NCBI RefSeq assembly: GCF_963921235.1
Contig: NC_086101.1
Location: 14,694,001-14,758,000, forward strand
Reading direction: 5' to 3'
DNA length: 64,000 nt
From: Mobula hypostoma
Taxonomy: Eukaryota
Below, one piece after another: positions 1 to 64,000 of the stretch. The notes below the pieces were generated by a model, which did no database searches, was not told the origin of the DNA, and was given only the letters and a program-made list of their open reading frames with translations. Both the position numbers and the translations under genes were made by a program. Each line of letters opens with the position of its first letter. Position 1 is the first letter of the stretch.

Positions 1-98
1 GATGGGCAAAAACGTTATTTCTTTTGGTCTTTTAAGTTAAGCATACCGTTACAAGAAAGAACACAATTCGATCAAAACATTTCAGGGCAAAGTATATA

Positions 99-3000
99 AC
101 ATAGAAACACAGAAACATAGAAAACCTACAGCCCAATACAGGCCCTTTGGCCCACAAAGCTGTGCCGAACATGTCCTTACCTTAGAACTACCTAGGATTA
201 CCGATAGCCCTCTAATTTCCTAAGCATGTATCCATCCAGGAGTATCTTAAAACACCCTATCGTTTCTGCCTCCACCATCATCGCTGGCAGCCCGTTCCAC
301 GCACTCACTACTCTCTGCTTAAAATACTAACCACAGATATCCTCTCTGTACCTACTTCCAAGCACCTTAAAATATGTCCTCTCGTGCTAGCCATTTCAGC
401 CCTGGGAAAAAGCCTTTGACTATCCACACGATCGATGCCTCTCATCATCTTATACACCTCTATCAGGTCACCTGTCATCCTCCATCGCTCCAAGGAGGAA
501 AGGCCGAGTTCACTCAACCTATTCTCATAAGGCATGCTTCCCAATCCAGGCAACAGCCTTGTAAATCTCCTCTGCACCCTTTCTATGGGTTTCCCGTCCT
601 TTCTGCAGTGAGGCGATCAGAACTGAGCACAGTGCTCCACGTAGGGTCTCACCAGCGTCCTATATAGCTGCAACATTACCTTTCGGCTCCTAAACTCAGT
701 CCCACGTTTGATGAAGGCCAATACACCGTATGCCTTCTTGACCACAGAGTGAACCTGCGTAGCTGCTGGAATTCCTGTTGTCTGCGTAGCAGCTTTGCGT
801 GTCCGATGGACTTAGACCCCAAGATCCTTCTCACCGTCCACACTGCCAAGAGTCTTATTATTAATGGTATGTTCTGCCATCATATTTGACCTACCAGAAT
901 GAACCACCTCACACTTATCTGGTTTGAACTCCATCTGCCACTTCTTAGCCCAGTTTTGCAACCTATCAGTATGCTGCTGTAACGTCTGAAAGCACTCCAC
1001 ACTATCCACAACACCCCCAATCTTTGTGTCATCATCGAATTTACTAACTCATCCCCACGCTTCCTCGCCAGGTTATTTATTAAAAAAATCACAAAGAGTA
1101 GGGGTCCCAGAACAGATCCCTGAGGCACACTACTGGTCACCGGACTCCATGCAGAATATGACCCGTCCTCAACCACTGTTTGTCTTCTGTGTGCAAGGCA
1201 ATTCTGAATCCACAAAGCAATGTCCCCTTGGATCCCATGCCTCTTTACTTTCTCAATAAGCCTTGCATGGGGTACCTTGCTGAAATCCATATACAGGGCA
1301 TCTACTGCTCTTCCTCCATCAATGTGTTTAGTCACATCCTCAAAAAATTCAATCAGGCTCGTAAGGCACGACCTGCCTTTCACGAAGCCATGTTGACTAT
1401 TCATAATCATATTATGCCTCTACAAATGTTCATAAATCCTGCCTCTCAGGATATTCTCCATCAACTTACCAACTACTGAAGTAAGACTCACTGGCCTATA
1501 ATTTCCTGGGCTATGCCTACTCCTTCTCTTGAATAAGGGAACAACATCTGCAAACCTCCAATCCTCTGGAACCTCTCCCGTCCTCATTGATGATGCAAAG
1601 ATTATTGCCAGAGGCTCAGCAATCTTCTCCCTCTCTTCTCACAGTAACCTGGGGTACACGCCGTCTGTTCCCGGTGAACAAACCAACTTATTGCTTTTCA
1701 AAAGCTCCAACACATCCTCTCCCTTAATATCTACATGCTCAAGCCTTTCAGTCCACCGCAAATCATCCCTACAACCGCCAAGATCCTTTTGCGTAGCGAA
1801 TACTGAAGCAAAATATTCATGTAGTACCTGTGCCTCCTCCGGTTCCATGCACACTTATCCACTGTCACACATGATTGGTTCTATTCTCGGACGTCTTTTC
1901 CTCTTGCTCTTCACATACTTGTAGAATGCCTCGGGGTTTTCCTTCATCCTATCCGCCAAGGCCTTCTCATGGCCCCTTCTGCCTCTCCTATTTTCATTCT
2001 TAAGCTCCGTCCTGCTAGCCTTATAATCTTCTAGATTCCTGTTATTACCTAGTTTTTTGAACCCTTCGTAAGCTCTTCTTTTCTTCTTGACTAGATTTAC
2101 AACAGCCTTTGTACACCATGGATCTTGTACCCTACCATCCTTTCCATGTCTCATTGGAACGTACTATCTCAGTACCCCACGCAAATATCTCCTGAACATT
2201 TGCCACATTTCTTCCGTACGTTTCCCTGAGAACATCCGTTTCCAATTTATGCTTCCAAGTCCTTGCATGACAGCTTCATATTTCCACCTACTCCAACTAA
2301 ATGCTTTCCTAGCTAGTCTATTCCTATCCCTCTCCAAAGCTATGGTAAAGGAGTTAGAATCGTGATCACTATCTCCAAAATGCTCTCCTACTAAGACACC
2401 TGACATCTAACCAGGTTCATTTCCCAATACCAGATCAAGTACATCCTCTCCTCTTGTAGGCTTATCTACATATTGTGTCAGGAAACCTGCCTGAACACAC
2501 CTAATGAACTCTACCCCATCTAAACCTCTCACTGTAGGGAGATGCCAATCAATATTTTGGAAATTAAAATCTCCCACCATAGTAAGCCTATTATTTTTAC
2601 TCCTTTCCAGAATCTGTCCTCGCTGTCCCTGTTACTATTGGGTGGTCTATAAAAAACACCCAGTAGAGTTATTGATCCCTTCCTATTCTTAACTACCACC
2701 CACAGAGACTCCGCAGACAACTCCTCCATGACTTGTTCCTTTTCTGCAGCTGTAACACTGTCTCGGATCAACAGTGCCACGCTTCCACCTCATTTGCCTC
2801 CCACCCTATCCTTTCTGAAACATCTAAAGCCTGGCAATTGAAGTAGCCATTTCTGCCCCTGCACCATCCAAGTCTCTGTAATGCTCACAACATCACAGCT
2901 CCAAGAGCTGATCCACGCTCTAAGCTCATCTGCTTTATTCATAATACTCCTCGCATTAAAATAGACACATCTCAAGCCATTGGTCTGAGCGCGTCCGTTC

Positions 3001-4235
3001 TCTATCACCTGCCTATCCTCCCTTTCACACTGTCCCCAAGCTTTCTCTATTTTTGAGCCAACCTCCCTTTCCTCCGTCACTTCAGTTCGGTTCCCTCCCC
3101 CGAGCAGTTCTAGTTTAAACTCTCCCCAATAGTTTAGCAAACCTCCCCGCTAAGATATTGGTCCTACCCTGATTCAAGTGCAACCTATCCTTTTTGTGAA
3201 GGTCACACCTGCCCCAGAAGAGGTCCCAGCGATCCAGAAATCTGAATCCTTGACTCCTGCTCCAATCCCTCAGCCATGCATTATCCTCCACCTCATTCTA
3301 TTCCTATACTCACTGTCATGTGGCACAGGTAGTAATCCCGAGATTATGACCTTTGAGGTCCTGCCTCGCAACTTCTTTCCTAACTCCCTGTAGTCTGTTT
3401 TCAGGACCTCTTGCCTTCTTCTAGCTATGTCGTTAGTACTAATATGTACCACGACCTCTGGCTGTTCTCCTTCCCACTTCAAGGTCTCGTGCACACGATC
3501 AGAAACATCCTGTACCCTGGCACCTGGGAGGCAAACTACCATCTGTGTTTCCTTCCTGCGTCCACAGAATTGCCTATCTGATCCCTAACTATAGAGTCGC
3601 CTATTACTGCTGCCATCCTCTTCCTTTCCCTACCCTTCTGAGCCACAGGGCTAGACACTGTGCCAGAGGCGCGACCGCTGTTGCTTCCCGCAAGTAGGCC
3701 GTCTCCCCCAGCAGAACTCAAGCAGGTGTACTTATTGTTAGGGGGAACAGCCACTGGGGTACTCTCTAGTACCTGCTTCTTGCCCTTCCCTCTCCTGACT
3801 GTTACTCACTTCTCTGTCTCCTGTGGTCCCGGGATGACTACCTGCCTATCGCTCCTCTCTATCACCTCCTCACTCTCCCTGACCAGACAAAGGTCATCGA
3901 GCTGCAGCTCCAGTTCCCTAACGTGGTCTCAAAGCAGCTGCAGCTTCCGGGAGGCTGGGAGTCTCCAGGACATCCCACATCTGACACCGAGCACAGAAAA
4001 CCGGCCTCCACGCTTTCTTTATGTCTGCATTCTAAACAGATAATCTACTTCGCCTCGACCCGTTATCGCCTAAGCCCCGTTGAGCCAAAGCCTTCTTACG
4101 CTGTCTCCCACTTCTCTGACGCCCGCTCCTCGGACGCCGCCTCTGTAAAGCTGTCTCCTTTTAAACTCTTCCTGCTGTTTACACTGGCCGACCTCCACGC
4201 GCTTGCGTAGTCGTGCCCCGTTCAAGCTGCTGAAG
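99..4235 (-). mobile_element. Near full-length decayed CR1 LINE (5'UTR, ORF1 Zn-finger/coiled-coil/SGNH esterase, ORF2 APE+RT, 3' (ctatgttt)n tail)
   Basis: ORF fragments include AVIGDSIVR, VVVHISTNDI, CVYFNARSIMNK..ITETW, QHGFVKGRSCLT and VPQGSVLGPLLF, with many frameshifts. Confidence 0.92.
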
Positions 4236-4461
4236 AAATAACAGAGATAACGTGAAATAATTAATCTGTAAGCACTTATTTCACAGTTTTCGAATGAATT
4301 ACATTGTTGTTCTAACTCGTGTCTGCTCTGGAAGCTGATTAGTCAAATACGGACCCTCGACTCAACAACTAAATAGTGTACTATGTTTCAAGATTCAGCA
4401 GTTTTTTCCGTGACAGAGCGGGAAGCCAGTATTACGATCATCTGATTTTGACTAATCTCGG

Positions 4462-4474
4462 ACTTCCTCATTTC
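4462..4474 (-). promoter_or_regulatory. PU.1/IRF composite-like motif GAAATGAGGAAGT
   Basis: Plus strand reads acttcctcatttc, inside a unique, non-repeat island at about 4.25-4.85 kb. Motif match only. Confidence 0.25.
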
Positions 4475-4898
4475 GACAATCTATGAATATCTCAGCAGAG
4501 TTCATCGTCTGAGAAGACGGTTATTTTTGTTGGTTTGTACTGGTCTGTTTTCGCTTCCCATTCTCCGTTACACTGGTAACTTTCTGAGACAATTGACCAA
4601 TTTTGGGAGCGTCATATTGTTGCTAAGTTAAATTTCCCACATTGTGAAACATTTCGCAGTTTCTCCTGCTGACGGCAACATCAGCAGAAGTGTTCCATCG
4701 TGGTTGTTTCTCAAGAAACCCACTGAGATCCGCATCAACAAGATATTCTCTGTATTTCGCCTGGTTGTGATCGTAACCTAAAGTTAACAGAGGAAAAAAA
4801 ATCAGGATCAAGTGTATGAACACTGACGTATGTAGTAAAATTTATTGTTTTACGGCACCAGTACGGTGCAATGCATGCAATATAAGGGGGGGGGGGTG

Positions 4899-4902
<4 letters not shown>

Positions 4903-4955
<53 letters not shown>
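4903..4955. repeat. (GA)n microsatellite preceded by poly-G
   Basis: Seen directly. Confidence 0.95.
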
Positions 4956-4961
<6 letters not shown>

Positions 4962-4984
4962 GCGCAAAAAGAGGGCAAAAATGG

Positions 4985-5900
4985 TGAAGGAGTGTTCGTG
5001 GGTTAGTTCACAGTCGGTTTTGAAATCTGATGGCTGAAGAAAGGAAGCTGTTGCTACGCTGTTCTGAAAACACGGACTGCGTTTCAGGCCTTGTACCTCT
5101 AATGGTAATAATAAGAACAAGGCGTGTCCTGGTTGCCAGGCGTCTTTAATGATGGATGCCACCACTTTGGCATAGCCTTTTGAAAATGTCCTCAATGGTG
5201 GGAAGGTTAGTCCATGACGAGGCTGTCTGATCGTACAACCTTCTGTAGATCTTTCCGATGGTATGCAGAAAAATAACAAGCGGCGATGCAACCAGTTATA
5301 ATACTCTCCAAAGTACATCTGTAGAAATTTGGAGAGCGTTCGGTGACATATCAAATTTCATTAAACTCCCACTGAAATATAGCCTTAGGCATGCACTCGT
5401 AGTAATGTTATTAATATGTTGGGTCCACATGTGTAGATCTTCAGAAATGTTCGCACCGAGGAACTTAAAACTACTCGACCTTCCCGCTGCTGACGCCTCG
5501 ATATGCACTAATTTTTATTCCCTCGACTTTTCCTTCTCGAAGTCAGTCCACAATTGTTCTTAGTCTTGACGTTAAGTGCAAGGTTGTTGTTGTGACAGCA
5601 GTGAATCAGCCGATGTACCTCACTTCTGTTCACCTCTTCGTCGCTGTCAAAGATTCCGCCAAAGGCTGCGTCATCGGCGAATTTATAGATGGTGTTTGCG
5701 CTGTGTCGAGTTACACGGTCATGAGTGCAGAGAGAATAGAGTAGGGGGCTACATACGCATCGTTGAGGTATTGATCTGTTAGCAAGAAGGAGATGTTGCT
5801 TCTGTTTCGTATTAACTGTAAATTCCCGATTAGGAAGTTGAGGACCAGTTGCAGGGGGAGGTACCGAGGCCTTGAAGCTCATTGATTAATACTGAAGAGA
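4985..5900 (-). mobile_element. Rex1/Babar-like LINE 3' RT fragment
   Basis: PQRCVCSPLLYSLCTHD..TIYKFADD..CHNNNLALNVKTK and FKFLGANISEDL are motifs typical of that clade. Confidence 0.7.
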
Positions 5901-7035
5901 TGATGCTTACTTCAGAAATGACCCACTGAAGTAGTTGCAGCGTTTCAACGACCGTCCCGAATTCTCTGAGAGGTGGTCATTGACGCCATTCTTGTCATAG
6001 AATGTAGGTAGAGAACTTCTTATGCCGAGACTGAAAACCCGCCCAGATGACGTAGCTACTCACTATACTTCTAATTCGGAGTGCTGCATAACAGGGTTGT
6101 TTCTTCTACGTTGGAGAAACCAAATACATTTGAGTGACGTGATGGCAAAGCACCTCCGTATAGTTCACCGAGCGACCCTAAGCTTTTTGTTGTCTGACAT
6201 AATAATTCTCCACCCACTGCCACTCTGGGCTCTCTTCTTTTGGCCACTGATACTATCCAATAAAGTTTCTTGAGTGAGTTCCGCACCTTCTGTCTGGGTT
6301 CATTGCACTAGTCAGGACTGAAAAGAAAATTCAGTAATTCCTTCAAAAGGAATTCCTTCTGTATTCGAAGCGCGGCTTTTGATGAAAATTGATCTGTTGT
6401 AAGATTAACTTTGCTTTCCCCTCCCCTCCCCTCCCTCCCTGATGCTCTCTGATCCTTTATGCGCGCATGTGTGTGGGTACGTGTTTTACAGAGATCTCCT
6501 TTGTTTTAGGTTAACAAGGGTGTAATTTTATTTCCTAGTGTTTTATTTTTATTCTCTTCTACTTATACTTGTCGCCTACTTTCGTTTCCTCCTCCTAAAC
6601 CAATTTTAGCTAAATTGGCTGTCCTGATGAAGGGTCTCAGCTCAAAACGTCGACTATTTACTCCTCTCCATAGATGCTGCCTGACCTGCTGAGTTCCTCC
6701 AGCATTTTGTATTTGTAGCTCTGCGTATTATTCTCTACTTTGGAATTCTCTCTACCGGGGGTGTGTGGATGCTTCACTGATATGTTAGCTGGCACATCCA
6801 CTATAGGTGTATTCCTATCCCACGTGTTCTCCATCATGCCAAAGTGATAATTTTTTAATCACTTTCGGCTTCTTTGCAAAGTTATGTTTCAGTTTTTAAC
6901 TGTTGCGATTCTCTCAAGAGGGAATGTACTCTCCTCAGCTACTTTTTGACTCGTTGAGCATTTTCGATGAGAATGACATCGATTATTCTGCATTCTGAAC
7001 TGCAGATCCAGTTCCTCAGTTGCTGATAATATTTA

Positions 7036-7148
7036 GGGGGGGGGGAAGAGAAAGAGAGAGAGATATGGAGAAAGAGAAAGAGAGAGAGGGAAGGAAAAAG
7101 AGAGAGTCTGTGTGTGTGTGCGTGTAGAGAGAGAGAGAGAGAGAGAGA
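7036..7148. repeat. Compound poly-G/(GA)n/(GT)n microsatellite
   Basis: Seen directly. Confidence 0.9.
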
Positions 7149-7343
7149 GGTTATTTAGATAACGTCTACCCGAAACCTTTCATGTTTTCACACAGGTGTC
7201 GATGAGCCGCTGGACATTTTCCAACACGTTTCCGTTTTATTTTACAGCTTTTCAATCTCATAGATGGTTTATCTCACCAAAGGATTGGGAAACGAGAAGT
7301 GTGCTTTGTGCTGTAACCAACGGTTATGCGCAACATGCACATT

Positions 7344-7366
7344 ACTATATAAGGAAACCGGAAGTG
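7344..7366 (+). promoter_or_regulatory. TATA-like box plus IRF-Ets composite motif (GAAACCGGAAGT)
   Basis: ctatataaggaaaccggaagtg lies just 5' of the candidate first exon. Motif match only. Confidence 0.35.
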
Positions 7367-7369
7367 CTT

Positions 7370-7479
7370 TAAATAAAACTAAGATTCGGTTGTGTGCATA
7401 ACGTCTGTGCTTTGTGGTACAAAGCTTGGGCTTAAGACGTCCACGGAAGGATTTAGATTCGGCAGCGATTTTGAGAACG
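7370..7479 (+). other. Candidate non-coding 5' exon of gene A (5' boundary uncertain; may start at an acceptor near 7249)
   Basis: Consensus donor ACG|gtaagt at 7480 in unique CpG-containing sequence. The leader exon has an acceptor, so an upstream exon must exist. Confidence 0.4.
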
Positions 7480-7844
7480 GTAAGTGCTCCTTCACCGAGT
7501 ATTGGGGAAATCTAATGGCGTTAGGCAGGGTCTTAAGAGATCGTTTGTCGTTGAATCGGGCTTTGAAGGGGGTGAATGTCTCTGAGCCTGGTGTCCATGA
7601 GGCTGACCTTCCTTGAAGCGGGCTCTGAGGACTTTGGGGCGGATAAATTTCCCGAGCCAAATTTTGGGAAAGAGTTCCAAACCTGGGATTCGGGAAGAGT
7701 GGGTTTCCGGCTTCTGGAGAGTCCTTGGGTCAGATTTTAGATTCAGTGGCTCTGGGACTGGCAGTTAGTAGGGCGAGTGTGTCTGGATGGGCTTTGGTGA
7801 AGCTGCGTGGGGCTTGAGCGGTGGCTTGGGGAAGACACAAGAGA

Positions 7845-8890
7845 GGGCAGATGCTGCATTCTAATGAGAAACAAACTGCTGGAAGTACTCAGTGGGTCAA
7901 GCAACCTCTGTACGGGGGCGGGGGGGCGGGCGGGTGAAGTGGAGGGTCGATCCTGTATCGGGACTGGCCAAGGTGAAGTAACAGCCGGAATAAAGAGGGG
8001 AGGGAGCGTGGTAAAGGCAGGATATGGCAGTTGATAGACATGGAGACGAGAAGGATAAGAGGCAGATAGAGCCAGTTTTCAAAGGAGTAATATAGATGGG
8101 AGACAGAGGCAGGTGAGTGATGGGTGGAAACAGGCAAAGGGATGAGATTGCCTCTCCCCCGAGGAGAGGGTGAAAGCGGAGGCAGCTGCTGGAAGGTGAT
8201 TGGCTGGAACACAATGGCTACCAGTGCTTGGGGTTAATGTAAGCAAAGCGACAGCGTGAACCATTGATGGTGGGATGGGCAGTTAGAGGCAGATGGAATG
8301 ATATGGAGGAGGGACTCCGGCTCATGAAGCATGTGGTTAATATGTGGTATTAACCAGGATGGCGAAGGGGACAAAACTGAGCCGACTCATATATCTCTGC
8401 CACCGGATTCCCTTCGCATATATCTTCAACCGCTCCCTTAATGGTTCCCAGCATGACCGTAATTATTAGATTCCAGCACTGCTAGGAAACGTTTGCCCGC
8501 TCATCGCTACCCCCCACCCCCCACCCCATACCCCGGCACCGGTCTCCACCTTCAGCCTTTCTTCCCCCACACGCCCTCGTCTGCCTTTAATATTTCCCCC
8601 TTTGTCAACTTGCATCTATCATCTATCTGCTAGTACAGTATTTCTCATTTCCAGCAATGCCCCTGCCCAGATCGTTAGATCTGCCCCTGATCTTTCATCC
8701 CTCTTTGGTCCCTATCACATTCTGGCCCCTGTCTCACTACTTCCCCCTTCCTAGTTATACTGGCTATTTTACCACTCCATTCTCAGTCCTGATGTGAGCT
8801 TTCGATCCAAAACGTCAGAAATCCTCTCTTCCAGGTGGCTGTTACTCGACCCGCCGACTTCCACCAGCAGATGGCTTTTTATTTGTGCTT
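7845..8890. repeat. Fragments of a short interspersed repeat (ctgatgaagggtctc...gaaacgtc / gatgctgcctgacctgctgag family, possibly Penelope-like ends)
   Basis: The same motif recurs near 6620, 13190-13430, 24620-24960, 54050-54220, 55450-55820 and 61090-61225. The family assignment is an inference. Confidence 0.5.
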
Positions 8891-9149
8891 CCGGGAGGAT
8901 GACTATTCCTGAGCCGAGCTGAAGGTTGCTGTTTCCTTCCGCAACGCAGCCCATTACCCTGCCCCTGTCTAAATCAGTCCCATCCTTTGTACCAATTCGC
9001 CTTCAGTGGTCTACAGTTCAATGAGTAATGACGACATATGTTCACTGTTCGTTCGCCTCACTGAGTGAAGGAAAATGAAATTCAGTGTAATTCTTCAGTG
9101 GCCCTGCAGCCTGGCTGTTTTTAGAGCGCGGCTTTGCCGCTGAAATTCC

Positions 9150-12100
9150 TGTAAAACTGGCCTGTGAAGCACATCGATGTCTTTATCTAGAGTGGACATG
9201 GAGAGGATGTGGTCTGTTCTGGGTGAGTCTCGGACCAGATGGCACAGCCTCATAATAAAAGGACATCCTTTTAGAACAGAGATGACGGGGACTTTCCTAG
9301 GGACTGTAAAACGATAAGACATAGGAGCAGAATTAAGCCATTTGGCCCATCGAAACTACTCTGCCATTTCATTATAACTGATCCATTCCCATCTGAGCCC
9401 AATCTCCTACCTTTTCCTCATATCCCTTCACTCCCTGATTTATCAAGAATCTATTAACCTCTGCCTTAAACATGCCCAATGACTTCAAAGATTCAAAGGT
9501 TATTTATTATCAAAATACACAACTTTGAAATTCTTCTACTCCAAATAGCCAGGAAAACAAGAAAGAGAAGTAAAGCAGTACGCTCATTAACCCCCAAATT
9601 ACTCCTCCCAGCACTGAAAAATCAAACAAAAATGGAATAAGTACATCGACCCTCAAATACCCCATCCCACGACACAAAAATCGAGAAAGAAAGTACATAA
9701 CTGAAAAACACTATAAGTCTGAAATATAAAAGTCTGTAGTCCATGTCCATATCCAAAAGGCAGAAAACCTGGGTAACATTCTTCGTGCGCCTGATCTCCA
9801 CAGCCGCATGTGGTAACGAATCCCATGCATTCACTACTCTTTGGATACAGAAATTCCTCCTCATCTCCGTTCTAATTGGACGGCCCTCCACCTGTCTTCG
9901 TATCATCCTCAAACTTGGCCGCAAAGCCACAAATTTCAGCATCCAAGCATTGAAGTATAACATAAAAAGAAGCGGCCGCAGCACAAACTGCTGTGAAACA
10001 CCACTACTCACAAGTAGCCAAGTGAAAAAAGGCGCCTGTTGTTCCCAGTCGTTGCTTCCTGTCAATCAACCAATCCTCTGTCCATCCTAGTAACTCCTCG
10101 CGAGAGTGTAGTGTTTAGCACTAAACTTTACAGTGCAGACAACTCGGGTTCACTTCCCGCCGTTGTCCTGTCTGCCGATTGTACGTACACTCCGTGGCTG
10201 TGTGGGTTTGCACCGGATGCTCCAGTACCCTCGCACAGTCCAAAGACGTACCCGTGGGCAGTTTACTTAGTCTTTGGAAATTGCCCCGTGATTAGACTCC
10301 GATTAAATCGGGGGAATTGCTGGGTTGGAAGGGCCTGTTTGGCGCTATATCTCAATAAATAAATTTTGCTCTGGTATAGGCCCTGCTTTTGGATTTTATG
10401 TTGGCTTTCACTTTTCTTGTCCGCGTCATCCTGCCTTGAGAATGCTTCTTCTTAGACCAGAAGATATCGGTACAGCATTAGGCCTTTTGCCCCTCGAGTC
10501 TGCTCCGCCGTTCAATCATGATGATCCTTATTTTTCCCCGTCTCAGGACTAATCTCCGGCCTTCTCCACGAAACCTTTGATGCCGCGGCCAATCAAGAAC
10601 CTAGCAATCTCCGCGTTAAATATACCCAAAGAGCTTGCCCCCACAGCTGCCTGTGGTAACAAATTCCACAAATTCTCCACCCTCTGGCTAAAGCAGTTGC
10701 TCCGTGTATCCATTTTAAATGGATGCCCATCTATTCTGAGGCTCTGCCCTCTTGTTCTAGACTCCCCCGCAATGGCATACATCCTTTCCAAATCTACTCT
10801 TTCTATTATCTTCGAAAGATTTCAATGAGAGCCCCTTTCATCCTTCTAAATTCCAATGAGTACGGTATCAGAGCCATCAAACGTTCCTCGTATGATAACC
10901 TTTCATTCCCGCAATTATCCTTGTGAACTTCCTGTGAATCCTCTCCAATGCTAGTACACCTTTTCATAGAACATAGAATAGTACAGCACAGTACAGGCCC
11001 TTCGGCCCACAATGTTTTGCCGACCCACAAATCCTGCCTCCCATATAAGACCCCACCTTAAATTCCTCCATATACCTGTCTAGTAGTCTCTTAAACTTCA
11101 CTAGTGTATCTGCCTCCACCACTGACTCAGGCAGTGCATTCTACGCACCAACCACTCTCTGAGTAAAAAACCGTCCTCTAATATCCCCCATGAACTTCCC
11201 ACCCTTTACCTTAAAGCCATGTCCTCTTGTATACAGCAGTGGTGCCCTGAGGAAGAGGCGCTGGCTTTCCACTCTATCTAATCCTCTTATTATCTTGTAC
11301 ACCTCTATCATGTCTCCTCTCATCCTCCTTCTCTCTAAAGAGTAAAGCCTTAGCTCCCTTAATCTCTGATCATAATGCATACTTTCTAAACCAGGCAGCA
11401 TCCTGGTAAATCTCCTCTGTACCTTTTCCAATGCTTCCACATCCTTCCTATAGTGAGGTGACCAGAACTGGACACAGTACTCCAAGTGTGGCCTAACCAG
11501 AGTTTTATAGAGCTGCATCATTACATTCGTAGATGAGGAGCCCAAATTGTTCACAATACTCAAGGTGATATCTCACCAGTGCCTTACAAAGCCTCAGCAT
11601 CACATCATTTTTTTTATATTCTAGACCTCTTGAAATGAATGCTAACTTTGCATTTGCCTTCCTCAACAGCGAATCTACCTGCAAGTTATCTTTCAGGGTG
11701 TTTTGCACAAGGACTCCACAGTCTCCTTGCATCTCAGATTTTTAGTTTTTCTCCCTGTTTAGAAAACAGTCTGCACATTTACTTCTACTCCCAAAGTGAA
11801 TGGTCATCCATATTCCAACACTGTATTTCCTTTTCCACTTCCTTGCCCATTTTTCTAATCTGTCTAAGTCCTTCTGAAGCCTTCCTGTTTCCTCAATACT
11901 GCCTATCCCTCCACAAGTCTTCGTATCATCTCTAAACGGCAACAAGGCCATCTAGTCCATCATCTGACTCATTGATATACAGCATAAAAAACAGCGGTGA
12001 CAACACTGACCCCTGCCGAACACCACTACTCACTGGCAGCCAACCAGAAAGGATCATTTTATTCCTACTCGCTGCCTCCAATCAATGGGTTCATAACTTG

Positions 12101-12215
12101 GTAAGCAGTTTCATGTGTGGCACCTTGTGAACGGTCTTTTGAAAATCCAAATATACAATATCCACTACATTCCCTTTATCTATCCTAACGCAATTTCCTC
12201 AAACAATTCCAATAG
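9150..12215. mobile_element. Cluster of CR1 3' fragments, including a minus-strand copy (about 10965-11530) nested in another minus-strand copy
   Basis: RPHLEYCVQFWSPHYRKD and RFTRMLPGL motifs and catagaa tails. The host sequence resumes after 11530. Confidence 0.85.
10110..10342 (+). mobile_element. tRNA-derived SINE (HE1-like)
   Basis: cgggttc B-box-like motif, the gtgggttt..ccggatgctcc..ccaaagacgtac core and an aataaataaa tail. Related copies at 33000-33400 (-) and 59795-59960 (+). Confidence 0.6.
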
Positions 12216-14519
12216 GTTCATCATACAGTATTTTCCCTTTAGTATGTGGGTGTGTTTCTGAAAATGTCAAGGCAGAAGGAAAGTAAAAGTGTTGTAACTT
12301 CAACACCTTAACGGCAATTAGAATGCAACTTAAGAATCTCAAAATAGCAGAAAACAAAATCTTGGTGACTCTTGAAATCTTATTTTCTATGGTCACAATT
12401 TGACGAAGTTTGAGTATCAATCTGACTTTGGCCTAACCTCCACGACTGCTTCTTGAGAAGCGAAAACAGCCAAGGAAAAATCATGTTCAGAAGTAAAAAT
12501 ATTCGTTATTTCATAACCATAGATTCGTATAAATTTAACTTTCTTTCGAGCATTGCTGATTAACTGTCTCGACGTGGTGATGTGGCGCTAACGCTGGAAC
12601 CGGGGGATCTGTTTCGATGCTTCCAGTCTGGAGCTTGCCCACGTGGCATCGTTATTTGTCCCCGTGCGTTCCCATGCCCTGATTGTTAATTGGTTAGTAT
12701 AATTTGGGGTTTATTGTACTCGGGTTGAGAGCGATTGGGGATGTTGTAATGGGTGAAGTTGATGGGTATGTAGCAGAGAAGAAAATACAAAGTTGGTCGC
12801 ATGTCAGAACACCTCTACTTCGTTCATAAGAGCGACAATGAGCATTCTGTTGGCTGGAGGGGTGGGGTGGGGATTACTCTGATAGCTAGGTGAGACACTA
12901 TGGCCTGAATGGAATCTGAACTCCCACACCACCACATTCACGAACAGATAGTATCCTTTAACCATCAGGCTTTTAAACTAGCGAGAGTAACTTCACTCAC
13001 CTCAATTCTGAAAGGATTCTACAAGCATGGACTCATTTTCAAGAACTATAACATGTACACGGTATTATTTATTTACTTATTTATTTCTGATTTTGTTTTT
13101 GTATTTGCATAGTTCGGTTTCTTTTCTATATTAGCTGCACATCCGACATTAATTTTCAGCATTCTGGCATCTGCCCCCTTCCTTTACAGTCTTGATAAAC
13201 GGTCTCGACCTGAGATAGCGACAACTTGTTCCCCTCCAAGAATGCTGTCTGAGTCCCTCCAGCATCTTGTGCGCCTTTCTCTGGATTTCCATGTAGAATC
13301 TATGGACCAGAGTGCACTCGCAGTTTCGGGTCGAGACCCTTTAATCAGTCCTGATGAAGTGTAGTCTTTTCCATAGATGCTGCCTTGGCTGCTGAGTTCT
13401 CAGCATTTTGTGTCTGTTGCTTGGATTTGCAGTATCTGCAGATTTTCCCCTGTTTGTGATCTGCAGAAATCCCTGTGTTTCTAAGAGTTGCTTAATAGTA
13501 AGGTCTATACCAAAAGTTTCAAGAGTAGCTTAAGAGTAAGGTCTATACCAAAAGCTCCCGGCAGTATTTTTAAAACATTGTCTGAACATTGCCTGTACAA
13601 AAAGGGAAATAGATACCAAACTTCAGTTGCTAAATGATGATAGTTAAATTGTCCCAAGGGCTCAAACTTCCTTAAGTTTTGCTGATGAAACAAAAAAATG
13701 TAGAAATGAGTTGCGATGATTAAAAAAATCTGAAGCTTTTTTTTCATTATTACCATCAAAGGAAGAACATCTTCTGTCCTAGATCAGGTACGACAAGACG
13801 ACCTCCTGCTACTTCGTTAAATGACATCGAATAGCATTAAGTTCTTTGTGACTTGCTTTTGTCCGCTGTGTAAAATGCAGTACGTGATTCTATTCATCTT
13901 TGATCAGGTACAATTCAGACAGGTGCACGATATTTTAATCAGATTACTTATGTTTTAACATTCAGTATTTATCCGTTAAGTCTAACCCACAACTGCAAAA
14001 TCAAGCACAACCATCTGCAAAATCAGACAAGGAACACCACGCTTCAGGTCAAAGACATTCAGAAAAACTGGGAAAAAAGAGGAAATCTGCTAGCTTTAAG
14101 TTGCAGAGAATGCACGGAAGGATTCGGTAGGATAAAGGGAATATTTTTTCTAAGAGGGTAGCTGCAGCGACAAGTTATTAATGAAACCATTTTCTGGAGA
14201 TGAAACAAGGAAACTGACGTAAAAGTTGCAAAATGCAGCTCAGAGCTGTAGGACATGCCAATGAGATGAGGTAGTGTTGGTGGGGGGAAAAGCTTCAGTA
14301 AATAAAATAAAAACGAAAGCCATTTGTATGAAATTACTGAAAATAACACTAAGTCCCGAAGACGACTATTTCTTTGGTGAAAGATTTTCTTTGGGCATTC
14401 TTTTATATTTCTATTTCAGACTTCCGACATACGGACTTTAGATTGTATTTCTATTTTTTACAATATTTACAATACTTATGTTCATTTGCTTCTCTTTTTC
14501 TATAGGCATCCGCCGAACT

Positions 14520-14562
14520 ATGACGTGGTATGAGTTCGTATGTTTATTGCTGTTGTTCTCTG
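14520..14562 (+). CDS. NCR3-like: Gene A exon: signal peptide MTWYEFVCLLLLFS(G); exon including UTR is 14506-14562
   Basis: Acceptor cttctctttttctatag|G at 14506, ATG at 14520, hydrophobic core, and donor G|gtaag at 14563. It ends in phase 1, matching the phase-1 start of the V exon and giving ...LLFSG-AARANG. Confidence 0.85.
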
Positions 14563-14567
14563 GTAAG

Positions 14568-14985
14568 NNNNNNNNNNNNNNNNNNNNNNNNNNNNNNNNN
14601 NNNNNNNNNNNNNNNNNNNNNNNNNNNNNNNNNNNNNNNNNNNNNNNNNNNNNNNNNNNNNNNNNNNNNNNNNNNNNNNNNNNNNNNNNNNNNNNNNNNN
14701 NNNNNNNNNNNNNNNNNNNNNNNNNNNNNNNNNNNNNNNNNNNNNNNNNNNNNNNNNNNNNNNNNNNNNNNNNNNNNNNNNNNNNNNNNNNNNNNNNNNN
14801 NNNNNNNNNNNNNNNNNNNNNNNNNNNNNNNNNNNNNNNNNNNNNNNNNNNNNNNNNNNNNNNNNNNNNNNNNNNNNNNNNNNNNNNNNNNNNNNNNNNN
14901 NNNNNNNNNNNNNNNNNNNNNNNNNNNNNNNNNNNNNNNNNNNNNNNNNNNNNNNNNNNNNNNNNNNNNNNNNNNNNNNNNNNNN
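14568..14985. other. Assembly gap (N run) starting 5 nt after the leader donor
   Basis: Seen directly. Confidence 0.99.
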
Positions 14986-16739
14986 AGAGAATGAGGAGAA
15001 TGAGAGAGGGGGATAGAAGAATATTGGGAGCATTAAGGTGTTAGTGTTCTCCTCAAGATTATTTTGACAATCACTTAGATTATCACTAATCTAAGGCCTA
15101 ATTGCTCATGCTCACATATTATTCGTTAGTGAAACAATTCAGTCCTTTTTTGAGGGAAGAGCAAGTTCAAAGTAAAATTTATTATCAGAGAACATACAGT
15201 ATATATCACTATATACTAATCTGAGATTCATTGTCTTGCAGGCAGGACAAGGAAAGCAAAGTTTTAGTGCTTTAATGTTCCAAACGGTACAGAGAGGGGG
15301 TAAAAGAGTCGGTGGAGCCGCATTATTAAATGCGCATTACTAAACATCTGCAATTAGAGAGAACATCTTGGAAGGGCATCCAGTGAGGCGACATGGGCAA
15401 AATTTAGGATGGGGTCACGGTGGCACAGCTGTTGTGCAGTTAATTAGGACACCCGAGAATGAAAACGCAATGACATAACAAAAAGAATCAGCCGATTCGT
15501 TCCATCGTGGCAATTAGATCGTATTTGGAAGAAGCGCGTATTTGGCATTTTGCAATGTTAGCGGCTCTCCCCAGCACAGAGGCTTTGCTTCAGTACCACC
15601 TCTGTGCACTGAATCTGTAAGTTCTCTTAATAGCTAAACATGCATCAATGTCTTCTATAAATATGTTCAGTAAGTGAAGCTCCTTGATCTCCTTGGCGAG
15701 AGAATTTCAGAGATTTACCAGCCCAGGGGTGATGATATTTCTTCTCATTTCTCCCCCGAACGAGTAGTAATCTTTTTTAAGACCGTAAAACTTCATTCTT
15801 TCTTTTTCAATATTTTTATTAATTACTTGCATTCTAAACGTCTGAGCAGGGAATATTAATCTGCCATTTAGCTTGTTAAACGACGCATTATCTTTGTGTG
15901 CATCATTTAGATCACCGGTCATTCGTTCAAACAGTAGAGAAAATAACTCCATTCTGTTTAATCTGTCCTCATTCTGCTATGAACCAAGTCATCACTGTGA
16001 TATAACCATTAGACATGGGCGCAGAATTAATTCATTTGGCCTTTTGAATTCTCTCTGCCTTTTCATCATGTCTGATCCATTTTTTTCTCCAACCCATTCT
16101 CCTGCCTTCTCCCAATAACCGTTCACATCCTATCTAATCAAGAACTTATTAACCTCCACCTTCAGTGCACCCAGTGACCCAGCCTTCACGGCCGCCTATG
16201 GCAACGAATTCCACAGGTTCAGCACACTGTGGTTAAAGAAATTCCACCTCATCTCTGTTCTAAATGGACGTCCCTCCATAGTATAATCAGGTCATGACTG
16301 ACCTGAATGTATGGATGGATCGGTGGATTTTCAGCTTTGCATTTCCCTGACAGAAGGTTCAATTACGTAAGCATCAATTATATAAAAGTTCTGGGATAAA
16401 TTTGGTGACTGAACAAAATATTACAGAGAAGGTTATTTATATTGTAAATACACATCTCTCACTTGCAGCGTACAGATTAAAGAAAAATCGCCTTCCATGT
16501 TTGATTCAATGAAAACGTAACGAATCAATTTTCTGATGCTCAGTGACGAGGGAAAGTTTCCAAGGTCCGGCGATGAAAAATGAGATTTGTGATTATTATT
16601 GATAATGGGCGCTGTTGTCAACAGCAACAGGCAATGGCAAATGACATTTGGGGAAGCAAACCATAGCAGAACGCACGCAATATCTGGGAGGCCTCTGCTG
16701 AGTATTAGTGAGCTGAGGGACCTCAGGTTGTAAGTCTGT

Positions 16740-17295
16740 AGAATACTCAAAGTGACAGCAGCAGTGGATAAAGTGGATATTCGAATGTCTGCCTTCATTG
16801 CCGTGTCACTATTACTAATAATTGGCACGTTAGTTTACAACTTCTTAAAACATTAGGTAGACCTCATCTCGGTTATCGTCAGCGGATTTAGCCCCTACAT
16901 TATAGGAAGAATGTTATTGAGCTGACAGGATGCAGTTGCAGCTGATTAAATTAGAAAGTGAAGATTTGTAGATGGCGACAATCTTTATTCCATGACCGGT
17001 GTGTTGAGAAACAATGACATAATTTTACTGTGAGAGATGGGAAATTCGAAAACCTATAGGGATTCCTTTCAGACAGGTGGTGGTTTAAAACTGGGAGGTA
17101 CTGTCTGACGAAGTGGTGGATTGGGATGTACTGTCTGACGAGGTGGTGGAGACAGGTACTGTCGCGATATTTATAAAGGCATCGAATACTTGAATCGCCA
17201 CAGCAGAGAAGTCTATGGACAAGATGTGGGTAAATGAGATCAGCGTAGTTCTGTACAACTCGTGGGTTCGATATGTCGGGCCGAAAGGAAGGTAT
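16740..17295 (+). mobile_element. Very old CR1 3' fossil abutting the gene A V-exon acceptor
   Basis: Degenerate atgtctgccttcatt..., cccctacattataggaag and gtcgggccgaaagg resemble CR1 RT-end and 3'UTR sequence. An orthologous copy lies upstream of the gene B V exon. Confidence 0.6.
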
Positions 17296-17323
17296 GAGAC
17301 TTCGAGATTATTTCCGGTTACAG

Positions 17324-17665
17324 GAGCTGCCAGAGCTAACGGAATAAGCCACCAATGGCCGGAGCGGATCACGGTTACTGAAGGGGGCACGGCGCAGCTG
17401 AATTGTGCTTACATCAGTAATATAAACGTTACAAAGAAGTGGGTCGGATCCCTTACCTGGTACAAAGACGAGGAAAACGGTACCGTTTGCAACAAGTGCA
17501 GTGGGTTTCATGGTCGCGTAACGACTAACAGTTCACAAGGCTTTCTTAACCAAACTTTACAAATCGTCAACGTCAGAATGAACGATACAGGAAAGTATTA
17601 CTGCAAAGTACAAATTTTCGACAAGGGAAGTTATCTTGGCAAAGGGACAGAGGTTCAAGTCACAA
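17324..17665 (+). CDS. NCR3-like: Gene A exon: VJ-type IgSF V domain, NKp30/NCR3-like
   Basis: ttacag|GA ... ACA A|gtaagt, 342 nt, phase 1-1. Has the B-strand Cys (AQLNC), C-strand Trp (GSLTWYKDE), DTGKYYC and a germline-joined G strand (LGKGTEVQV). Motifs parallel human NKp30 as I recall it (IGSVTWFRDE, FRGRL, SSRFL, GNGTRLVV). Five N-glycan sequons. Confidence 0.93.
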
Positions 17666-17889
17666 GTAAGTTCGTATTATTTTGCATTTATATTCGATGT
17701 TTGATGCGCATTTCTCAACTTCTGCAATAAAGTGTACCTCGATACAAATTTAGACACAGAAATTCGGGATGTCGTTGACATATTGATGGTGAAGTACATG
17801 TTGACAAAATAATGAAAAATCAATTAAAATTGCAATTGCCATAATCAAATGAACATTTACAGGAGAGTTAATCCAATCTGTGCCTAACT

Positions 17890-20800
17890 CCATAAGACAT
17901 GGAAGCAAAAAGAGGCTATTTGGCTCATCGAGAACGCTCCGCCATTCAAATGTACAACATGGCCTTTCACTTGCCATTTTCTGCCCGTTCCCCGAATTCA
18001 TCTAAGTCCTTCTGCAGCCTACGTGTTTTCTCAGCATTACTTTCCCCTCCACCAGTCATCCGCAAACTTGGTAACAAAGCCAACTATTCTATCATTTTAG
18101 TCATTAATTTGCAGCATGAAGAGATGCGTTCCGTGCAAAATACCATAGTCACTGGCAGCCAACCGGAAAAGGATTATTTTATTCTCTTTCGCTGCGTCTT
18201 TCCAATCAGCCGATGCACTAACCATGCCAGTAACTTTCCTATAAAACTAAAGGCTCTTAACTTGATAAGCAGCTTCATGTATGGCACCTTGTCAAAGGCC
18301 TTCTGAAAGTCCAAATATACAACATCCACTGCATCCCTTTATCTATCCTAGGTGTAATCTTCTCAAAGAATTTCAACAGGTTCGTCAGGCAAGATTTTAC
18401 CTTAAGAAAACCATGCTGTCATATCTTGTCCTGTGTCACCAAATATTCCATAATGTCATCCTTACAAGACAAAATGTTATGGTGTTATGGGAAAGATACT
18501 GACATGAACAGTGGGATGGCTGACAGGCTGGAGGCAGCGAGTGGCGCCTTCTCTGCTTGGCTGCCGGTGACTAGTGGTTCTCCTCAGAGTGTAGTACTGG
18601 GACCGCTGCTTTTCACATTGTTTGTCTATTTTTTACGTAATGGAATTGTTGGCTTTGTGGCAAAGTTTGCGGATGATAGAAATATAGGTGGCGGGGTTGG
18701 GGGGGGGCGGGGTAGGTAGTGCCGAGGAAGCAAGGCGATTGCAGCTGAACTTACACACTTTGGAAGAATGGGAAAAAAACTCGCAAATAGAATACAGTGT
18801 TGGGAGATATATGATAATCCATTTTGGTAAAAGGAACAATGGTGCGGACTATTATCGAAATGGTGAAAAAGTTCAAACAGCAGAGGTGCAGAGGGACTTA
18901 GGAGTCCTCGTGCAAGACTCCCAAAACATTAATTTACAGGCCGAGTCTGTGGTAAAGATGAGAAATACAAAATTGGTATTTATTTCAAAGGAACAGAACA
19001 TAAGAGCAAGGCGGTAATGTTGGGCCTTTATAAGGCACTAATTCTGGGCACCATATCGCAGAAAGGTTGTTTTGTCATTGAAGAGAGTTCAGAGGAGGTC
19101 GTGAGGATTATTCCTGGAATGAAGGGGTTAACATATGAGGAGCGATTGGCAGCTTTGGGCCTGTACTCACTGCAATTTAGAAGAATACTATGGTATCCTA
19201 TTGAAGCCTTCCGAGTAGAACTTACAACACAATACAGGCCCTTCGGCCCACAAAACTGTGCCCAACATGTCCTTACCCTAGAACTACCAAGGCTTAACCC
19301 ATAGCCCTCAATTTTTCTAAACTCCATGTACTTATCCAGGAGTCTCTTAAAAGACTCTATTGTTTCCGGCTCCACCACCGTCACCAGCAGCCCATTCAAA
19401 GCACCCACCCCTCTCTGCGTAAAAAACTTACCCCTGCCATCTCTGTATCTGCTTCCAAGCACCTTAAAACTGTGCCCTCTCGTACTAGCCCTTTCGGCCC
19501 TAGGAAAAAGCCTCTGATTAACCACACGATCAATGCCTCTCATTATCCTGTACACCTCGATCAGGTCACCTCTCATTCTCCATCGCTCCAAGGAGAAAAG
19601 GCAGAGTTCACTCAACCTGTTTTCATAAGGCATGCTCCCCAAACCAGACAACATCCTTGTAAATCTCTTATGCACCCTTTCTATGGTTTCCACGCCCTTC
19701 CTGAATTGAGCACAGTACTCCAAGTGGGATCTGACCAGGGTCCTATATAGCTGCAACATTACCTCTCGGCTCTTAATCTCAACCCCACAGTTGATGAAAG
19801 CCAATGCACCATATGCCTTCTTAACTACAGAGTCAACCTGCGTAGCAGTTTTGAGTGTCTTATAGACTCAGACCCCAAGACCCTTCTGATCCTCCACACT
19901 GCCAAGAGTCTTACTATTAATGCTGTATTCTGCCCTGATATTTGACCCACCAAAATGAACCGCCTCACACGTATCTGGGTTGAACTCCATCTGTCACTTC
20001 TCAACCTAGTTTTGCATCCTATGAATGTCCCACTGTAACCTCCGACAGCCCTCCACACTATCCACAACACCCTCAACTTTGTGGCATCAGCAAATTTACT
20101 AACCCATCCCTCCACTTCCTTATCCAGGTCGTTTATAAAAATCACAAAGAGTAGGGGCCCCAGAACAAATCCTTGAGGCACACCACTGCTCGCCGACCTC
20201 CATGCAGAATATGACCCATCTACAACCAATCTTTGCCTTTTGTAGGCAAGCCAGTTCTGGATCCACAAAGCAATGTCCCCTTCGATCCCATGCCTCCATA
20301 TACACTACATCTACAGCTCTAGCTTTATCAACAGCCTCATAATTGAAGGGCGACCCTTTAGAACAGAGATAAGGAGGAATTTCTTTCAGCCAGAGAGTAG
20401 TAAAGCTGTGGAATGCTCTGCCACAGACAGTGGTTGAGGCCAAGTCTGTGCATTTATCCAAGGCGAAAGTTGATCGTTTCCTGGATGGTCAGGGAATAAA
20501 AGGAAGGCAGGTATATGTGGTGAATGGGATCCGGGATCAGCTATGAAAGAATAGTGGATGAGACCCAATCGGCTGAATGACCTAATTCTGATCCTATGTC
20601 TTCGGGTCTTCTAGTCTAATGGTCTTAACAATTGACTCTAACGTCTTCCTAACCGCTGAGGTCAGTTTAACTGGTCTGGACCATAAGAAGTTCATAAAGC
20701 TCTGCCTTAAATGCACCTAACGATTTGGCCTCCACAGCTGCCTCTGGTAATAAGTTGCACAAATATACCACGCTATGGCTAACGAAATTTCTCCGCATCT

Positions 20801-23800
20801 GTTTTCAATGGACGCCCCTCTATCCTGAGGCTGCGCTCTCTTGTCCTAGACTCTCTCACCATGTGAAATATTCTTTACACATCTACTCTGTCTAAGCATA
20901 TCAACAATCGAATGGTTTAAATGCCCTCATTCATCCAAATTCCAGGGAGTACGGACCCAGATCTATCAAACGTTCCTCTTATAACCCTTCCATTCCCGGA
21001 AACATCATTGTGGACCATCTCTGAACCCAGTCCAATGCGAACACACCTTTACTTATAGGAAGACCAGAAATGTTCACAGCACTCAAGGTGAGGCCTCATA
21101 AATGCCTTATAAAGTCCCAGCATTACATCCCTGCTCTTGTATTCTAGACCTCTTGAAATGAATGCTAACATTGCATTTGCCTTCCTCACCACCGACCCTA
21201 ACAGCGAGTTAATATTCAGGGTGTTGTGCACAAGGACTCTCAAGTCTTTTTGCATCGTATATATTTCAATTTTTCCCCCATTTAGAAAATAGTCTGCACA
21301 TTTGTTATTTTCTTCCGAAGTGCAACACAATGCAATTTCCAACATTGTATTTCATTTCACATTTTCTTGCCCATTCTCCTAATCTGTCTAAGACCCGCTG
21401 CAGCCTACCTGTTTCCTCAACACTACCTGTCCCTGTACCAATATTCGAATCGTCTGCAAACCTGGCAACAAAGCCACCAATTTCATCATTTAACTCATTG
21501 ACATACAGTACAGCATAAAATAGAACGGTCCCAGAACTGACGTCTGCGGAACACCACTAGTTACAGGCAGCCCATCAGAAAGGATCCTTTTATCCTCACT
21601 CGCTGCCTCCTACCAATCGGCCAACTCTCTAACCATGCCAGTAACGTTCCTGTAATACCAGGGGCTCTTAACTTTGCAAACAGCCACATGTGTGGTACCT
21701 TGGCAAATGCCTCCTGAGCCCAAAAGTACAATATCCATGGCATCCCCTTTATTTATCCTAATTGTAATCTGCTCAAAGACTTCAAACAGGTTCGTCAGGC
21801 ACGAATTTCCTTTAAGGAAACCATGCTGACTTTGTCCTATGTTGTGCAGTATCACCAGGTACTCCACAACCTCATCCTTAACAATTGACTTTAACACTTT
21901 CCCAACCACTGAGGTCAGCTTAACTGATTTATAAATTCCTTTCTGCCGACCTCCTCTTTTCCTAAAAACTGGAGTGACATTTGCAACTTTCCAGTTGTCC
22001 GGAATCATGCCAGAGTCCAATGATTCTTGAAAAATCATACTAATGCCTCCACAATCTCTACCGCTACCTTTTTCGGAAGACCTGGGTGCAGTTCATCAGG
22101 TCCGGGTGACTTAAGTACCCTTGGATCTTTCAGCTTTTTGAGCACCTTCTCCCTTTTCATAGTAACTGCACTCACCACTCTTTATTCGAATCCTTCAACA
22201 TCTGGCACACTGCTAGTGTCTTCCACAATAAATACTGATGCAAAATACACATTTATTTCACATGCCATCTCCTTGTCCCCCATTATTATTTCTGCGGGCT
22301 CATTTTCTAGCGGTAAAAATCCATTCTCATCTCTCTTTTATTTTATACATTCTTCAAAGAGCATTCACTATCCACTTTGATATTGTTTGCTACCTTGCTT
22401 TCATATTTCATCTTTTCCCTCCTAATCTTTCTTGTAGTTGTTTTCCGTAGGTTTTTAAAAGAGTTACAATCCTCTGCTTTACCATTAATTTTTGCTTTGT
22501 TGTGTGCCCTCTCGTATGCTTTTACGATAGCTTTGACTGCGTTTGTCAGCCATAGTTGTACTATTTTGCCTTTTGAGTATTTTTTTCCGAGTACATCTAT
22601 CCTGCACCTTCCTCATTTTCCCAGAAGCTCACACAATTGTTGTTCTGCTGAAGTTCCTATCAGCAGCTCCTTACAATTTATTTTGCTCAGCTCCTCTCTC
22701 ATACCACCGTAAATTCCTTTACTCCACTTAAATACTGCAACCTCAAACTTCGCTTTCTCCTTATCAAAGTTCAAGTTCAACTCAATCATATTGTGATCAC
22801 TACCTCCAAAGGGTTATTTTACCTTCAGCTCCCTAAGTCAATTCCGCATTATTGCATACCACCCAATCCAATATATCTTATCCGTTAGCAGGCTCAGTGA
22901 CAAACTGCTCTAAAAAGCCATCTCGTAGGCATCCAACGAACTCACTCTCTTGAAGTCCATTAACAACCTGATTTTCCCAATTGACCTGCTTGTTGAAATC
23001 TCCCATGACTATCATAACATTTCCTTTTTGATACACCTTTTCTATAGCCGGTTGTAATCTGTGGTCCACATCCCAGCTACAGTGGGAGGCTGGTATATAT
23101 ATCTACTACCAGAGACCTTTTACCCTGGGTCTCTCCAACCTAAAAGGATTCAATATCTTCGATCCTATATCACATCTTTCTATTTCTTTACCACCAGAGC
23201 CACGCCACCACTTCTACCTACCGTCCTATCCCTCCAATAGGACGTCTAACCTTGGGCAACCGGTTTCCAACTATAACCATCCTTCAGCCACAATTCAGTG
23301 ATGACCACAACATCATACCTGCCAATCTGTAATATTGCAACAAGATCATCTACCTCATTTCCTATACTCCGTGCATTGAGATATAACACTTTGAGTACTG
23401 AAGTTGCTACCATTTTTTAACTCTGCATCCCTAAAACAATGATAATCACCCTGCTATCTACAATTTTGTCCTATCATCTGCTGCCTTCTTGACAGTCTGA
23501 CTGTGAACTATTTTTGCTTTTTTACCATCCGTACTATACTGAGTCCCTTAACTCCGGTTCCTACCCCCTGCCAAATTAGTTTATACCCTCACCAACAGCT
23601 CTAATAAACCTTGCCGCGATAATATTGGTCCCTTTCTGGTTCAGGCGCAACCCGTCACTTTTTAACAGGTCATACCACCCCCCCCCCCCCACCCAAAAGA
23701 GATCCCAATGCCCTGCCCCCTGCGCCAGCTTCTCAGCCACGGATTAGTCTGCCAAATCGTTCTGTTTCTACCCAGCGTGGCACAGGCAACAATCCAGAAA

Positions 23801-24620
23801 CTACTACCTCTAATTCTTTCAGAATTTTGAGCACACTCGCCTTTGCAATAGTAACTGCACTCGCTTCTCTTCCTTCACCCTCTTCAACATCTGACACGCT
23901 GCTAGTGTCTTCCACAGTGAGGACTGGTGTATTTAGTTCATCTGCTTTCTCCATGTCCCCCGCTATTATTTTTCCTAGCTCATTTTCTAGGGCTACAACC
24001 CACCCTCACCTCTGTTTTACTTTTTACATTCCTGAAAGAGCTTTGACCACCCACTTTGATATTGTTTGGAATCTCACTTTCATATTTCATCGTTTCCCTC
24101 CTAATGATTCTTTTACTTGTGTTCTCAGTAGGTTTTTAAAAGCTTCCTAATCCTCGATCTTCCCAGTCATTTTTGTTTTGTTCTGTGCCCTCTCCTTTGC
24201 TTTTCCATTAGCTTTGTCAGCCACGGTTGTACTATTTAGCTATTTGAGTACGTTTTTGGGAATATATCTATCCTGCACTTTCCTTTTTTCCCCAGAAACT
24301 GAAGCCATTGCTGCTCTGCTGTCATCGCTGCAAGCATCGCCTTACAATTTACTTCTGCCAAATCGTTTCTCATACCACTGTAATATCCTTCACTCCGCTG
24401 AAATACTGCTACGTCGGACTTTACTTTCTCCCGATCAAATTTGAAATTGAACTCAATCATATTGTGATCACTGCCTCCTAAGGATTCTTTTACCTTAACC
24501 TCCTTAATCACCTCAGGCTCATTACATAATACCAATCCAGTACAGGTGATTCCCCTAATCGCCTCAACGACAAACCGCACTAAAAAGCCATATCGTAGGA
24601 ACTTTCAAATAAGAGAAAAT
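17890..24620. mobile_element. Stack of CR1 fragments in both orientations filling the gene A V-TM intron
   Basis: RT and APE motifs in many ORF-track fragments, for example 19028-19804 and 21610-22038. Confidence 0.85.
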
Positions 24621-25769
24621 CTGCAGATGCTGGAATTCCGAGGAAAACACACAAAATGCTGGATAAACTCAGCAGGGAAGGCAGCATCTGGGACAATAAA
24701 ACAGTCGACCTTTCGGGCCGAAATAAAAAGCTGAGGAGTGGATTTAAAAGTTGGGGAGAGGAGACAGAAACGGAAGGTGATGGGTGAAACCTGAAGGGGG
24801 AAGGATGAAGTAAAGAGCTGGGAAGCAAATTAGTGAAAGAGACAGAAGGCCATGGAAGAAAGAAAAAGGGGAAGGAGGGAGCACCAGAGGGGCCGATGGG
24901 CGGACAAGGAGATAAGGTGGGAGAGGGAAAAGGAAATAGGAAATTGTGAAGCAGAGGGGGGGGGTGAGCATATTCAACAAACTCACGCACTTGAGATTTA
25001 TACCAACTTGATTTTCCCAATCGACCTGCCTGATGACATCTTCCACGATTATCATAAAATTGCCCTTTTGACCCGTCTTTTCCATTTCCCGTTGCAATCT
25101 GTGGTCCACTTCCAGCAGGGAATCCTGTATATAACTGTCATCCGGGTCCTTTTACCCTTGCAGTTTCTTTCCACAATCCACAAGGATTTAATATCTTCCC
25201 ATCCTATGTCATATCTTTCGACTGATTTGATGCCATGCCCGAACGCCCCGCGAAGGTCTTGTTTTTAAACAATCTGTCCCCAGGAAACTGGTGGAACCGG
25301 TCACATACAACCAGAAACAAATCAAAGAATAAGACGGGTGAAAGATGCTGGAATTAGTCAGACAACAAGCAGATAGAGTTTTGATACAGCATTAGAACAA
25401 CTACGGTACAGAAAGAGGCATCCTAGACGGTGGGTAAAAGAAACCTGAACAACCAAATCCCCAATCAGTTACCAGATCGGCAAACCCTCAGTTCACAGCG
25501 CTTAACATGCACACCTCGACCAGTTTTAAATTTCGCAAGGTGTGCTGCCTCCAGTACTTACTCAGGCAATGAGGTCCGGGCCCCTACTACGTTATTTGTG
25601 AAATTCGTTTTTCCTCAGATATTAAAGGTACGCTCTATCTGAACTATCTACACCCTTGATAATGATCAATATTCCTCCCAACACTGAACTTTTAAAACTT
25701 TTTTTTAACATTCTTACATTCATAACATGTAAACATTTGAAAAACTTCTGTGTAGGTGTGTAGTGGGGA

Positions 25770-26600
25770 GTATATTGGCTGGCTGTATCACAGTCTGATA
25801 TGAAAACACCAATGCCCTTCAAAGCCCTTCAAAATCCTACAATAATTTTTGCATACGGCCCAGTCCATCACAGATAAAGCCCTCCCCACTATTAAGCACA
25901 TCTACACGAAGCTTTGTCGCAGAAAACCAGCATCCACCATCAAGGACCCCCGCTAGCTAGGTTATGCTCTCTTCTCCCTGCTGCCATCGGGAATGAGGGA
26001 CGTGAGCCTCAGGACTCACAACACCATGTTTTGCAACCCCTCATCCTTCCGGTTCTTGAACCAAAGTGGATATCTTCATTCAGCTTTACTTGCCCCATCA
26101 TTGAAAACTTCTCACAACCTATGTACTCACTTCTGGGGACTCTTTATCTTATGTTCTCGATATTTATTGCTAGTTTATTATTATTTTAATTGTTGTTATT
26201 ATTATTATTATTATTTCTTCCTTTCTTTTTGCATTTGCACAATTTGTTGTCTTTTTCACACTGGTTGAAAGCCAATTTGGTGGGGTCTATTGTTAATTCT
26301 ATTATAGTTGTTATTCATCATCTATTTATTAAATATGCCCACAATAAAGTGAATCACATGATTATATACGGCTACACTTTAAATTACTCTACAACACGTT
26401 CTCTATATTATTGATTTACTTATTTATTATTATTAGTCTTTTTTGTACTTGTACAGTTTGTCTTCTGTTGCACTTCGGTTGTTTGACAGTCTTTATGTGT
26501 TGCTATTCATTTATTATATTGTATGACTTTGTTCTACTGCAAATGCCAGCAAGAAAATGAAACTCTGCGTAAAATATGGTGACATGTACATACTTTGATA
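25770..26600 (+). mobile_element. Rex1/Babar-like 3' fragment with AT-rich tail
   Basis: ggctgtatcacagtctg..cagtccatcaca..gccctccccact resembles the 3' end of the element at 4985-5900. Confidence 0.55.
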
Positions 26601-27196
26601 ATAAGTTTACATTGAACTTTGATATTACAGCCGCCATTCCTCAGCCTTTTCCTTCTGGAGAAAACAATCTCGTTCGTCCCATCCTCTATCACTACGAAAG
26701 TGCTGCTGTCCAATCAACAATGTGGCAGAAGTTCTTCACCAGTTAGTGGTGATAACCTTTGATTACAAAGTTCTTAATGAACCATCCGTACAGTTTGTCT
26801 CACTACAGAACGCTGCCCGTTCTACCTTGAAGTTTCAGCATGTACTAGTTTTATTTTTCCATTTCAGACAAAGATATCTGTATATATGAATGCTCTCTTA
26901 CCTCGCCCTACCTCCACCTCCGTGTTTGCTTTTAGAAATGAATCCCACATGCAAGATACTCTTGTGGTTTTATCTGTTCAACATTTTCAATCTATAATTT
27001 GTGGAAGAGGTTTACACCCACCCAAATTATAACGAAAACTATCAGGCAGAAAAATATAGACATAGTCAAATGTTACCTCCAGTCTACTTATTGATCATGT
27101 TGGAGCAACGCAGAATAGTCAACGCTGCCATTTAGGATTTTCGACTAAACCTCAGGTCAAAACTATCAATCGATGTAAGAACGGTAAACGAGAAGG

Positions 27197-27423
27197 GAAA
27201 CATAGAAACATAGAAAATAGGTGCAGGAATAGGCCATTCGGCCCTTCGAGCCTGCACCGCCATTTATTATGATCATGGCTGATCATCCAACTCAGAACCC
27301 TGCACCAGCCTTCCCTCCATACTCCCTGATCCCCGTAGCCACAAGGGCCATATCTAACTCCCTCTTAAATATAGCCAATGAACTGGCCTCAACTGTTTCC
27401 TGTGGCAGAGAATTCCACAGATT
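27197..27423 (-). mobile_element. Young 5'-truncated CR1 3' end immediately upstream of the gene A TM exon
   Basis: Nearly identical to 51130-51350 in reverse complement; catagaaacatagaaa tail. Confidence 0.88.
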
Positions 27424-27457
27424 TCCGGCTAACCGATATAACTCTATTCATCATCAG

Positions 27458-27586
27458 TGGTTGCTGAATTGTTTCCGAACGAAAGGAAAATCGTTTTGTA
27501 TGTGTCTCCACTCCTGGTTTCTGTGCTCCTCGCCCTGGCGCTGATCATCATCATCATTTACAGGAAACGTTGTGCCCGATCGACAG
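27458..27586 (+). CDS. NCR3-like: Gene A exon: short stalk plus uncharged transmembrane helix, (M)VAELFPNERKIVLYVSPLLVSVLLALALIIIIIYRKRCARST
   Basis: Branch point ctaac at 27429, acceptor catcag|TG, donor G|gtaatt, 129 nt, phase 1-1. About 24 hydrophobic residues followed by RKR stop-transfer residues. Confidence 0.88.
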
Positions 27587-27849
27587 GTAATTACAGATTT
27601 ACTCCTAGTCCGCATAACAGAAATGAAAGCTGGCCACTTGGGCCCTCAGGTAATCACGATCCTTCGATATGATTACGGCTGATCTATACTTGACCATTTA
27701 GAATAATCAATCCAGACCTTCCTACTTGGTTTCAGATCCTCACTGCCTCTTTAAAAAAATTCAGAACTCTTTCAAAACTTTATCTGCCATTACATTAAAA
27801 TGCTTTCAGCGAGTTAGGCTCCAGAGCTCCCTGGAGTAATGAATTCCGG

Positions 27850-30800
27850 AGACTCACGTCGAATGAATAATATTATGGATGTCAGGAATGAGGTTATGGA
27901 ATACTTGGTGACACAAGACAAGGTAGGACAGAGTTAGCATTATTTCCTTAAGGAAACATCTGGCCTGACGAACCTATTGGAATTTTTTGGGATTACCCGT
28001 AGGATAGATAAAGATGATTCAGTGGATGTTGTATATTTGGACTCAGAATGCCTTTGCCAAGGTGCCACACATGGGGCTGCTTACCAAGTTAAGAGCCTAC
28101 TGTATTACGGAAAAGTTACTAGCATGGATAAACTATTGGCTGATTGGAAGGAGGCAGCGTGTCGGAATAAAAGGATCATTTTCTGGCTGGCTGCCAGTGA
28201 ATTACTGGTGTTCTGCAGGGGTCGGTATCAGGGCCGCTTCTTTTTAAGTTGTATGTCAATGATTTAGATGACGGAATAGATGGCTTTGTTGCCAAGTTTG
28301 CAAAGGACACGAAGATTGGTGGAGGGGCAGATAGCTTTGAGGAAACAGGTAGGCTGCAGAAGGACTTCAACAGATTAGGGGAATGAGCAAGAGACTCTCA
28401 GCTGGAATACAATGCAGGAAAATGCATGGTCATCCACTTTGGTAGTAGAAATAAATGTGCAGACTATTTTCTACACGGGTAAAAATCCAAAAATCTGAGA
28501 TGTAAACGGACTTGAGGTTAACTTGCAGGTTGTGTTGGTGATGAGAAAGGCAAATCCAACGTTAGCATTCATTTCAAGAGGTCTAGAATACATGAGCAGG
28601 GATGTGATGCTGAGGATTTATAAGGCACTGGTGAGGCTTCACCTTCAGTATCACGAGCAGATTTTGGCTCCTCATATAAGAAAGAAGAGCTGGCATTGGA
28701 GAGGGTTCAAAAGAGGTTTTCAAGGATGATTCGGGGAATAAAAGGTACGCTTGTTAGCTCTAGGGCTGCAGGCCATAAGACCATAAGGACATAGGAACAT
28801 AAGAAATAGGATCAGGAGTAGGTCATCCGGCCCATCGAGCCTGCCCCGCATTCAATAAGAGTCTGTCCTTAAACTCAGCTCCATCTACCTGCCTTTTCCC
28901 CATAACCCTTGATTCTCATATTATGTAAAAATCTATCTAACTGTATCTTAAATATATTTAGTGAAGAAGCCTCAACTGCTTCCCAGTGTAGAGAATTCCA
29001 CAGATTCACCACACTCTGGGTGTTGCATGGGGGCGTTGGAAGCGGACCCAAGAGCTGGACACAGGCACGGAAGTAGCATTAACAGAAGTATGTTTATTAG
29101 TAGTTGCCAGGAAGGTCGGAGAGCGAGGATTAGGTGCTTACATGAACGTAAACTTTGGACAACAGACCAGAGCAACCTGAACTTGGACTTGGCCATGGAG
29201 TCTGGATTCGGACGCAGAACCCGGACTTGGACCCGGAAGCAGATACGGAATCTGGACTTAGACTTGGACTTGGACACGGAGCCTGGATTTAGACTTGGAC
29301 TCGGACTTGGACACCACTTGGACTCGGACTTGGACACCACTTGGACTCGGACATGGACACCACTTGGACTCGGACATGGAGAGACAGGATTCTCAACTCG
29401 AAGTAGCGGCAAACGGCCGAACCTACTCAGCTAGAAACGAGACGACTAAACCAAACAACAACAGATAGTTCGAATCTTGACACAGAGTAGCTCATGAAGC
29501 GGCAAACGGCCGGCAATCACTCCGCTGGACACGAAGAGCAGAATTCCCAACTCGGAGCGGTGGCAAACGGCCGGACACAGTCAGCTGGAAACGAGAAGAC
29601 TAAACAAAACCTCAGCAGAAAACCAGCACCTTCACTCGAAGTGGGGGCAACTGGCCAGAAACACTCAGCAGGACACGAAAACGACAGAAGTCTCAAAGCA
29701 GCCTAGGCACAAAGGCAGAATTCACGATTCCTGGTGGCCCAGAACGTGCATTACCGCACTCGCTCAGCTGACGTTCCAGACTTCTCGACAGCCCGGAAGC
29801 TGCATTGCCGGACTGTCTTCCGGTAATGGTCCAGCAATGAGTAGATGTAAGCCGGAGTTTTTATGCTGACCCGTTCGAATGAGGGTCAGGTGCCCTAATC
29901 AAGGAGCCCAGTGGAACACGGGAAAAATGAAATTAACTGAAATGAGGAGTCAATGGTCCAGACCGTAACACTGGGAAAAACAGTTTCTCCTCATCTCCGT
30001 CCTAAATCTTCTCCCCTGAATCTTGAGGCAATGTCCCCTAGTTCTAGTCTCACCTACCAGTGGATACAACTTTCCTACTTATATCTTATCTATCCCTTTC
30101 AAAATTTTGTATGTTTCTATAAGATCCTCTCTCATTGTTCAGAATTCCAGAGAGTATAGTCCCAGGCAACTCAATCTCTCCTCATAGATATAAGACCATG
30201 ACATAGGAGCAGAATTAGGCCATTCAACCCATCGACTCTGTCTCGCCATTACATCATGGCTGATTCCGGATCCCACTCAACCCTGTACACCTGCCTTCTC
30301 GCCATATCCTTTGGTGCCTTGACCTTAAATATATGCACGGAATTGGCCTCCATCGCAGTCTGGGACAGAGCATTCCACAGATACACTCTGGCTGAAAAAA
30401 ACCCTCCTTACCTCTGTTCTAAGAAGTCGTCCATCACTTTTGAGGCTGTGCCTTCCAGTTCTGGATATTTCCACCATAGGATACATCCTCACCACATCAC
30501 AGATTTCAATGATAACCCCCGCATTCTTGTAAATTACAGTAAGTGCAGGCATAAAGCTGCCAAACGTTCCTCATATGTTAACCCTTTCATTCCAGCAACC
30601 ATTTTCGAGAACCTCCTTTGGACTCTCTCCAATGATATGACATACTTTCTGAGATACGGTTCCCAAAACTGTTGACAATACTCTAAGTTCAGCTTGACTA
30701 GTGCCTTATAAAGGCTCAGTATTATCTCCTTGCAATTATCCTCTATTCCCCTTGAAATAAATGCCAACATTGCATTTGCCTTCTTTACTACAGACTCAAC

Positions 30801-31270
30801 TTGTAATTTAACGTTCTGGGAGTCCTGCATGACGACTCCTAAGTCCCTCTGCAGTCTGTGTTCCCTCTGTACTCGCTGAAATTTAGAAGGATTGGTGGGG
30901 GAGGTATTTCATTGAAACCTTTCGAATGTTGAAAAGCCTAGACAGGATAGATGAGGAAAATATGTATCCCATGGTGGGGAGAGTGGAGGACAAGAGGGCA
31001 CATAGAGGGGTGTCCATTTAAATCAGTGATGCGGATAATTTTCTTTAGCGAGAGGGTGGTGAATTTGTGGAAGCTATTACCACAGGCAACTGTAGAGGCC
31101 AGGTCGTTGAGTGTATTTAAAGCAGAGCTTGATTGATTCTTGATTGATCATGGCATCAAAAGTTACAGGGAGACATCGGGCTGTGGGGCTGAAGAACGGG
31201 GAAAATGATCAGCCATGATTGAATGGCAGAGCAGATCTACAGTACGTCTTACTACTCTTTGTTTTCGGTC
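27850..31270. mobile_element. CR1 fragments, one of them interrupted by the solo LTR
   Basis: RT motifs such as AFAKVPH and AKFAKDT, plus 3' tails. Confidence 0.8.
29021..29970 (-). mobile_element. Solo LTR (950 bp, TG...CA) with 5-bp TSD CTGGG and an internal degenerate 6-bp (GACTTG/GACTCG) tandem array
   Basis: ctggg|tgttgc ... gtaaca|ctggg at 29016-20 and 29971-75. The host CR1 reads through once it is removed. AATAAA on minus near 29094-99. Confidence 0.85.
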
Positions 31271-31568
31271 CGATAACAAGTCTACTCCAGTATATTACAC
31301 CAAGTTCCATTTTTTCTAACCAGCTTGCTGTATGGGATTTCATGGGAACCTTTTTAAAAATCTAAAGCCATCACATTAATTGGCTCCCCAGATTATTTCC
31401 CCAGATTCTAGCAGATTAGTTAAACGAGATCTTCTTTACATTAACCTGTGTTGTCTCTTCTGAATCTCCTTATCCTTTCCTATGCGCTCCATTGGTGTAT
31501 TCTGTGTTTTACCTAATGCCGACGGGTCAGTCATGTCCTTACTCTGTCTCTCCTTAAAAACAGAGTAG

Positions 31569-31643
31569 ATCACAGTTGCTGTCGTCCAGTCCACAGAAGT
31601 GAAGGGAGCCTACCGTACCCTGACAGATATAACTCTGTATTCA
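31569..31643 (+). CDS. Gene A candidate cytoplasmic mini-exon 1, (D)HSCCRPVHRSEGSLPYPDRYNSVF
   Basis: Pyrimidine tract ...tctgtctctcctt...agtag|ATC and donor TTCA|gtacgt. 75 nt, phase 1-1 and open. An alternative acceptor at 31597 gives EVKGAYRTLTDITLYS (phase 1-0). Confidence 0.5.
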
Positions 31644-32510
31644 GTACGTGGGGGAATAATATTAATATCATCGAACACCAGATGTAAAGTTCTCATTGCT
31701 AAATGTCCGTCAGTTTGGTCAATAACAGAAGAACGCCCGTATTTTATGCAAAAGTTTATTCAAGAAAATGAAATGTATTATACGAATTCTGTATATTGCA
31801 CGAATCTGAAGCTGAAAAAACACGGATTTTGTTTTATAAAATATTAGCACACTTTTCGCCTATTTGTTTGCCCCTAAAAAATGACTATAGATTTTGAGAG
31901 GGTTCTTAAAGGGAGGTAAGAGGAGTATTGGTTCTGATCGTGGAGGAAGAGAAAGAAATACAGCAGGTAGAAAATGTGTAACCCCCCCCCCCCCACACAC
32001 ACACACACACTAATTGTCTTAATGTCAAATTTAATTAATCTTAGGATTAGCAATTATCGAATTCGAGAGTCGGTTTCAATATTTTATTTGTTAATGCGAA
32101 TACTTCGTGCAAAGCGTCATACTGACACTGAAAAATAGTTTAATTTTATAAAGGTTCAGATACGTTAACGACGAAGTATATTTTGCTCTCATAGTTAGGG
32201 AACTAGGATTTAATTTTTTCTCATTTTATTTGTGCATTCGGTTAAAAAAATCATTTGTTTGAAATGTTTTATAGATAAAGAATCCACAACCCAAGCTGTA
32301 CCTAAGGTACGTATCTTATTAAAATTAAAGTTTTTGATCACGTTTTTCCTCTGTGATTACTTGCCATTGTATGTGAGAATTATTGAGGTATAAACAGAGA
32401 TAGTTGTTGTTTTAGAATAATCCAAGCTCCTTGGCTCCAGACACATCAAATTAAGACACTGTACCTGTTAACTTGGTGTTTGATAAAAAGCAATATATTT
32501 ACTGTTCTAG

Positions 32511-32569
32511 ATCATGATGGATTGTGTCCGAAGCCACTATACATAGTTCTTCAGAGGCCCAGCAAGCAG
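32511..32569 (+). CDS. Gene A candidate cytoplasmic mini-exon 2, (N/D)HDGLCPKPLYIVLQRPSKQ
   Basis: tttactgttctag|AT ... CAG|gttata, 59 nt, phase 1 to 0. This is the phase change needed to join the TM exon to the phase-0 ITIM exon. Confidence 0.55.
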
Positions 32570-33429
32570 GTTATATGAAGCAGCTCAACAACTCTTTTTA
32601 GCCCGTTATGCCAAACTTGTGTAAGAGAGAGCAGTAATACAGTGATAGAAAAAGGCTATTGTGTGTTGGCTTGCTGTCGTCGTGACAGATTGAAATGTTT
32701 CGAAGCTGGCGGCGAATCCTCTAAGTAATTTTATTAACACACATATATCATCTAACCGATTTTTCCCAGGATACCACCAATGGCAAAAGAGACAAATTAA
32801 AACAATCCAGCCCACTTATAACAGCTAAATACAAAGCGTCACTGTGGGAGGGTTGAGTTACACCCTTATTACGTTACAAAAGGAGACCATTCGGCCTACG
32901 GGATAGATTTCAACACCCAACAGAGCAAACATATCAAGAGAGCATCTCCTACATTCCCCATTTGCCTACCGCCCCGCAACCGGTAAAACTTCCCTTCTGC
33001 TCAGAGTCACCTATCAACAGGTTCTTGCGATGTGGGAGGAAAACCGAAGACACATTTGTTCATTTATTTCATACAGCACGGTAACACGTCCTTCCGGCCC
33101 AACAAGAACGCGCTGCCCAATTACACCCGAGTGACCAATTATCCCATAATCCATGGAATATGGGAGGAAACTGGTACACCCTGAAGAATCCGACACGGTT
33201 ATTGGGTAAAACCTCTTACAGAGAGCGGCGTGAATCAAACCTGCGTCGCGGCGCTTTGATCGCGTTATGCTAACTGCTGTGCTGCCGTACCGCCCGCGGA
33301 TTCTCGGAGCGACATCCAAGCTACACACAGGCAGCTCCTAAATTCAGAATTGAACCACTTTTCACGAAGCTGTGAGTTAGCAGCATGATTGCTGCCATAC
33401 CCTTGTTAATTGAAATTGGAAACGAAATG

Positions 33430-36360
33430 AGTCATAGAACATAGAACAATATAGAAGAGGAGGAGGGTTATGCTGAACCAAATAAATTAGTAGTCAAATG
33501 GCTAACTAAACTAATCTCTTCTGCCTACATAATATCTATCCATATCCTAATATAATCCTCACGCTCATATGTCTATCTAAATGTTTCCAATGTTTCTACG
33601 TCTGCCATCATAGCATGCAGCGTATTCCAAGCATCCGGCAATTTCTGTAAAAAAAAACTTGCCCCTCACATCTCTTTTGACATTAACCCCTCTCACGGTA
33701 AAAGCAGGCCTTCTGGTCTTAGATATTTCAACGTTTGGAAAAAAATATCTACTGTCCACTCAATCTATGCGTCCCATAATCTTAAAAACTTCTATCATAT
33801 TTCTCCTCAAAATCACCCCAAGTTTAGACCATAAGACTGTAAGACATAGGAGCATAATTAGGCTATTTTGCCCATCAATTCTGCTCCGCCATTCAGTCAT
33901 TGCTGATGCTTTATTCCACTTCTCAACCCCATTTCCCGGACTTCTCCCTGTAACCTTTGATGCAGTGTCCGATCAAGACTGCATCAAGATTGATCAAGAC
34001 CTATCAATCTCTGCCTGAAATACCCCAATGATCTGTCTTCCACAGCAGCAAATTCCACAAATTCAGCACCCTGTGGCTAAAGACATTTCTCCCTATCTGT
34101 GTTATAAAGGGGCGTCCCTCTATCCTCAAGCCGTGCCCTATTGTCCAAGAGTCCCCCACCATGGGCATCATCTTTTCCACATCTACTCGGTCAAGGCCTT
34201 TCAACATTCAAAGGGTTTCAATGAGACACCACATCCCCCCAACATCCTTCTAAATTCCATCCAGCAGAGACCCAGATGTATCAGACAATTCCTCGTTTGA
34301 TAACCACTTCGTTCCCGGAATTATCCATGTGAACCGCCTCTGGACCCTCTCCAATGCCAGCACATCTTTTCATAGATAAGGAGCCCAAAACTGTTCACAA
34401 TACTGTAGGCGAGACCTCAGCAGTGCCTTGTAAAACCACAGCTTCACACCCATACTCTTATATTCAATGCCTCTTGAAATGAATGCTAACATTCCAGTTG
34501 CCTTCCTCAGCATCGACTCAACCTGCAAGTTAACCTTTAAGGTATTCTGCACAAGGACACGCAAGTCCCTATGTATCTCATTTTTTTTGGATTTTTCTCA
34601 CCGTTTAGAAAATAGTCTGCACATTTATTTCTACTACCAAAGTGTATGGCTATGCATTTTCAAACACATGTATTGCATTTGCCACTTTCTTGCCCATTCT
34701 TCTAATCTGTCTAAGTTCTTCTGCAGCCTACAGGTTTCCTTAATACTACCTCCCCTTGAAGCAATTTTTGCATCATCTGCAAACCTGGCAACAAAGCCCT
34801 CTATTCCATCATCTAAATCATTGACATACAACACAAAAAGAAGCGGTCCCAACGCCAACCCCTGTAGAACACTGCTAATCGCTGCCAGCCATCCTGACAA
34901 AGATCCTTTTATTTCCACTCGCTGCTCCAATCAGCCAATGCTATAAGTATATAAGTAACTTTCCTGCAATACCATAGGCTCCTAACTTAGTAAGCAGCTT
35001 CGTGTGTGGCACCTTGTCAAATGCCTTCTGAAAGTCCAAATATACAACATCTACTGCATCTCCTTTAACTATCTTATTTGTAATCGCCTCAAAGAATTCC
35101 AGCAAGTTCGTGAGGCAGGATTTTCCCTTAAGGAAACCATGTTTTCTTTGTACTTTCTTGTCCTGTGTCACAAATTACTCCATAACGCCATCCTAAAAAA
35201 TTGACTCCAATATTTTCCAAATCACTGAGGTCAGGCTTACTGGTCTATATTTTTCTTTCTGCTGCCTTTCTCATTTCCTAAAGAGCGGAATGACATTTGC
35301 AATTTTCCAGCCCTCTGGCACCATGCAGGAGTCCAATGATTTTTTGAAAGATCTTTGCTAATGCTGCCGCGATCTCTAACGCTAACTCTTTTAGAGTCTT
35401 AGGGTGCCGTTCATCTGGTCCATGTGACTTATGTATCTTTAGACCTATCAGTTTTTTGAGCACCTTCTCCCTTGTAATAACAACTGCACTCACTTCTCTT
35501 CCTTCACACATTACATCCTCTTGTTATAGCTCAAGACTTCTCATCCAGGCAGCACCCTGGTGAACCTCTGAAAAGGCTCGACAACCTTCCGAAAATTGGG
35601 CGAGCAGAACTGTATGCAATACTCCAGATGCGGCCTAACTAGAGTTTTATATTCAACTGGGTTTTTGGCTCAATTCCAAGACAACTAAAGGCAAGCATGC
35701 CATATTGCTTCTTAACCACCCTCTCTGCCGCTTTCAGGGAGCTATGAACATGGACCACCAAGATGCCTCTGCTTTTCAATCTCTCTGCTTTATATTTGCC
35801 TTACCACGTGCAACACTTCACAATTGGCTGGGTTAAAATACAGCTGCCATTATGTCCGCCGTTATCTGCAACTAATGGAGATCCCGTTGTGTTCTTTGAC
35901 AGTCTACTACGGTACCACACAACTACCAATCTCCCTGTTATCTTCAAATTTACTTAGCCATACATCTACTGCATACTTTTATCCAGGTCAGTTATAAACA
36001 CCATAAACAACAGAGATCCCAGTACACAACCCTGCAGAACACCATGAATAACAGAGCTCAAGCTAGCATAAGTCCATTCACCCACTACTCTTTGTCTTCC
36101 ATGTGCAAGCCAGTTCTGAATCCAAGCAGATAATTCACCATCTTAAACTTCTGGACGAGCCTCCTACCAAGGAACTTGTCAAGCCCCTTGATAGTATCCA
36201 TGTAAACAACATTCACAAATCTACCTCCATCAGTCACCCTTGTCACCTTGTCAGAAAACACAAATAAGTTTGTAAGACACTTCTTGCCCCTCACAAAGAA
36301 ATGCTAGCTCTCCCTAATTAAACAATAGTTTGCCAGATACTCATAAATGTCATCCCTAAA
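33430..36360 (-). mobile_element. CR1 RT and 3' fragments
   Basis: HGFLKGKSCLTNLLEFF, VLQGLALGPLLF and ARFADDAK. Confidence 0.85.
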
Positions 36361-37967
36361 AGTTCTCTCAAAGGATTCAAAGCTTTCAGTTACATTTAAT
36401 GTCAGAGAAATGTATACAATATACATCCTGAAATGCCTTTTCTTCGCTAACATCTACGAAAACAGTGGAGTGCCCCAAAGAATGAACGACATTTAAGTGT
36501 TAGAACACTAACGACCGCCCCCCCCCGCCCCGACAGCTCCCCTCCCTCCCGCGGGTAAGCGGCAGGAAGCACGATCCCACCTTCCTCCACCGGCAAAAGA
36601 AAAGCATCTGCACCCAGCAGCGAACGTGAGCAAAGCAACAGCAAAGACATCGATTTGCAATTACCCCAAAGACTACATTGTTCACTGGGCATTCGACATG
36701 CCGCAGGCTCTCTCTCAGGGAGAAAGATATGCCTCCGTTTCACAGCGAGCTGGAAGACATAACGAACAACTCGCTGGTTTACGACATTAGAAGTCCGTTA
36801 CGTCGCTTTTTTCGAGCTCTGTGCCCAAAGATCCCGACACTCTGGGCATACAGCCGTAGATCTTCCGGCTCCCCCGGGGATACACGCGTCTCCTGCCGTA
36901 ACACCGACGTCGTGTCTCCAGAGCACCGATATTCTAGGCCTCCAAAGTCGAGCTGAACTTTTAGGCCGAGACCTTGGCGTGCCAAAGAACGACCAGTTCT
37001 GAAACCCCGACAGTAAAGAAGCGTATTCAGCGTGTAACTCCAGGTCAGGGGTCTTCAGAAGGTCCCTGAAAGGGGTAAATAGGAATATTAAAGATGGAAT
37101 TTCTATCTCATGTAACTACCTACTACTGACGCGAGACGCCCCCGGCGATTGTTCATAGGATTAAACCTGGTTCCGTAATAATATAATGGAAGAACATTAG
37201 CTACCCGCCCCACCCCACTCAATCTTGCGGGACCTCACCTTTAGCTAGAGAGGACAGGAAGATATTGATAAAATCCTTTAGCTTGCTTCCCTCAAAACAC
37301 TGGGGTACGTCCTATCAGGCCATGGAGACCTATCCGCCTAAATGCTCTTTAAGTGTCCCGACACTACTTTTCCCCTTACGTACATGGATGATTATGTACT
37401 GGGTACAGGACAATGGGACTAGCGGAATAATGTTTCGGCACTGTCAATAAGTGCCGAATGGACTGTTTTCTGTGCTGTAGCGTTCTATGGTTCTATTGTT
37501 CTCTGGTCAAAATGTCCTGGCATATCAATATGCTCGGCACTGATCTCCCTCTCTTCCACATCCTTCTCCTTTGTAAATACTGATGTGAAGTATTCATTAA
37601 GGTCTTCAACCACATCCTCCGCATTCAAGAAAATGTACCAACACCGCCTTTATCCTTGAGCGGTCCTACATTCTCCATAGTTATCCTCTTGCTCTGGAAG
37701 TATGCATAGAGTGCTTTAGGATTCTTTTTGATCCCACCTCCTAAGGACTTTTCATTACCCCGCCTGGTTTTCCTAATTCCCTTCCTGAGTTATCTTCTGG
37801 CTTCTTTATAATCCACAAGCTTTCTGTTTGATTCTAGCTTCCTCAGCTTTACATACTTTTCTTCTTTTTCTTTTTTACTAAATTCATCACCTCTCTCAAC
37901 AACCAAGGTTCTCTTACCTTGCCATAATTGTCCTTCCTCCTGACTGAAGCATAACTGTCCTGTATTA

Positions 37968-39022
37968 TAGGCAATAGACAATAGACATTAGGTGCAGGAG
38001 TAGACCATTCGGCCCTTCGAGCCAGCACCGCCATTCACTGTGATCATGGTTGATCATCCACAATCAGTATCCAGTTCCTGCCTTATCCCCATATCCCTTC
38101 ACTCCGCTCTCTTTAAGAGCTCTATCTAACTCTTTCTTGAAAGCATCCAGAGAATTTGCCTCCACTGCCTTCTGAGGCAGAGTATTCCACGGATCCACAA
38201 CTCTCTGGATGAAGAGGTTTTTCCTCAACTCCCTTCTAAATGGCCTACCCCTTATTCTTAAACTGTGGGCTCTGGTTCTGGACTCACCCATCAGCGGAAA
38301 AATGCTTCCTGCCTCCAGCGTGTCCAATCGCTTAATAATCTTATACGTTACAATCAGAACCCCTCTCACCCTTCTAAATTCCAATGTATACAAGCCCAGT
38401 CGCTCGATTCTTTCAACATATGACAGTCCCGCCATGCCGGGAATTAACCTTGTGAACCTACGCAACACTCTCTCAATAGCAAGAATATCCCTCCTCAAAT
38501 TTGGAGACCAAAACTGCACACGATACTCCAGGTGTGGTCTCACCAGGGCACTGTACAGCTGCAGAAGGACCTCTTTGTTCCTATACTCAATTCCCCTCGT
38601 TATGAAGGCCAGGATGCCATTAGCATTCTTCACTGCCTGCTGTACCTGCATGCTTGCTTTCAGTGACTGATGTACAAAAACACCTAGATCTCATTGTACT
38701 TGCCCTTTTCCCAACTTGACTCCATTTAGATAATAATCTGCTTTCCTGTTCTTACCACCAAAGTGGATAACCTCACATTTATCCACATTAAACTGCATCT
38801 GCCATGCATCTGCCCACTCACCCAGCCTGTCCAAGTCACCCTGCATTTTCATAACATCCTCCTCACATCTCACACTGCCACCCAGCTTTGTGTCATCTGC
38901 AAATTTGCTAATGTTACTTTTAATCCCTTCATCTAAATCATTAATGTATATTGTAAACAGCTGCCGTCCCAGCACTGAACCCCGCGGTACCCCACTGGTC
39001 ACCGCCTGCCATTCCGAAAGCG
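37968..39022 (-). mobile_element. Young CR1 3' fragment nested in an older minus-strand CR1 (about 37480-39180)
   Basis: Long open frames at 38064-38651 and 38691-39056 and a (caataga)n tail. The host resumes after 39022. Confidence 0.85.
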
Positions 39023-39184
39023 ACTTCTGTGAAGTTGGTCTTTTAATAGCCTCCACATGTCAGATTTGTCCTTGCGCAAAAACAGTTGTTCCCTATTAAT
39101 CCTCCCTAGTTCTTGCATAATGCTCTCTTAATTTCCCTGTTTCAATTTAATACTCTCCTGTGAGGTCCACAGTGGTATCAAAAC

Positions 39185-42100
39185 TTAAGGAGTTGTGGTC
39201 ACTGCTCGCTAACTTTGCACCCACTGTCGGTCATGTGATGGAAAACAGTATGCTAGAGCCAAGGATGAGCCAGAAGGTTTACAAGTAGATGATGGATGTA
39301 CACATGAATGGAAGGAAGGACAAACCAATGATTGGGTACAAATGCAGACAGAGCAAAGAGTTAAATTGTATCACAGAGGCAAAATGCAAAAGGGCGAAGA
39401 ATGCAGGAATTAAGGTGCGCACAGCATTCAGAATAAGGTGGACGAATTTGAGGCGTAATTAAAGGTTGGTCGATATATGGCGGTGTGGGCATCACTGAGT
39501 TGTGACTAAAAGAAAGCAAGAATGGGGCGCTTAACATCATCGAGTGTTTATATCGAAAGAACAGGCAGAAATGCATAGGCGGTGGTGTGGTTCTGTTGGT
39601 CAGAGATGGAAGTACAACTTTAGAAAGTGGTGACATAGGGTCAAAGAATGTGAATTTTTTAAGAAACTGCAAGGGTAAAAAACATCATGGGAATCATATA
39701 TAGGCCTCCAAATAATAGGCTGAGGTTGCAAAGGGAACTAGAAAGGACGTGGAATAAGGGTGATGACACAATTTTAACGGGAGAGTTCAATATGCAGGGG
39801 CTTTGGGGAAATCAGGTTGGTGTCTGACATAAAGAGAGAGAATTCGTTGAATGCCTTTTAGTACAGCTTGTGCAACCTACAGGGAGAAAGGTTATCTTAC
39901 ATTGGGTGTTGTTTAATAACCTAGATCTTATTGGGGAGCTTAATGTAAGTGGACCCTTCGAAGCAGTGATCATAATATGATTGAGTTCATACTGAAATTT
40001 GAGATTGTCACATGTATCAGTATCACAATGGAATAAAGGGAATAAAGGGAAAAGAGAGGAGCTTGCCAAGGTGGATTGGAGGAGGATACTGGTGGGGATG
40101 ACGGTAGATCAGAGATGGATGAGGTTACTGGGAATAGTTCACAAGGCGCAGGATAGTTATCTCCCACAGAAGAAGCAGTTCTCAAATGGCAGGGGTAAGC
40201 AACTGTGGCTGACAATGCAAGTTAAGGACTGCATAAAAGCCAAGGAAAGGACATATAAGGTAGCAAAAGTGAGTGGGAAGTTGGATTAGGAAGCTTTTAA
40301 AATCCATCAAAAGGCAACTAAAAAGCTATAATTGGGGAAAATGGAATGAGGGCAAACTAGCCAAAACTATAAAGCAGAATACCAAAAGTTTTTCAGTTAT
40401 ATAAATAGTAAAAGGGAGGAGAGAGTTGATATTGGACGCCTGCAAAATGATGCTGGTGGGGTAGTAATGGGGGACAAGGAATCGCAGAAGAACTTAATGG
40501 GTACGTTATAGCTGTATTCTCTGAAATACACGTGCAGTGTGCCAGACGTCCGTAAGTGTCAGAGAGCAGGAGTGAGTGTCATTGCTATTACAAAGGAAAA
40601 GGTGCCAGGCACACTCAAAGATCTTCAGGTGGGTAAGTCACTTGGACCAGGTGGACTACATCGCAGATTACTGAGAGAGCTTACTAAAGAAATAGTGGAC
40701 GGATTGGGCGTGATCATTCAAGAATCACTTGATTCTGAAATTGTGCCGGAGGACAGGACGATTGCAAATTTCACTCCACTCTTTATAAAGTAAGGAAGGC
40801 ATAAGAAAGGAAATGATGGGCCAGTTAGTCTAACTTCAGTGCTTAGGAAAGGGTTGGAGTCTATTATTGAGGAAATGATGGGCCAGTTAGTCTAACTTCA
40901 GTGCTTAGGAAAGGGTTGGAGTCTATTATTGAGGATGAGGTTTCGAGGTACTTGGAGACTAATGATAAAATAAGTCAAAGTCCGCATGGTTTCCGTCAAG
41001 GGAAATCTTGTCTGACAAATCTGTTTGAGCTCTTCGAGGAAGCAACAAGCAGGGTGGACAAAGGAGACGGTGAATGTCATTTATTTGGATTTTCAGAATG
41101 CGTTTGGTAAGGCGCATCACATGAAGCTGCTTAACAAGATAAAACCCTAGAGCGTTACAGGAAAGATACTGGCATGGATAACGTAATGGCTGACATGAAG
41201 GAGGCAGCGAATGGGAATAAACGGGGCCTTTTCTGGATGGCAGCCGGTGACTAGTGGTGTTCCTCAGGGGTTACTATTGGGGCCACTGCTTTTCACATTA
41301 GCTGGAGGGGTAGGTAGTGCTGACAAAGCAATGCGATTGCAGCAAGACTTGGAAAAATTGAAAGAATGGGCAAAAACCTGGCAGATAGAATACAGTGTTG
41401 GGAAATGCATGATGATATTCTTTGGTAAAAGGAACAATAGTGCGGACTATTATATAAATGCGAGAAAGTTCATCAGAGGTGCAGAGGGACTTAAGAGTCT
41501 TCATTGAAGACTCCCAGAAGGTTAATTTACAGGTTGAATCTGTGGTAAAAAAAAAAAAGGCAAATGCAATGTTGGCATTTATATCAAGGAGAATATCATA
41601 TAAAGCAAGGAGATAATGCTGAGCTTTTATAAGACACTAGTCAAGCCACACTTGGATTATTCTCAACAGCCTTGGGCCCCATATCTTAGAAAGGATGTGC
41701 TGTCATTGGAAGGAGTACAGAAGAGATCATCGAGGATGATTCTGATGAGGCGAGATTGGCACCTTCGGGCCTGTACTTTCTGGAATTTAGGAAAATGCTT
41801 GGACATCTCATTGAAACCTATCGAATGTTGAAAGGGCTAGAGAGGGAGGATGTGGAAAGGATGTTTCTTGTCGTGGGGGTATCAAGAACTAGAGGGCAGA
41901 GCCTCAAAATTGAGGGCGACCCTTTAGGACAGGGGTAAGAAAGAACTTTTTTGTAGCCAGCGAGTAGACTGCGGTAGAGACTAGGTCCGTGCGTATATTG
42001 ATCATTTCCTGATCGGTTAGGGCATCAACGGATTTTGCGAGAAGGCTGGAGTATGGGGTTGAGTGGGAACCGGGATCAGCCATAATAGAATGGAGGAGCA

Positions 42101-43130
42101 GACGCTCTCTGCTGAATGCCCTAATTCGGCTCCTATGTCTTATAGTCTTATGGTCTTACTTAACACTCAGTCGTCCCCTCTGTATTGTCCATGATGAATA
42201 GTGTAACTGCTCCTCTTCTACCTTCATTTCTATCTTCCCTGAAAATTTAAAACTATTCCTGTCCCTCTCTCAACCGTCTCTGTAAAGCTTCCATGTTTCC
42301 ATGTATTGATCCACACTCTAAGTTAATCACCCTTTTCCATAATACTCCTTGCACTAAAATAACAAACACTTCAAACTATCTGACCCATTGTATTTGTTAT
42401 TTTGTTCCTACTTGTTTTTACTGACCCTGACATTTACTTCTCAGTCTATCCTTCCACTTTCTGCTCTGGTGCTCTGATTCCCACCGCCCTGTCAAACAAG
42501 TTCAAACCCTCGCGAGTAGCACCAGAGCGTTCCAGCCACGATAGTGTTTCCCTTCCAGTTAAAGTGAACGGTTCCCTCTTATAAGAGATGCCACTTCTCT
42601 AGAAACATTTCCAATTATCCAAGAGCCTGAAATTCTGCCCCTTTCAGCAGTTTCTCAGCCACTCAGTCATCTGTACTAGAATACTATTTCTGAACTTTCT
42701 ATGACGTGGCCCCGGGAGTGGTCCAGAAATAGCTACAATACAGGTCTTGTTATTCAGCCTCTTTCCTAAGTCACGATATTCACTGGGCAGGATTTCTTCA
42801 CCATTTTTGCCTAAGTCTTCGGTGCCAATGTGCATCATGACCTCTAGTTACATACTCTCCTCAATATTAAGGAGCCAGCGTACATTTTTGACGTCTCATT
42901 CGCGGCCACCGAATCTTCTGCCCCTCCCCCTAACTATCAATTTCCCCATCACTATCGCTCTGCCTGACTTTACCCTTGCCTGCTGTGTCTAGGAACTGGC
43001 CACGGTGCCACTGACCTGGCTTCTGCTGCTGTGCCCTGTTAGGTCATCCCCCAAGGATATATAAAGGGAAATATTTGCTGCAGTGGGGAAGGGACACAGG
43101 GGAACCCTGAACAGTCTGCGGTCATAGACA
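39185..43130. mobile_element. Decayed CR1 (+, about 39.2-42.15 kb) followed by a CR1 ORF1/5' region (-, about 42.17-43.13 kb)
   Basis: APE, RT and SGNH motifs with many stops. Confidence 0.8.
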
Positions 43131-43726
43131 TAATATTTGGGTAGACGTCGAAGGAAAAACGTTGAGGTGAGTGGTGTGTCTTAACAGTTGGGAAAGGGGC
43201 TGCGAGGCGGAAAACATTATTGACATTTCCTACTCTCAGGGATGTGGTGGAAAACCCAAAACGCTATTTTTGGCCACTGTGACATTAGTGAGGAATTCTG
43301 ATTGGCAATGTCGGCAGCGGAACAGAAAACTATTCACTCAGGTCAAAAGTCCAGGGTAAACATTGCAAATTAAGTGGTCATTTAATCTGCAAGCGAAATA
43401 GGACACCGTAGGTTCTTTATTTATAATATGGCAAACATTTCCTCAACTGAGGCCCATTCTGTTGAAAGCAGTGGACAGCGTAACGTAAGGCACTTGAAAC
43501 AATGAAAGTGCTATCTCCCTGTGGTTAGCTTTGCGGTGGCGCGTTATTAACGTTGGGATGGTGAACTATAAAACAAAAGATAGAGAGAGTTACGCCTAAA
43601 ATTGATGCCGCATTTTACAGCACGCGCCTTTCAGAAAACGCACTCGATAAGAGACATTTGGTATTGAACCACTGCAAATTTTTTGTATATTTAAAATCTT
43701 GTAATAACTGGTCTGTTCCATTCCAG

Positions 43727-43969
43727 AAAGAGAAATCTGTAGTCTATGCTGAAATAAATATGAGGAAAGCGCCACGGACTCGACCATTGGACTACGTTGC
43801 ATGCGAGTCAGGCCGGACTGGACGGAGTTCCCAAGCGGGAAAAAGGGAAGATCCGATTCTCTACGCCGAGGTGAGAGCTGCATCGCCTAGAAATGATTGG
43901 GCGTCAACGAAGCCCACGAAGTCTCCCAGAAGAGAGGAGCAGATCGTGTATGCGGCCGTGAATGTGTAG
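43727..43969 (+). CDS. NCR3-like: Gene A terminal coding exon with three ITIMs (VVYAEI, ILYAEV, IVYAAV)
   Basis: Acceptor gtctgttccattccag|AAA, phase 0, 80 codons then TAG. The three [IV]xYxx[IV] motifs are at 43739-56, 43856-73 and 43943-60. Non-repetitive sequence. Confidence 0.85.
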   Translation, partial: KEKSVVYAEINMRKAPRTRPLDYVACESGRTGRSSQAGKREDPILYAEVRAASPRNDWASTKPTKSPRREEQIVYAAVNV

Positions 43970-44967
43970 CGTATGTGAGGCAGCCTTCTTTACTTTGACA
44001 GCAATAGATCCTGCAGGCCCAGCAAGCCAGCGGAGTCCAATTATACCCACGTCACCAATTAACCTATTAAACCGCAGGAATGTTGAAGGAAACCGGAGCA
44101 ACCGGAGGAAACCCATATCGCCACAGGCACGTCGTACAATCTCCTTACTGATTACTGCGGGAATCACATCCGTGTCGCTGGTGCTGCAATGGCATTAAGC
44201 TAGCCGCTACGCTACCATGCCGCCCATCAGTTTCTTGAACCGGCAGGGATATGAACATTGGGGAAGGATTCCTGTAGTTGGGCGAATTCACTGCGCCCTA
44301 AGCGCCGATTACCGTATTGTATCTCTAAGTAAAATATAACAAGTAAAATTTATCGTATTTGCCATTCTAAACGGCGTATCTGATATCCACGACCCCTGGT
44401 TCCATACTTTCCAGCTCTCAGTTGCATTGCTGTATAAAACTACTTTTAAGCTGTTAGCATTTTATCTCCAGTCTCATATCATAGTCATGAGTTACAACAA
44501 TATCCGAGATGATTCTCGTCGCAATTATGATTCTCAATCCGGGAAACAAGATTATATTCAAGGTTGTAGGTGCCTGTATTTATTCTTTGAAGTTTGCCTG
44601 GTCATCTGGCGGTTTTGTAAGGCTATTGCAGGTAGCGTTGTCAAGGGTGCTGCTTCCTAATGTTGGAGTTATGAATCAGCTAGAATTTTATAGGTTTCGC
44701 TTATATTTCCCTGGTGTCGTTTTTCAAGTTCAAATTCAAATTTATTGTTATCCAATTTCGCACATGTATACTTCTACGCAAAACAAAGTTCCTCTGGGAC
44801 CACAGTGAAAAACACAGTACAGATATCACATACAGCGCATAAATGGTATTAGCACAACAATGTTAAGAGATTAAAAGTATCCTGTAGATGCACAAGTTGC
44901 GTCGGAGCGCTGCACTCCTGCTTTACAATTCCAAACCCACTTTCGGAGATTGTACCAGCATGAGATT

Positions 44968-45091
44968 TAATAAACAACTTTTCTTTCTTTCTTCTTTTTT
45001 TTTGGCGTGTGCGCGAGTCTTTGCATGTGCGTCTGCGTGCGCGTGCCTGCGTCCGTGATGATGTCTTTTTCATGGTAATAAACAACTTTTC
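44968..45091 (+). terminator. Candidate polyadenylation signals of gene A (two AATAAA)
   Basis: AATAAA at 44969 and 45077. The first is followed by U-rich and GU-rich sequence, about 1 kb after the stop. Confidence 0.4.
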
Positions 45092-45179
45092 AACCTCATT
45101 GTGTGAAACACATTGATGAAGATAGAGCAGTAGATATAGAGTATCCGGATTTCAGCTAGGCATTGAATAAGGTATAAAC

Positions 45180-47877
45180 TATAGAAACCATACAACAATT
45201 ACAGCACAGAAACAGGTCAACTCGGCCCTTCTAGCCCGTGCCGAACTCTTATTCTCACCGAATTCCACCGACCTGCACTCAGCCCATAACCCTCCATTCC
45301 TTTCCTGTCCATATAGCTGTCCAGTTTAACTTTAAACGACAACATCGAACCTGCCTCACCACTTCTGCTGGAACTTCGTTCCACACAGCTACCACTCTCT
45401 GAGTAAAGAAGTTCCCCCTCATGGTACCCCTAAACTTTAGCCCTTTAATTCTCAACTCATGTCCTCTTGTTTGAATCTCCCCCACTCTCAATGGAAAAAG
45501 CCTATCCACGTCAACTCTACCTACCCCTCTCATAATCTAAAATACCTCTATCAAGTCCCCCCTCAACCTTCTACGTTCCAAAGAATAAAGACCCAACTTG
45601 TTCAACCTTTCTCTGTAACTTTGGTGATGAAACGCAGGTACCATTCAAGTAAACCTTCCCTGTACTCTCTTTATTTTGTTGACATCTTTCCTATAATTTG
45701 GTGACCAAAACCGTACACAATACTCCAAATTTGGCCTCACCAATGCCTTGTACAATTTCAACATTACATCCCAACTCCTATACTGAATGCTTTGATTTAT
45801 AAAGGCCACCATACAAAAGCTTTCTTCACCACCCTATCCACATGAGATTTCACCTTCAGGGAACTATGCACCATTATTACTAGATCTCCCTGTTCTACTG
45901 CATTCTTCAATGCCCTACCATTTACCATGTATGTCGTAATTTGATTAGTCCTGCCAAAGTGCAACACCTCACATTTATCAGCTTTCAACTCCATCTGTCA
46001 TCTTTCAGCCCACTCTTCTAACTGGCCTAAATCTCTCTGCAAGCTGTGAAAACCTACTTCATTATCCAAAACTCCACCTATCATAGTATCATCTGCATAC
46101 TTACTCATCCAATTTACCACCCCATCATCCAGACCATTAATGAATATGACCAATAACATTGGACCCAGTACAGATCTCTGAGGCACACTACTAGTCACCG
46201 GCCTCCAATCTCACAAACAGTTTTCCACCACCACTCTCTGGCGTTTCCCATCTAGCCACTGCTGAATCCATTTTGCTACTTCAATATTAATACCTAACGA
46301 TTGAATCTTACTAACTAACTTTCCATGTGGGACCTTGACAAAGGCCTTACTGAAGTACATATAGACAACATCAACCGCTTTACCCTCGTCAACATTCCTC
46401 GTGACCTCTTCAAAAAATTCAATAAGATTTGTCAAACATGACTTTCCACGCACAAATCCATGTTGACTGTTCCTAATTAGACCCTGTCTATCCAGATAAT
46501 TATATATACCATCTCTAAGAATGCTTTCCATCAATTTACTCACCACTGATGTCAAACTCACAGGCCGATAATTGCTAGGTTTACTCTTAACGCTTTTTAA
46601 ACAATGGAACAACATGAGCAATATGCCAATCCTCCGGCACCATCTCCGTTTCTAATGACATTTGAAATATTTCTGTCAGAGCCCCTGCTGCTTCCACAAT
46701 AACTTCCCTCAATGTCCTAGGGAATATCCTGTCAGGACCCGGAGACTTATCCACGTTTATATTCCTTAAAAGCTCCAGTACTACTTCTTCTTTAATCATC
46801 ATAGTTTCCATAACTTCCCTACCGTTTTCCTTATCTTAAACAATTCAATATCCTTCTCCTTAGTGAATACCGAAGAAAAGAAATTGTTAAGAATCTCCCC
46901 CATCTCTTTTGGCTCCACACATAGCCGTCCACTCTGATTCTCTAAGGGACCAATTTTATCCCTCACTATCCTTTTGCTATTTATATAACGGTAGAAACCT
47001 TTGGGATTTATTTTCATCTTACTTGCCAAAGCAGCTTCATATCTTCTTTTAGCTTTTCTGATTTCTTTCTTAAGATTCTCTTTACATTCTTTATATTCCT
47101 CGAGCACCTCATTTACTCCATGCTGTTTATATTTATTGTAGATCTCTATTTTTTCCTGAACCAAGTTTCCAATATCCTCTGAAAACCATGGGTCTCTTAA
47201 ACTTTTAACCTTTCCCTTCAACCTAACAGGAACATAAAGATCCTGTACTCTCAAACATTCACCTTTAAATGACCTCCATTTCTCTATTACATCCTTCCCA
47301 TAAAACAAATTGTCCCAATCCACTCCTTCTAAATCCTTTCGCATCTCCTCAAAGTTAATCTTTCTCCAATCAAAAATCTCAATCCTGGGTCCAGACCTAT
47401 CCTTTTCCATAATTATATTGAAACTAATATCATTGTGACCACTGGACCCGAAGTGCTCCCCATCACAAACCTCCGTCACCTGACCTATGTCATTCCTCAA
47501 CATGAGATCCAGCTCTGCCCCTTCTCTCGTTGGTACCTCTAGGTATTGCTGCAAAAAAACTATCTTGCACACATTTTACAAACTCCGAATGTTCCAGCCC
47601 TTTTACGGTATGGGCTTCCCAGTCTATGTGTGGAAAATTAAAATCTCCCACAATCACAACCTTATGTCTACGACTAATATCTGCTATCTCCTTACAAATT
47701 TCCTCCTCCAATTCTTGCACCCCATTTGGTGGTCTATAATACACCCCCATAAGCGTTACTAAACTTTCCCATTTCTCAATTCCACCCGAATAGCCTCCCT
47801 GGACAAGCCCTCTAATCTATCCCGCCAGAGCACTGCTGTAATATTTTCTCTGACAAGCAATGCAACCCCTACCCCTT
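45180..47877 (-). mobile_element. Host CR1, 3' part (ORF2 APE to RT to tail)
   Basis: ORFs at 46799-47572 and 46211-46621. Continues at 51354-52465. Confidence 0.9.
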
Positions 47878-50800
47878 TTGTCCATATAGGTACCAATGAC
47901 ATAGGTAGGAAAAGGGATGAGGTCCTGAAAGGAGAATATAGGGAGCTAGGAAGGGAGTTGAGAAAAAGGACCGCAAAGGTAGTAATCTCGGGATTACTGC
48001 CTGTGCCACGCGACAGTGAGAGTAGGAATGCGATGAGGTGGAGGATAAATGCGTGGCTGAGGGATTGGAGCAGGGGGCAGGGATTCAAGTTTTTGGATAA
48101 TTGGGACCTCTTTTGGCGCAGGCGTGACCTGTACAAAAAGGACGGGTTACACTTGAATCCTAGGGGGACTAATATCCTGGCAGGGAGATTAGCGGGGGCT
48201 ACTGAGGTGACTTTAAACTAGAATGGTTGGGGGGTGGGAATCAAATTAAAGAAGCTAGGCGTGAGGAGGTTAGTTCACAACAGAGGGAAGGGAACCAGTG
48301 CAGAGAGACAGAGGGGTGTAAAGTGAGCGTAGAAGCAAAAAGTACAAAGGAGAAAAGTAAAAGTGGCAGGCCGACAAATCCAGGGCAAGCATTAAAAAGG
48401 GCCACTTTTCAACATAATTGTACAAGGGCTAAGAGAGTTGTAAAAGAGCGCCTGAAGGCTTTATGTGCCAATGCAAGGAGCATTCGTAATAAGGTGGATG
48501 AATTGAAAGTGCAGATTGTTATTAATGATTATGATATAGTTGGGATCACAGAGACATGGCTCCAGGGTGACCAGGGATGGGAGCTCAACGTTCAGGGATA
48601 TTCAATATTCAGGAGGGATAGACATGAAGGAAGGGGAGGTGGGGTGGCGTTGCTGGTTAAAAAAGAGATTAACGCAATAGAAAGGAAGGACATAAGCCGG
48701 GAAGATGTGGAATCGATATGGGTAGAGCTCCGTAACACTAAGGGGCAGAAGACGCTGGTGGGAGTTGTGTACAGGCCACCTAACAGTAGTAGTGAGGTCG
48801 GAGATGGTATTAAACAGGAAATTAGAAATGTGTGCAATAAAGGAACAGCAGTTATAATGGGTGACTTCAATCTACATGTAGACTGGGTGAACCAAATTGA
48901 TAAAGGTGCTGAGGAAGAGGATTTCTTGGAATGTATGCAGGATGGTTTTTTGAACCAACATGTCGAGGAACCAACTAGAGAGCAGGATATTCTGGACTGG
49001 GTTTTGAGCAATGAGGAAGGGTTAATTAGCGATCTTGTCGTGAGAGGCCCCTTGGGTAAGAGTGACCATAATATGGTGGAATTCTTCATTAACATGGAGA
49101 GTGAGATAGTTAATTCAGAAACAAAGGTTCTGAACTTAAAGAGGGGTAACTTTGAAGGTATGAGACGTGAATTAGCTAAGATAGACTGGCAAATGACACT
49201 TCAAGGATTGACGGTGGATATGCAATGGCAAGCATTTAAAGGTTGCATGGATGAACTACAACAATTGTTCATCCCAGTTTGGCAAAAGAATAAATCAAGG
49301 AAGGTAGTGCACCCGTGGCTGACAAGAGAAATTTGGGATCGTATCAATTCCAAAGAAGTAGCATACAAATTAGCCAGAGAAAGTGGCTCACCGGAGGACT
49401 GGGAGAAATTCAGAGTTCAGCAGAGGAGGACAAAGGGCTTAATTAGGAAGGGGAAAAAAGATTATGAGAGAAAACTGGCAATGAACATAAAAACTGACTG
49501 TAAAAGCTTTTATAGATATGTAAAAAGGAAAAGACTGGTAAAGACAAATGTAGGTCCCCTGCAGACAGAAACAGGTGAATTGATTATGGGGAGCAAGGAC
49601 ATGGCAGACCAATTGAATAATTACTTTGGTTCTGTCTTCACTAAGGAGGACATAAATAATCTTCCAGAAATAGTAAGGGACAGAGGGTCGAGTGAGATGG
49701 AGGAACTGAGTGAAATACATGTTAGTAGGGAAGTGGTGTTAGGTAAATTGAAGGGATTGAAGGCAGATAAATCCCCAGGGCCAGATGGTCTGCATCCTAG
49801 AGTGCTTAAGGAAGTAGCCCAAGAAATAGTGGATGCATTAGTGATAATTTTTCAAAACTCGTTAGATTCTGGACTAGTTCCTGAGGATTGGAGGGTGGCT
49901 AATGTAACCCCACTTTTTAAAAAAGGAGGGAGAGAGAAACCGGGGAATTATAGGCCGGTTAGCCTAACGTCGGTGGTGGGGAAACTGCTGGAGTCAGTTA
50001 TCAAGGATGTGATAACAGCACATTTGGAAAGCGGTGAAATGATCGGACAAAGTCAGCATGGATTTGTGAAAGGAAAATCATGTCTGACGAATCTCATAGA
50101 ATTTTTTGAGGATGTAACTAGTAGAGTGGATAGGGGAGAACCAGTGGATGTGGTATATTTGGATTTTCAAAAGGCTTTTGACAAGGTCCCACACAGGAGA
50201 TTAGTGTGCAAACTTAAAGCACACGGTATTGGGGGTAAGGTATTGGTGTGGGTGGAGAATTGGTTAGCAGACAGGAAGCAAAGAGTGGGAATAAACGGGA
50301 CCTTTTCAGAATGGCAGGCGGTGACTAGTGGGGTACCGCAAGGCTCAGTGCTGGGACCCCAGTTGTTTACAATATATATTAATGACTTGGATGAGGGAAT
50401 TAAATGCAGCATCTCCAAGTTTGCGGATGACACGAAGCTGGGTGGCAGTGTTAGCAGTGAGGAGGATGCTAAGAGGATGCAGGGTGACTTGGATAGGTTG
50501 GGTGAGTGGGCAAACTCATGGCAGATGCATTTTAATGTGGATAAATGTGAAGTTATCCACTTTGGTGGCAAAAATAGGAAAACAGATTATTATCTGAATG
50601 GTCGCCGATTAGGAAAAGGGGAGGTGCAACGAGACCTGGGTGTCATTATACACCAGTCATTGAAAGTGGGCATGCAGGTACAGCAGGCGGTGAAAAAGGC
50701 GAACGGTATGCTGGCATTTATAGCGAGAGGATTCGAGTACAGGAGCAGGGAGGTACTACTGCAGTTGTACAAGGCCTTGGTGAGACCACACCTGGAGTAT

Positions 50801-51353
50801 TGTGTGCAGTTTTGGGTCCCCTAATCTGAGGAAAGACATCTTTGCCATAGAGGGAGTACAAAGAAGGTTCACCAGATTGATTCCTGGGATGGCAGGTCTT
50901 TCATATGATGAAAGACTGGATGAACTGGGCTTGTACTCGTTGGAATTTAGAAGATTGAGGGGGGATCTGATTGAAACGTATAAGATCCTAAAGGGATTGG
51001 ACAGACTAGATGCGGGAAGATTGTTCCCGATGTTGGGGAGGTCCAGAACGAGGGGTCACAGTTTGAGGATAGAGGGGAAGCCTTTTAGGACCGAGATTAG
51101 GAAAAACATCTTCACACAGAGAGTGGTGAATCTGTGGAATTCTCTGCCACAGCAAACTGTTGAGGCCAGTTCATTGGCTATGCTTAAGAGGGAGTTAGGT
51201 ATGGCCCTTGTGGCTACAGGGGTCAGGGGGTATGGAGGGAAGGCTGGGTTCTGAGTTGGATGATCAACCATGATCATAATAAATGGCGGTGCAGGCTCGA
51301 AGGGCAGAATGGCCTACTCCTGCACCTATTTTCTATGTTTCTGTGTTTCTATG
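47878..51353 (+). mobile_element. Near-intact young CR1, 5'-truncated in ORF1, inserted into the host CR1
   Basis: ORF1 end (VHIGTND...LN*), then an 865-codon ORF2 frame and a ctatgttt tail. A gtcc microhomology lies at the 5' junction. Confidence 0.95.
48206..51254 (+). pseudogene. CR1 ORF2: APE endonuclease plus reverse transcriptase, with a single +1 insertion at about 50815
   Basis: NARS, ITETW, GDFN, SDH, QHGF, PQGSVLGP and FADD motifs. TTT TGG GTC CCC TAA occurs where WSPN is expected, and the frame resumes at 50802-51254. Confidence 0.9.
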
Positions 51354-52465
51354 ATTCTATCACACCTGAAGCAATTAAATCCAGGAATCTTTAGTTGCCA
51401 GTCTCACCCCTCCTGTAACCATGTTTCACTAATAGCTACCACATCATACTTCCAGGTATCAATCCATGGTTTAAGCTCATCCACCTTTTTTACAATGCTC
51501 CTAGCATTAAAATAAATGCATTTAAGAAATTTTCCACATCTTATTCTCTGATTATCACTAAATCTGGAAACAGTTCTACTATTTTCTTTTTCTTCCTTCT
51601 TCTCTACATCTGTACCTACACTCTGGTTCCCCTTCCCCCCTCGTATCTAGTATAAATCCACCGGGGCCTCTCCAGCAAACCTACCCGCAAGAATATTTGT
51701 CCCCCTCCAGTTCAGATGTAGACCGTCCCGCCGGAACAGGTCCCACCTTCCCTGGAAAACTGCCCAATTATCTATAAATCTGAAGCCCTCCCTCCTGCAC
51801 CATGCCTTCAGCCACGTGTTGATCTGCGCTATCTTACTATTTCTAAACCAGGCTGCACGTGGCACTGGTAGCAATCCTGAGATTGCTATCCTGTAGGTCC
51901 TGTTCTTTAACTTGGCACATAACTCCCTAAACTCACCTTTCAGGACCTCCTCACTCTTCCTACCCACGTCATTGGACCACGACGTCCGGCTGCTCACCCT
52001 CCCTCTTGAGAATACCGAGAACTCTATCCGCGATATCGCGGACCTTGGCACCAGGGAGGAAACAGACCATCCGCGATTCTCGATCTCTTCCACAGAACCT
52101 CTTATCTGTCCCCCTAACTATCGAATCCCCTATCACTACTGCTCTCCTCTTTTCGCTCTTTCCCTTCTGAGTTGAGGACCCCATCTCGGTACCAGAGACG
52201 CAACCACTGCAACTTGTCCCTGGTAGGTCGGCACCACCAACAGTATCCAAAAAGATGTATTTATTATTGGTGGAAAAGGCCACAGTGGTGCTCTGCTCAT
52301 TCTGTCCCTTCCTCTTCCCTCCCCTGACAGTCACCCAGCTACCTGTCTCCTGATTCTTAGGGGTGACTATCTCCCTGTAACTCCTCTCTATTTCTGCCTC
52401 TGCCTCCCGAATGATCCGAAGTTCATCCAGCTCCAGCTCCAGTTCCCTAACTTGATTTGTCAGTA
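51354..52465 (-). mobile_element. Host CR1, 5' part (ORF1 coiled coil plus SGNH esterase, start of ORF2)
   Basis: VRELELELDELR, VIGDSIVRG and DGLHLN motifs. DVVAISETW joins in register to GVALLV at 47877. Confidence 0.88.
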
Positions 52466-53760
52466 CTCCATGCAAGGCTTATTGAGAAAGTAAGGAAGCA
52501 TGGGATCCACGGGGCCCTTGCTTTGTGGATCCAGAATAGGCTTGCCTACAGAAGGAAAAGAATGGCTGTAGATGGGTCATATTCTGTATGGAGGTCAGTA
52601 GCCAGAGGTGTGCCTCAGAGATCTATTCTGGGACCCTTTCTCGTCGAGATTTTTATAAATGACCTGGATGACGAAGTGGAGGGATAGGTTAGTAAATTTT
52701 CTGCTGACACCAAAGTTGGGGGTGTTTTGGATATCGTGTAGAGTTGTCAGAATTTACAGCGGGACATCGATAGGATGCAAAACTGGGCTTAGAAGTGGCA
52801 GATTAAGCTCAACCAAGATGTCAGGGTATCAAGGGATATGGGGAAAAAGCCGGAAATTGGAACGAGATGGGAGAATAGTTTAGATCATGGGGGAGCTGCG
52901 GGGCAGACTCGATGGGCCGATTGGCCTACTTCTACTCCTTTGTCCTGTGATCCTGTGATCTTGTGAAGATAAGTCTGAGGTGTTTCACTTTGGTAGGTCA
53001 AATATGATAGCAGAATATGGCATTAATGGTAAGACTCTTGGCAGTGTGGAGGATCAGTGGGTTCTTGGCGTCCGAGTCCATAGGACACTCAAAGCTGCTA
53101 TGCAGATGGATCCTGTGGTTAAGAAGGCATATGGTGCATTTGCCTTCATCAACCGTGCATCAATCTTCATCAAAAGTTTAAAAGCCTAGAGATAATGTTG
53201 CAGCTATATAGGACCCTGGTCAGACCCCACTTGGAGTACTGTGCTCAGTTCTGGTCGTCTCACTACAGGAAGGATGCGGAAACAATAGAAAGGGTGCAGA
53301 GAAGATTTACAAGGATGTTGCCTTGATTGTTGAGCAAGCCTTATGAGAATAGATTAGGTGAACTCGATCTCTTCTCTTTGGAGCGACGGAGGATGAGAGG
53401 TGACCTGATAGAGGTGTATAAGATGATAAGAGGCATTGATCGTGTGGATAGTCAGAGGTTTTTTTTCAGGTCTGAAATGGCTAACACGAAAGGGAACACT
53501 TTTAAGGTACAGAGGAGATGTCAGAGGTACGCTGTTTATGCAGAAAGTGGTGAGTGTGTGGAATGGGCTGCCGGTGACGGTGGTGGATGTGACTACGTTA
53601 GGGTCTTTTACGAGGCTCCTGATTAGGTACATGGAGCTTAGAAAAATAGATGGCTATGGGTAACCCGAGGTAATTTCTAAAGTAAGTATATGTTCATTAC
53701 ATCATTGTGGGCCCAAGGGCCTGTATTCTTCTATAGGTCTTCTGTGCTTCTATGTTTCTA
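52466..53760 (+). mobile_element. CR1 RT and 3' fragments
   Basis: HARLIEKV, RGVPQRSILGP and 3' tail. Confidence 0.8.
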
Positions 53761-54763
53761 TGTGTTGAGCGGTATGGATATCATCCAACACTGTATTCAA
53801 GCTCGCCGCAAAACGTATACTGAATTTACTGGAGTGTCGAAGGTAAATTAAATCTTGTATGTCACCCACAAAAACTAAAATGCTGTGAACGAAATATGAA
53901 ATATAGTGTCTCTTTTGATGTTGTAACATTGATGGTGTGATTAATGTGCACTTTCAATGACTGATGGTCCTTTATCTAATTCAAGTAATAAATGCGGACA
54001 GTTGCCAATCGGAGTTCGTTTCACTAGCAGGTAAGAGATTCTGCAGCCGCTGGAAATCCAGCGTAACACACGGAATGCTGGAGGAAGTCAGCAGATCAGG
54101 CAGCATTTATGGAAAGGAATAAAGGGGCTTCCCGATGAAGAAAATCGGGCCAAAACAACGTCATTATATTCTTCACCATTGATGCTGCTTGACCTGATAA
54201 GTTCCTCCAGCATCTTGCGGGCGCAAGTTATGTATAGAAGTTATTATTCTGGAAAAACTTTTACTTCAATCATGAATAAACAGTATTTCAGTTAATACCA
54301 TTACTAACAACTTAAAAGCCCGGTGATATTAACGGAAATATTAAATATGATTATTTTTAAGCTCCGCCCTATAAACTACAGTTCTAATATTTCAAAGATC
54401 ACAGTAATAGCCCACAATATGTTATGTAATTTAAAGAAAAAAGCCTAACTCCTACATGGGCGATAGTGGGCGTGTCTGGTATGTGGCCAAAACTCAGTTC
54501 TATGCCAACAGAAACTCCAAAGACCTCATCCCAAGAGAGGAAGGATCTTCGAAGACAGGCTAAACCTGGGGACAATTTGAAAGAATTATCAGAACGGATG
54601 ACTCTGGTGAGCTGCTTTCAGAGGCCCATGCGTCAGTTGGAGTGATGTAGAAAATCATAAATGCTCCAAAGACCCAACAGGTCAGGCAGCATCAGTGGAT
54701 GGCGAGTTCGCATTTCCAGACCTATAGTAAATAAATACAGGTGTTGCAAATGTCGATAACAAC

Positions 54764-54923
54764 NNNNNNNNNNNNNNNNNNNNNNNNNNNNNNNNNNNNN
54801 NNNNNNNNNNNNNNNNNNNNNNNNNNNNNNNNNNNNNNNNNNNNNNNNNNNNNNNNNNNNNNNNNNNNNNNNNNNNNNNNNNNNNNNNNNNNNNNNNNNN
54901 NNNNNNNNNNNNNNNNNNNNNNN
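54764..54923. other. Assembly gap (N run)
   Basis: Seen directly. Confidence 0.99.
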
Positions 54924-55922
54924 GGAAGATGCTCTGAACCCTTCCGGAGACCAAAGATTGACCTTTTCTCAGAACATTGATTCTGTGAGGTGTTTCCAGC
55001 TTGTTATGCTTTTATTTACCAGTTTAAGCCTTTCAGCCGTATGTGGAAACAGCCTGAGACGAAAGTAATAATAACCAGTTCATCCAAAGTCACTTTCAAG
55101 GCTACTGAAACTTAGATAATATAACTACAATCTGATGTGACCAGGAATCAGCAAACTCTGAACACGGTGTTGATTTTGTATTATTTCACCATTTAACGAA
55201 TTGCTCTATCATCAACAGTCATAAGGAATCGATTTTGTAAGCATATGAGACTACATATTGATGTCTTGCTAATACAGCTTCAGCAAAGTATTTGTTCTTC
55301 TTGGTTTCCAATTGTTGGATGTGTTTATTCAAACACGCAGGAAAGTTTCAGTATTATTAGCTGAGAAAATAAAATACATAAATTAATTCAGCAACAAATG
55401 GAAGCAGCATGGAACAAAATTAATTACAATTACAATTTTTCGCCTGCCTAGCATCTCCCTCTTGCGCCCCTTTTCATTGCCATCCTTCCATCGCCCACTC
55501 AACTGCCCTACCATACTCCGTCACCCGCTGGTGTCCTCCTTATTCCCATTCTTCCATGGTCCACCGACCTCCTCTGAGAGATTCCGGCTCCTTCGGACTT
55601 CACCGCTTCCACCTTTCATCTTCCACCTCTTACTTCACGCCCCCACTCCCCCCACCGACTTACCATCCCTCTCACCTGGCTTCACCTATCAACTTCTAGC
55701 TTGTACACGTCCCCCTTACATATCTTATTATTCTGATGCTTCCCTCTTCCTTCCAGTCCTAATCAAAAGTCTCTTGGCTCAAAACGTTGACACTTTATTC
55801 CATTCCATATTTGCTGCCTACCAAATATGGTGCCAACGCTGTCACGTGATAATTATGAGGAAAAATTCTAGCTGGCCCGCGTATGTTTTCATTTTAGGTA
55901 CAGCTGAGAAATTTAACTGATA

Positions 55923-57534
55923 CAGTGGCATGCAAAAGTTTGGGCCCCTGGTCAAATTTTCTGTTACTGTGAATAGTTAAGTGAGTAGAAGATGAACTGA
56001 TCTCCAAAAGTCAAAAAGTAAAAGATGAAACATTCTTTTCAACATTTTAAGCATGATTAGTGTATTATTTTTGTTTTGTACAATTTTAGAGTGAAAAAAG
56101 GAAAGGCGCACCATGCAAAGGTTTGGGCACTCCAAGAGATTTGAGCTCTCAGATAACTTTTACCAAGGTCTCAGACCTTAATTAGCTTGTTAGGGCTTTG
56201 GCTTGTTCACATCAATCGTTAGGAAAGGCCAGGTGATGCAAATTTCAAAGCTTTATAAATACCCTGACTCCTCTAACCTTGTCCCAAAAATCAGCAGCCA
56301 TGGGCTCCTCTAAACAGCTGCCTAGAACTCTGAAAATTAAAATAAATGATGCCCACAAAGCAGGAGAAGGCTATAAGAAGACAGCAAAGCGTTTTCAGGT
56401 AGCCGTTTCCTCAATTCGTAATGTAATTAAGAAATGGCAGTTAACAGGAACGGTGGAAGTCAAGTTGAGGTCTGGAAGACCAAGAAAACTTTCCGAGAGA
56501 ACTGCTCGTAGGATTGCTAGAAAGTTAAATTAAAACCCCCGTTTGACTGCAAAAGACCTTCCGGAAAATTTAGCAGACTCTGGAGTGGTGGCGCACTGTT
56601 CTACTGTGCAGCGACACCTGCACAAATATGACCTTCATGGAAGAGTTATCAGAAGAAAACCTTTCCTGCGTCGTTACCACAAAATTCATCGTCAGAAGTT
56701 TGCAAAGGAACATCTAAACATGCCTGATGCATTTTGGAGACAAGTCCTGTGGACTAATGAAGTTGAAATAGAACTTTTTGGCCGCAATGAGCAGAGGTAT
56801 GTTTGGAGAGAAAAGGTGCATAATTTCATGAAAAGAACACCTCTCCAACTGTTAAACACGGGGGTGGATTTATCATGCTTTGGGCTTGTGTTGCAGCCAG
56901 TGGCACGGGTAACATTTCACTCGTAGAGGGAAGAATGAATTCAATTAAATACCAGCAAATTCTGGAAGCAAACATCACACCATCTGTAAAAAAATGAAAA
57001 GGGGATGGTTTCTACAGCACGATAATGATCCTAAACACACCTCGAAATCCATAATGGACTACCCCAAGAGGCGCAAGCTGAAGGTTTTGCCATGGTCCTT
57101 ACAGTCCCCCGACCTAAACATAATCGAGAATCTGTGGATAGACCTCAAAAGAGCAGTGCATGCAAGACGGCTGAAGAATCTTACAGAACTAGAAGCTTTT
57201 TGCAAGGAAGAATGGGCGAAAGTCCCCCAAATAAGAATTGAAAGTCTCTTAGCTGGCTACAGGAAGTGTTTACAAGCTGCGATACTTGCCAAAGGGGGTG
57301 TTCCTAAGTACAGACCTTGCAGGTTGCCCAAACTTTTCTTCGGACCCTTTTCCTTTCTTGTTATTTTGAAACTGTAAAAGATGGAAATAAAAAAATTAGT
57401 CTTGATTAAAATATTAAAGAAATGTGTCATCTTTAACTTTATCCCTTTTGGAAATCAGGTCATCTTTTACTCGCTTAGTTATTCGCAGTAGCAGAAATTT
57501 TGACTAGGGGTGCCCAAACTTTTGCATGCCACTG
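55923..57534 (+). mobile_element. Full-length Tc1/mariner DNA transposon (IR/DR type) with TA TSD and a decayed transposase at about 56300-57313
   Basis: TA|CAGTGGCATGCAAAAGTTTGGGC ... GCCCAAACTTTTGCATGCCACTG|TA, with about 210-bp imperfect TIRs that carry an inner copy of AAAGTTTGGGC. GRPRK, VLWTNE, QHDNDPKH and SPDLNIIENLW motifs; stop at 56531 and frameshifts. Confidence 0.95.
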
Positions 57535-59474
57535 TATGTATGCAATTATGAGATGGCCAAAAAAGATAGACTGGAAGCCTGCATTTCCTAAGCAACTGAA
57601 TAAGTATCTGCCAGAATTGAATAGCGTCATGGGCACGAAAAGTACAGTGAAGTTGCTAATATTATTAAGCCAAATAGTCAGGGGTGTTGGGCGGGTGTGC
57701 TGATAAAGAATTCGCTGACAGAAAGGATAGTAGAATCAAATACCACCATTCTATTTATGAAGCAGTTAATGGGCACTTGCAAAGGAGTAACCTCTCAGTA
57801 TTCAGACTGGATTGTAATATTCATCTCAACATCACCTTTCCGCCCAGCATTTTTATAACGAGTGAAATTATATTAACCTGCACCGACTGCTTTATTAGAC
57901 TCTATGAGCTGGAATCAGAACTCCACATAAGGAATAAAGATAGGCAGGTATGGCTCGTGATTGAACATAGTGACAATGAATGAGAAATAATCTATCAGAT
58001 AATGTATTAATGAATTTCGGATGTTGCCTTAAGTTTTAGTCTCTTATCCTATTACAAATGTGAGTAATATTCTATTTTTCACAATGAAGTTGCATTTTAT
58101 TTCTGCAATTTTGTTATTCTCCGCCACACTTATAGAATGCCTATATGTTTTTTTCATGAAAATTGAGCAATGATGACATTTGATTTCATAACAGGACAAT
58201 TTAAGCCAGAAAACCAGACGTTTCCAACATCCCCGATTCAGGTTTAAATACAATCAAAGCATTTCCCTCGCTATCAAATATAATCCTGTGTTGTAAGCAC
58301 TGGCGCTGCCTGCCCTATTGAATGTAGTCAGCATTTCTTTTTCTTTATTATTTCATTTCCAGCATCTGTGTCATTTTTATTCAAAATAGCTGATCAAAAA
58401 GCCGTGCTAAATTTCCATGCTTTTGTAATTCCAGATGGAGCAAGGTAATGCATAGTGAACTCCATCTTCTCATTTCTGTGAATACTAATATCTAAACAAG
58501 TTGAATATTTCCCTCAATCCTCCTGAAAACCCCAAGAGCATAAGATATTAACGTATCAATAGGTCATATGGCCCTTCGTACTTATTCCATCATAATTGAT
58601 CGGTTACCACTTTCATAAACAGCATTTGATCGTGAAAATAACTATAATATGATCAGAGATTACATTAGATTGGAACTTAGGAGAATATTTCTCTTTAAAG
58701 CGAAATTTGTTAAGTAAGCAGACATTCTCAATACGTTTATATTTTGAATGCCCATTTAAATTTTAGTGCTACATACTCATTCGTGCGAAATGTGTAGATT
58801 CAATTAGCGTTTTAGGGGTAAGGCTAATCAATGGCTTTTTCTGTTCGTTTTCCGATTATCTGTCACGGTTTTTGTTTGTCACCGTCCGTCGAAACATTTC
58901 TTCCACAAGAAAAGGAAGAGTTTGATTTGAGTATCTTGGCTGAACAACTACCAATAGCCATAATGGATCAGACAGGCAAAGCAGGATTTTCAAATTTATT
59001 ATCTGTTCAATTTTTCAGTAAAATGTCTTAAATAATTATTACCAAGACATAAACACCATTAACTGCAAAGCACCCCTAAGATATGTTTCTCGAGAATTGT
59101 TTGTGACACACGAAACTGCGGAGCAGAGTAGATCTTAGCATCTTTAGCTAGAACCTGTGAATCTCTGGAGCTTATTGGCACAGACAGTGGTGGCGGCCCA
59201 TTCATTGAGTTTATTTAAAACAGAGGTTGATAGGATCTTGATTAGTAAGAGCGGCAAAGGTTACGGGGAGAAGACAGGAGAATGGTGTTGAGAGGGATAA
59301 TAAATCAGCCATGATCGAATGGCGGAGCAGACTCCATAGGCCGATTGGCCTAATTGTACTGCTATGTCTTTTGGTTTTATTGTATTAATTGACCAGAATA
59401 GACTTCTGTATTGAACTATTAAACGTTGCGCACAACTATTACTTTTAAATCCTGCGCCAAATGCAGACTTCTAT

Positions 59475-59662
59475 TCATGTCGGTAATTTTTTAAACTGTG
59501 TTTCCATGAATACTTGCCTGTTGGCTAGGTTTGTTGCTATGAGAGCTCTAGATGTCCCCCAGGTGCAGATGCCGAAAACTGTTACAATGTTGATCAAAGC
59601 AAACACTGCAAGTTTCAGTCCTATTTCAGTCAGCTGCCAACGCAAGCTCCTTGGGTTCCGAG
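59475..59662 (-). CDS. NCR3-like: Gene B exon: stalk, TM with Lys and short tail, (P)RNPRSLRWQLTEIGLKLAVFALINIVTVFGICTWGTSRALIATNLANRQVFMETQFKKLPT*
   Basis: Strong minus-strand acceptor gatttatttttattctcaac-ag|CT at 59663/59662, phase 1 and in frame with the V exon. The hydrophobic helix contains K (59613-15) and N. Stop TGA at 59477-59475 and AATAAA on minus at 59381-59376. Not in the ORF track because it has no upstream start codon. Confidence 0.85.
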
Positions 59663-62528
59663 CTGTTGAGAATAAAAATAAATCACATTCACCAACAAAT
59701 CACGTCCAAGTCCTATCGATTTCATCTCGGTTTTGTGCATGGAAATGTTGCTTGTTTTGGTTTAAATAGACAGGTACTATCATCGCTAACTATTATGGAG
59801 GCCTAGCAGTGCAGCTAGAGGAGATGCTGTGTCACAGTTCCAGCAGCGGGTGTTCAATCCTCGTTTTGGTGACGTCAGTGCGGAGTTCGCACGTTCTTTT
59901 TGTTACTGCCTGGCTTTGCTCCGGGTGCTTCATTTTCCACCCTGACCTTGACAAATGACATCTATTAATCACTCTTTCTCTGTAGTGGAGTTGATGGAAA
60001 TGTGAAGAAAGTAGGTTACAGAGAGAAGCTGGTATGGAAATTGATTGCTCTTTTAAAAGGCTTAGACTTGCATCAAATGTTTTCGGTCTCTGTGTAAAAG
60101 TATCATTTTGCCTTGTTTTCCTTTATAATTTGCTAATCCCATGCAAAGTGGAATAAGTTATTTCTCCAGTTTGATACGATTTGACTTCTACAATTGTATT
60201 ATAATTTTATTCGTGAATATCGAGTCCTTTTGATATTTAACTGAATAAGCATGGCGACTGAATGTTTACTTTTTAAAGTTTTCAGTCAATTTACCATTCA
60301 AGTGTTCAACACAATGGAGGCAACTTGTACGCAGTGAAATAAAGACAATCGTCATGAAGGCCTTCGCTGATTTGGTTATACCGTTATGTGGTCACGTGCC
60401 ATCTAATATCGTGAGATATCCACATTCCGCCATTGATTTGCTCATCTCTTATCAAACTATCTTTCATTTTTCGATTTATCTGTCTCTTTCTACTCTGTGA
60501 GGATTAACCGTTAATAATATTCCTGATCTACAGATTTCTCAGCGAACGGTCAATCGGCAGCTGCATCCCTGAATTCTGTTAAATTGGTTGATTGAATTTG
60601 TAGGCGACCTGTCTTTCACAGAAAGGAGTTATGGCTGGTGGAGAGTGCCATGAATTGTGGTAGGATGCATCTATACCAAATATAGAAACGTTTAGAGTCC
60701 TAATACACGGCCTCAACCCACACCATCCACTATGTCTACACAAATGCTGCCTATCCCTGTAACTTCCTCCAGCAGTTTGTTTTTGTTAAAGTATACCGTT
60801 CCCAAATCACCACCTTAACGAATTGGACCTATTGAGATATTGATATACACTTGCGCACGGGGTGGATGTAACGCTTTATTGTAACGTTTAATTTACAATT
60901 TTGTTCCATTTGGGCAGCAGCTATTCATTCCGGATCATATATGGGGTTTGACTTTCCGCAGTAGAATGGGTTTGAGAGGGATAATCAATTAGCTACGATG
61001 CAATGGTGAAGGATTAATTCTCTTACTATGCCTTATTGACTTACAGTTTAAGTCTGTTTTTCGCGCAGCGGGGTTGAAAACAACAATAAAGCAAATAAAT
61101 CTCTTACTAGCCCTTCCTTCAGTTAGTCCTGACGAAGAGTCTCGGCCCGAAACGTCGACTGTACCTCTTCCTAGAGATGCTGCCTGGCCTGCTGCGTTCA
61201 CCAGCAACTTTGATGTGTGTTGCATAAAGCAAAATTAACCTGACATGAAAGTCTTAAATTTTGCACCATGTAGCAATTTATTTCCTTCATATTAAACTGT
61301 CCGAAAGTAAATTGTTCAACTACCGGGGTGAAATTCAACCCACTGGATCTACTTTAATGGCCTTGGAAATCTAGCCCACAAGTAACAATTATCATAATGG
61401 TTTTATGATTCCCTGGCGCCCTTCCTCTTTAGTCAGCATCTTCGCCACCAATTCATTGTCTCACGTTTGTGATTTTGATCAGTTGCTTTCAAATGCTTTC
61501 CAAACAGTGGTTGAGAAGGCATTGTCCTTACAAGTCGGGGCATTGAGCTCAAAAGTCAGTAAGCTGTGTTGTAACTTCACAAAACTCTAGTTAGGCCGCA
61601 TCTGGAGTATCCCAGACAGGTCTGTTTGCCCGATTATGGTAAGGACGTTGAGGCTTTGGAAATGGTGTACGAGAGATATCCCGGAATTCCGGTATGAAGT
61701 CATAGAAAAGTACAGCACAGAAACAGGCCATTCCGCCCGTGTCGACATATTTAATAGGCCTACTCCCATCAAGCTGCGCCAGTCCATTGCCCTCCAGAAC
61801 CCTACCATCCGAACTTCACTTAAACGTTGGAATCGAGCTTATATGCACCACTTGTGCTAGTAACTCGTTCTACACTTTCCTGGTCCTCATGTTTCCCTTA
61901 TATTCCCCTTAAATATTTCACCTTTCACCATGCTTGCAGTTACCCTATTCACCCTGATTACCCTATCTGCGACGCCATTTTCAACTAAATATGGATATTG
62001 TTTGACTTAGACTAGGATATCTGGAACAACGAGAGGCTGGAAAATCTGTGCTGTGTTCTCTGGAGCGATGAAGGCTAAGGCGAGATCTGATACAGATTTA
62101 TAAAAGGCATTGATTGCCAGATGGCCTAATTCTGTTCCTACATCTTATGGTCTTATAGTCATATATTCCAAAGCTCTGACGCTTAAATACGATTTTTTGA
62201 TGAGGGTGGTAAAACACTGAACGTGAAGGTAAGATAATGCAAACTTCTGCCCGTTTCCAAGATAATGCTGAGCAATCCCGGCATTTTCTTCTGTTTGCTT
62301 ATTTGATTTCTTTCTGGTGGTGTGTGACTGATTCTGGGAATTAACTTGATTATGTCGATTGCAATGTTAATTTACCTTTCACTATTTTATCAACATGTAA
62401 TTCACCATCACTATGTCAATGATATTCATAATTTCTTTGTCTAAATTTGCACTGAGGTACACTTTATTGCAGAAGTTGAGAAATACGCATAGAACGTCGA
62501 AGATAAATGCAATATAAGACTAACTTAC

Positions 62529-62870
62529 GTATGACTGTAACTTGTGTCCCTTTTCCAAGATAAACTCCCCTCCCGAGAAGATGTGCTCTGCAGTAATACT
62601 TCCCTGTATCGTTCTTTCTGACGTCGACGAGTTGTACAGATTGGCTTAAAATGCCCATTGAACTGTTGGTCCTTACGCGACCATGAAACCCGCGGCACCA
62701 GTTGCAAACGGTACGGTTTTCCTCGTCTTTGTACCAGGCGATGGCTCCGATCATCTTCCTTGTATCGTTTATTTTACTGATATAACTACAATTCAGCTGC
62801 GCCGTGCCCCCTTCAGTAACCGTGATTTGCTCTGGCGATTGTTTGATTACTCCGTTAGTTCTTGTAGATC
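62529..62870 (-). CDS. NCR3-like: Gene B exon: VJ-type IgSF V domain, paralog of the gene A V exon
   Basis: Minus-strand ttacag|GA ... ATA C|gtaagt, 342 nt, phase 1-1 and open. 74 of 114 aa identical to the gene A V domain by manual alignment. Confidence 0.93.
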
Positions 62871-63139
62871 CTGTAACCAGAAATAATCTCATTGTCTCGT
62901 ATCTTCCTTTCGGCCCAATATGTCAAAACCACCAGTTGCGCATAGCTACGCTGATCTCATTTACCCGCATTTGGTCCAAAGGCTTCTATGCTGTGGTGAT
63001 TAAAGTATTCGATGCTTCTTAAAGTACCTGTCTCCACCAACTCTTCAGGCAGTACTCTCCATTTTCTAACCGTCCTCTGTCTGAAAAAGATCCCCTCAGA
63101 TACTGAAAACTTCCCAAATCATTTCTCTTACTGACTAGT

Positions 63140-63660
63140 TGCATCTCCATCTCGTAAGGGAGCAACCGAGCATCGGACCAGAAATCTCCGTAAAGGACTG
63201 TGGGAACGGCTGAGAGGATCATCGGGGTCTCCCTGCCATCCAAAGAGGAAATGCATCAGGAGCGCTGCGTACACAGGGCCCTTAGTGTTAGGTGCCTGCG
63301 TACGCAGCGCTCCTTATTATCCATCCAGCATCCTCTTTGACTTTCTACAATTAGGCAGGAAACTCCGATGCAGAATAAAAGACCGGTCAGCATCGGAAAC
63401 ATTTTCTTCCCTCGGGCCATTAGGCTTCTGAACTCTCTGCCGCATCGCATTCAAAATGTCACTGGTTAATCTGCTCTGTACCTTACAGTATTTAATTTAT
63501 GCACTTGAGTTTGTTTATTTATGTGCAATCCATCTGCAGATGCCATCTGTGCTTTCATAAGGTATTATATGTATGTGTGATATGTATACTCAAGCGCTTT
63601 AAACCCTGCTTCGGAGAGATGTTGTCTCGTTTGACGGTAGACGTGCACATCGGTAAATGA
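63140..63660 (+). mobile_element. Rex1/Babar-like 3' fragment inserted in the gene B intron after the duplication
   Basis: gctgagaggatcatcggggtctccctgccatcc motif. It is absent from the homologous gene A flank. Confidence 0.55.
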
Positions 63661-63900
63661 CGACTTAACTCAGACAAACCATCCATGTAGTAAACATTGT
63701 CGCCATATACCATTCTTTCCCTCCTAATTTAATCGTATTCTTCCTATAATGTGGGGACTAAAACCGCTGACAATGTTTGAAGAAGCTGTAACCTGACGAC
63801 ACAACTGTTATAAAGAATGACACAGCAATGATGGCAAGCATCCCAAAATCCACACTGTCAACTGACGCTGCCATTTTCAGGATTCTATCCACTTATGTCC
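63660..63900 (-). mobile_element. Old CR1 fossil orthologous to 16740-17000
   Basis: Shares derived words with the gene A flank: tcagcgg, cattataggaagaat, gattaaattag and atggcgacaat. Confidence 0.6.
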
Positions 63901-64000
63901 AAAGTACCCTCAGCTCTGCAACACTCCATAGATTCCTACTAAATTTGGCGTACGTTCTGCCTTTGTTTGTTGCCAGTGGTCGTGGGAGGCAATGAAATGG

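Follow-up and report, generated by a model that had tools for sequence, protein, structure and literature searches.

NKp30 is, to our knowledge, the one NK receptor with orthologs that can be traced across the jawed vertebrates; mammals have it as a single activating receptor with an arginine in its transmembrane (TM) segment. A stretch of 64,000 nucleotides from the devil ray Mobula hypostoma (GCA_963921235.1), referred to here as the window, contains two genes of related type in a tail-to-tail arrangement, gene A on the plus strand and gene B on the minus strand, and raises the question of whether an inhibitory and an activating receptor have been paired on the NKp30 scaffold, as proposed in a preliminary description of this sequence, and which genes form the pair. 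We put the probability at roughly 75% that the stretch belongs to a large cluster of NKp30 (NCR3)-family genes in which an inhibitory-type and an activating-type gene converge, the true partner of gene A being the gene LOC134346120.

Exon structure and product of gene A

Gene A corresponds to RefSeq LOC134346121. When joined, its five exons give the 262 aa of XP_062903491 without a single difference, and the CDS as annotated spans 29,450 bp, which coincides exactly with positions 14520-43969. The product consists of a leader, a VJ-type V domain, an uncharged TM segment and a tail with three ITIMs, encoded by the following features:

14520-14562, plus strand: leader exon, coding part, MTWYEFVCLLLLFS plus 1 nt; 100% in tblastn with XP_062903491
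17324-17665, plus strand: V exon, VJ-type V-set, phase 1/1
25917-25993, plus strand: relic of a Cys-rich stalk exon (…QHPPSR…SSPCCH…); 59% over 34 aa in tblastn, with a stop
27458-27586, plus strand: TM exon, uncharged TM segment VSPLLVSVLLALALIIIII followed by YRKRCARST
32275-32306, plus strand: exon 4 between the TM and ITIM exons, 32 nt, (D)KESTTQAVPK
43727-43969, plus strand: last coding exon with three canonical ITIMs; stop codon at 43967-43969
43739-43756, 43856-43873 and 43943-43960, plus strand: the ITIMs VVYAEI, ILYAEV and IVYAAV, respectively, from the motif scan

The V exon encodes five N-glycan sequons, an extra CxxC pair and the J-like motif LGKGTEVQV, and 0.60-0.67 of its sampled words occurred in RNA runs. 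The leader, the TM exon (acceptor 27458, end 27586) and the three-ITIM exon lie where the preliminary description had placed them and are reproduced by the exact RefSeq translation. Its candidate for the fourth exon at 32511-32569 (plus strand) had to be abandoned together with its junctions, including 32569/43727, as it is absent from XP_062903491 and from all orthologs and has an RNA depth of about 0-1. The real exon 4 at 32275-32306 was recovered with 100% identity by tblastn, has fitting splice sites, belongs to the exact translation and lies under RNA depth in the bin 32187-32367. A form of gene A that skips the TM exon translates exactly to a second protein record. In the RNA run X1, contig record 3 (189 nt, that is 129 plus 2 x 30) contains the TM exon without mismatch, and both of its flanks fall off the stretch, which we read as spliced flanks. 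The stalk exon relic contains an in-frame TAG that disables it, and the gene A model skips it; a matching Cys-rich stalk exon is used in Hypanus and Hemitrygon.

No single RNA contig was seen to connect the V exon with the ITIM exon; the link between them is given by the RefSeq model, by phase compatibility and by conserved models of the orthologs, which were in turn predicted automatically. Splicing of the ITIM exon to a different gene had been named as a point to be checked, and the exact RefSeq match and the orthologous models in five other batoid species assign this exon to gene A.

Exon structure and transcripts of gene B

Three exons of gene B are contained in the window, and its leader lies beyond the window end:

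62870-62529, minus strand: V exon, VJ-type V-set; matched by RNA contigs X1 record 8 and X10 record 16 with 0 mismatches
59662-59518, minus strand: TM exon, Lys codon 59615-59613 in …WQLTEIGLKLAVFALINIVTVFGICTW; GC donor cag/gcaagt
57371-57257, minus strand: tail exon, coding part, SFKITRKEKGPKKSLGNLQGLYLGTPPLASIAACKHFL followed by the stop; found by tblastn with the M. birostris protein

The V exon ends with the J-like motif LGKGTQVTV. It is spliced to the TM exon in the RNA contigs X11 record 19 and X7 record 25, which confirms both the predicted junction 62529/59662 and the TM lysine, and X1 record 2 spans exactly the TM exon (59518-59662) with 0 mismatches. A Tyr-free tail of 27 aa had been predicted from read-through of the TM exon. 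This tail is ruled out by the spliced contigs, since the transcripts leave at the GC donor 59518 and continue in the exon at 57371, a junction contained in X11 record 19. The resulting cytoplasmic part comprises 52 aa with one Tyr, which lies in no ITIM, ITSM or ITAM, and is longer than the tail of the M. birostris ortholog, which has 25 aa, is Tyr-free and stops after GPK. This ortholog is annotated as ‘NCR3-like’ (XP_072113482) and has a 96% identical V domain. The protein searches returned no M. hypostoma protein for gene B, which appears to be unannotated in this species.

Arrangement and expression

The central observation of the preliminary description, a convergent pair with V exons of 342 nt, equal phase and about 65% amino acid identity, was reproduced: the V exons of gene A (17324-17665, plus strand) and gene B (62870-62529, minus strand) are both open, have phase 1/1 and AG/GT splice sites, and share 65.2% identity at the protein level and 82% at the nucleotide level. 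The assembly contains two gaps in this region, on which no exon depends:

14568-14985: assembly gap inside intron 1 of gene A, starting 5 nt past the GT donor of the leader exon
54764-54923: assembly gap in the intergenic spacer between the 3' ends of genes A and B

The same convergence was found in the independent assembly of M. birostris, where the gene B ortholog faces an ITIM gene of 269 aa with the ends 9.9 kb apart; the gaps in M. hypostoma therefore do not create the layout. According to consecutive accession numbers, a gene with a lysine in its TM segment (Lys2), the ITIM gene and the gene B ortholog stand side by side in Mobula, and in Pristis the ITIM gene adjoins the Lys2 gene. The window of 64 kb contains no MHC genes.

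Both genes were transcribed in one run, X1. The non-repeat bins in the introns of genes A and B have a depth of 0, from which it follows that the libraries are RNA. Genes A and B are both expressed as spliced mRNAs, for gene A with the full chain not in one contig.

Family assignment and the probable partner of gene A

In both genes, the V segment and the J-like GxGTxVxV motif are encoded in one exon of 342 nt, which is the non-rearranging VJ type, and both V domains match the Pfam V-set (E 1.6e-11 and 5e-10). NKp30 was the best single-domain match in the PDB by phmmer and by profile (E 5e-9 and 4e-11), and the AlphaFold model of the gene A V domain (pLDDT 86.5) placed NKp30 at ranks 1-4 in Foldseek with 32% identity and E 1e-10. 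By sequence and predicted fold, the V domains of A and B appear closest to human NKp30; this placement, which speaks against the grouping with a family other than NCR3 that had been considered earlier, is a ranking of matches and not a clade test in a rooted tree with named outgroups. We regard it as unlikely that the domains belong to another V-set family, such as a TIGIT/nectin-like, CD22/Siglec-like or antigen-receptor-like one, with a superficial likeness to NKp30. Such an origin would fit the NCBI name ‘TIGIT-like’ for LOC134346121, a feature search of the ESM Atlas that ranks generic V-set clusters, CD22-like and nectin among them, at the top, and multi-domain antibody constructs that beat NKp30 on whole-chain E-values. 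However, compared per domain, NKp30 reached 52 bits in the profile search as opposed to 27.5 for the best antibody V domain among the alignments listed, TIGIT matched with E ~7e-5 as opposed to 5e-9 for NKp30, the top four Foldseek matches were all NKp30, and NCBI calls the orthologs and paralogs of gene A ‘NCR3-like’. TIGIT does resemble gene A in its build, a lone V-set domain followed by a TM helix and by inhibitory tyrosine motifs in the tail, but the similarity is far weaker than to NKp30, and no match between the gene A tail and TIGIT was seen in the representative search. Judged by its sequence, gene A would correctly be named NCR3-like inhibitory instead of ‘TIGIT-like’, a name that probably reflects the ITIM tail. 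Gene B has the basic TM residue and the motif-free tail of an NKp30-type activator; these traits are absent in gene A, whose uncharged TM segment and three ITIMs suggest an inhibitory relative. The motif scan found no canonical ITIM in the Lys forms.

Which gene is paired with gene A is a separate question, and here the assignment to gene B did not hold in full. Inhibitory/activating architecture, tail-to-tail arrangement and expression of both genes remain from the proposed paired NKp30-type system, but gene B is not the tight partner of gene A. LOC134346120, which encodes a lysine TM segment and a V domain 94.7% identical to that of gene A, lies just upstream of and thus outside the window, its adjacency to gene A being deduced from accession order. 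On the basis of V-domain sequence, this gene is the closest counterpart of gene A and would be its real paired partner, and gene B, whose V domain clusters with the stingray Lys1 genes and not with that of gene A, belongs to a separate activating lineage conserved in stingrays. It could even be, with a probability somewhat short of one half, that A and B are simply diverged neighbours with different ligands in a birth-and-death NCR3-like cluster and that A and LOC134346120 form the sole functional pair. The grouping of the V domains and the near-identity of LOC134346120 argue for this, as do the 65% identity between A and B, which is low for receptors with a shared ligand, and a CDR3-like stretch that is wholly different (KVQIFDKGS and RAHLLGRGV). 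On the other hand, the convergence of the ITIM gene and the gene B ortholog has been kept in M. birostris, A and B are transcribed in the same run, and members with diverged ectodomains also occur in classical paired families. Between A and B, the V exon has diverged as much as the intron flanks around it (82% versus 76-82% identity), with a dN/dS of 1.13. We consider it highly improbable that the layout or gene B is an artefact, caused by a mis-scaffold at the gap 54764-54923 or by a transcribed pseudogene. It is true that this gap separates the two 3' ends, that gene B has neither a returned protein in M. hypostoma nor a leader inside the window, and that the reading frame of its tail is unlike that of M. 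birostris; against this stand the same convergent pair in an independent assembly, three in-window exons, all open and bordered by good splice sites, spliced contigs that match with 0 mismatches, and the annotated ortholog.

Distribution in batoids and probable homogenisation of V exons

The preliminary description attributed the paired system to a single lineage. This view has to be given up, as the module is present in skates, stingrays, devil rays and a sawfish and the relatives are annotated as ‘NCR3-like’. Among 1.84 billion representatives, the only homolog of the ITIM tail from outside the batoids was a weak teleost match with 26% identity and E 1.5e-4; the others came from Hypanus, Hemitrygon and the skate Rhinoraja, and this search yielded no shark or frog homolog. 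Word searches added relatives of the ITIM tail in Mobula birostris and Pristis, and the orthologous tails of gene A are 48-93% identical in other batoids.

Within a species, the V domains of the ITIM and Lys2 genes are 94.7%, 90.3% and 92.8% identical (about 93% in Pristis). Across orders, between Mobula and Pristis, the identity of the V domains is 54-59% and that of the tails 48% and 63.5%. The AU test rejected monophyly of the ITIM-linked V domains (p 2e-4) and of the Lys2-linked V domains (p 1e-73), with clade groups that were named after the tree was seen. A V identity of about 93% within a pair as opposed to about 55% between orders points to homogenisation of the V exons within each ITIM/Lys-TM pair. 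Orthologous signalling exons across batoids, combined with V exons that are alike per species in the adjacent ITIM and Lys genes, could result from gene conversion or repeated V-exon replacement. We know of no earlier description of such within-pair homogenisation across orders. Only tentatively would we go further and suggest that the module of an ITIM gene and an adjacent Lys-TM gene is as old as crown batoids, with orthologous signalling exons and repeatedly homogenised V exons.

Comparison with known receptor systems

Human NKp30 (NCR3; PDB 3NOI, 3PV6 and 6YJP) shares with the ray receptors a single VJ-type V-set ectodomain encoded in one exon with a J-like GxGT motif and, with gene B, a basic residue near the outer TM end and the lack of a signalling motif of its own. 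However, it is encoded by one activating gene with a TM arginine, whereas the ray has a multigene cluster with a TM lysine, one member with an uncharged TM segment and three ITIMs, as well as an extra CxxC pair and five N-glycan sequons. Multi-copy, non-rearranging families of the NKp30-type VJ domain are known from cold-blooded vertebrates: MHC-linked XMIV/NKp30-like genes reportedly occur in Xenopus and an NCR3 family in the nurse shark. ITIMs are present in some of the Xenopus members, and the NCR3 genes of the shark are MHC-linked. The batoid ITIM tail differs from these families in having no homolog there in the representative search.

Classical paired families (KIR2DL/2DS, LILRB/LILRA, SIRPalpha/beta, CD300, PIR, chicken CHIR, teleost NITR and CEACAM1/3) consist of adjacent genes with similar, fast-evolving ectodomains, an uncharged TM segment and ITIMs in one member and a basic TM residue and a short tail in the other. 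The ray genes agree with this in their linkage and related ectodomains (A and B 65%, convergent; A and LOC134346120 94.7%), in the division of TM and tail types, and in a dN/dS of about 1.1. They differ in their scaffold, a single NKp30-type VJ domain and not a C2/I-set or CD300-type domain, and are not homologous to these families beyond the Ig fold. In the CEACAM pairs of Xenopus, inhibitory and activating partners likewise stay alike within species (PMC5112662).

Proposed signalling and significance

Judging from its motifs, ligand binding to gene A would lead to phosphorylation of the ITIM tyrosines and recruitment of SHP-type phosphatases, so that the cell would be damped. Gene B, with a TM lysine near the outer end and a motif-free tail, would signal only via an adaptor with an acidic TM residue, presumably of the FcRgamma/CD3zeta/DAP12 type. 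A B7-H6-like ligand, as suggested in the preliminary description, would be no more than a candidate. Opposite signalling, adaptor use, cell type and ligand of the A/B pair are all inferred.

The pairing itself is real and common to rays, skates and sawfish. It adds a new example to a design already known, and gene A was already publicly annotated. For M. hypostoma, the annotation gains gene B, with its GC-AG intron and 3' exon fixed. Rays, skates and sawfish keep an ITIM-bearing gene of the NKp30 family beside Lys-TM versions with near-identical sensor domains. These genes also serve as a clean example from nature of how V exons can be homogenised between receptors of opposing type. If the module is indeed as old as crown batoids, the inhibitory receptor would have kept a matched activating counterpart for well over 100 million years, and the NKp30 family may have been ancestrally paired, with mammals retaining only the activating member. 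The batoid genes provide a concrete, testable case for the logic of a brake and a matched trigger having operated on the ancient NKp30 scaffold early in vertebrate history.

The V exons of genes A and B

The pair consists of gene A, an NKp30-like gene with an ITIM tail, and gene B, an NKp30-like gene with a Lys-containing transmembrane (TM) segment, each with one V exon; sequence comparison and tblastn revealed no further V exon or related TM exon in the window.

V exons (window positions)
17324-17665, forward strand: gene A V exon, 342 nt, phase 1 in and out, AG acceptor, GTAAGT-type donor
62870-62529, reverse strand: gene B V exon, 342 nt, phase 1 in and out, AG acceptor, GTAAGT-type donor

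Both exons code for an open V-set domain of 113-114 aa (Pfam PF07686, E 1.6e-11 and 5e-10) with the canonical Cys pair, an extra CxxC and five N-glycan sequons, and in both genes a J-like LGKGT(E/Q)V motif lies inside the same exon as the V segment. The preliminary description, made from the sequence alone, had given 342-nt V exons of the same phase with about 65% amino acid identity, and this agrees with the open exons, their spliced edges and a V protein identity of 65.2%. At the nucleotide level, the V exons are 82% identical as opposed to 76-82% in the intron flanks, i.e., the exon is not better kept, and dN/dS between them is 1.13. Judged from the sequences, this divergence is what diversifying or relaxed selection on a ligand-binding domain would be expected to leave. 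The duplicated unit reaches about 190 bp into both introns (17128-17848 versus 63055-62346). Downstream of the gene A V exon and downstream of the gene B 3' end, another inverted stretch of homology is found (19231-20300, forward, versus 53727-52491, reverse; about 1.1 kb, 78-82% identity), which could be a transposon copy common to both sites or a leftover of the duplicated unit.

Gene A is the RefSeq gene LOC134346121

A word search with the V domains led to Mobula proteins including P0004 (XP_062903491) of Mobula hypostoma, which carries the NCBI name [quoted passage not shown]. Its gene is located on the 199,023,498-bp chromosome of GCA_963921235.1 with a CDS span of 29,450 bp, the exact distance from 14520 to 43969.

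Exons of gene A (window positions, all forward strand)
14520-14562: leader
17324-17665: V domain
27458-27586: TM segment, uncharged
32275-32306: exon 4, 32 nt, DKESTTQAVPK
43727-43969: ITIM tail

These exons translate to P0004 at every residue, and without the TM exon they give exactly P0005 (XP_062903494, isoform X2 of LOC134346121), so that gene A is LOC134346121, already present in the public annotation as an automatic model. The leader, V, uncharged TM and three-ITIM exons proposed earlier are thus those of the model, and a motif scan identified three canonical ITIMs in the tail (VVYAEI, ILYAEV, IVYAAV). The proposed junction 32569/43727 has to be replaced, since the real exon 4 is 32275-32306; the exon at 32511-32569 is absent from the exactly matching RefSeq model and from all orthologs, and RNA depth lies on the true exon 4 and is almost nil on the other. 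A Lys-TM exon as an alternative for gene A was sought using tblastn with P0002, P0003 and P0006, and none is present within the window. P0003 shares its NCBI name with gene A and was considered as a splice isoform; its accession number places it in the neighbouring gene LOC134346120.

No mismatches separate the RNA runs of organism A from the window, which identifies organism A as the same species, and the runs are RNA libraries, as non-repeat intron bins have zero depth in both stretches examined. RNA depth in these stretches is very high, much of it on repeats such as a LINE ORF2 (48227-50824, forward, 865 aa, endonuclease and reverse transcriptase) in the spacer between the genes; a reverse transcriptase fragment is also found near the window start (880-1410, reverse). 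A contig of 189 nt (129 + 2x30 nt) agrees with the TM exon without a mismatch, both its flanks lying off the stretch. In shape it resembles one arm of a k=31 assembly bubble, the inclusion arm, as would arise from a mix of transcripts with and without the TM exon. In isoform X2 (219 aa), the V domain is joined straight to exon 4 and the ITIM tail, giving a TM-less product. No single contig spanning the V to the ITIM exon was seen among the RNA contigs, and this link is therefore drawn from the exact RefSeq model and the conserved orthologs.

A relic of a Cys-rich stalk exon (…QHPPSRTPAS*VMLSSPCCH…) is found at 25917-25993 on the forward strand, the counterpart of which is included in some Hypanus and Hemitrygon isoforms. 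Its in-frame TAG disables the exon, and Mobula gene A has therefore lost a CC-containing stalk that could have made disulfide-linked dimers. Gene A stops at AAVNV* (43964-43975, forward), the window retaining "*RM" after the stop, and the orthologs of M. birostris, Hypanus and Hemitrygon have three further codons (…AAVNVQRM).

Gene B carries a Lys-TM exon and a spliced tail

The junction 62529/59662 predicted for gene B is joined in RNA: 62817-62529 is connected to 59657-59518 by two contigs of organism B, X11 record 19 (772 nt), which runs on to 57371-57290, and X7 record 25 (881 nt). Organism A provides a 200-nt contig that corresponds exactly to 59518-59662 and has spliced flanks, as well as contigs of 253-268 nt on the V exon, all with 0 mismatches. 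The Lys-TM exon described earlier was thus recovered, and its read-through tail of 27 Tyr-free residues was not, as the donor site that closes the TM exon is a GC (cag/gcaagt) and the contigs show a GC-AG intron leading to the further exon that begins at 57371. The cytoplasmic part in the window is GTSRALIATNLAN + SFKITRKEKGPKKSLGNLQGLYLGTPPLASIAACKHFL followed by a stop, with one Tyr outside any ITIM, ITSM or ITAM. The M. birostris ortholog P0001 ends after …KEKGPK; the M. hypostoma tail exon has no stop there (57335-57340, reverse), and its frame extends 27 codons past GPK to 57257, owing either to a difference between the two species or to the gene model. A leader was looked for in 62871-64000 and not found; it is placed beyond the window end because the CDS of the M. 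birostris ortholog spans 12,917 bp. A TCR-alpha/delta-like TM motif was also considered; sequence searches of the PDB with the Lys-TM exon of gene B and with that of P0003 retrieved nothing up to E 10.

Arrangement of the pair

Assembly gaps (window positions)
14568-14985: inside gene A intron 1, starting 5 nt after the leader donor
54764-54923: between the 3' ends of genes A and B

Neither gap affects an exon. Convergence is also seen in M. birostris, whose independent assembly has the gene B ortholog and an ITIM gene of 269 aa facing each other at a distance of 9.9 kb, and the tail-to-tail order, as originally proposed, is therefore not a scaffolding artefact.

Relationship to NKp30

The comparison of the V domains suggested in the preliminary description places human NKp30 as the best single-domain PDB match of both (E 5e-9 and 4e-11). 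With a profile of 14 batoid V domains, NKp30 scores 52 bits versus 27.5 for the best antibody domain with a printed alignment. An AlphaFold model (pLDDT 86.5) has NKp30 at Foldseek ranks 1-4 (32% identity, E 1e-10), and the TIGIT match is far weaker (E about 7e-5). Paralogs and orthologs carry the NCBI name "NCR3-like", and a search of the ESM Atlas returned generic V-set look-alikes only, which does not tell the families apart. By sequence and predicted fold, the V domains are nearest to NKp30, a rank order of matches as distinct from a clade in a rooted tree.

A batoid module with apparent homogenisation of V domains

Homologs of the gene A TM and ITIM tail occur in M. birostris, Hypanus sabinus, Hemitrygon akajei, Pristis pectinata and the skate Rhinoraja longicauda; outside batoids, no ITIM tail homolog was found among 1.84 billion representatives except for one weak teleost match. 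The activating forms have two conserved TM types: Lys1 (…LTEIGLKLAVFALINIVTVFGICTW), the gene B type, also in P0001, P0008 and P0011, and Lys2 (…LLEMGVKLIIFLVINIVTVLF…) in P0002, P0003, P0009 and P0010. The Lys2 gene of M. hypostoma, LOC134346120 (XP_062903488-90, CDS span 3,988 bp), and gene A, LOC134346121, have consecutive accessions. The accession order in M. birostris is gene B ortholog, ITIM gene, Lys2 gene (XP_072113482-88), and in Pristis ITIM gene, Lys2 gene (XP_051899801-04). In Hypanus sabinus, a Lys1 gene (P0011) and a second, very divergent ITIM-tailed NKp30-like gene (P0019) have consecutive LOC numbers (LOC132394821/LOC132394822), a hint that in stingrays the Lys1 lineage may have an adjacent inhibitory gene of its own.

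V domain identity within and between species
ITIM versus Lys2, M. hypostoma: 94.7%, rest of protein unrelated
ITIM versus Lys2, M. birostris: 90.3%, rest of protein unrelated
ITIM versus Lys2, Pristis: 92.8%, rest of protein unrelated
Mobula versus Pristis, any type: 54-59% (ITIM tails 48%, Lys2 TM/tails 63.5%)

The V tree joins the V domains of neighbouring genes with opposite signalling, and tail type does not define its groups. In AU tests, with groups chosen after the tree had been seen, monophyly was rejected both for the ITIM-linked V domains (p 2e-4) and for the Lys2-linked ones (p 1e-73). These sequence comparisons point to homogenisation of the V domains within ITIM/Lys2 pairs across batoid orders.

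Proposed function and significance

The locus is a real paired-receptor locus and had been correctly recognised as such, apart from two exon errors. Paired Ig-like receptors are already known, and frogs and sharks are known to have NKp30-family genes in multiple copies. Ohta reportedly described XMIV genes bearing ITIMs in 2006, Flajnik is said to have covered NKp30 homologs in 2012, and Kinlein reportedly described the nurse-shark NCR3 family in 2021. A literature search, which did not reach the key frog and shark NCR3 papers, found no published account of a batoid ITIM/Lys-TM NKp30-like module.

From the biology of ITIMs, gene A would be an inhibitory receptor recruiting SHP-type phosphatases via its ITIMs, two of them apparently deeply conserved and one lineage-specific. 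By analogy with other charged TM segments, the products of the Lys-TM genes would need an adaptor with an acidic TM segment for both surface expression and signalling; their Lys is located near the outer helix end, where NKp30 has an Arg at a like place. Gene B would represent a second, more diverged activating lineage, and the adjacent Lys2 gene would be held matched to the binding site of gene A, just as the activating partner is held matched to the inhibitory one in other paired families. The homogenisation of V domains within pairs across batoid orders, to which the comparisons point, is the most interesting addition of this analysis.

What the first reader, a model, noticed from the sequence alone, without database searches (positions are those of the whole stretch)
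43727..43969. Three ITIMs on an NKp30-like V receptor (gene A)
VVYAEI, ILYAEV and IVYAAV share a YA[EA][IV] core, which suggests internal motif duplication. A fourth, non-canonical Tyr (LDYVAC) is present, and the last ITIM sits two residues from the C-terminus. With the uncharged TM this predicts SHP-1/SHP-2 recruitment, the opposite signalling sign to mammalian NKp30. Juxtamembrane cysteines (RKRC, HSCC) could be palmitoylated.
Basis: partly seen in the sequence, partly recalled or inferred. Interest (0 to 1): 0.72.

Follow-up and report, generated by a model that had tools for sequence, protein, structure and literature searches.

The report
Inhibitory tail of ray NKp30-like receptor
This stretch is the last coding exon of a devil-ray immune-receptor gene related to human NKp30, and it encodes a tail with three inhibitory (ITIM) tyrosine motifs; the gene is real but already modelled in RefSeq and belongs to a known shark and ray family.

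Summary
Confirmed. Window 43727-43969 (+) is the last coding exon of gene A. It starts after a good splice acceptor, in phase 0, and ends at a TAG stop. It encodes 80 residues with three canonical ITIMs (VVYAEI, ILYAEV, IVYAAV) and the extra tyrosine in LDYVAC.

The exon cannot be spliced in frame to the transmembrane (TM) exon directly. The five-exon product is letter-for-letter the RefSeq protein of Mobula hypostoma named "TIGIT-like isoform X1" (262 aa). That name is misleading: by sequence and by predicted fold the V domain is closest to NKp30/NCR3.

Relatives in manta, two stingrays, sawfish, a skate and a bambooshark have the same tail. The two distal motifs, with tyrosines 26-30 residues apart, are conserved. 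The first is an ITIM only here and in the skate, and is YxxM in the closest relatives. "HSCC" is not in the product.

A 95%-identical V domain sits on a charged-TM paralog, so this is the inhibitory half of a paired-receptor set. SHP-1/2 recruitment is inferred, not shown.

The scan has already noted other NCR3-like genes with ITIM tails elsewhere in this genome. This is a new member of a known kind, of modest interest.

The parts
14520..14562 (+). Gene A exon 1: ATG and leader (MTWYEFVCLLLLFS + 1 nt), phase 1 donor gtaag. An assembly gap (N, 14568-14985) follows in intron 1 and was left untouched.
17324..17665 (+). Gene A exon 2: single-exon VJ-type V domain with J-like motif YLGKGTEVQVT and five N-glycan sequons. 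Phase 1 in, phase 1 out.
25916..25993 (+). Relic of an optional Cys-rich stalk exon (…SSPCCH…) with two in-frame stops. It is skipped in the RefSeq model and is not part of the product.
   Evidence: intact in stingray isoforms P0003, P0004
27458..27586 (+). Gene A exon 3: short stalk, uncharged TM helix (IVLYVSPLLVSVLLALALIIIIIY) and juxtamembrane RKRCARST. Phase 1 in, phase 1 out.
32275..32306 (+). Gene A exon 4: 32-nt mini-exon (D)KESTTQAVPK with acceptor ttttatag and donor gtacgt. It turns phase 1 into phase 0 and is needed to read the tail exon in the ITIM frame.
43727..43969 (+). Gene A exon 5 (the finding): 80-codon cytoplasmic tail plus TAG stop.
43739..43756 (+). Proximal motif VVYAEI (Y189): canonical ITIM here and in the skate, YxxM in M. 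birostris and the stingrays.
43787..43804 (+). LDYVAC (Y205): non-canonical tyrosine. The D-Y-[AV]-x-C-[EQ]-S block is conserved in mantas, stingrays and sawfish, and absent in the skate.
43856..43873 (+). ITIM ILYAEV (Y228): canonical in every ray, sawfish and skate relative examined.
43943..43960 (+). ITIM IVYAAV (Y257), 29 residues after Y228. It is the most conserved block of the tail (K-x-P-R-R…Q-x-V-Y-A-x-V-N) and is also present in the bambooshark.
43967..43969 (+). TAG stop where orthologs have a Gln codon followed by R-M-stop. 'cgt atg tga' still follows in frame, so the tail is 3 residues shorter here.

Best explanation
Window 43727-43969 is the terminal coding exon of a five-exon gene (14520-43969, + strand) of the lesser devil ray, Mobula hypostoma. 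The gene encodes a 262-residue type I membrane receptor of the elasmobranch NKp30/NCR3-like family. Its parts are a leader, one germline-joined VJ-type V domain, a very short stalk, an uncharged TM helix and a 91-residue disordered tail.

The tail carries a conserved distal ITIM pair (Y228 and Y257, 29 residues apart). It also has a membrane-proximal tyrosine motif (Y189) that is a third canonical ITIM in this species.

The most likely mechanism is inferred by analogy with KIR, SIRP-alpha, PILR-alpha and PD-1-type receptors. Ligand engagement next to an activating receptor would let Src-family kinases phosphorylate the tail tyrosines. The distal pair would then dock the tandem SH2 domains of SHP-1/SHP-2 (possibly also SHIP). 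These phosphatases would damp signals from activating paralogs that have near-identical V domains but a charged TM.

Shown here: the gene structure, reading frame, motifs, conservation, V-domain affinity to NKp30 and the paired-receptor arrangement. Inferred: expression of this exact isoform, phosphorylation, phosphatase recruitment and the inhibitory sign.
For: Gene model:
- All five exons have canonical AG/GT sites and matching phases. The spliced CDS (789 nt) translates to exactly P0007, and skipping the TM exon gives exactly P0008.
- P0007 is on record in assembly GCA_963921235.1 with a gene span of 29,450 bp, the same as 14520-43969.

Tail homologs:
- An exhaustive HMMER search with the 80-residue tail found only two cluster representatives. 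Both are receptors with the same V and TM parts: a Hemitrygon protein (76% identity, E 5.6e-23) and a Rhinoraja protein (E 8e-05).
- Word-seeded and profile searches added Mobula birostris, Hypanus, Pristis ('NCR3-like') and Chiloscyllium proteins.

Conservation:
- Y189, Y228 and Y257 are invariant.
- The distal pair is canonical in nearly all relatives. The Y-Y spacing is 26-30 residues, and the -2 residue is always hydrophobic: I/V, once F.
- Between Mobula and the stingrays the tail (72-76% identity) is more conserved than the V domain (62-66%).
- An unused exon of the same gene (the stalk relic) has acquired two stops in 26 codons, whereas the tail exon is intact.
- The batoid and shark tails are collinear and significantly similar (E 8e-13 and 1e-05).

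Structure and family:
- The AlphaFold model has a confident V domain, a TM helix at 135-168 and a tail with pLDDT near 30, i.e. disordered.
- NKp30 is the top natural match by sequence (E 1.5e-08, against TIGIT at 1.5e-04) and by fold.
- Paralog P0013 has an identical leader and a V domain 94.7% identical, with a charged TM and a short tail.
Against: - The RefSeq models are computational predictions.
- No orthologous DNA could be fetched, so no dN/dS could be computed.
- The proximal motif is not a conserved ITIM.
- YAEI, YAEV and YAAV also fit the YxxΦ sorting signal.
- The gene shows some erosion in this species: a dead stalk exon, a stalk 6 residues shorter than in M. birostris, and a stop three codons early.
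- Phosphorylation and phosphatase binding are untested.
Confidence: 0.82

Rival explanations
1. The tail exon is stranded. Gene A transcripts end after the TM exon, where read-through of the donor at 27586 adds about 33 codons before a stop. The ITIM exon would then be a relic joined to the gene only by gene-prediction software.
For: 16 kb of LINE-rich intron separates the TM and tail exons. No RNA could be examined. An open frame continues past the TM-exon donor.
Against: The mini-exon and the tail exon are intact, with canonical sites and fitting phases. The same five-exon layout, including the 32-nt mini-exon, is modelled in six species. The tail is more conserved than the V domain. A truly unused exon of the same gene has decayed.
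Confidence: 0.06
2. The tail is expressed, but its tyrosine motifs work mainly as something other than SHP-recruiting ITIMs. They could be YxxΦ endocytosis or sorting signals, or a mixed 'switch' tail. In the closest relatives the proximal motif is YxxM, the kind that binds PI3K p85, and in the bambooshark it is TxYxxL, an ITSM.
For: All three motifs fit YxxΦ. The proximal motif reads YAEM or YTEM in M. birostris, Hemitrygon and Hypanus, and TIYAKL in Chiloscyllium.
Against: The hydrophobic residue at -2, which ITIM/SH2 binding needs and YxxΦ sorting does not, is kept at both distal motifs in all nine proteins. Their 26-30 residue spacing is also kept. Acidic residues precede each tyrosine, as in kinase substrates. 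The pairing with a charged-TM twin is the classic inhibitory/activating layout.
Confidence: 0.1
3. The gene is a TIGIT orthologue, as its RefSeq name says.
For: RefSeq names P0007 'T-cell immunoreceptor with Ig and ITIM domains-like'. TIGIT V domains match weakly (E 1.5e-04).
Against: NKp30 scores four orders of magnitude better by sequence. NKp30 takes the first three ranks in the PDB fold search and the first five in Swiss-Prot, and TIGIT is absent from the rows listed. The V domain lacks the PVR-family signature motifs. It has a J-like GxGT motif. Orthologs and paralogs are named NCR3-like.
Confidence: 0.02

Closest known systems
Mammalian NKp30 (NCR3)
   Same: It has a single germline-joined VJ-type V domain encoded by one exon, followed by a stalk/TM exon. 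NKp30 is the best natural match by sequence (E 1.5e-08) and by predicted fold (28-31% identity, TM by target 0.75-0.77; NCR3 of five mammals on top).
   Different: The TM has no Arg or other charge, so no CD3-zeta/FcR-gamma pairing is expected. The tail is 91 residues with three ITIMs instead of a short motif-free tail. The predicted signalling sign is opposite. The ligand is unknown.
Elasmobranch NCR3 family (nurse shark, eight subtypes; Kinlein et al. 2021, Immunogenetics 73:333, cited in PMC10450919 and PMC12227049; the paper itself was not held, so its content is from my memory of the abstract)
   Same: It is a multigene family of divergent, non-rearranging VJ-type receptors in sharks and rays, said to be MHC-linked. 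RefSeq names several of this gene's relatives 'NCR3-like'.
   Different: I could not check whether that paper describes this ITIM tail. No nurse-shark sequence was recovered in my searches.
Xenopus MHC-linked V-type IgSF genes (Ohta et al. 2006, J Immunol 176:3674; from memory of the abstract, paper not held)
   Same: These are NKp30-related V genes, and some carry ITIMs in their tails. An inhibitory NKp30-family member is therefore not without precedent.
   Different: They belong to a different vertebrate class. Homology of the tails was not tested here.
Paired inhibitory/activating IgSF receptors (KIR2DL/KIR2DS, PILR-alpha/beta, SIRP-alpha/beta)
   Same: Near-identical ectodomains (94.7% between P0007 and P0013) are attached either to an uncharged TM with a tandem-ITIM tail or to a charged TM with a short tail. 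The ITIM tyrosines lie about 30 residues apart, as in KIR (the KIR spacing is from established knowledge).
   Different: The ectodomain is a VJ-type V domain of the NKp30 lineage. The activating twin's TM carries both an E and a K (…WQLLEMGVKL…). The adaptor is unknown.
TIGIT (the RefSeq name of this protein)
   Same: It has one V-set domain, an uncharged TM and an ITIM-bearing tail.
   Different: It has no PVR-family V signature, a weaker match than NKp30, and three tyrosine motifs of a different arrangement.

Membership tests
NKp30/NCR3 family | Single V domain of the VJ type (J-like GxGT motif in the G strand) encoded by one exon | tested here: met
   Exon 17324-17665 encodes the whole domain and ends …YLGKGTEVQVT. 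Pfam V-set E 1.5e-10.
NKp30/NCR3 family | V domain closer to NKp30 than to other V-set receptors | tested here: met
   PDB sequence search: NKp30 E 1.5e-08 against TIGIT 1.5e-04. Foldseek PDB ranks 1-3 are NKp30. Swiss-Prot ranks 1-5 are NCR3. No phylogeny was made.
NKp30/NCR3 family | Positively charged TM residue for CD3-zeta/FcR-gamma association (mammalian NKp30) | tested here: not met
   TM IVLYVSPLLVSVLLALALIIIIIY has no D/E/K/R/H.
NKp30/NCR3 family | Short cytoplasmic tail without signalling motifs | tested here: not met
   The tail is 91 residues with three ITIMs.
NKp30/NCR3 family | Linkage to the MHC | not tested
   No MHC marker was seen in this window. An unchecked note (s1-144335) places DDR1 next to NCR3-like genes 1.4 Mb away.
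NKp30/NCR3 family | Binds B7H6 | not testable with these tools
   Needs a binding assay.
ITIM-bearing inhibitory IgSF receptors | Type I membrane protein with an uncharged TM | tested here: met
   Leader, V domain and TM helix 135-168 in the model.
ITIM-bearing inhibitory IgSF receptors | One or more [S/I/V/L]xYxx[I/V/L] motifs in the cytoplasmic tail, conserved in orthologs | tested here: met
   Three are present here. The two distal ones are conserved across rays, sawfish and skate, and the last also in a shark.
ITIM-bearing inhibitory IgSF receptors | Tandem motifs spaced so that the two SH2 domains of SHP-1/2 can bind (about 25-31 residues) | tested here: met
   Y228-Y257 is 29 residues; the spacing is 26-30 in eight relatives.
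ITIM-bearing inhibitory IgSF receptors | Tyrosine phosphorylation and recruitment of SHP-1/SHP-2/SHIP, with inhibition of activation | not testable with these tools
   Needs biochemistry and cell assays.
Paired receptor set | An activating counterpart with a near-identical ectodomain, a charged TM and a short tail | tested here: met
   P0013 (same species) has a 15/15 identical leader and a V domain 107/113 identical, with TM …WQLLEMGVKLIIFLVINIV…. Its gene lies outside this window.
TIGIT | PVR-family V-domain signature motifs (V/I)(S/T)Q, AX6G, T(F/Y)P | tested here: not met
   None is in the V domain. The single AX6G match is in the tail.

The most novel reading that the evidence does not exclude
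The three-tyrosine tail, made of a variable proximal motif plus a fixed distal ITIM pair ending the protein, may mark an inhibitory branch of the NKp30 family that predates the shark-ray split. It would be kept side by side with charged-TM twins that carry almost the same V domain. If so, the ancestral NKp30 system was a paired inhibitory/activating one, and mammals kept only the activating arm. In Mobula hypostoma the proximal YxxM has in addition become a third ITIM through a single ATG-to-ATA change. This reading may not yet be described in the literature.
Probability: 0.3. Interest if true: 0.5.

Novelty: new member of a known kind. Interest (0 to 1): 0.3.

Why it matters
NKp30 is regarded as the one natural-killer receptor traceable across jawed vertebrates, and in mammals it is activating. 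A ray member with the same V domain type but a conserved tandem-ITIM tail, paired with a near-identical charged-TM twin, shows that the family works in both signalling directions in cartilaginous fish. This gives a concrete pair for testing how inhibitory/activating pairing arose.

Practically, it shows that the RefSeq name 'TIGIT-like' is misleading. It also shows that a 32-nt mini-exon is essential to the reading frame. The gene itself is already in public annotation and the family is known, so the gain is incremental.

Tried and rejected
- **Direct TM-to-tail splice:** rejected. It is out of frame and stops after 8 codons.
- **'HSCC' as part of the protein:** rejected. The two HSCC strings in the window (15424 and 31571) lie outside the exons.
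- **Orthologous DNA for dN/dS:** The look-up of encoding contigs gave no record or no DNA for P0006, P0007, P0009 and P0020.
- **Search for nurse-shark relatives with the bambooshark protein:** found only itself.
- **Papers:** Kinlein 2021, Flajnik 2012 and Ohta & Flajnik 2015 are not held. Searches for 'NS344823', 'XMIV' and 'NKp30 + cartilaginous fish + ITIM + transmembrane' found nothing relevant.
- **Recent internal duplication of the motifs:** no support from codon usage.
- **Pfam match of the tail to SIT (SHP2-interacting adaptor):** E 0.12, below threshold, so not used.
- **ESM Atlas feature search:** it only repeated 'NCR3-like', PD-1 and BTLA look-alikes, which are leads and not evidence.

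Full report
**Observation.** The + strand at 43727-43969 is an open frame of 80 codons. It follows a pyrimidine-rich acceptor (…ctgttccattccag) and ends in TAG. It contains VVYAEI (43739-43756), LDYVAC (43787-43804), ILYAEV (43856-43873) and IVYAAV (43943-43960). The last motif is followed only by N-V. All three named motifs fit the ITIM consensus [S/I/V/L]xYxx[I/V/L].

By counting alone the cluster is only moderately unlikely. The six-frame translation of the window has 280 matches in 127,996 codons, so about 0.18 are expected per 80 residues. That amounts to roughly one three-motif cluster per window by chance. Shuffling the tail's own residues reaches three motifs in 16 of 200,000 trials. 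Homology, not counting, shows the feature is real.

**Gene model.** A pattern scan found a VJ-type V exon near 17.3-17.7 kb and a TM exon with RKRC near 27.5 kb on the same strand. It also found a second V exon on the minus strand near 62.6 kb.

Reading the splice sites showed that the V exon and the TM exon both end in phase 1, whereas the tail exon must be entered in phase 0. A direct TM-to-tail splice therefore gives a stop after 8 codons.

An exhaustive HMMER search of 1.84 billion representative proteins with the 80-residue tail gave just two hits. One is a 270-aa Hemitrygon akajei protein (76% identity over the whole tail, E 5.6e-23). The other is a 180-aa Rhinoraja longicauda fragment (E 8e-05). 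Both carry the same kind of V domain and TM before the tail.

Mapping the Hemitrygon protein back onto the window by tblastn recovered three further pieces:
- the leader exon (14520-14562, just before an assembly gap that I left alone);
- the V, TM and tail exons already seen;
- a 32-nt mini-exon at 32275-32306, which encodes (D)KESTTQAVPK, has acceptor ttttatag and donor gtacgt, and converts phase 1 to phase 0.

The five exons splice to 789 nt. Their translation is identical to P0007, the RefSeq protein 'T-cell immunoreceptor with Ig and ITIM domains-like isoform X1' of Mobula hypostoma. Omitting the TM exon gives exactly P0008, isoform X2. P0007 is on record in assembly GCA_963921235.1 with a gene span of 29,450 bp, exactly 14520-43969.

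So the window comes from the lesser devil ray, and the gene is already modelled in public annotation. These are computed models.

**What the protein is.** Pfam sees one V-set domain at residues 27-128. Among solved structures, the best natural match by sequence is human NKp30 (E 1.5e-08 over residues 25-127), while TIGIT scores E 1.5e-04.

An AlphaFold model built on 15 family members has a confident V domain, a TM helix at 135-168 and a tail at pLDDT about 30, i.e. disordered. Foldseek places NKp30 structures at ranks 1-3 in the PDB (28-31% identity, TM by target 0.75-0.77). In Swiss-Prot it places NCR3 of rat, macaques, human and chimpanzee at ranks 1-5, ahead of CD79b, MPZL1, PILR-alpha, VISTA and PD-1. 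TIGIT is not among the rows listed.

The V domain ends in the J-like YLGKGTEVQVT and lacks the PVR-family signature of TIGIT. RefSeq calls the sawfish ortholog and several paralogs 'natural cytotoxicity triggering receptor 3-like'.

As a member of the NKp30 family in the mammalian sense, it fails two features. The TM has no charged residue, and the tail is long and motif-rich.

**Conservation of the tail.** Full-length relatives with the same tail exist in six other species: Mobula birostris, Hemitrygon akajei, Hypanus sabinus, Pristis pectinata, Rhinoraja longicauda (fragment) and, more distantly, the bambooshark Chiloscyllium plagiosum. A second, divergent gene with this tail is present in M. 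hypostoma and in Hypanus.

- In the six-protein alignment, Y189, Y228 and Y257 are invariant. The C-terminal block K-x-P-R-R…Q-x-V-Y-A-x-V-N is the best conserved part of the tail.
- The second motif is canonical in all eight ray, sawfish and skate proteins. It reads VVYSAP in the shark.
- The last motif is canonical in eight of nine proteins, with F at -2 in Hemitrygon.
- The tyrosine-to-tyrosine distance is 26-30 residues throughout.
- The first motif is different. It is an ITIM only in M. hypostoma (…YAEI) and the skate (…YADL). It is YxxM in M. birostris and both stingrays, TxYxxL in the shark, and lost in the sawfish (…YANP) and in the divergent paralogs. In M. hypostoma the third ITIM thus rests on one ATA codon where the closest relatives have Met.
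- Between Mobula and the stingrays the tail is 72-76% identical against 62-66% for the V domain. This is the usual pattern of a fast-evolving ectodomain on a constrained signalling tail.
- The tails of skate and shark (E 8e-13) and of Mobula and shark (E 1e-05) align collinearly through all three tyrosines. The layout therefore predates the shark-ray split.

**Internal control.** Between the V and TM exons, at 25916-25993, lies a relic of a Cys-rich stalk exon (…SSPCCH…). It is intact and optionally used in the stingray proteins P0003 and P0004. Here it carries two in-frame stops and is skipped. An unused exon of this gene thus decays, whereas the mini-exon and the tail exon are intact.

It would be extracellular, so it is not a palmitoylation site. 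Only C167 in RKRC remains as a candidate. That cysteine is present in the mantas, the stingrays and the skate, but not in the sawfish or the shark.

**Internal duplication.** The neighbourhoods of the three tyrosines resemble each other ([KR]-E-x-x-[IV]-[VL]-Y-A-[EA]-[IV]) more than shuffles do: 7 to 49 of 5000 shuffles score as high. However, only 4 of 15 shared residues use the same codon. With an arrangement this old, ancient duplication and convergence on kinase and SH2 preferences cannot be told apart.

**Paired-receptor context.**
- P0013, another M. hypostoma protein of 180 aa, has the same leader (15/15) and a V domain 107/113 identical to gene A. It continues into …WQLLEMGVKLIIFLVINIV…, a TM with E and K, and a short tail. 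Its TM exon is not in this window.
- Gene B, on the minus strand of the window (V 62533-62870, TM exon 59520-59657), is of the same charged-TM type. Its V domain is 67% identical to gene A.
- Gene A is therefore the inhibitory-type member of a paired set, as in KIR, PILR or SIRP.

**Mechanism (inferred).** Ligand binding by the V domain would bring the receptor next to activating receptors. Src-family kinases would phosphorylate the tail. The distal pair, 29 residues apart, would bind the tandem SH2 domains of SHP-1/SHP-2, which then dephosphorylate proximal signalling components. The proximal motif may add a third docking site in this species.

Points in favour of the ITIM reading are the strict hydrophobic residue at -2, the fixed spacing and the acidic residues before each tyrosine. 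The motifs also fit YxxΦ sorting signals, and the YxxM/ITSM variants in relatives leave room for a mixed or switch-like tail. Nothing here shows phosphorylation or phosphatase binding.

**Species-specific details.** The stop codon TAG replaces the Gln codon of the orthologs' …NVQRM ending, and 'cgt atg tga' still follows in frame. The tail is therefore three residues shorter but keeps the last ITIM whole. The stalk is also 6 residues shorter than in M. birostris.

**What is known.**
- The elasmobranch NCR3 family was described in the nurse shark by Kinlein et al. 2021 (cited in PMC10450919 and PMC12227049).
- ITIM-bearing, MHC-linked, NKp30-related V genes were reported in Xenopus by Ohta et al. 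2006.
- I recall both from their abstracts only, because the papers were not held.
- Full-text searches found no paper describing this tail.
- Earlier notes of this scan record many NCR3-like genes, some with ITIM tails, elsewhere in this genome.

**Verdict.** The feature is a further member of a known receptor family that public annotation already models, so its interest is modest.

Noticed in passing
window 25916-25993 (+): Dead stalk exon of gene A (…NQHPPSRTPAS*VMLSSPCCHRE*…), homologous to the optional Cys-Cys stalk exon of the stingray orthologs. It has two in-frame stops. Mobula gene A therefore has an unusually short, cysteine-free stalk.
   Followed up: partly
window 43967-43975 (+): The stop TAG stands where the orthologs have a Gln codon. 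The ancestral R-M-stop still follows in frame, so this is a 3-residue C-terminal truncation specific to M. hypostoma.
   Followed up: partly
window 57338-62870 (-): Gene B is an NCR3-like gene of the charged-TM (activating) type, lying tail-to-tail with gene A. Its TM exon (59520-59657) is 46/46 identical in protein to M. birostris P0016, far better conserved than its V exon (94%).
   Followed up: partly
outside the window (protein P0013, M. hypostoma): A charged-TM twin of gene A with an identical leader and a 94.7% identical V domain. Its locus was not located. A first-reader note (s1-143106) mentions a related chimeric gene 8 kb upstream of the window.
   Followed up: no
gene A isoform X2 (P0008): exons 1, 2, 4, 5: RefSeq models a TM-less isoform in which the V exon is spliced to the mini-exon in frame. 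If real, it would be a secreted V domain carrying the 'cytoplasmic' tail.
   Followed up: no
Hypanus sabinus protein P0005 (not in the window): Isoform X1 carries an insert, …GGIDGFVAKFAKDTK…, that looks like an exonised fragment of a LINE reverse transcriptase, placed between the TM and the mini-exon.
   Followed up: no
window 33-42 kb and 45-51 kb: The introns and the downstream flank of gene A are filled with LINE (reverse transcriptase) fragments in both orientations, including an 865-aa open frame at 48227-50824.
   Followed up: no
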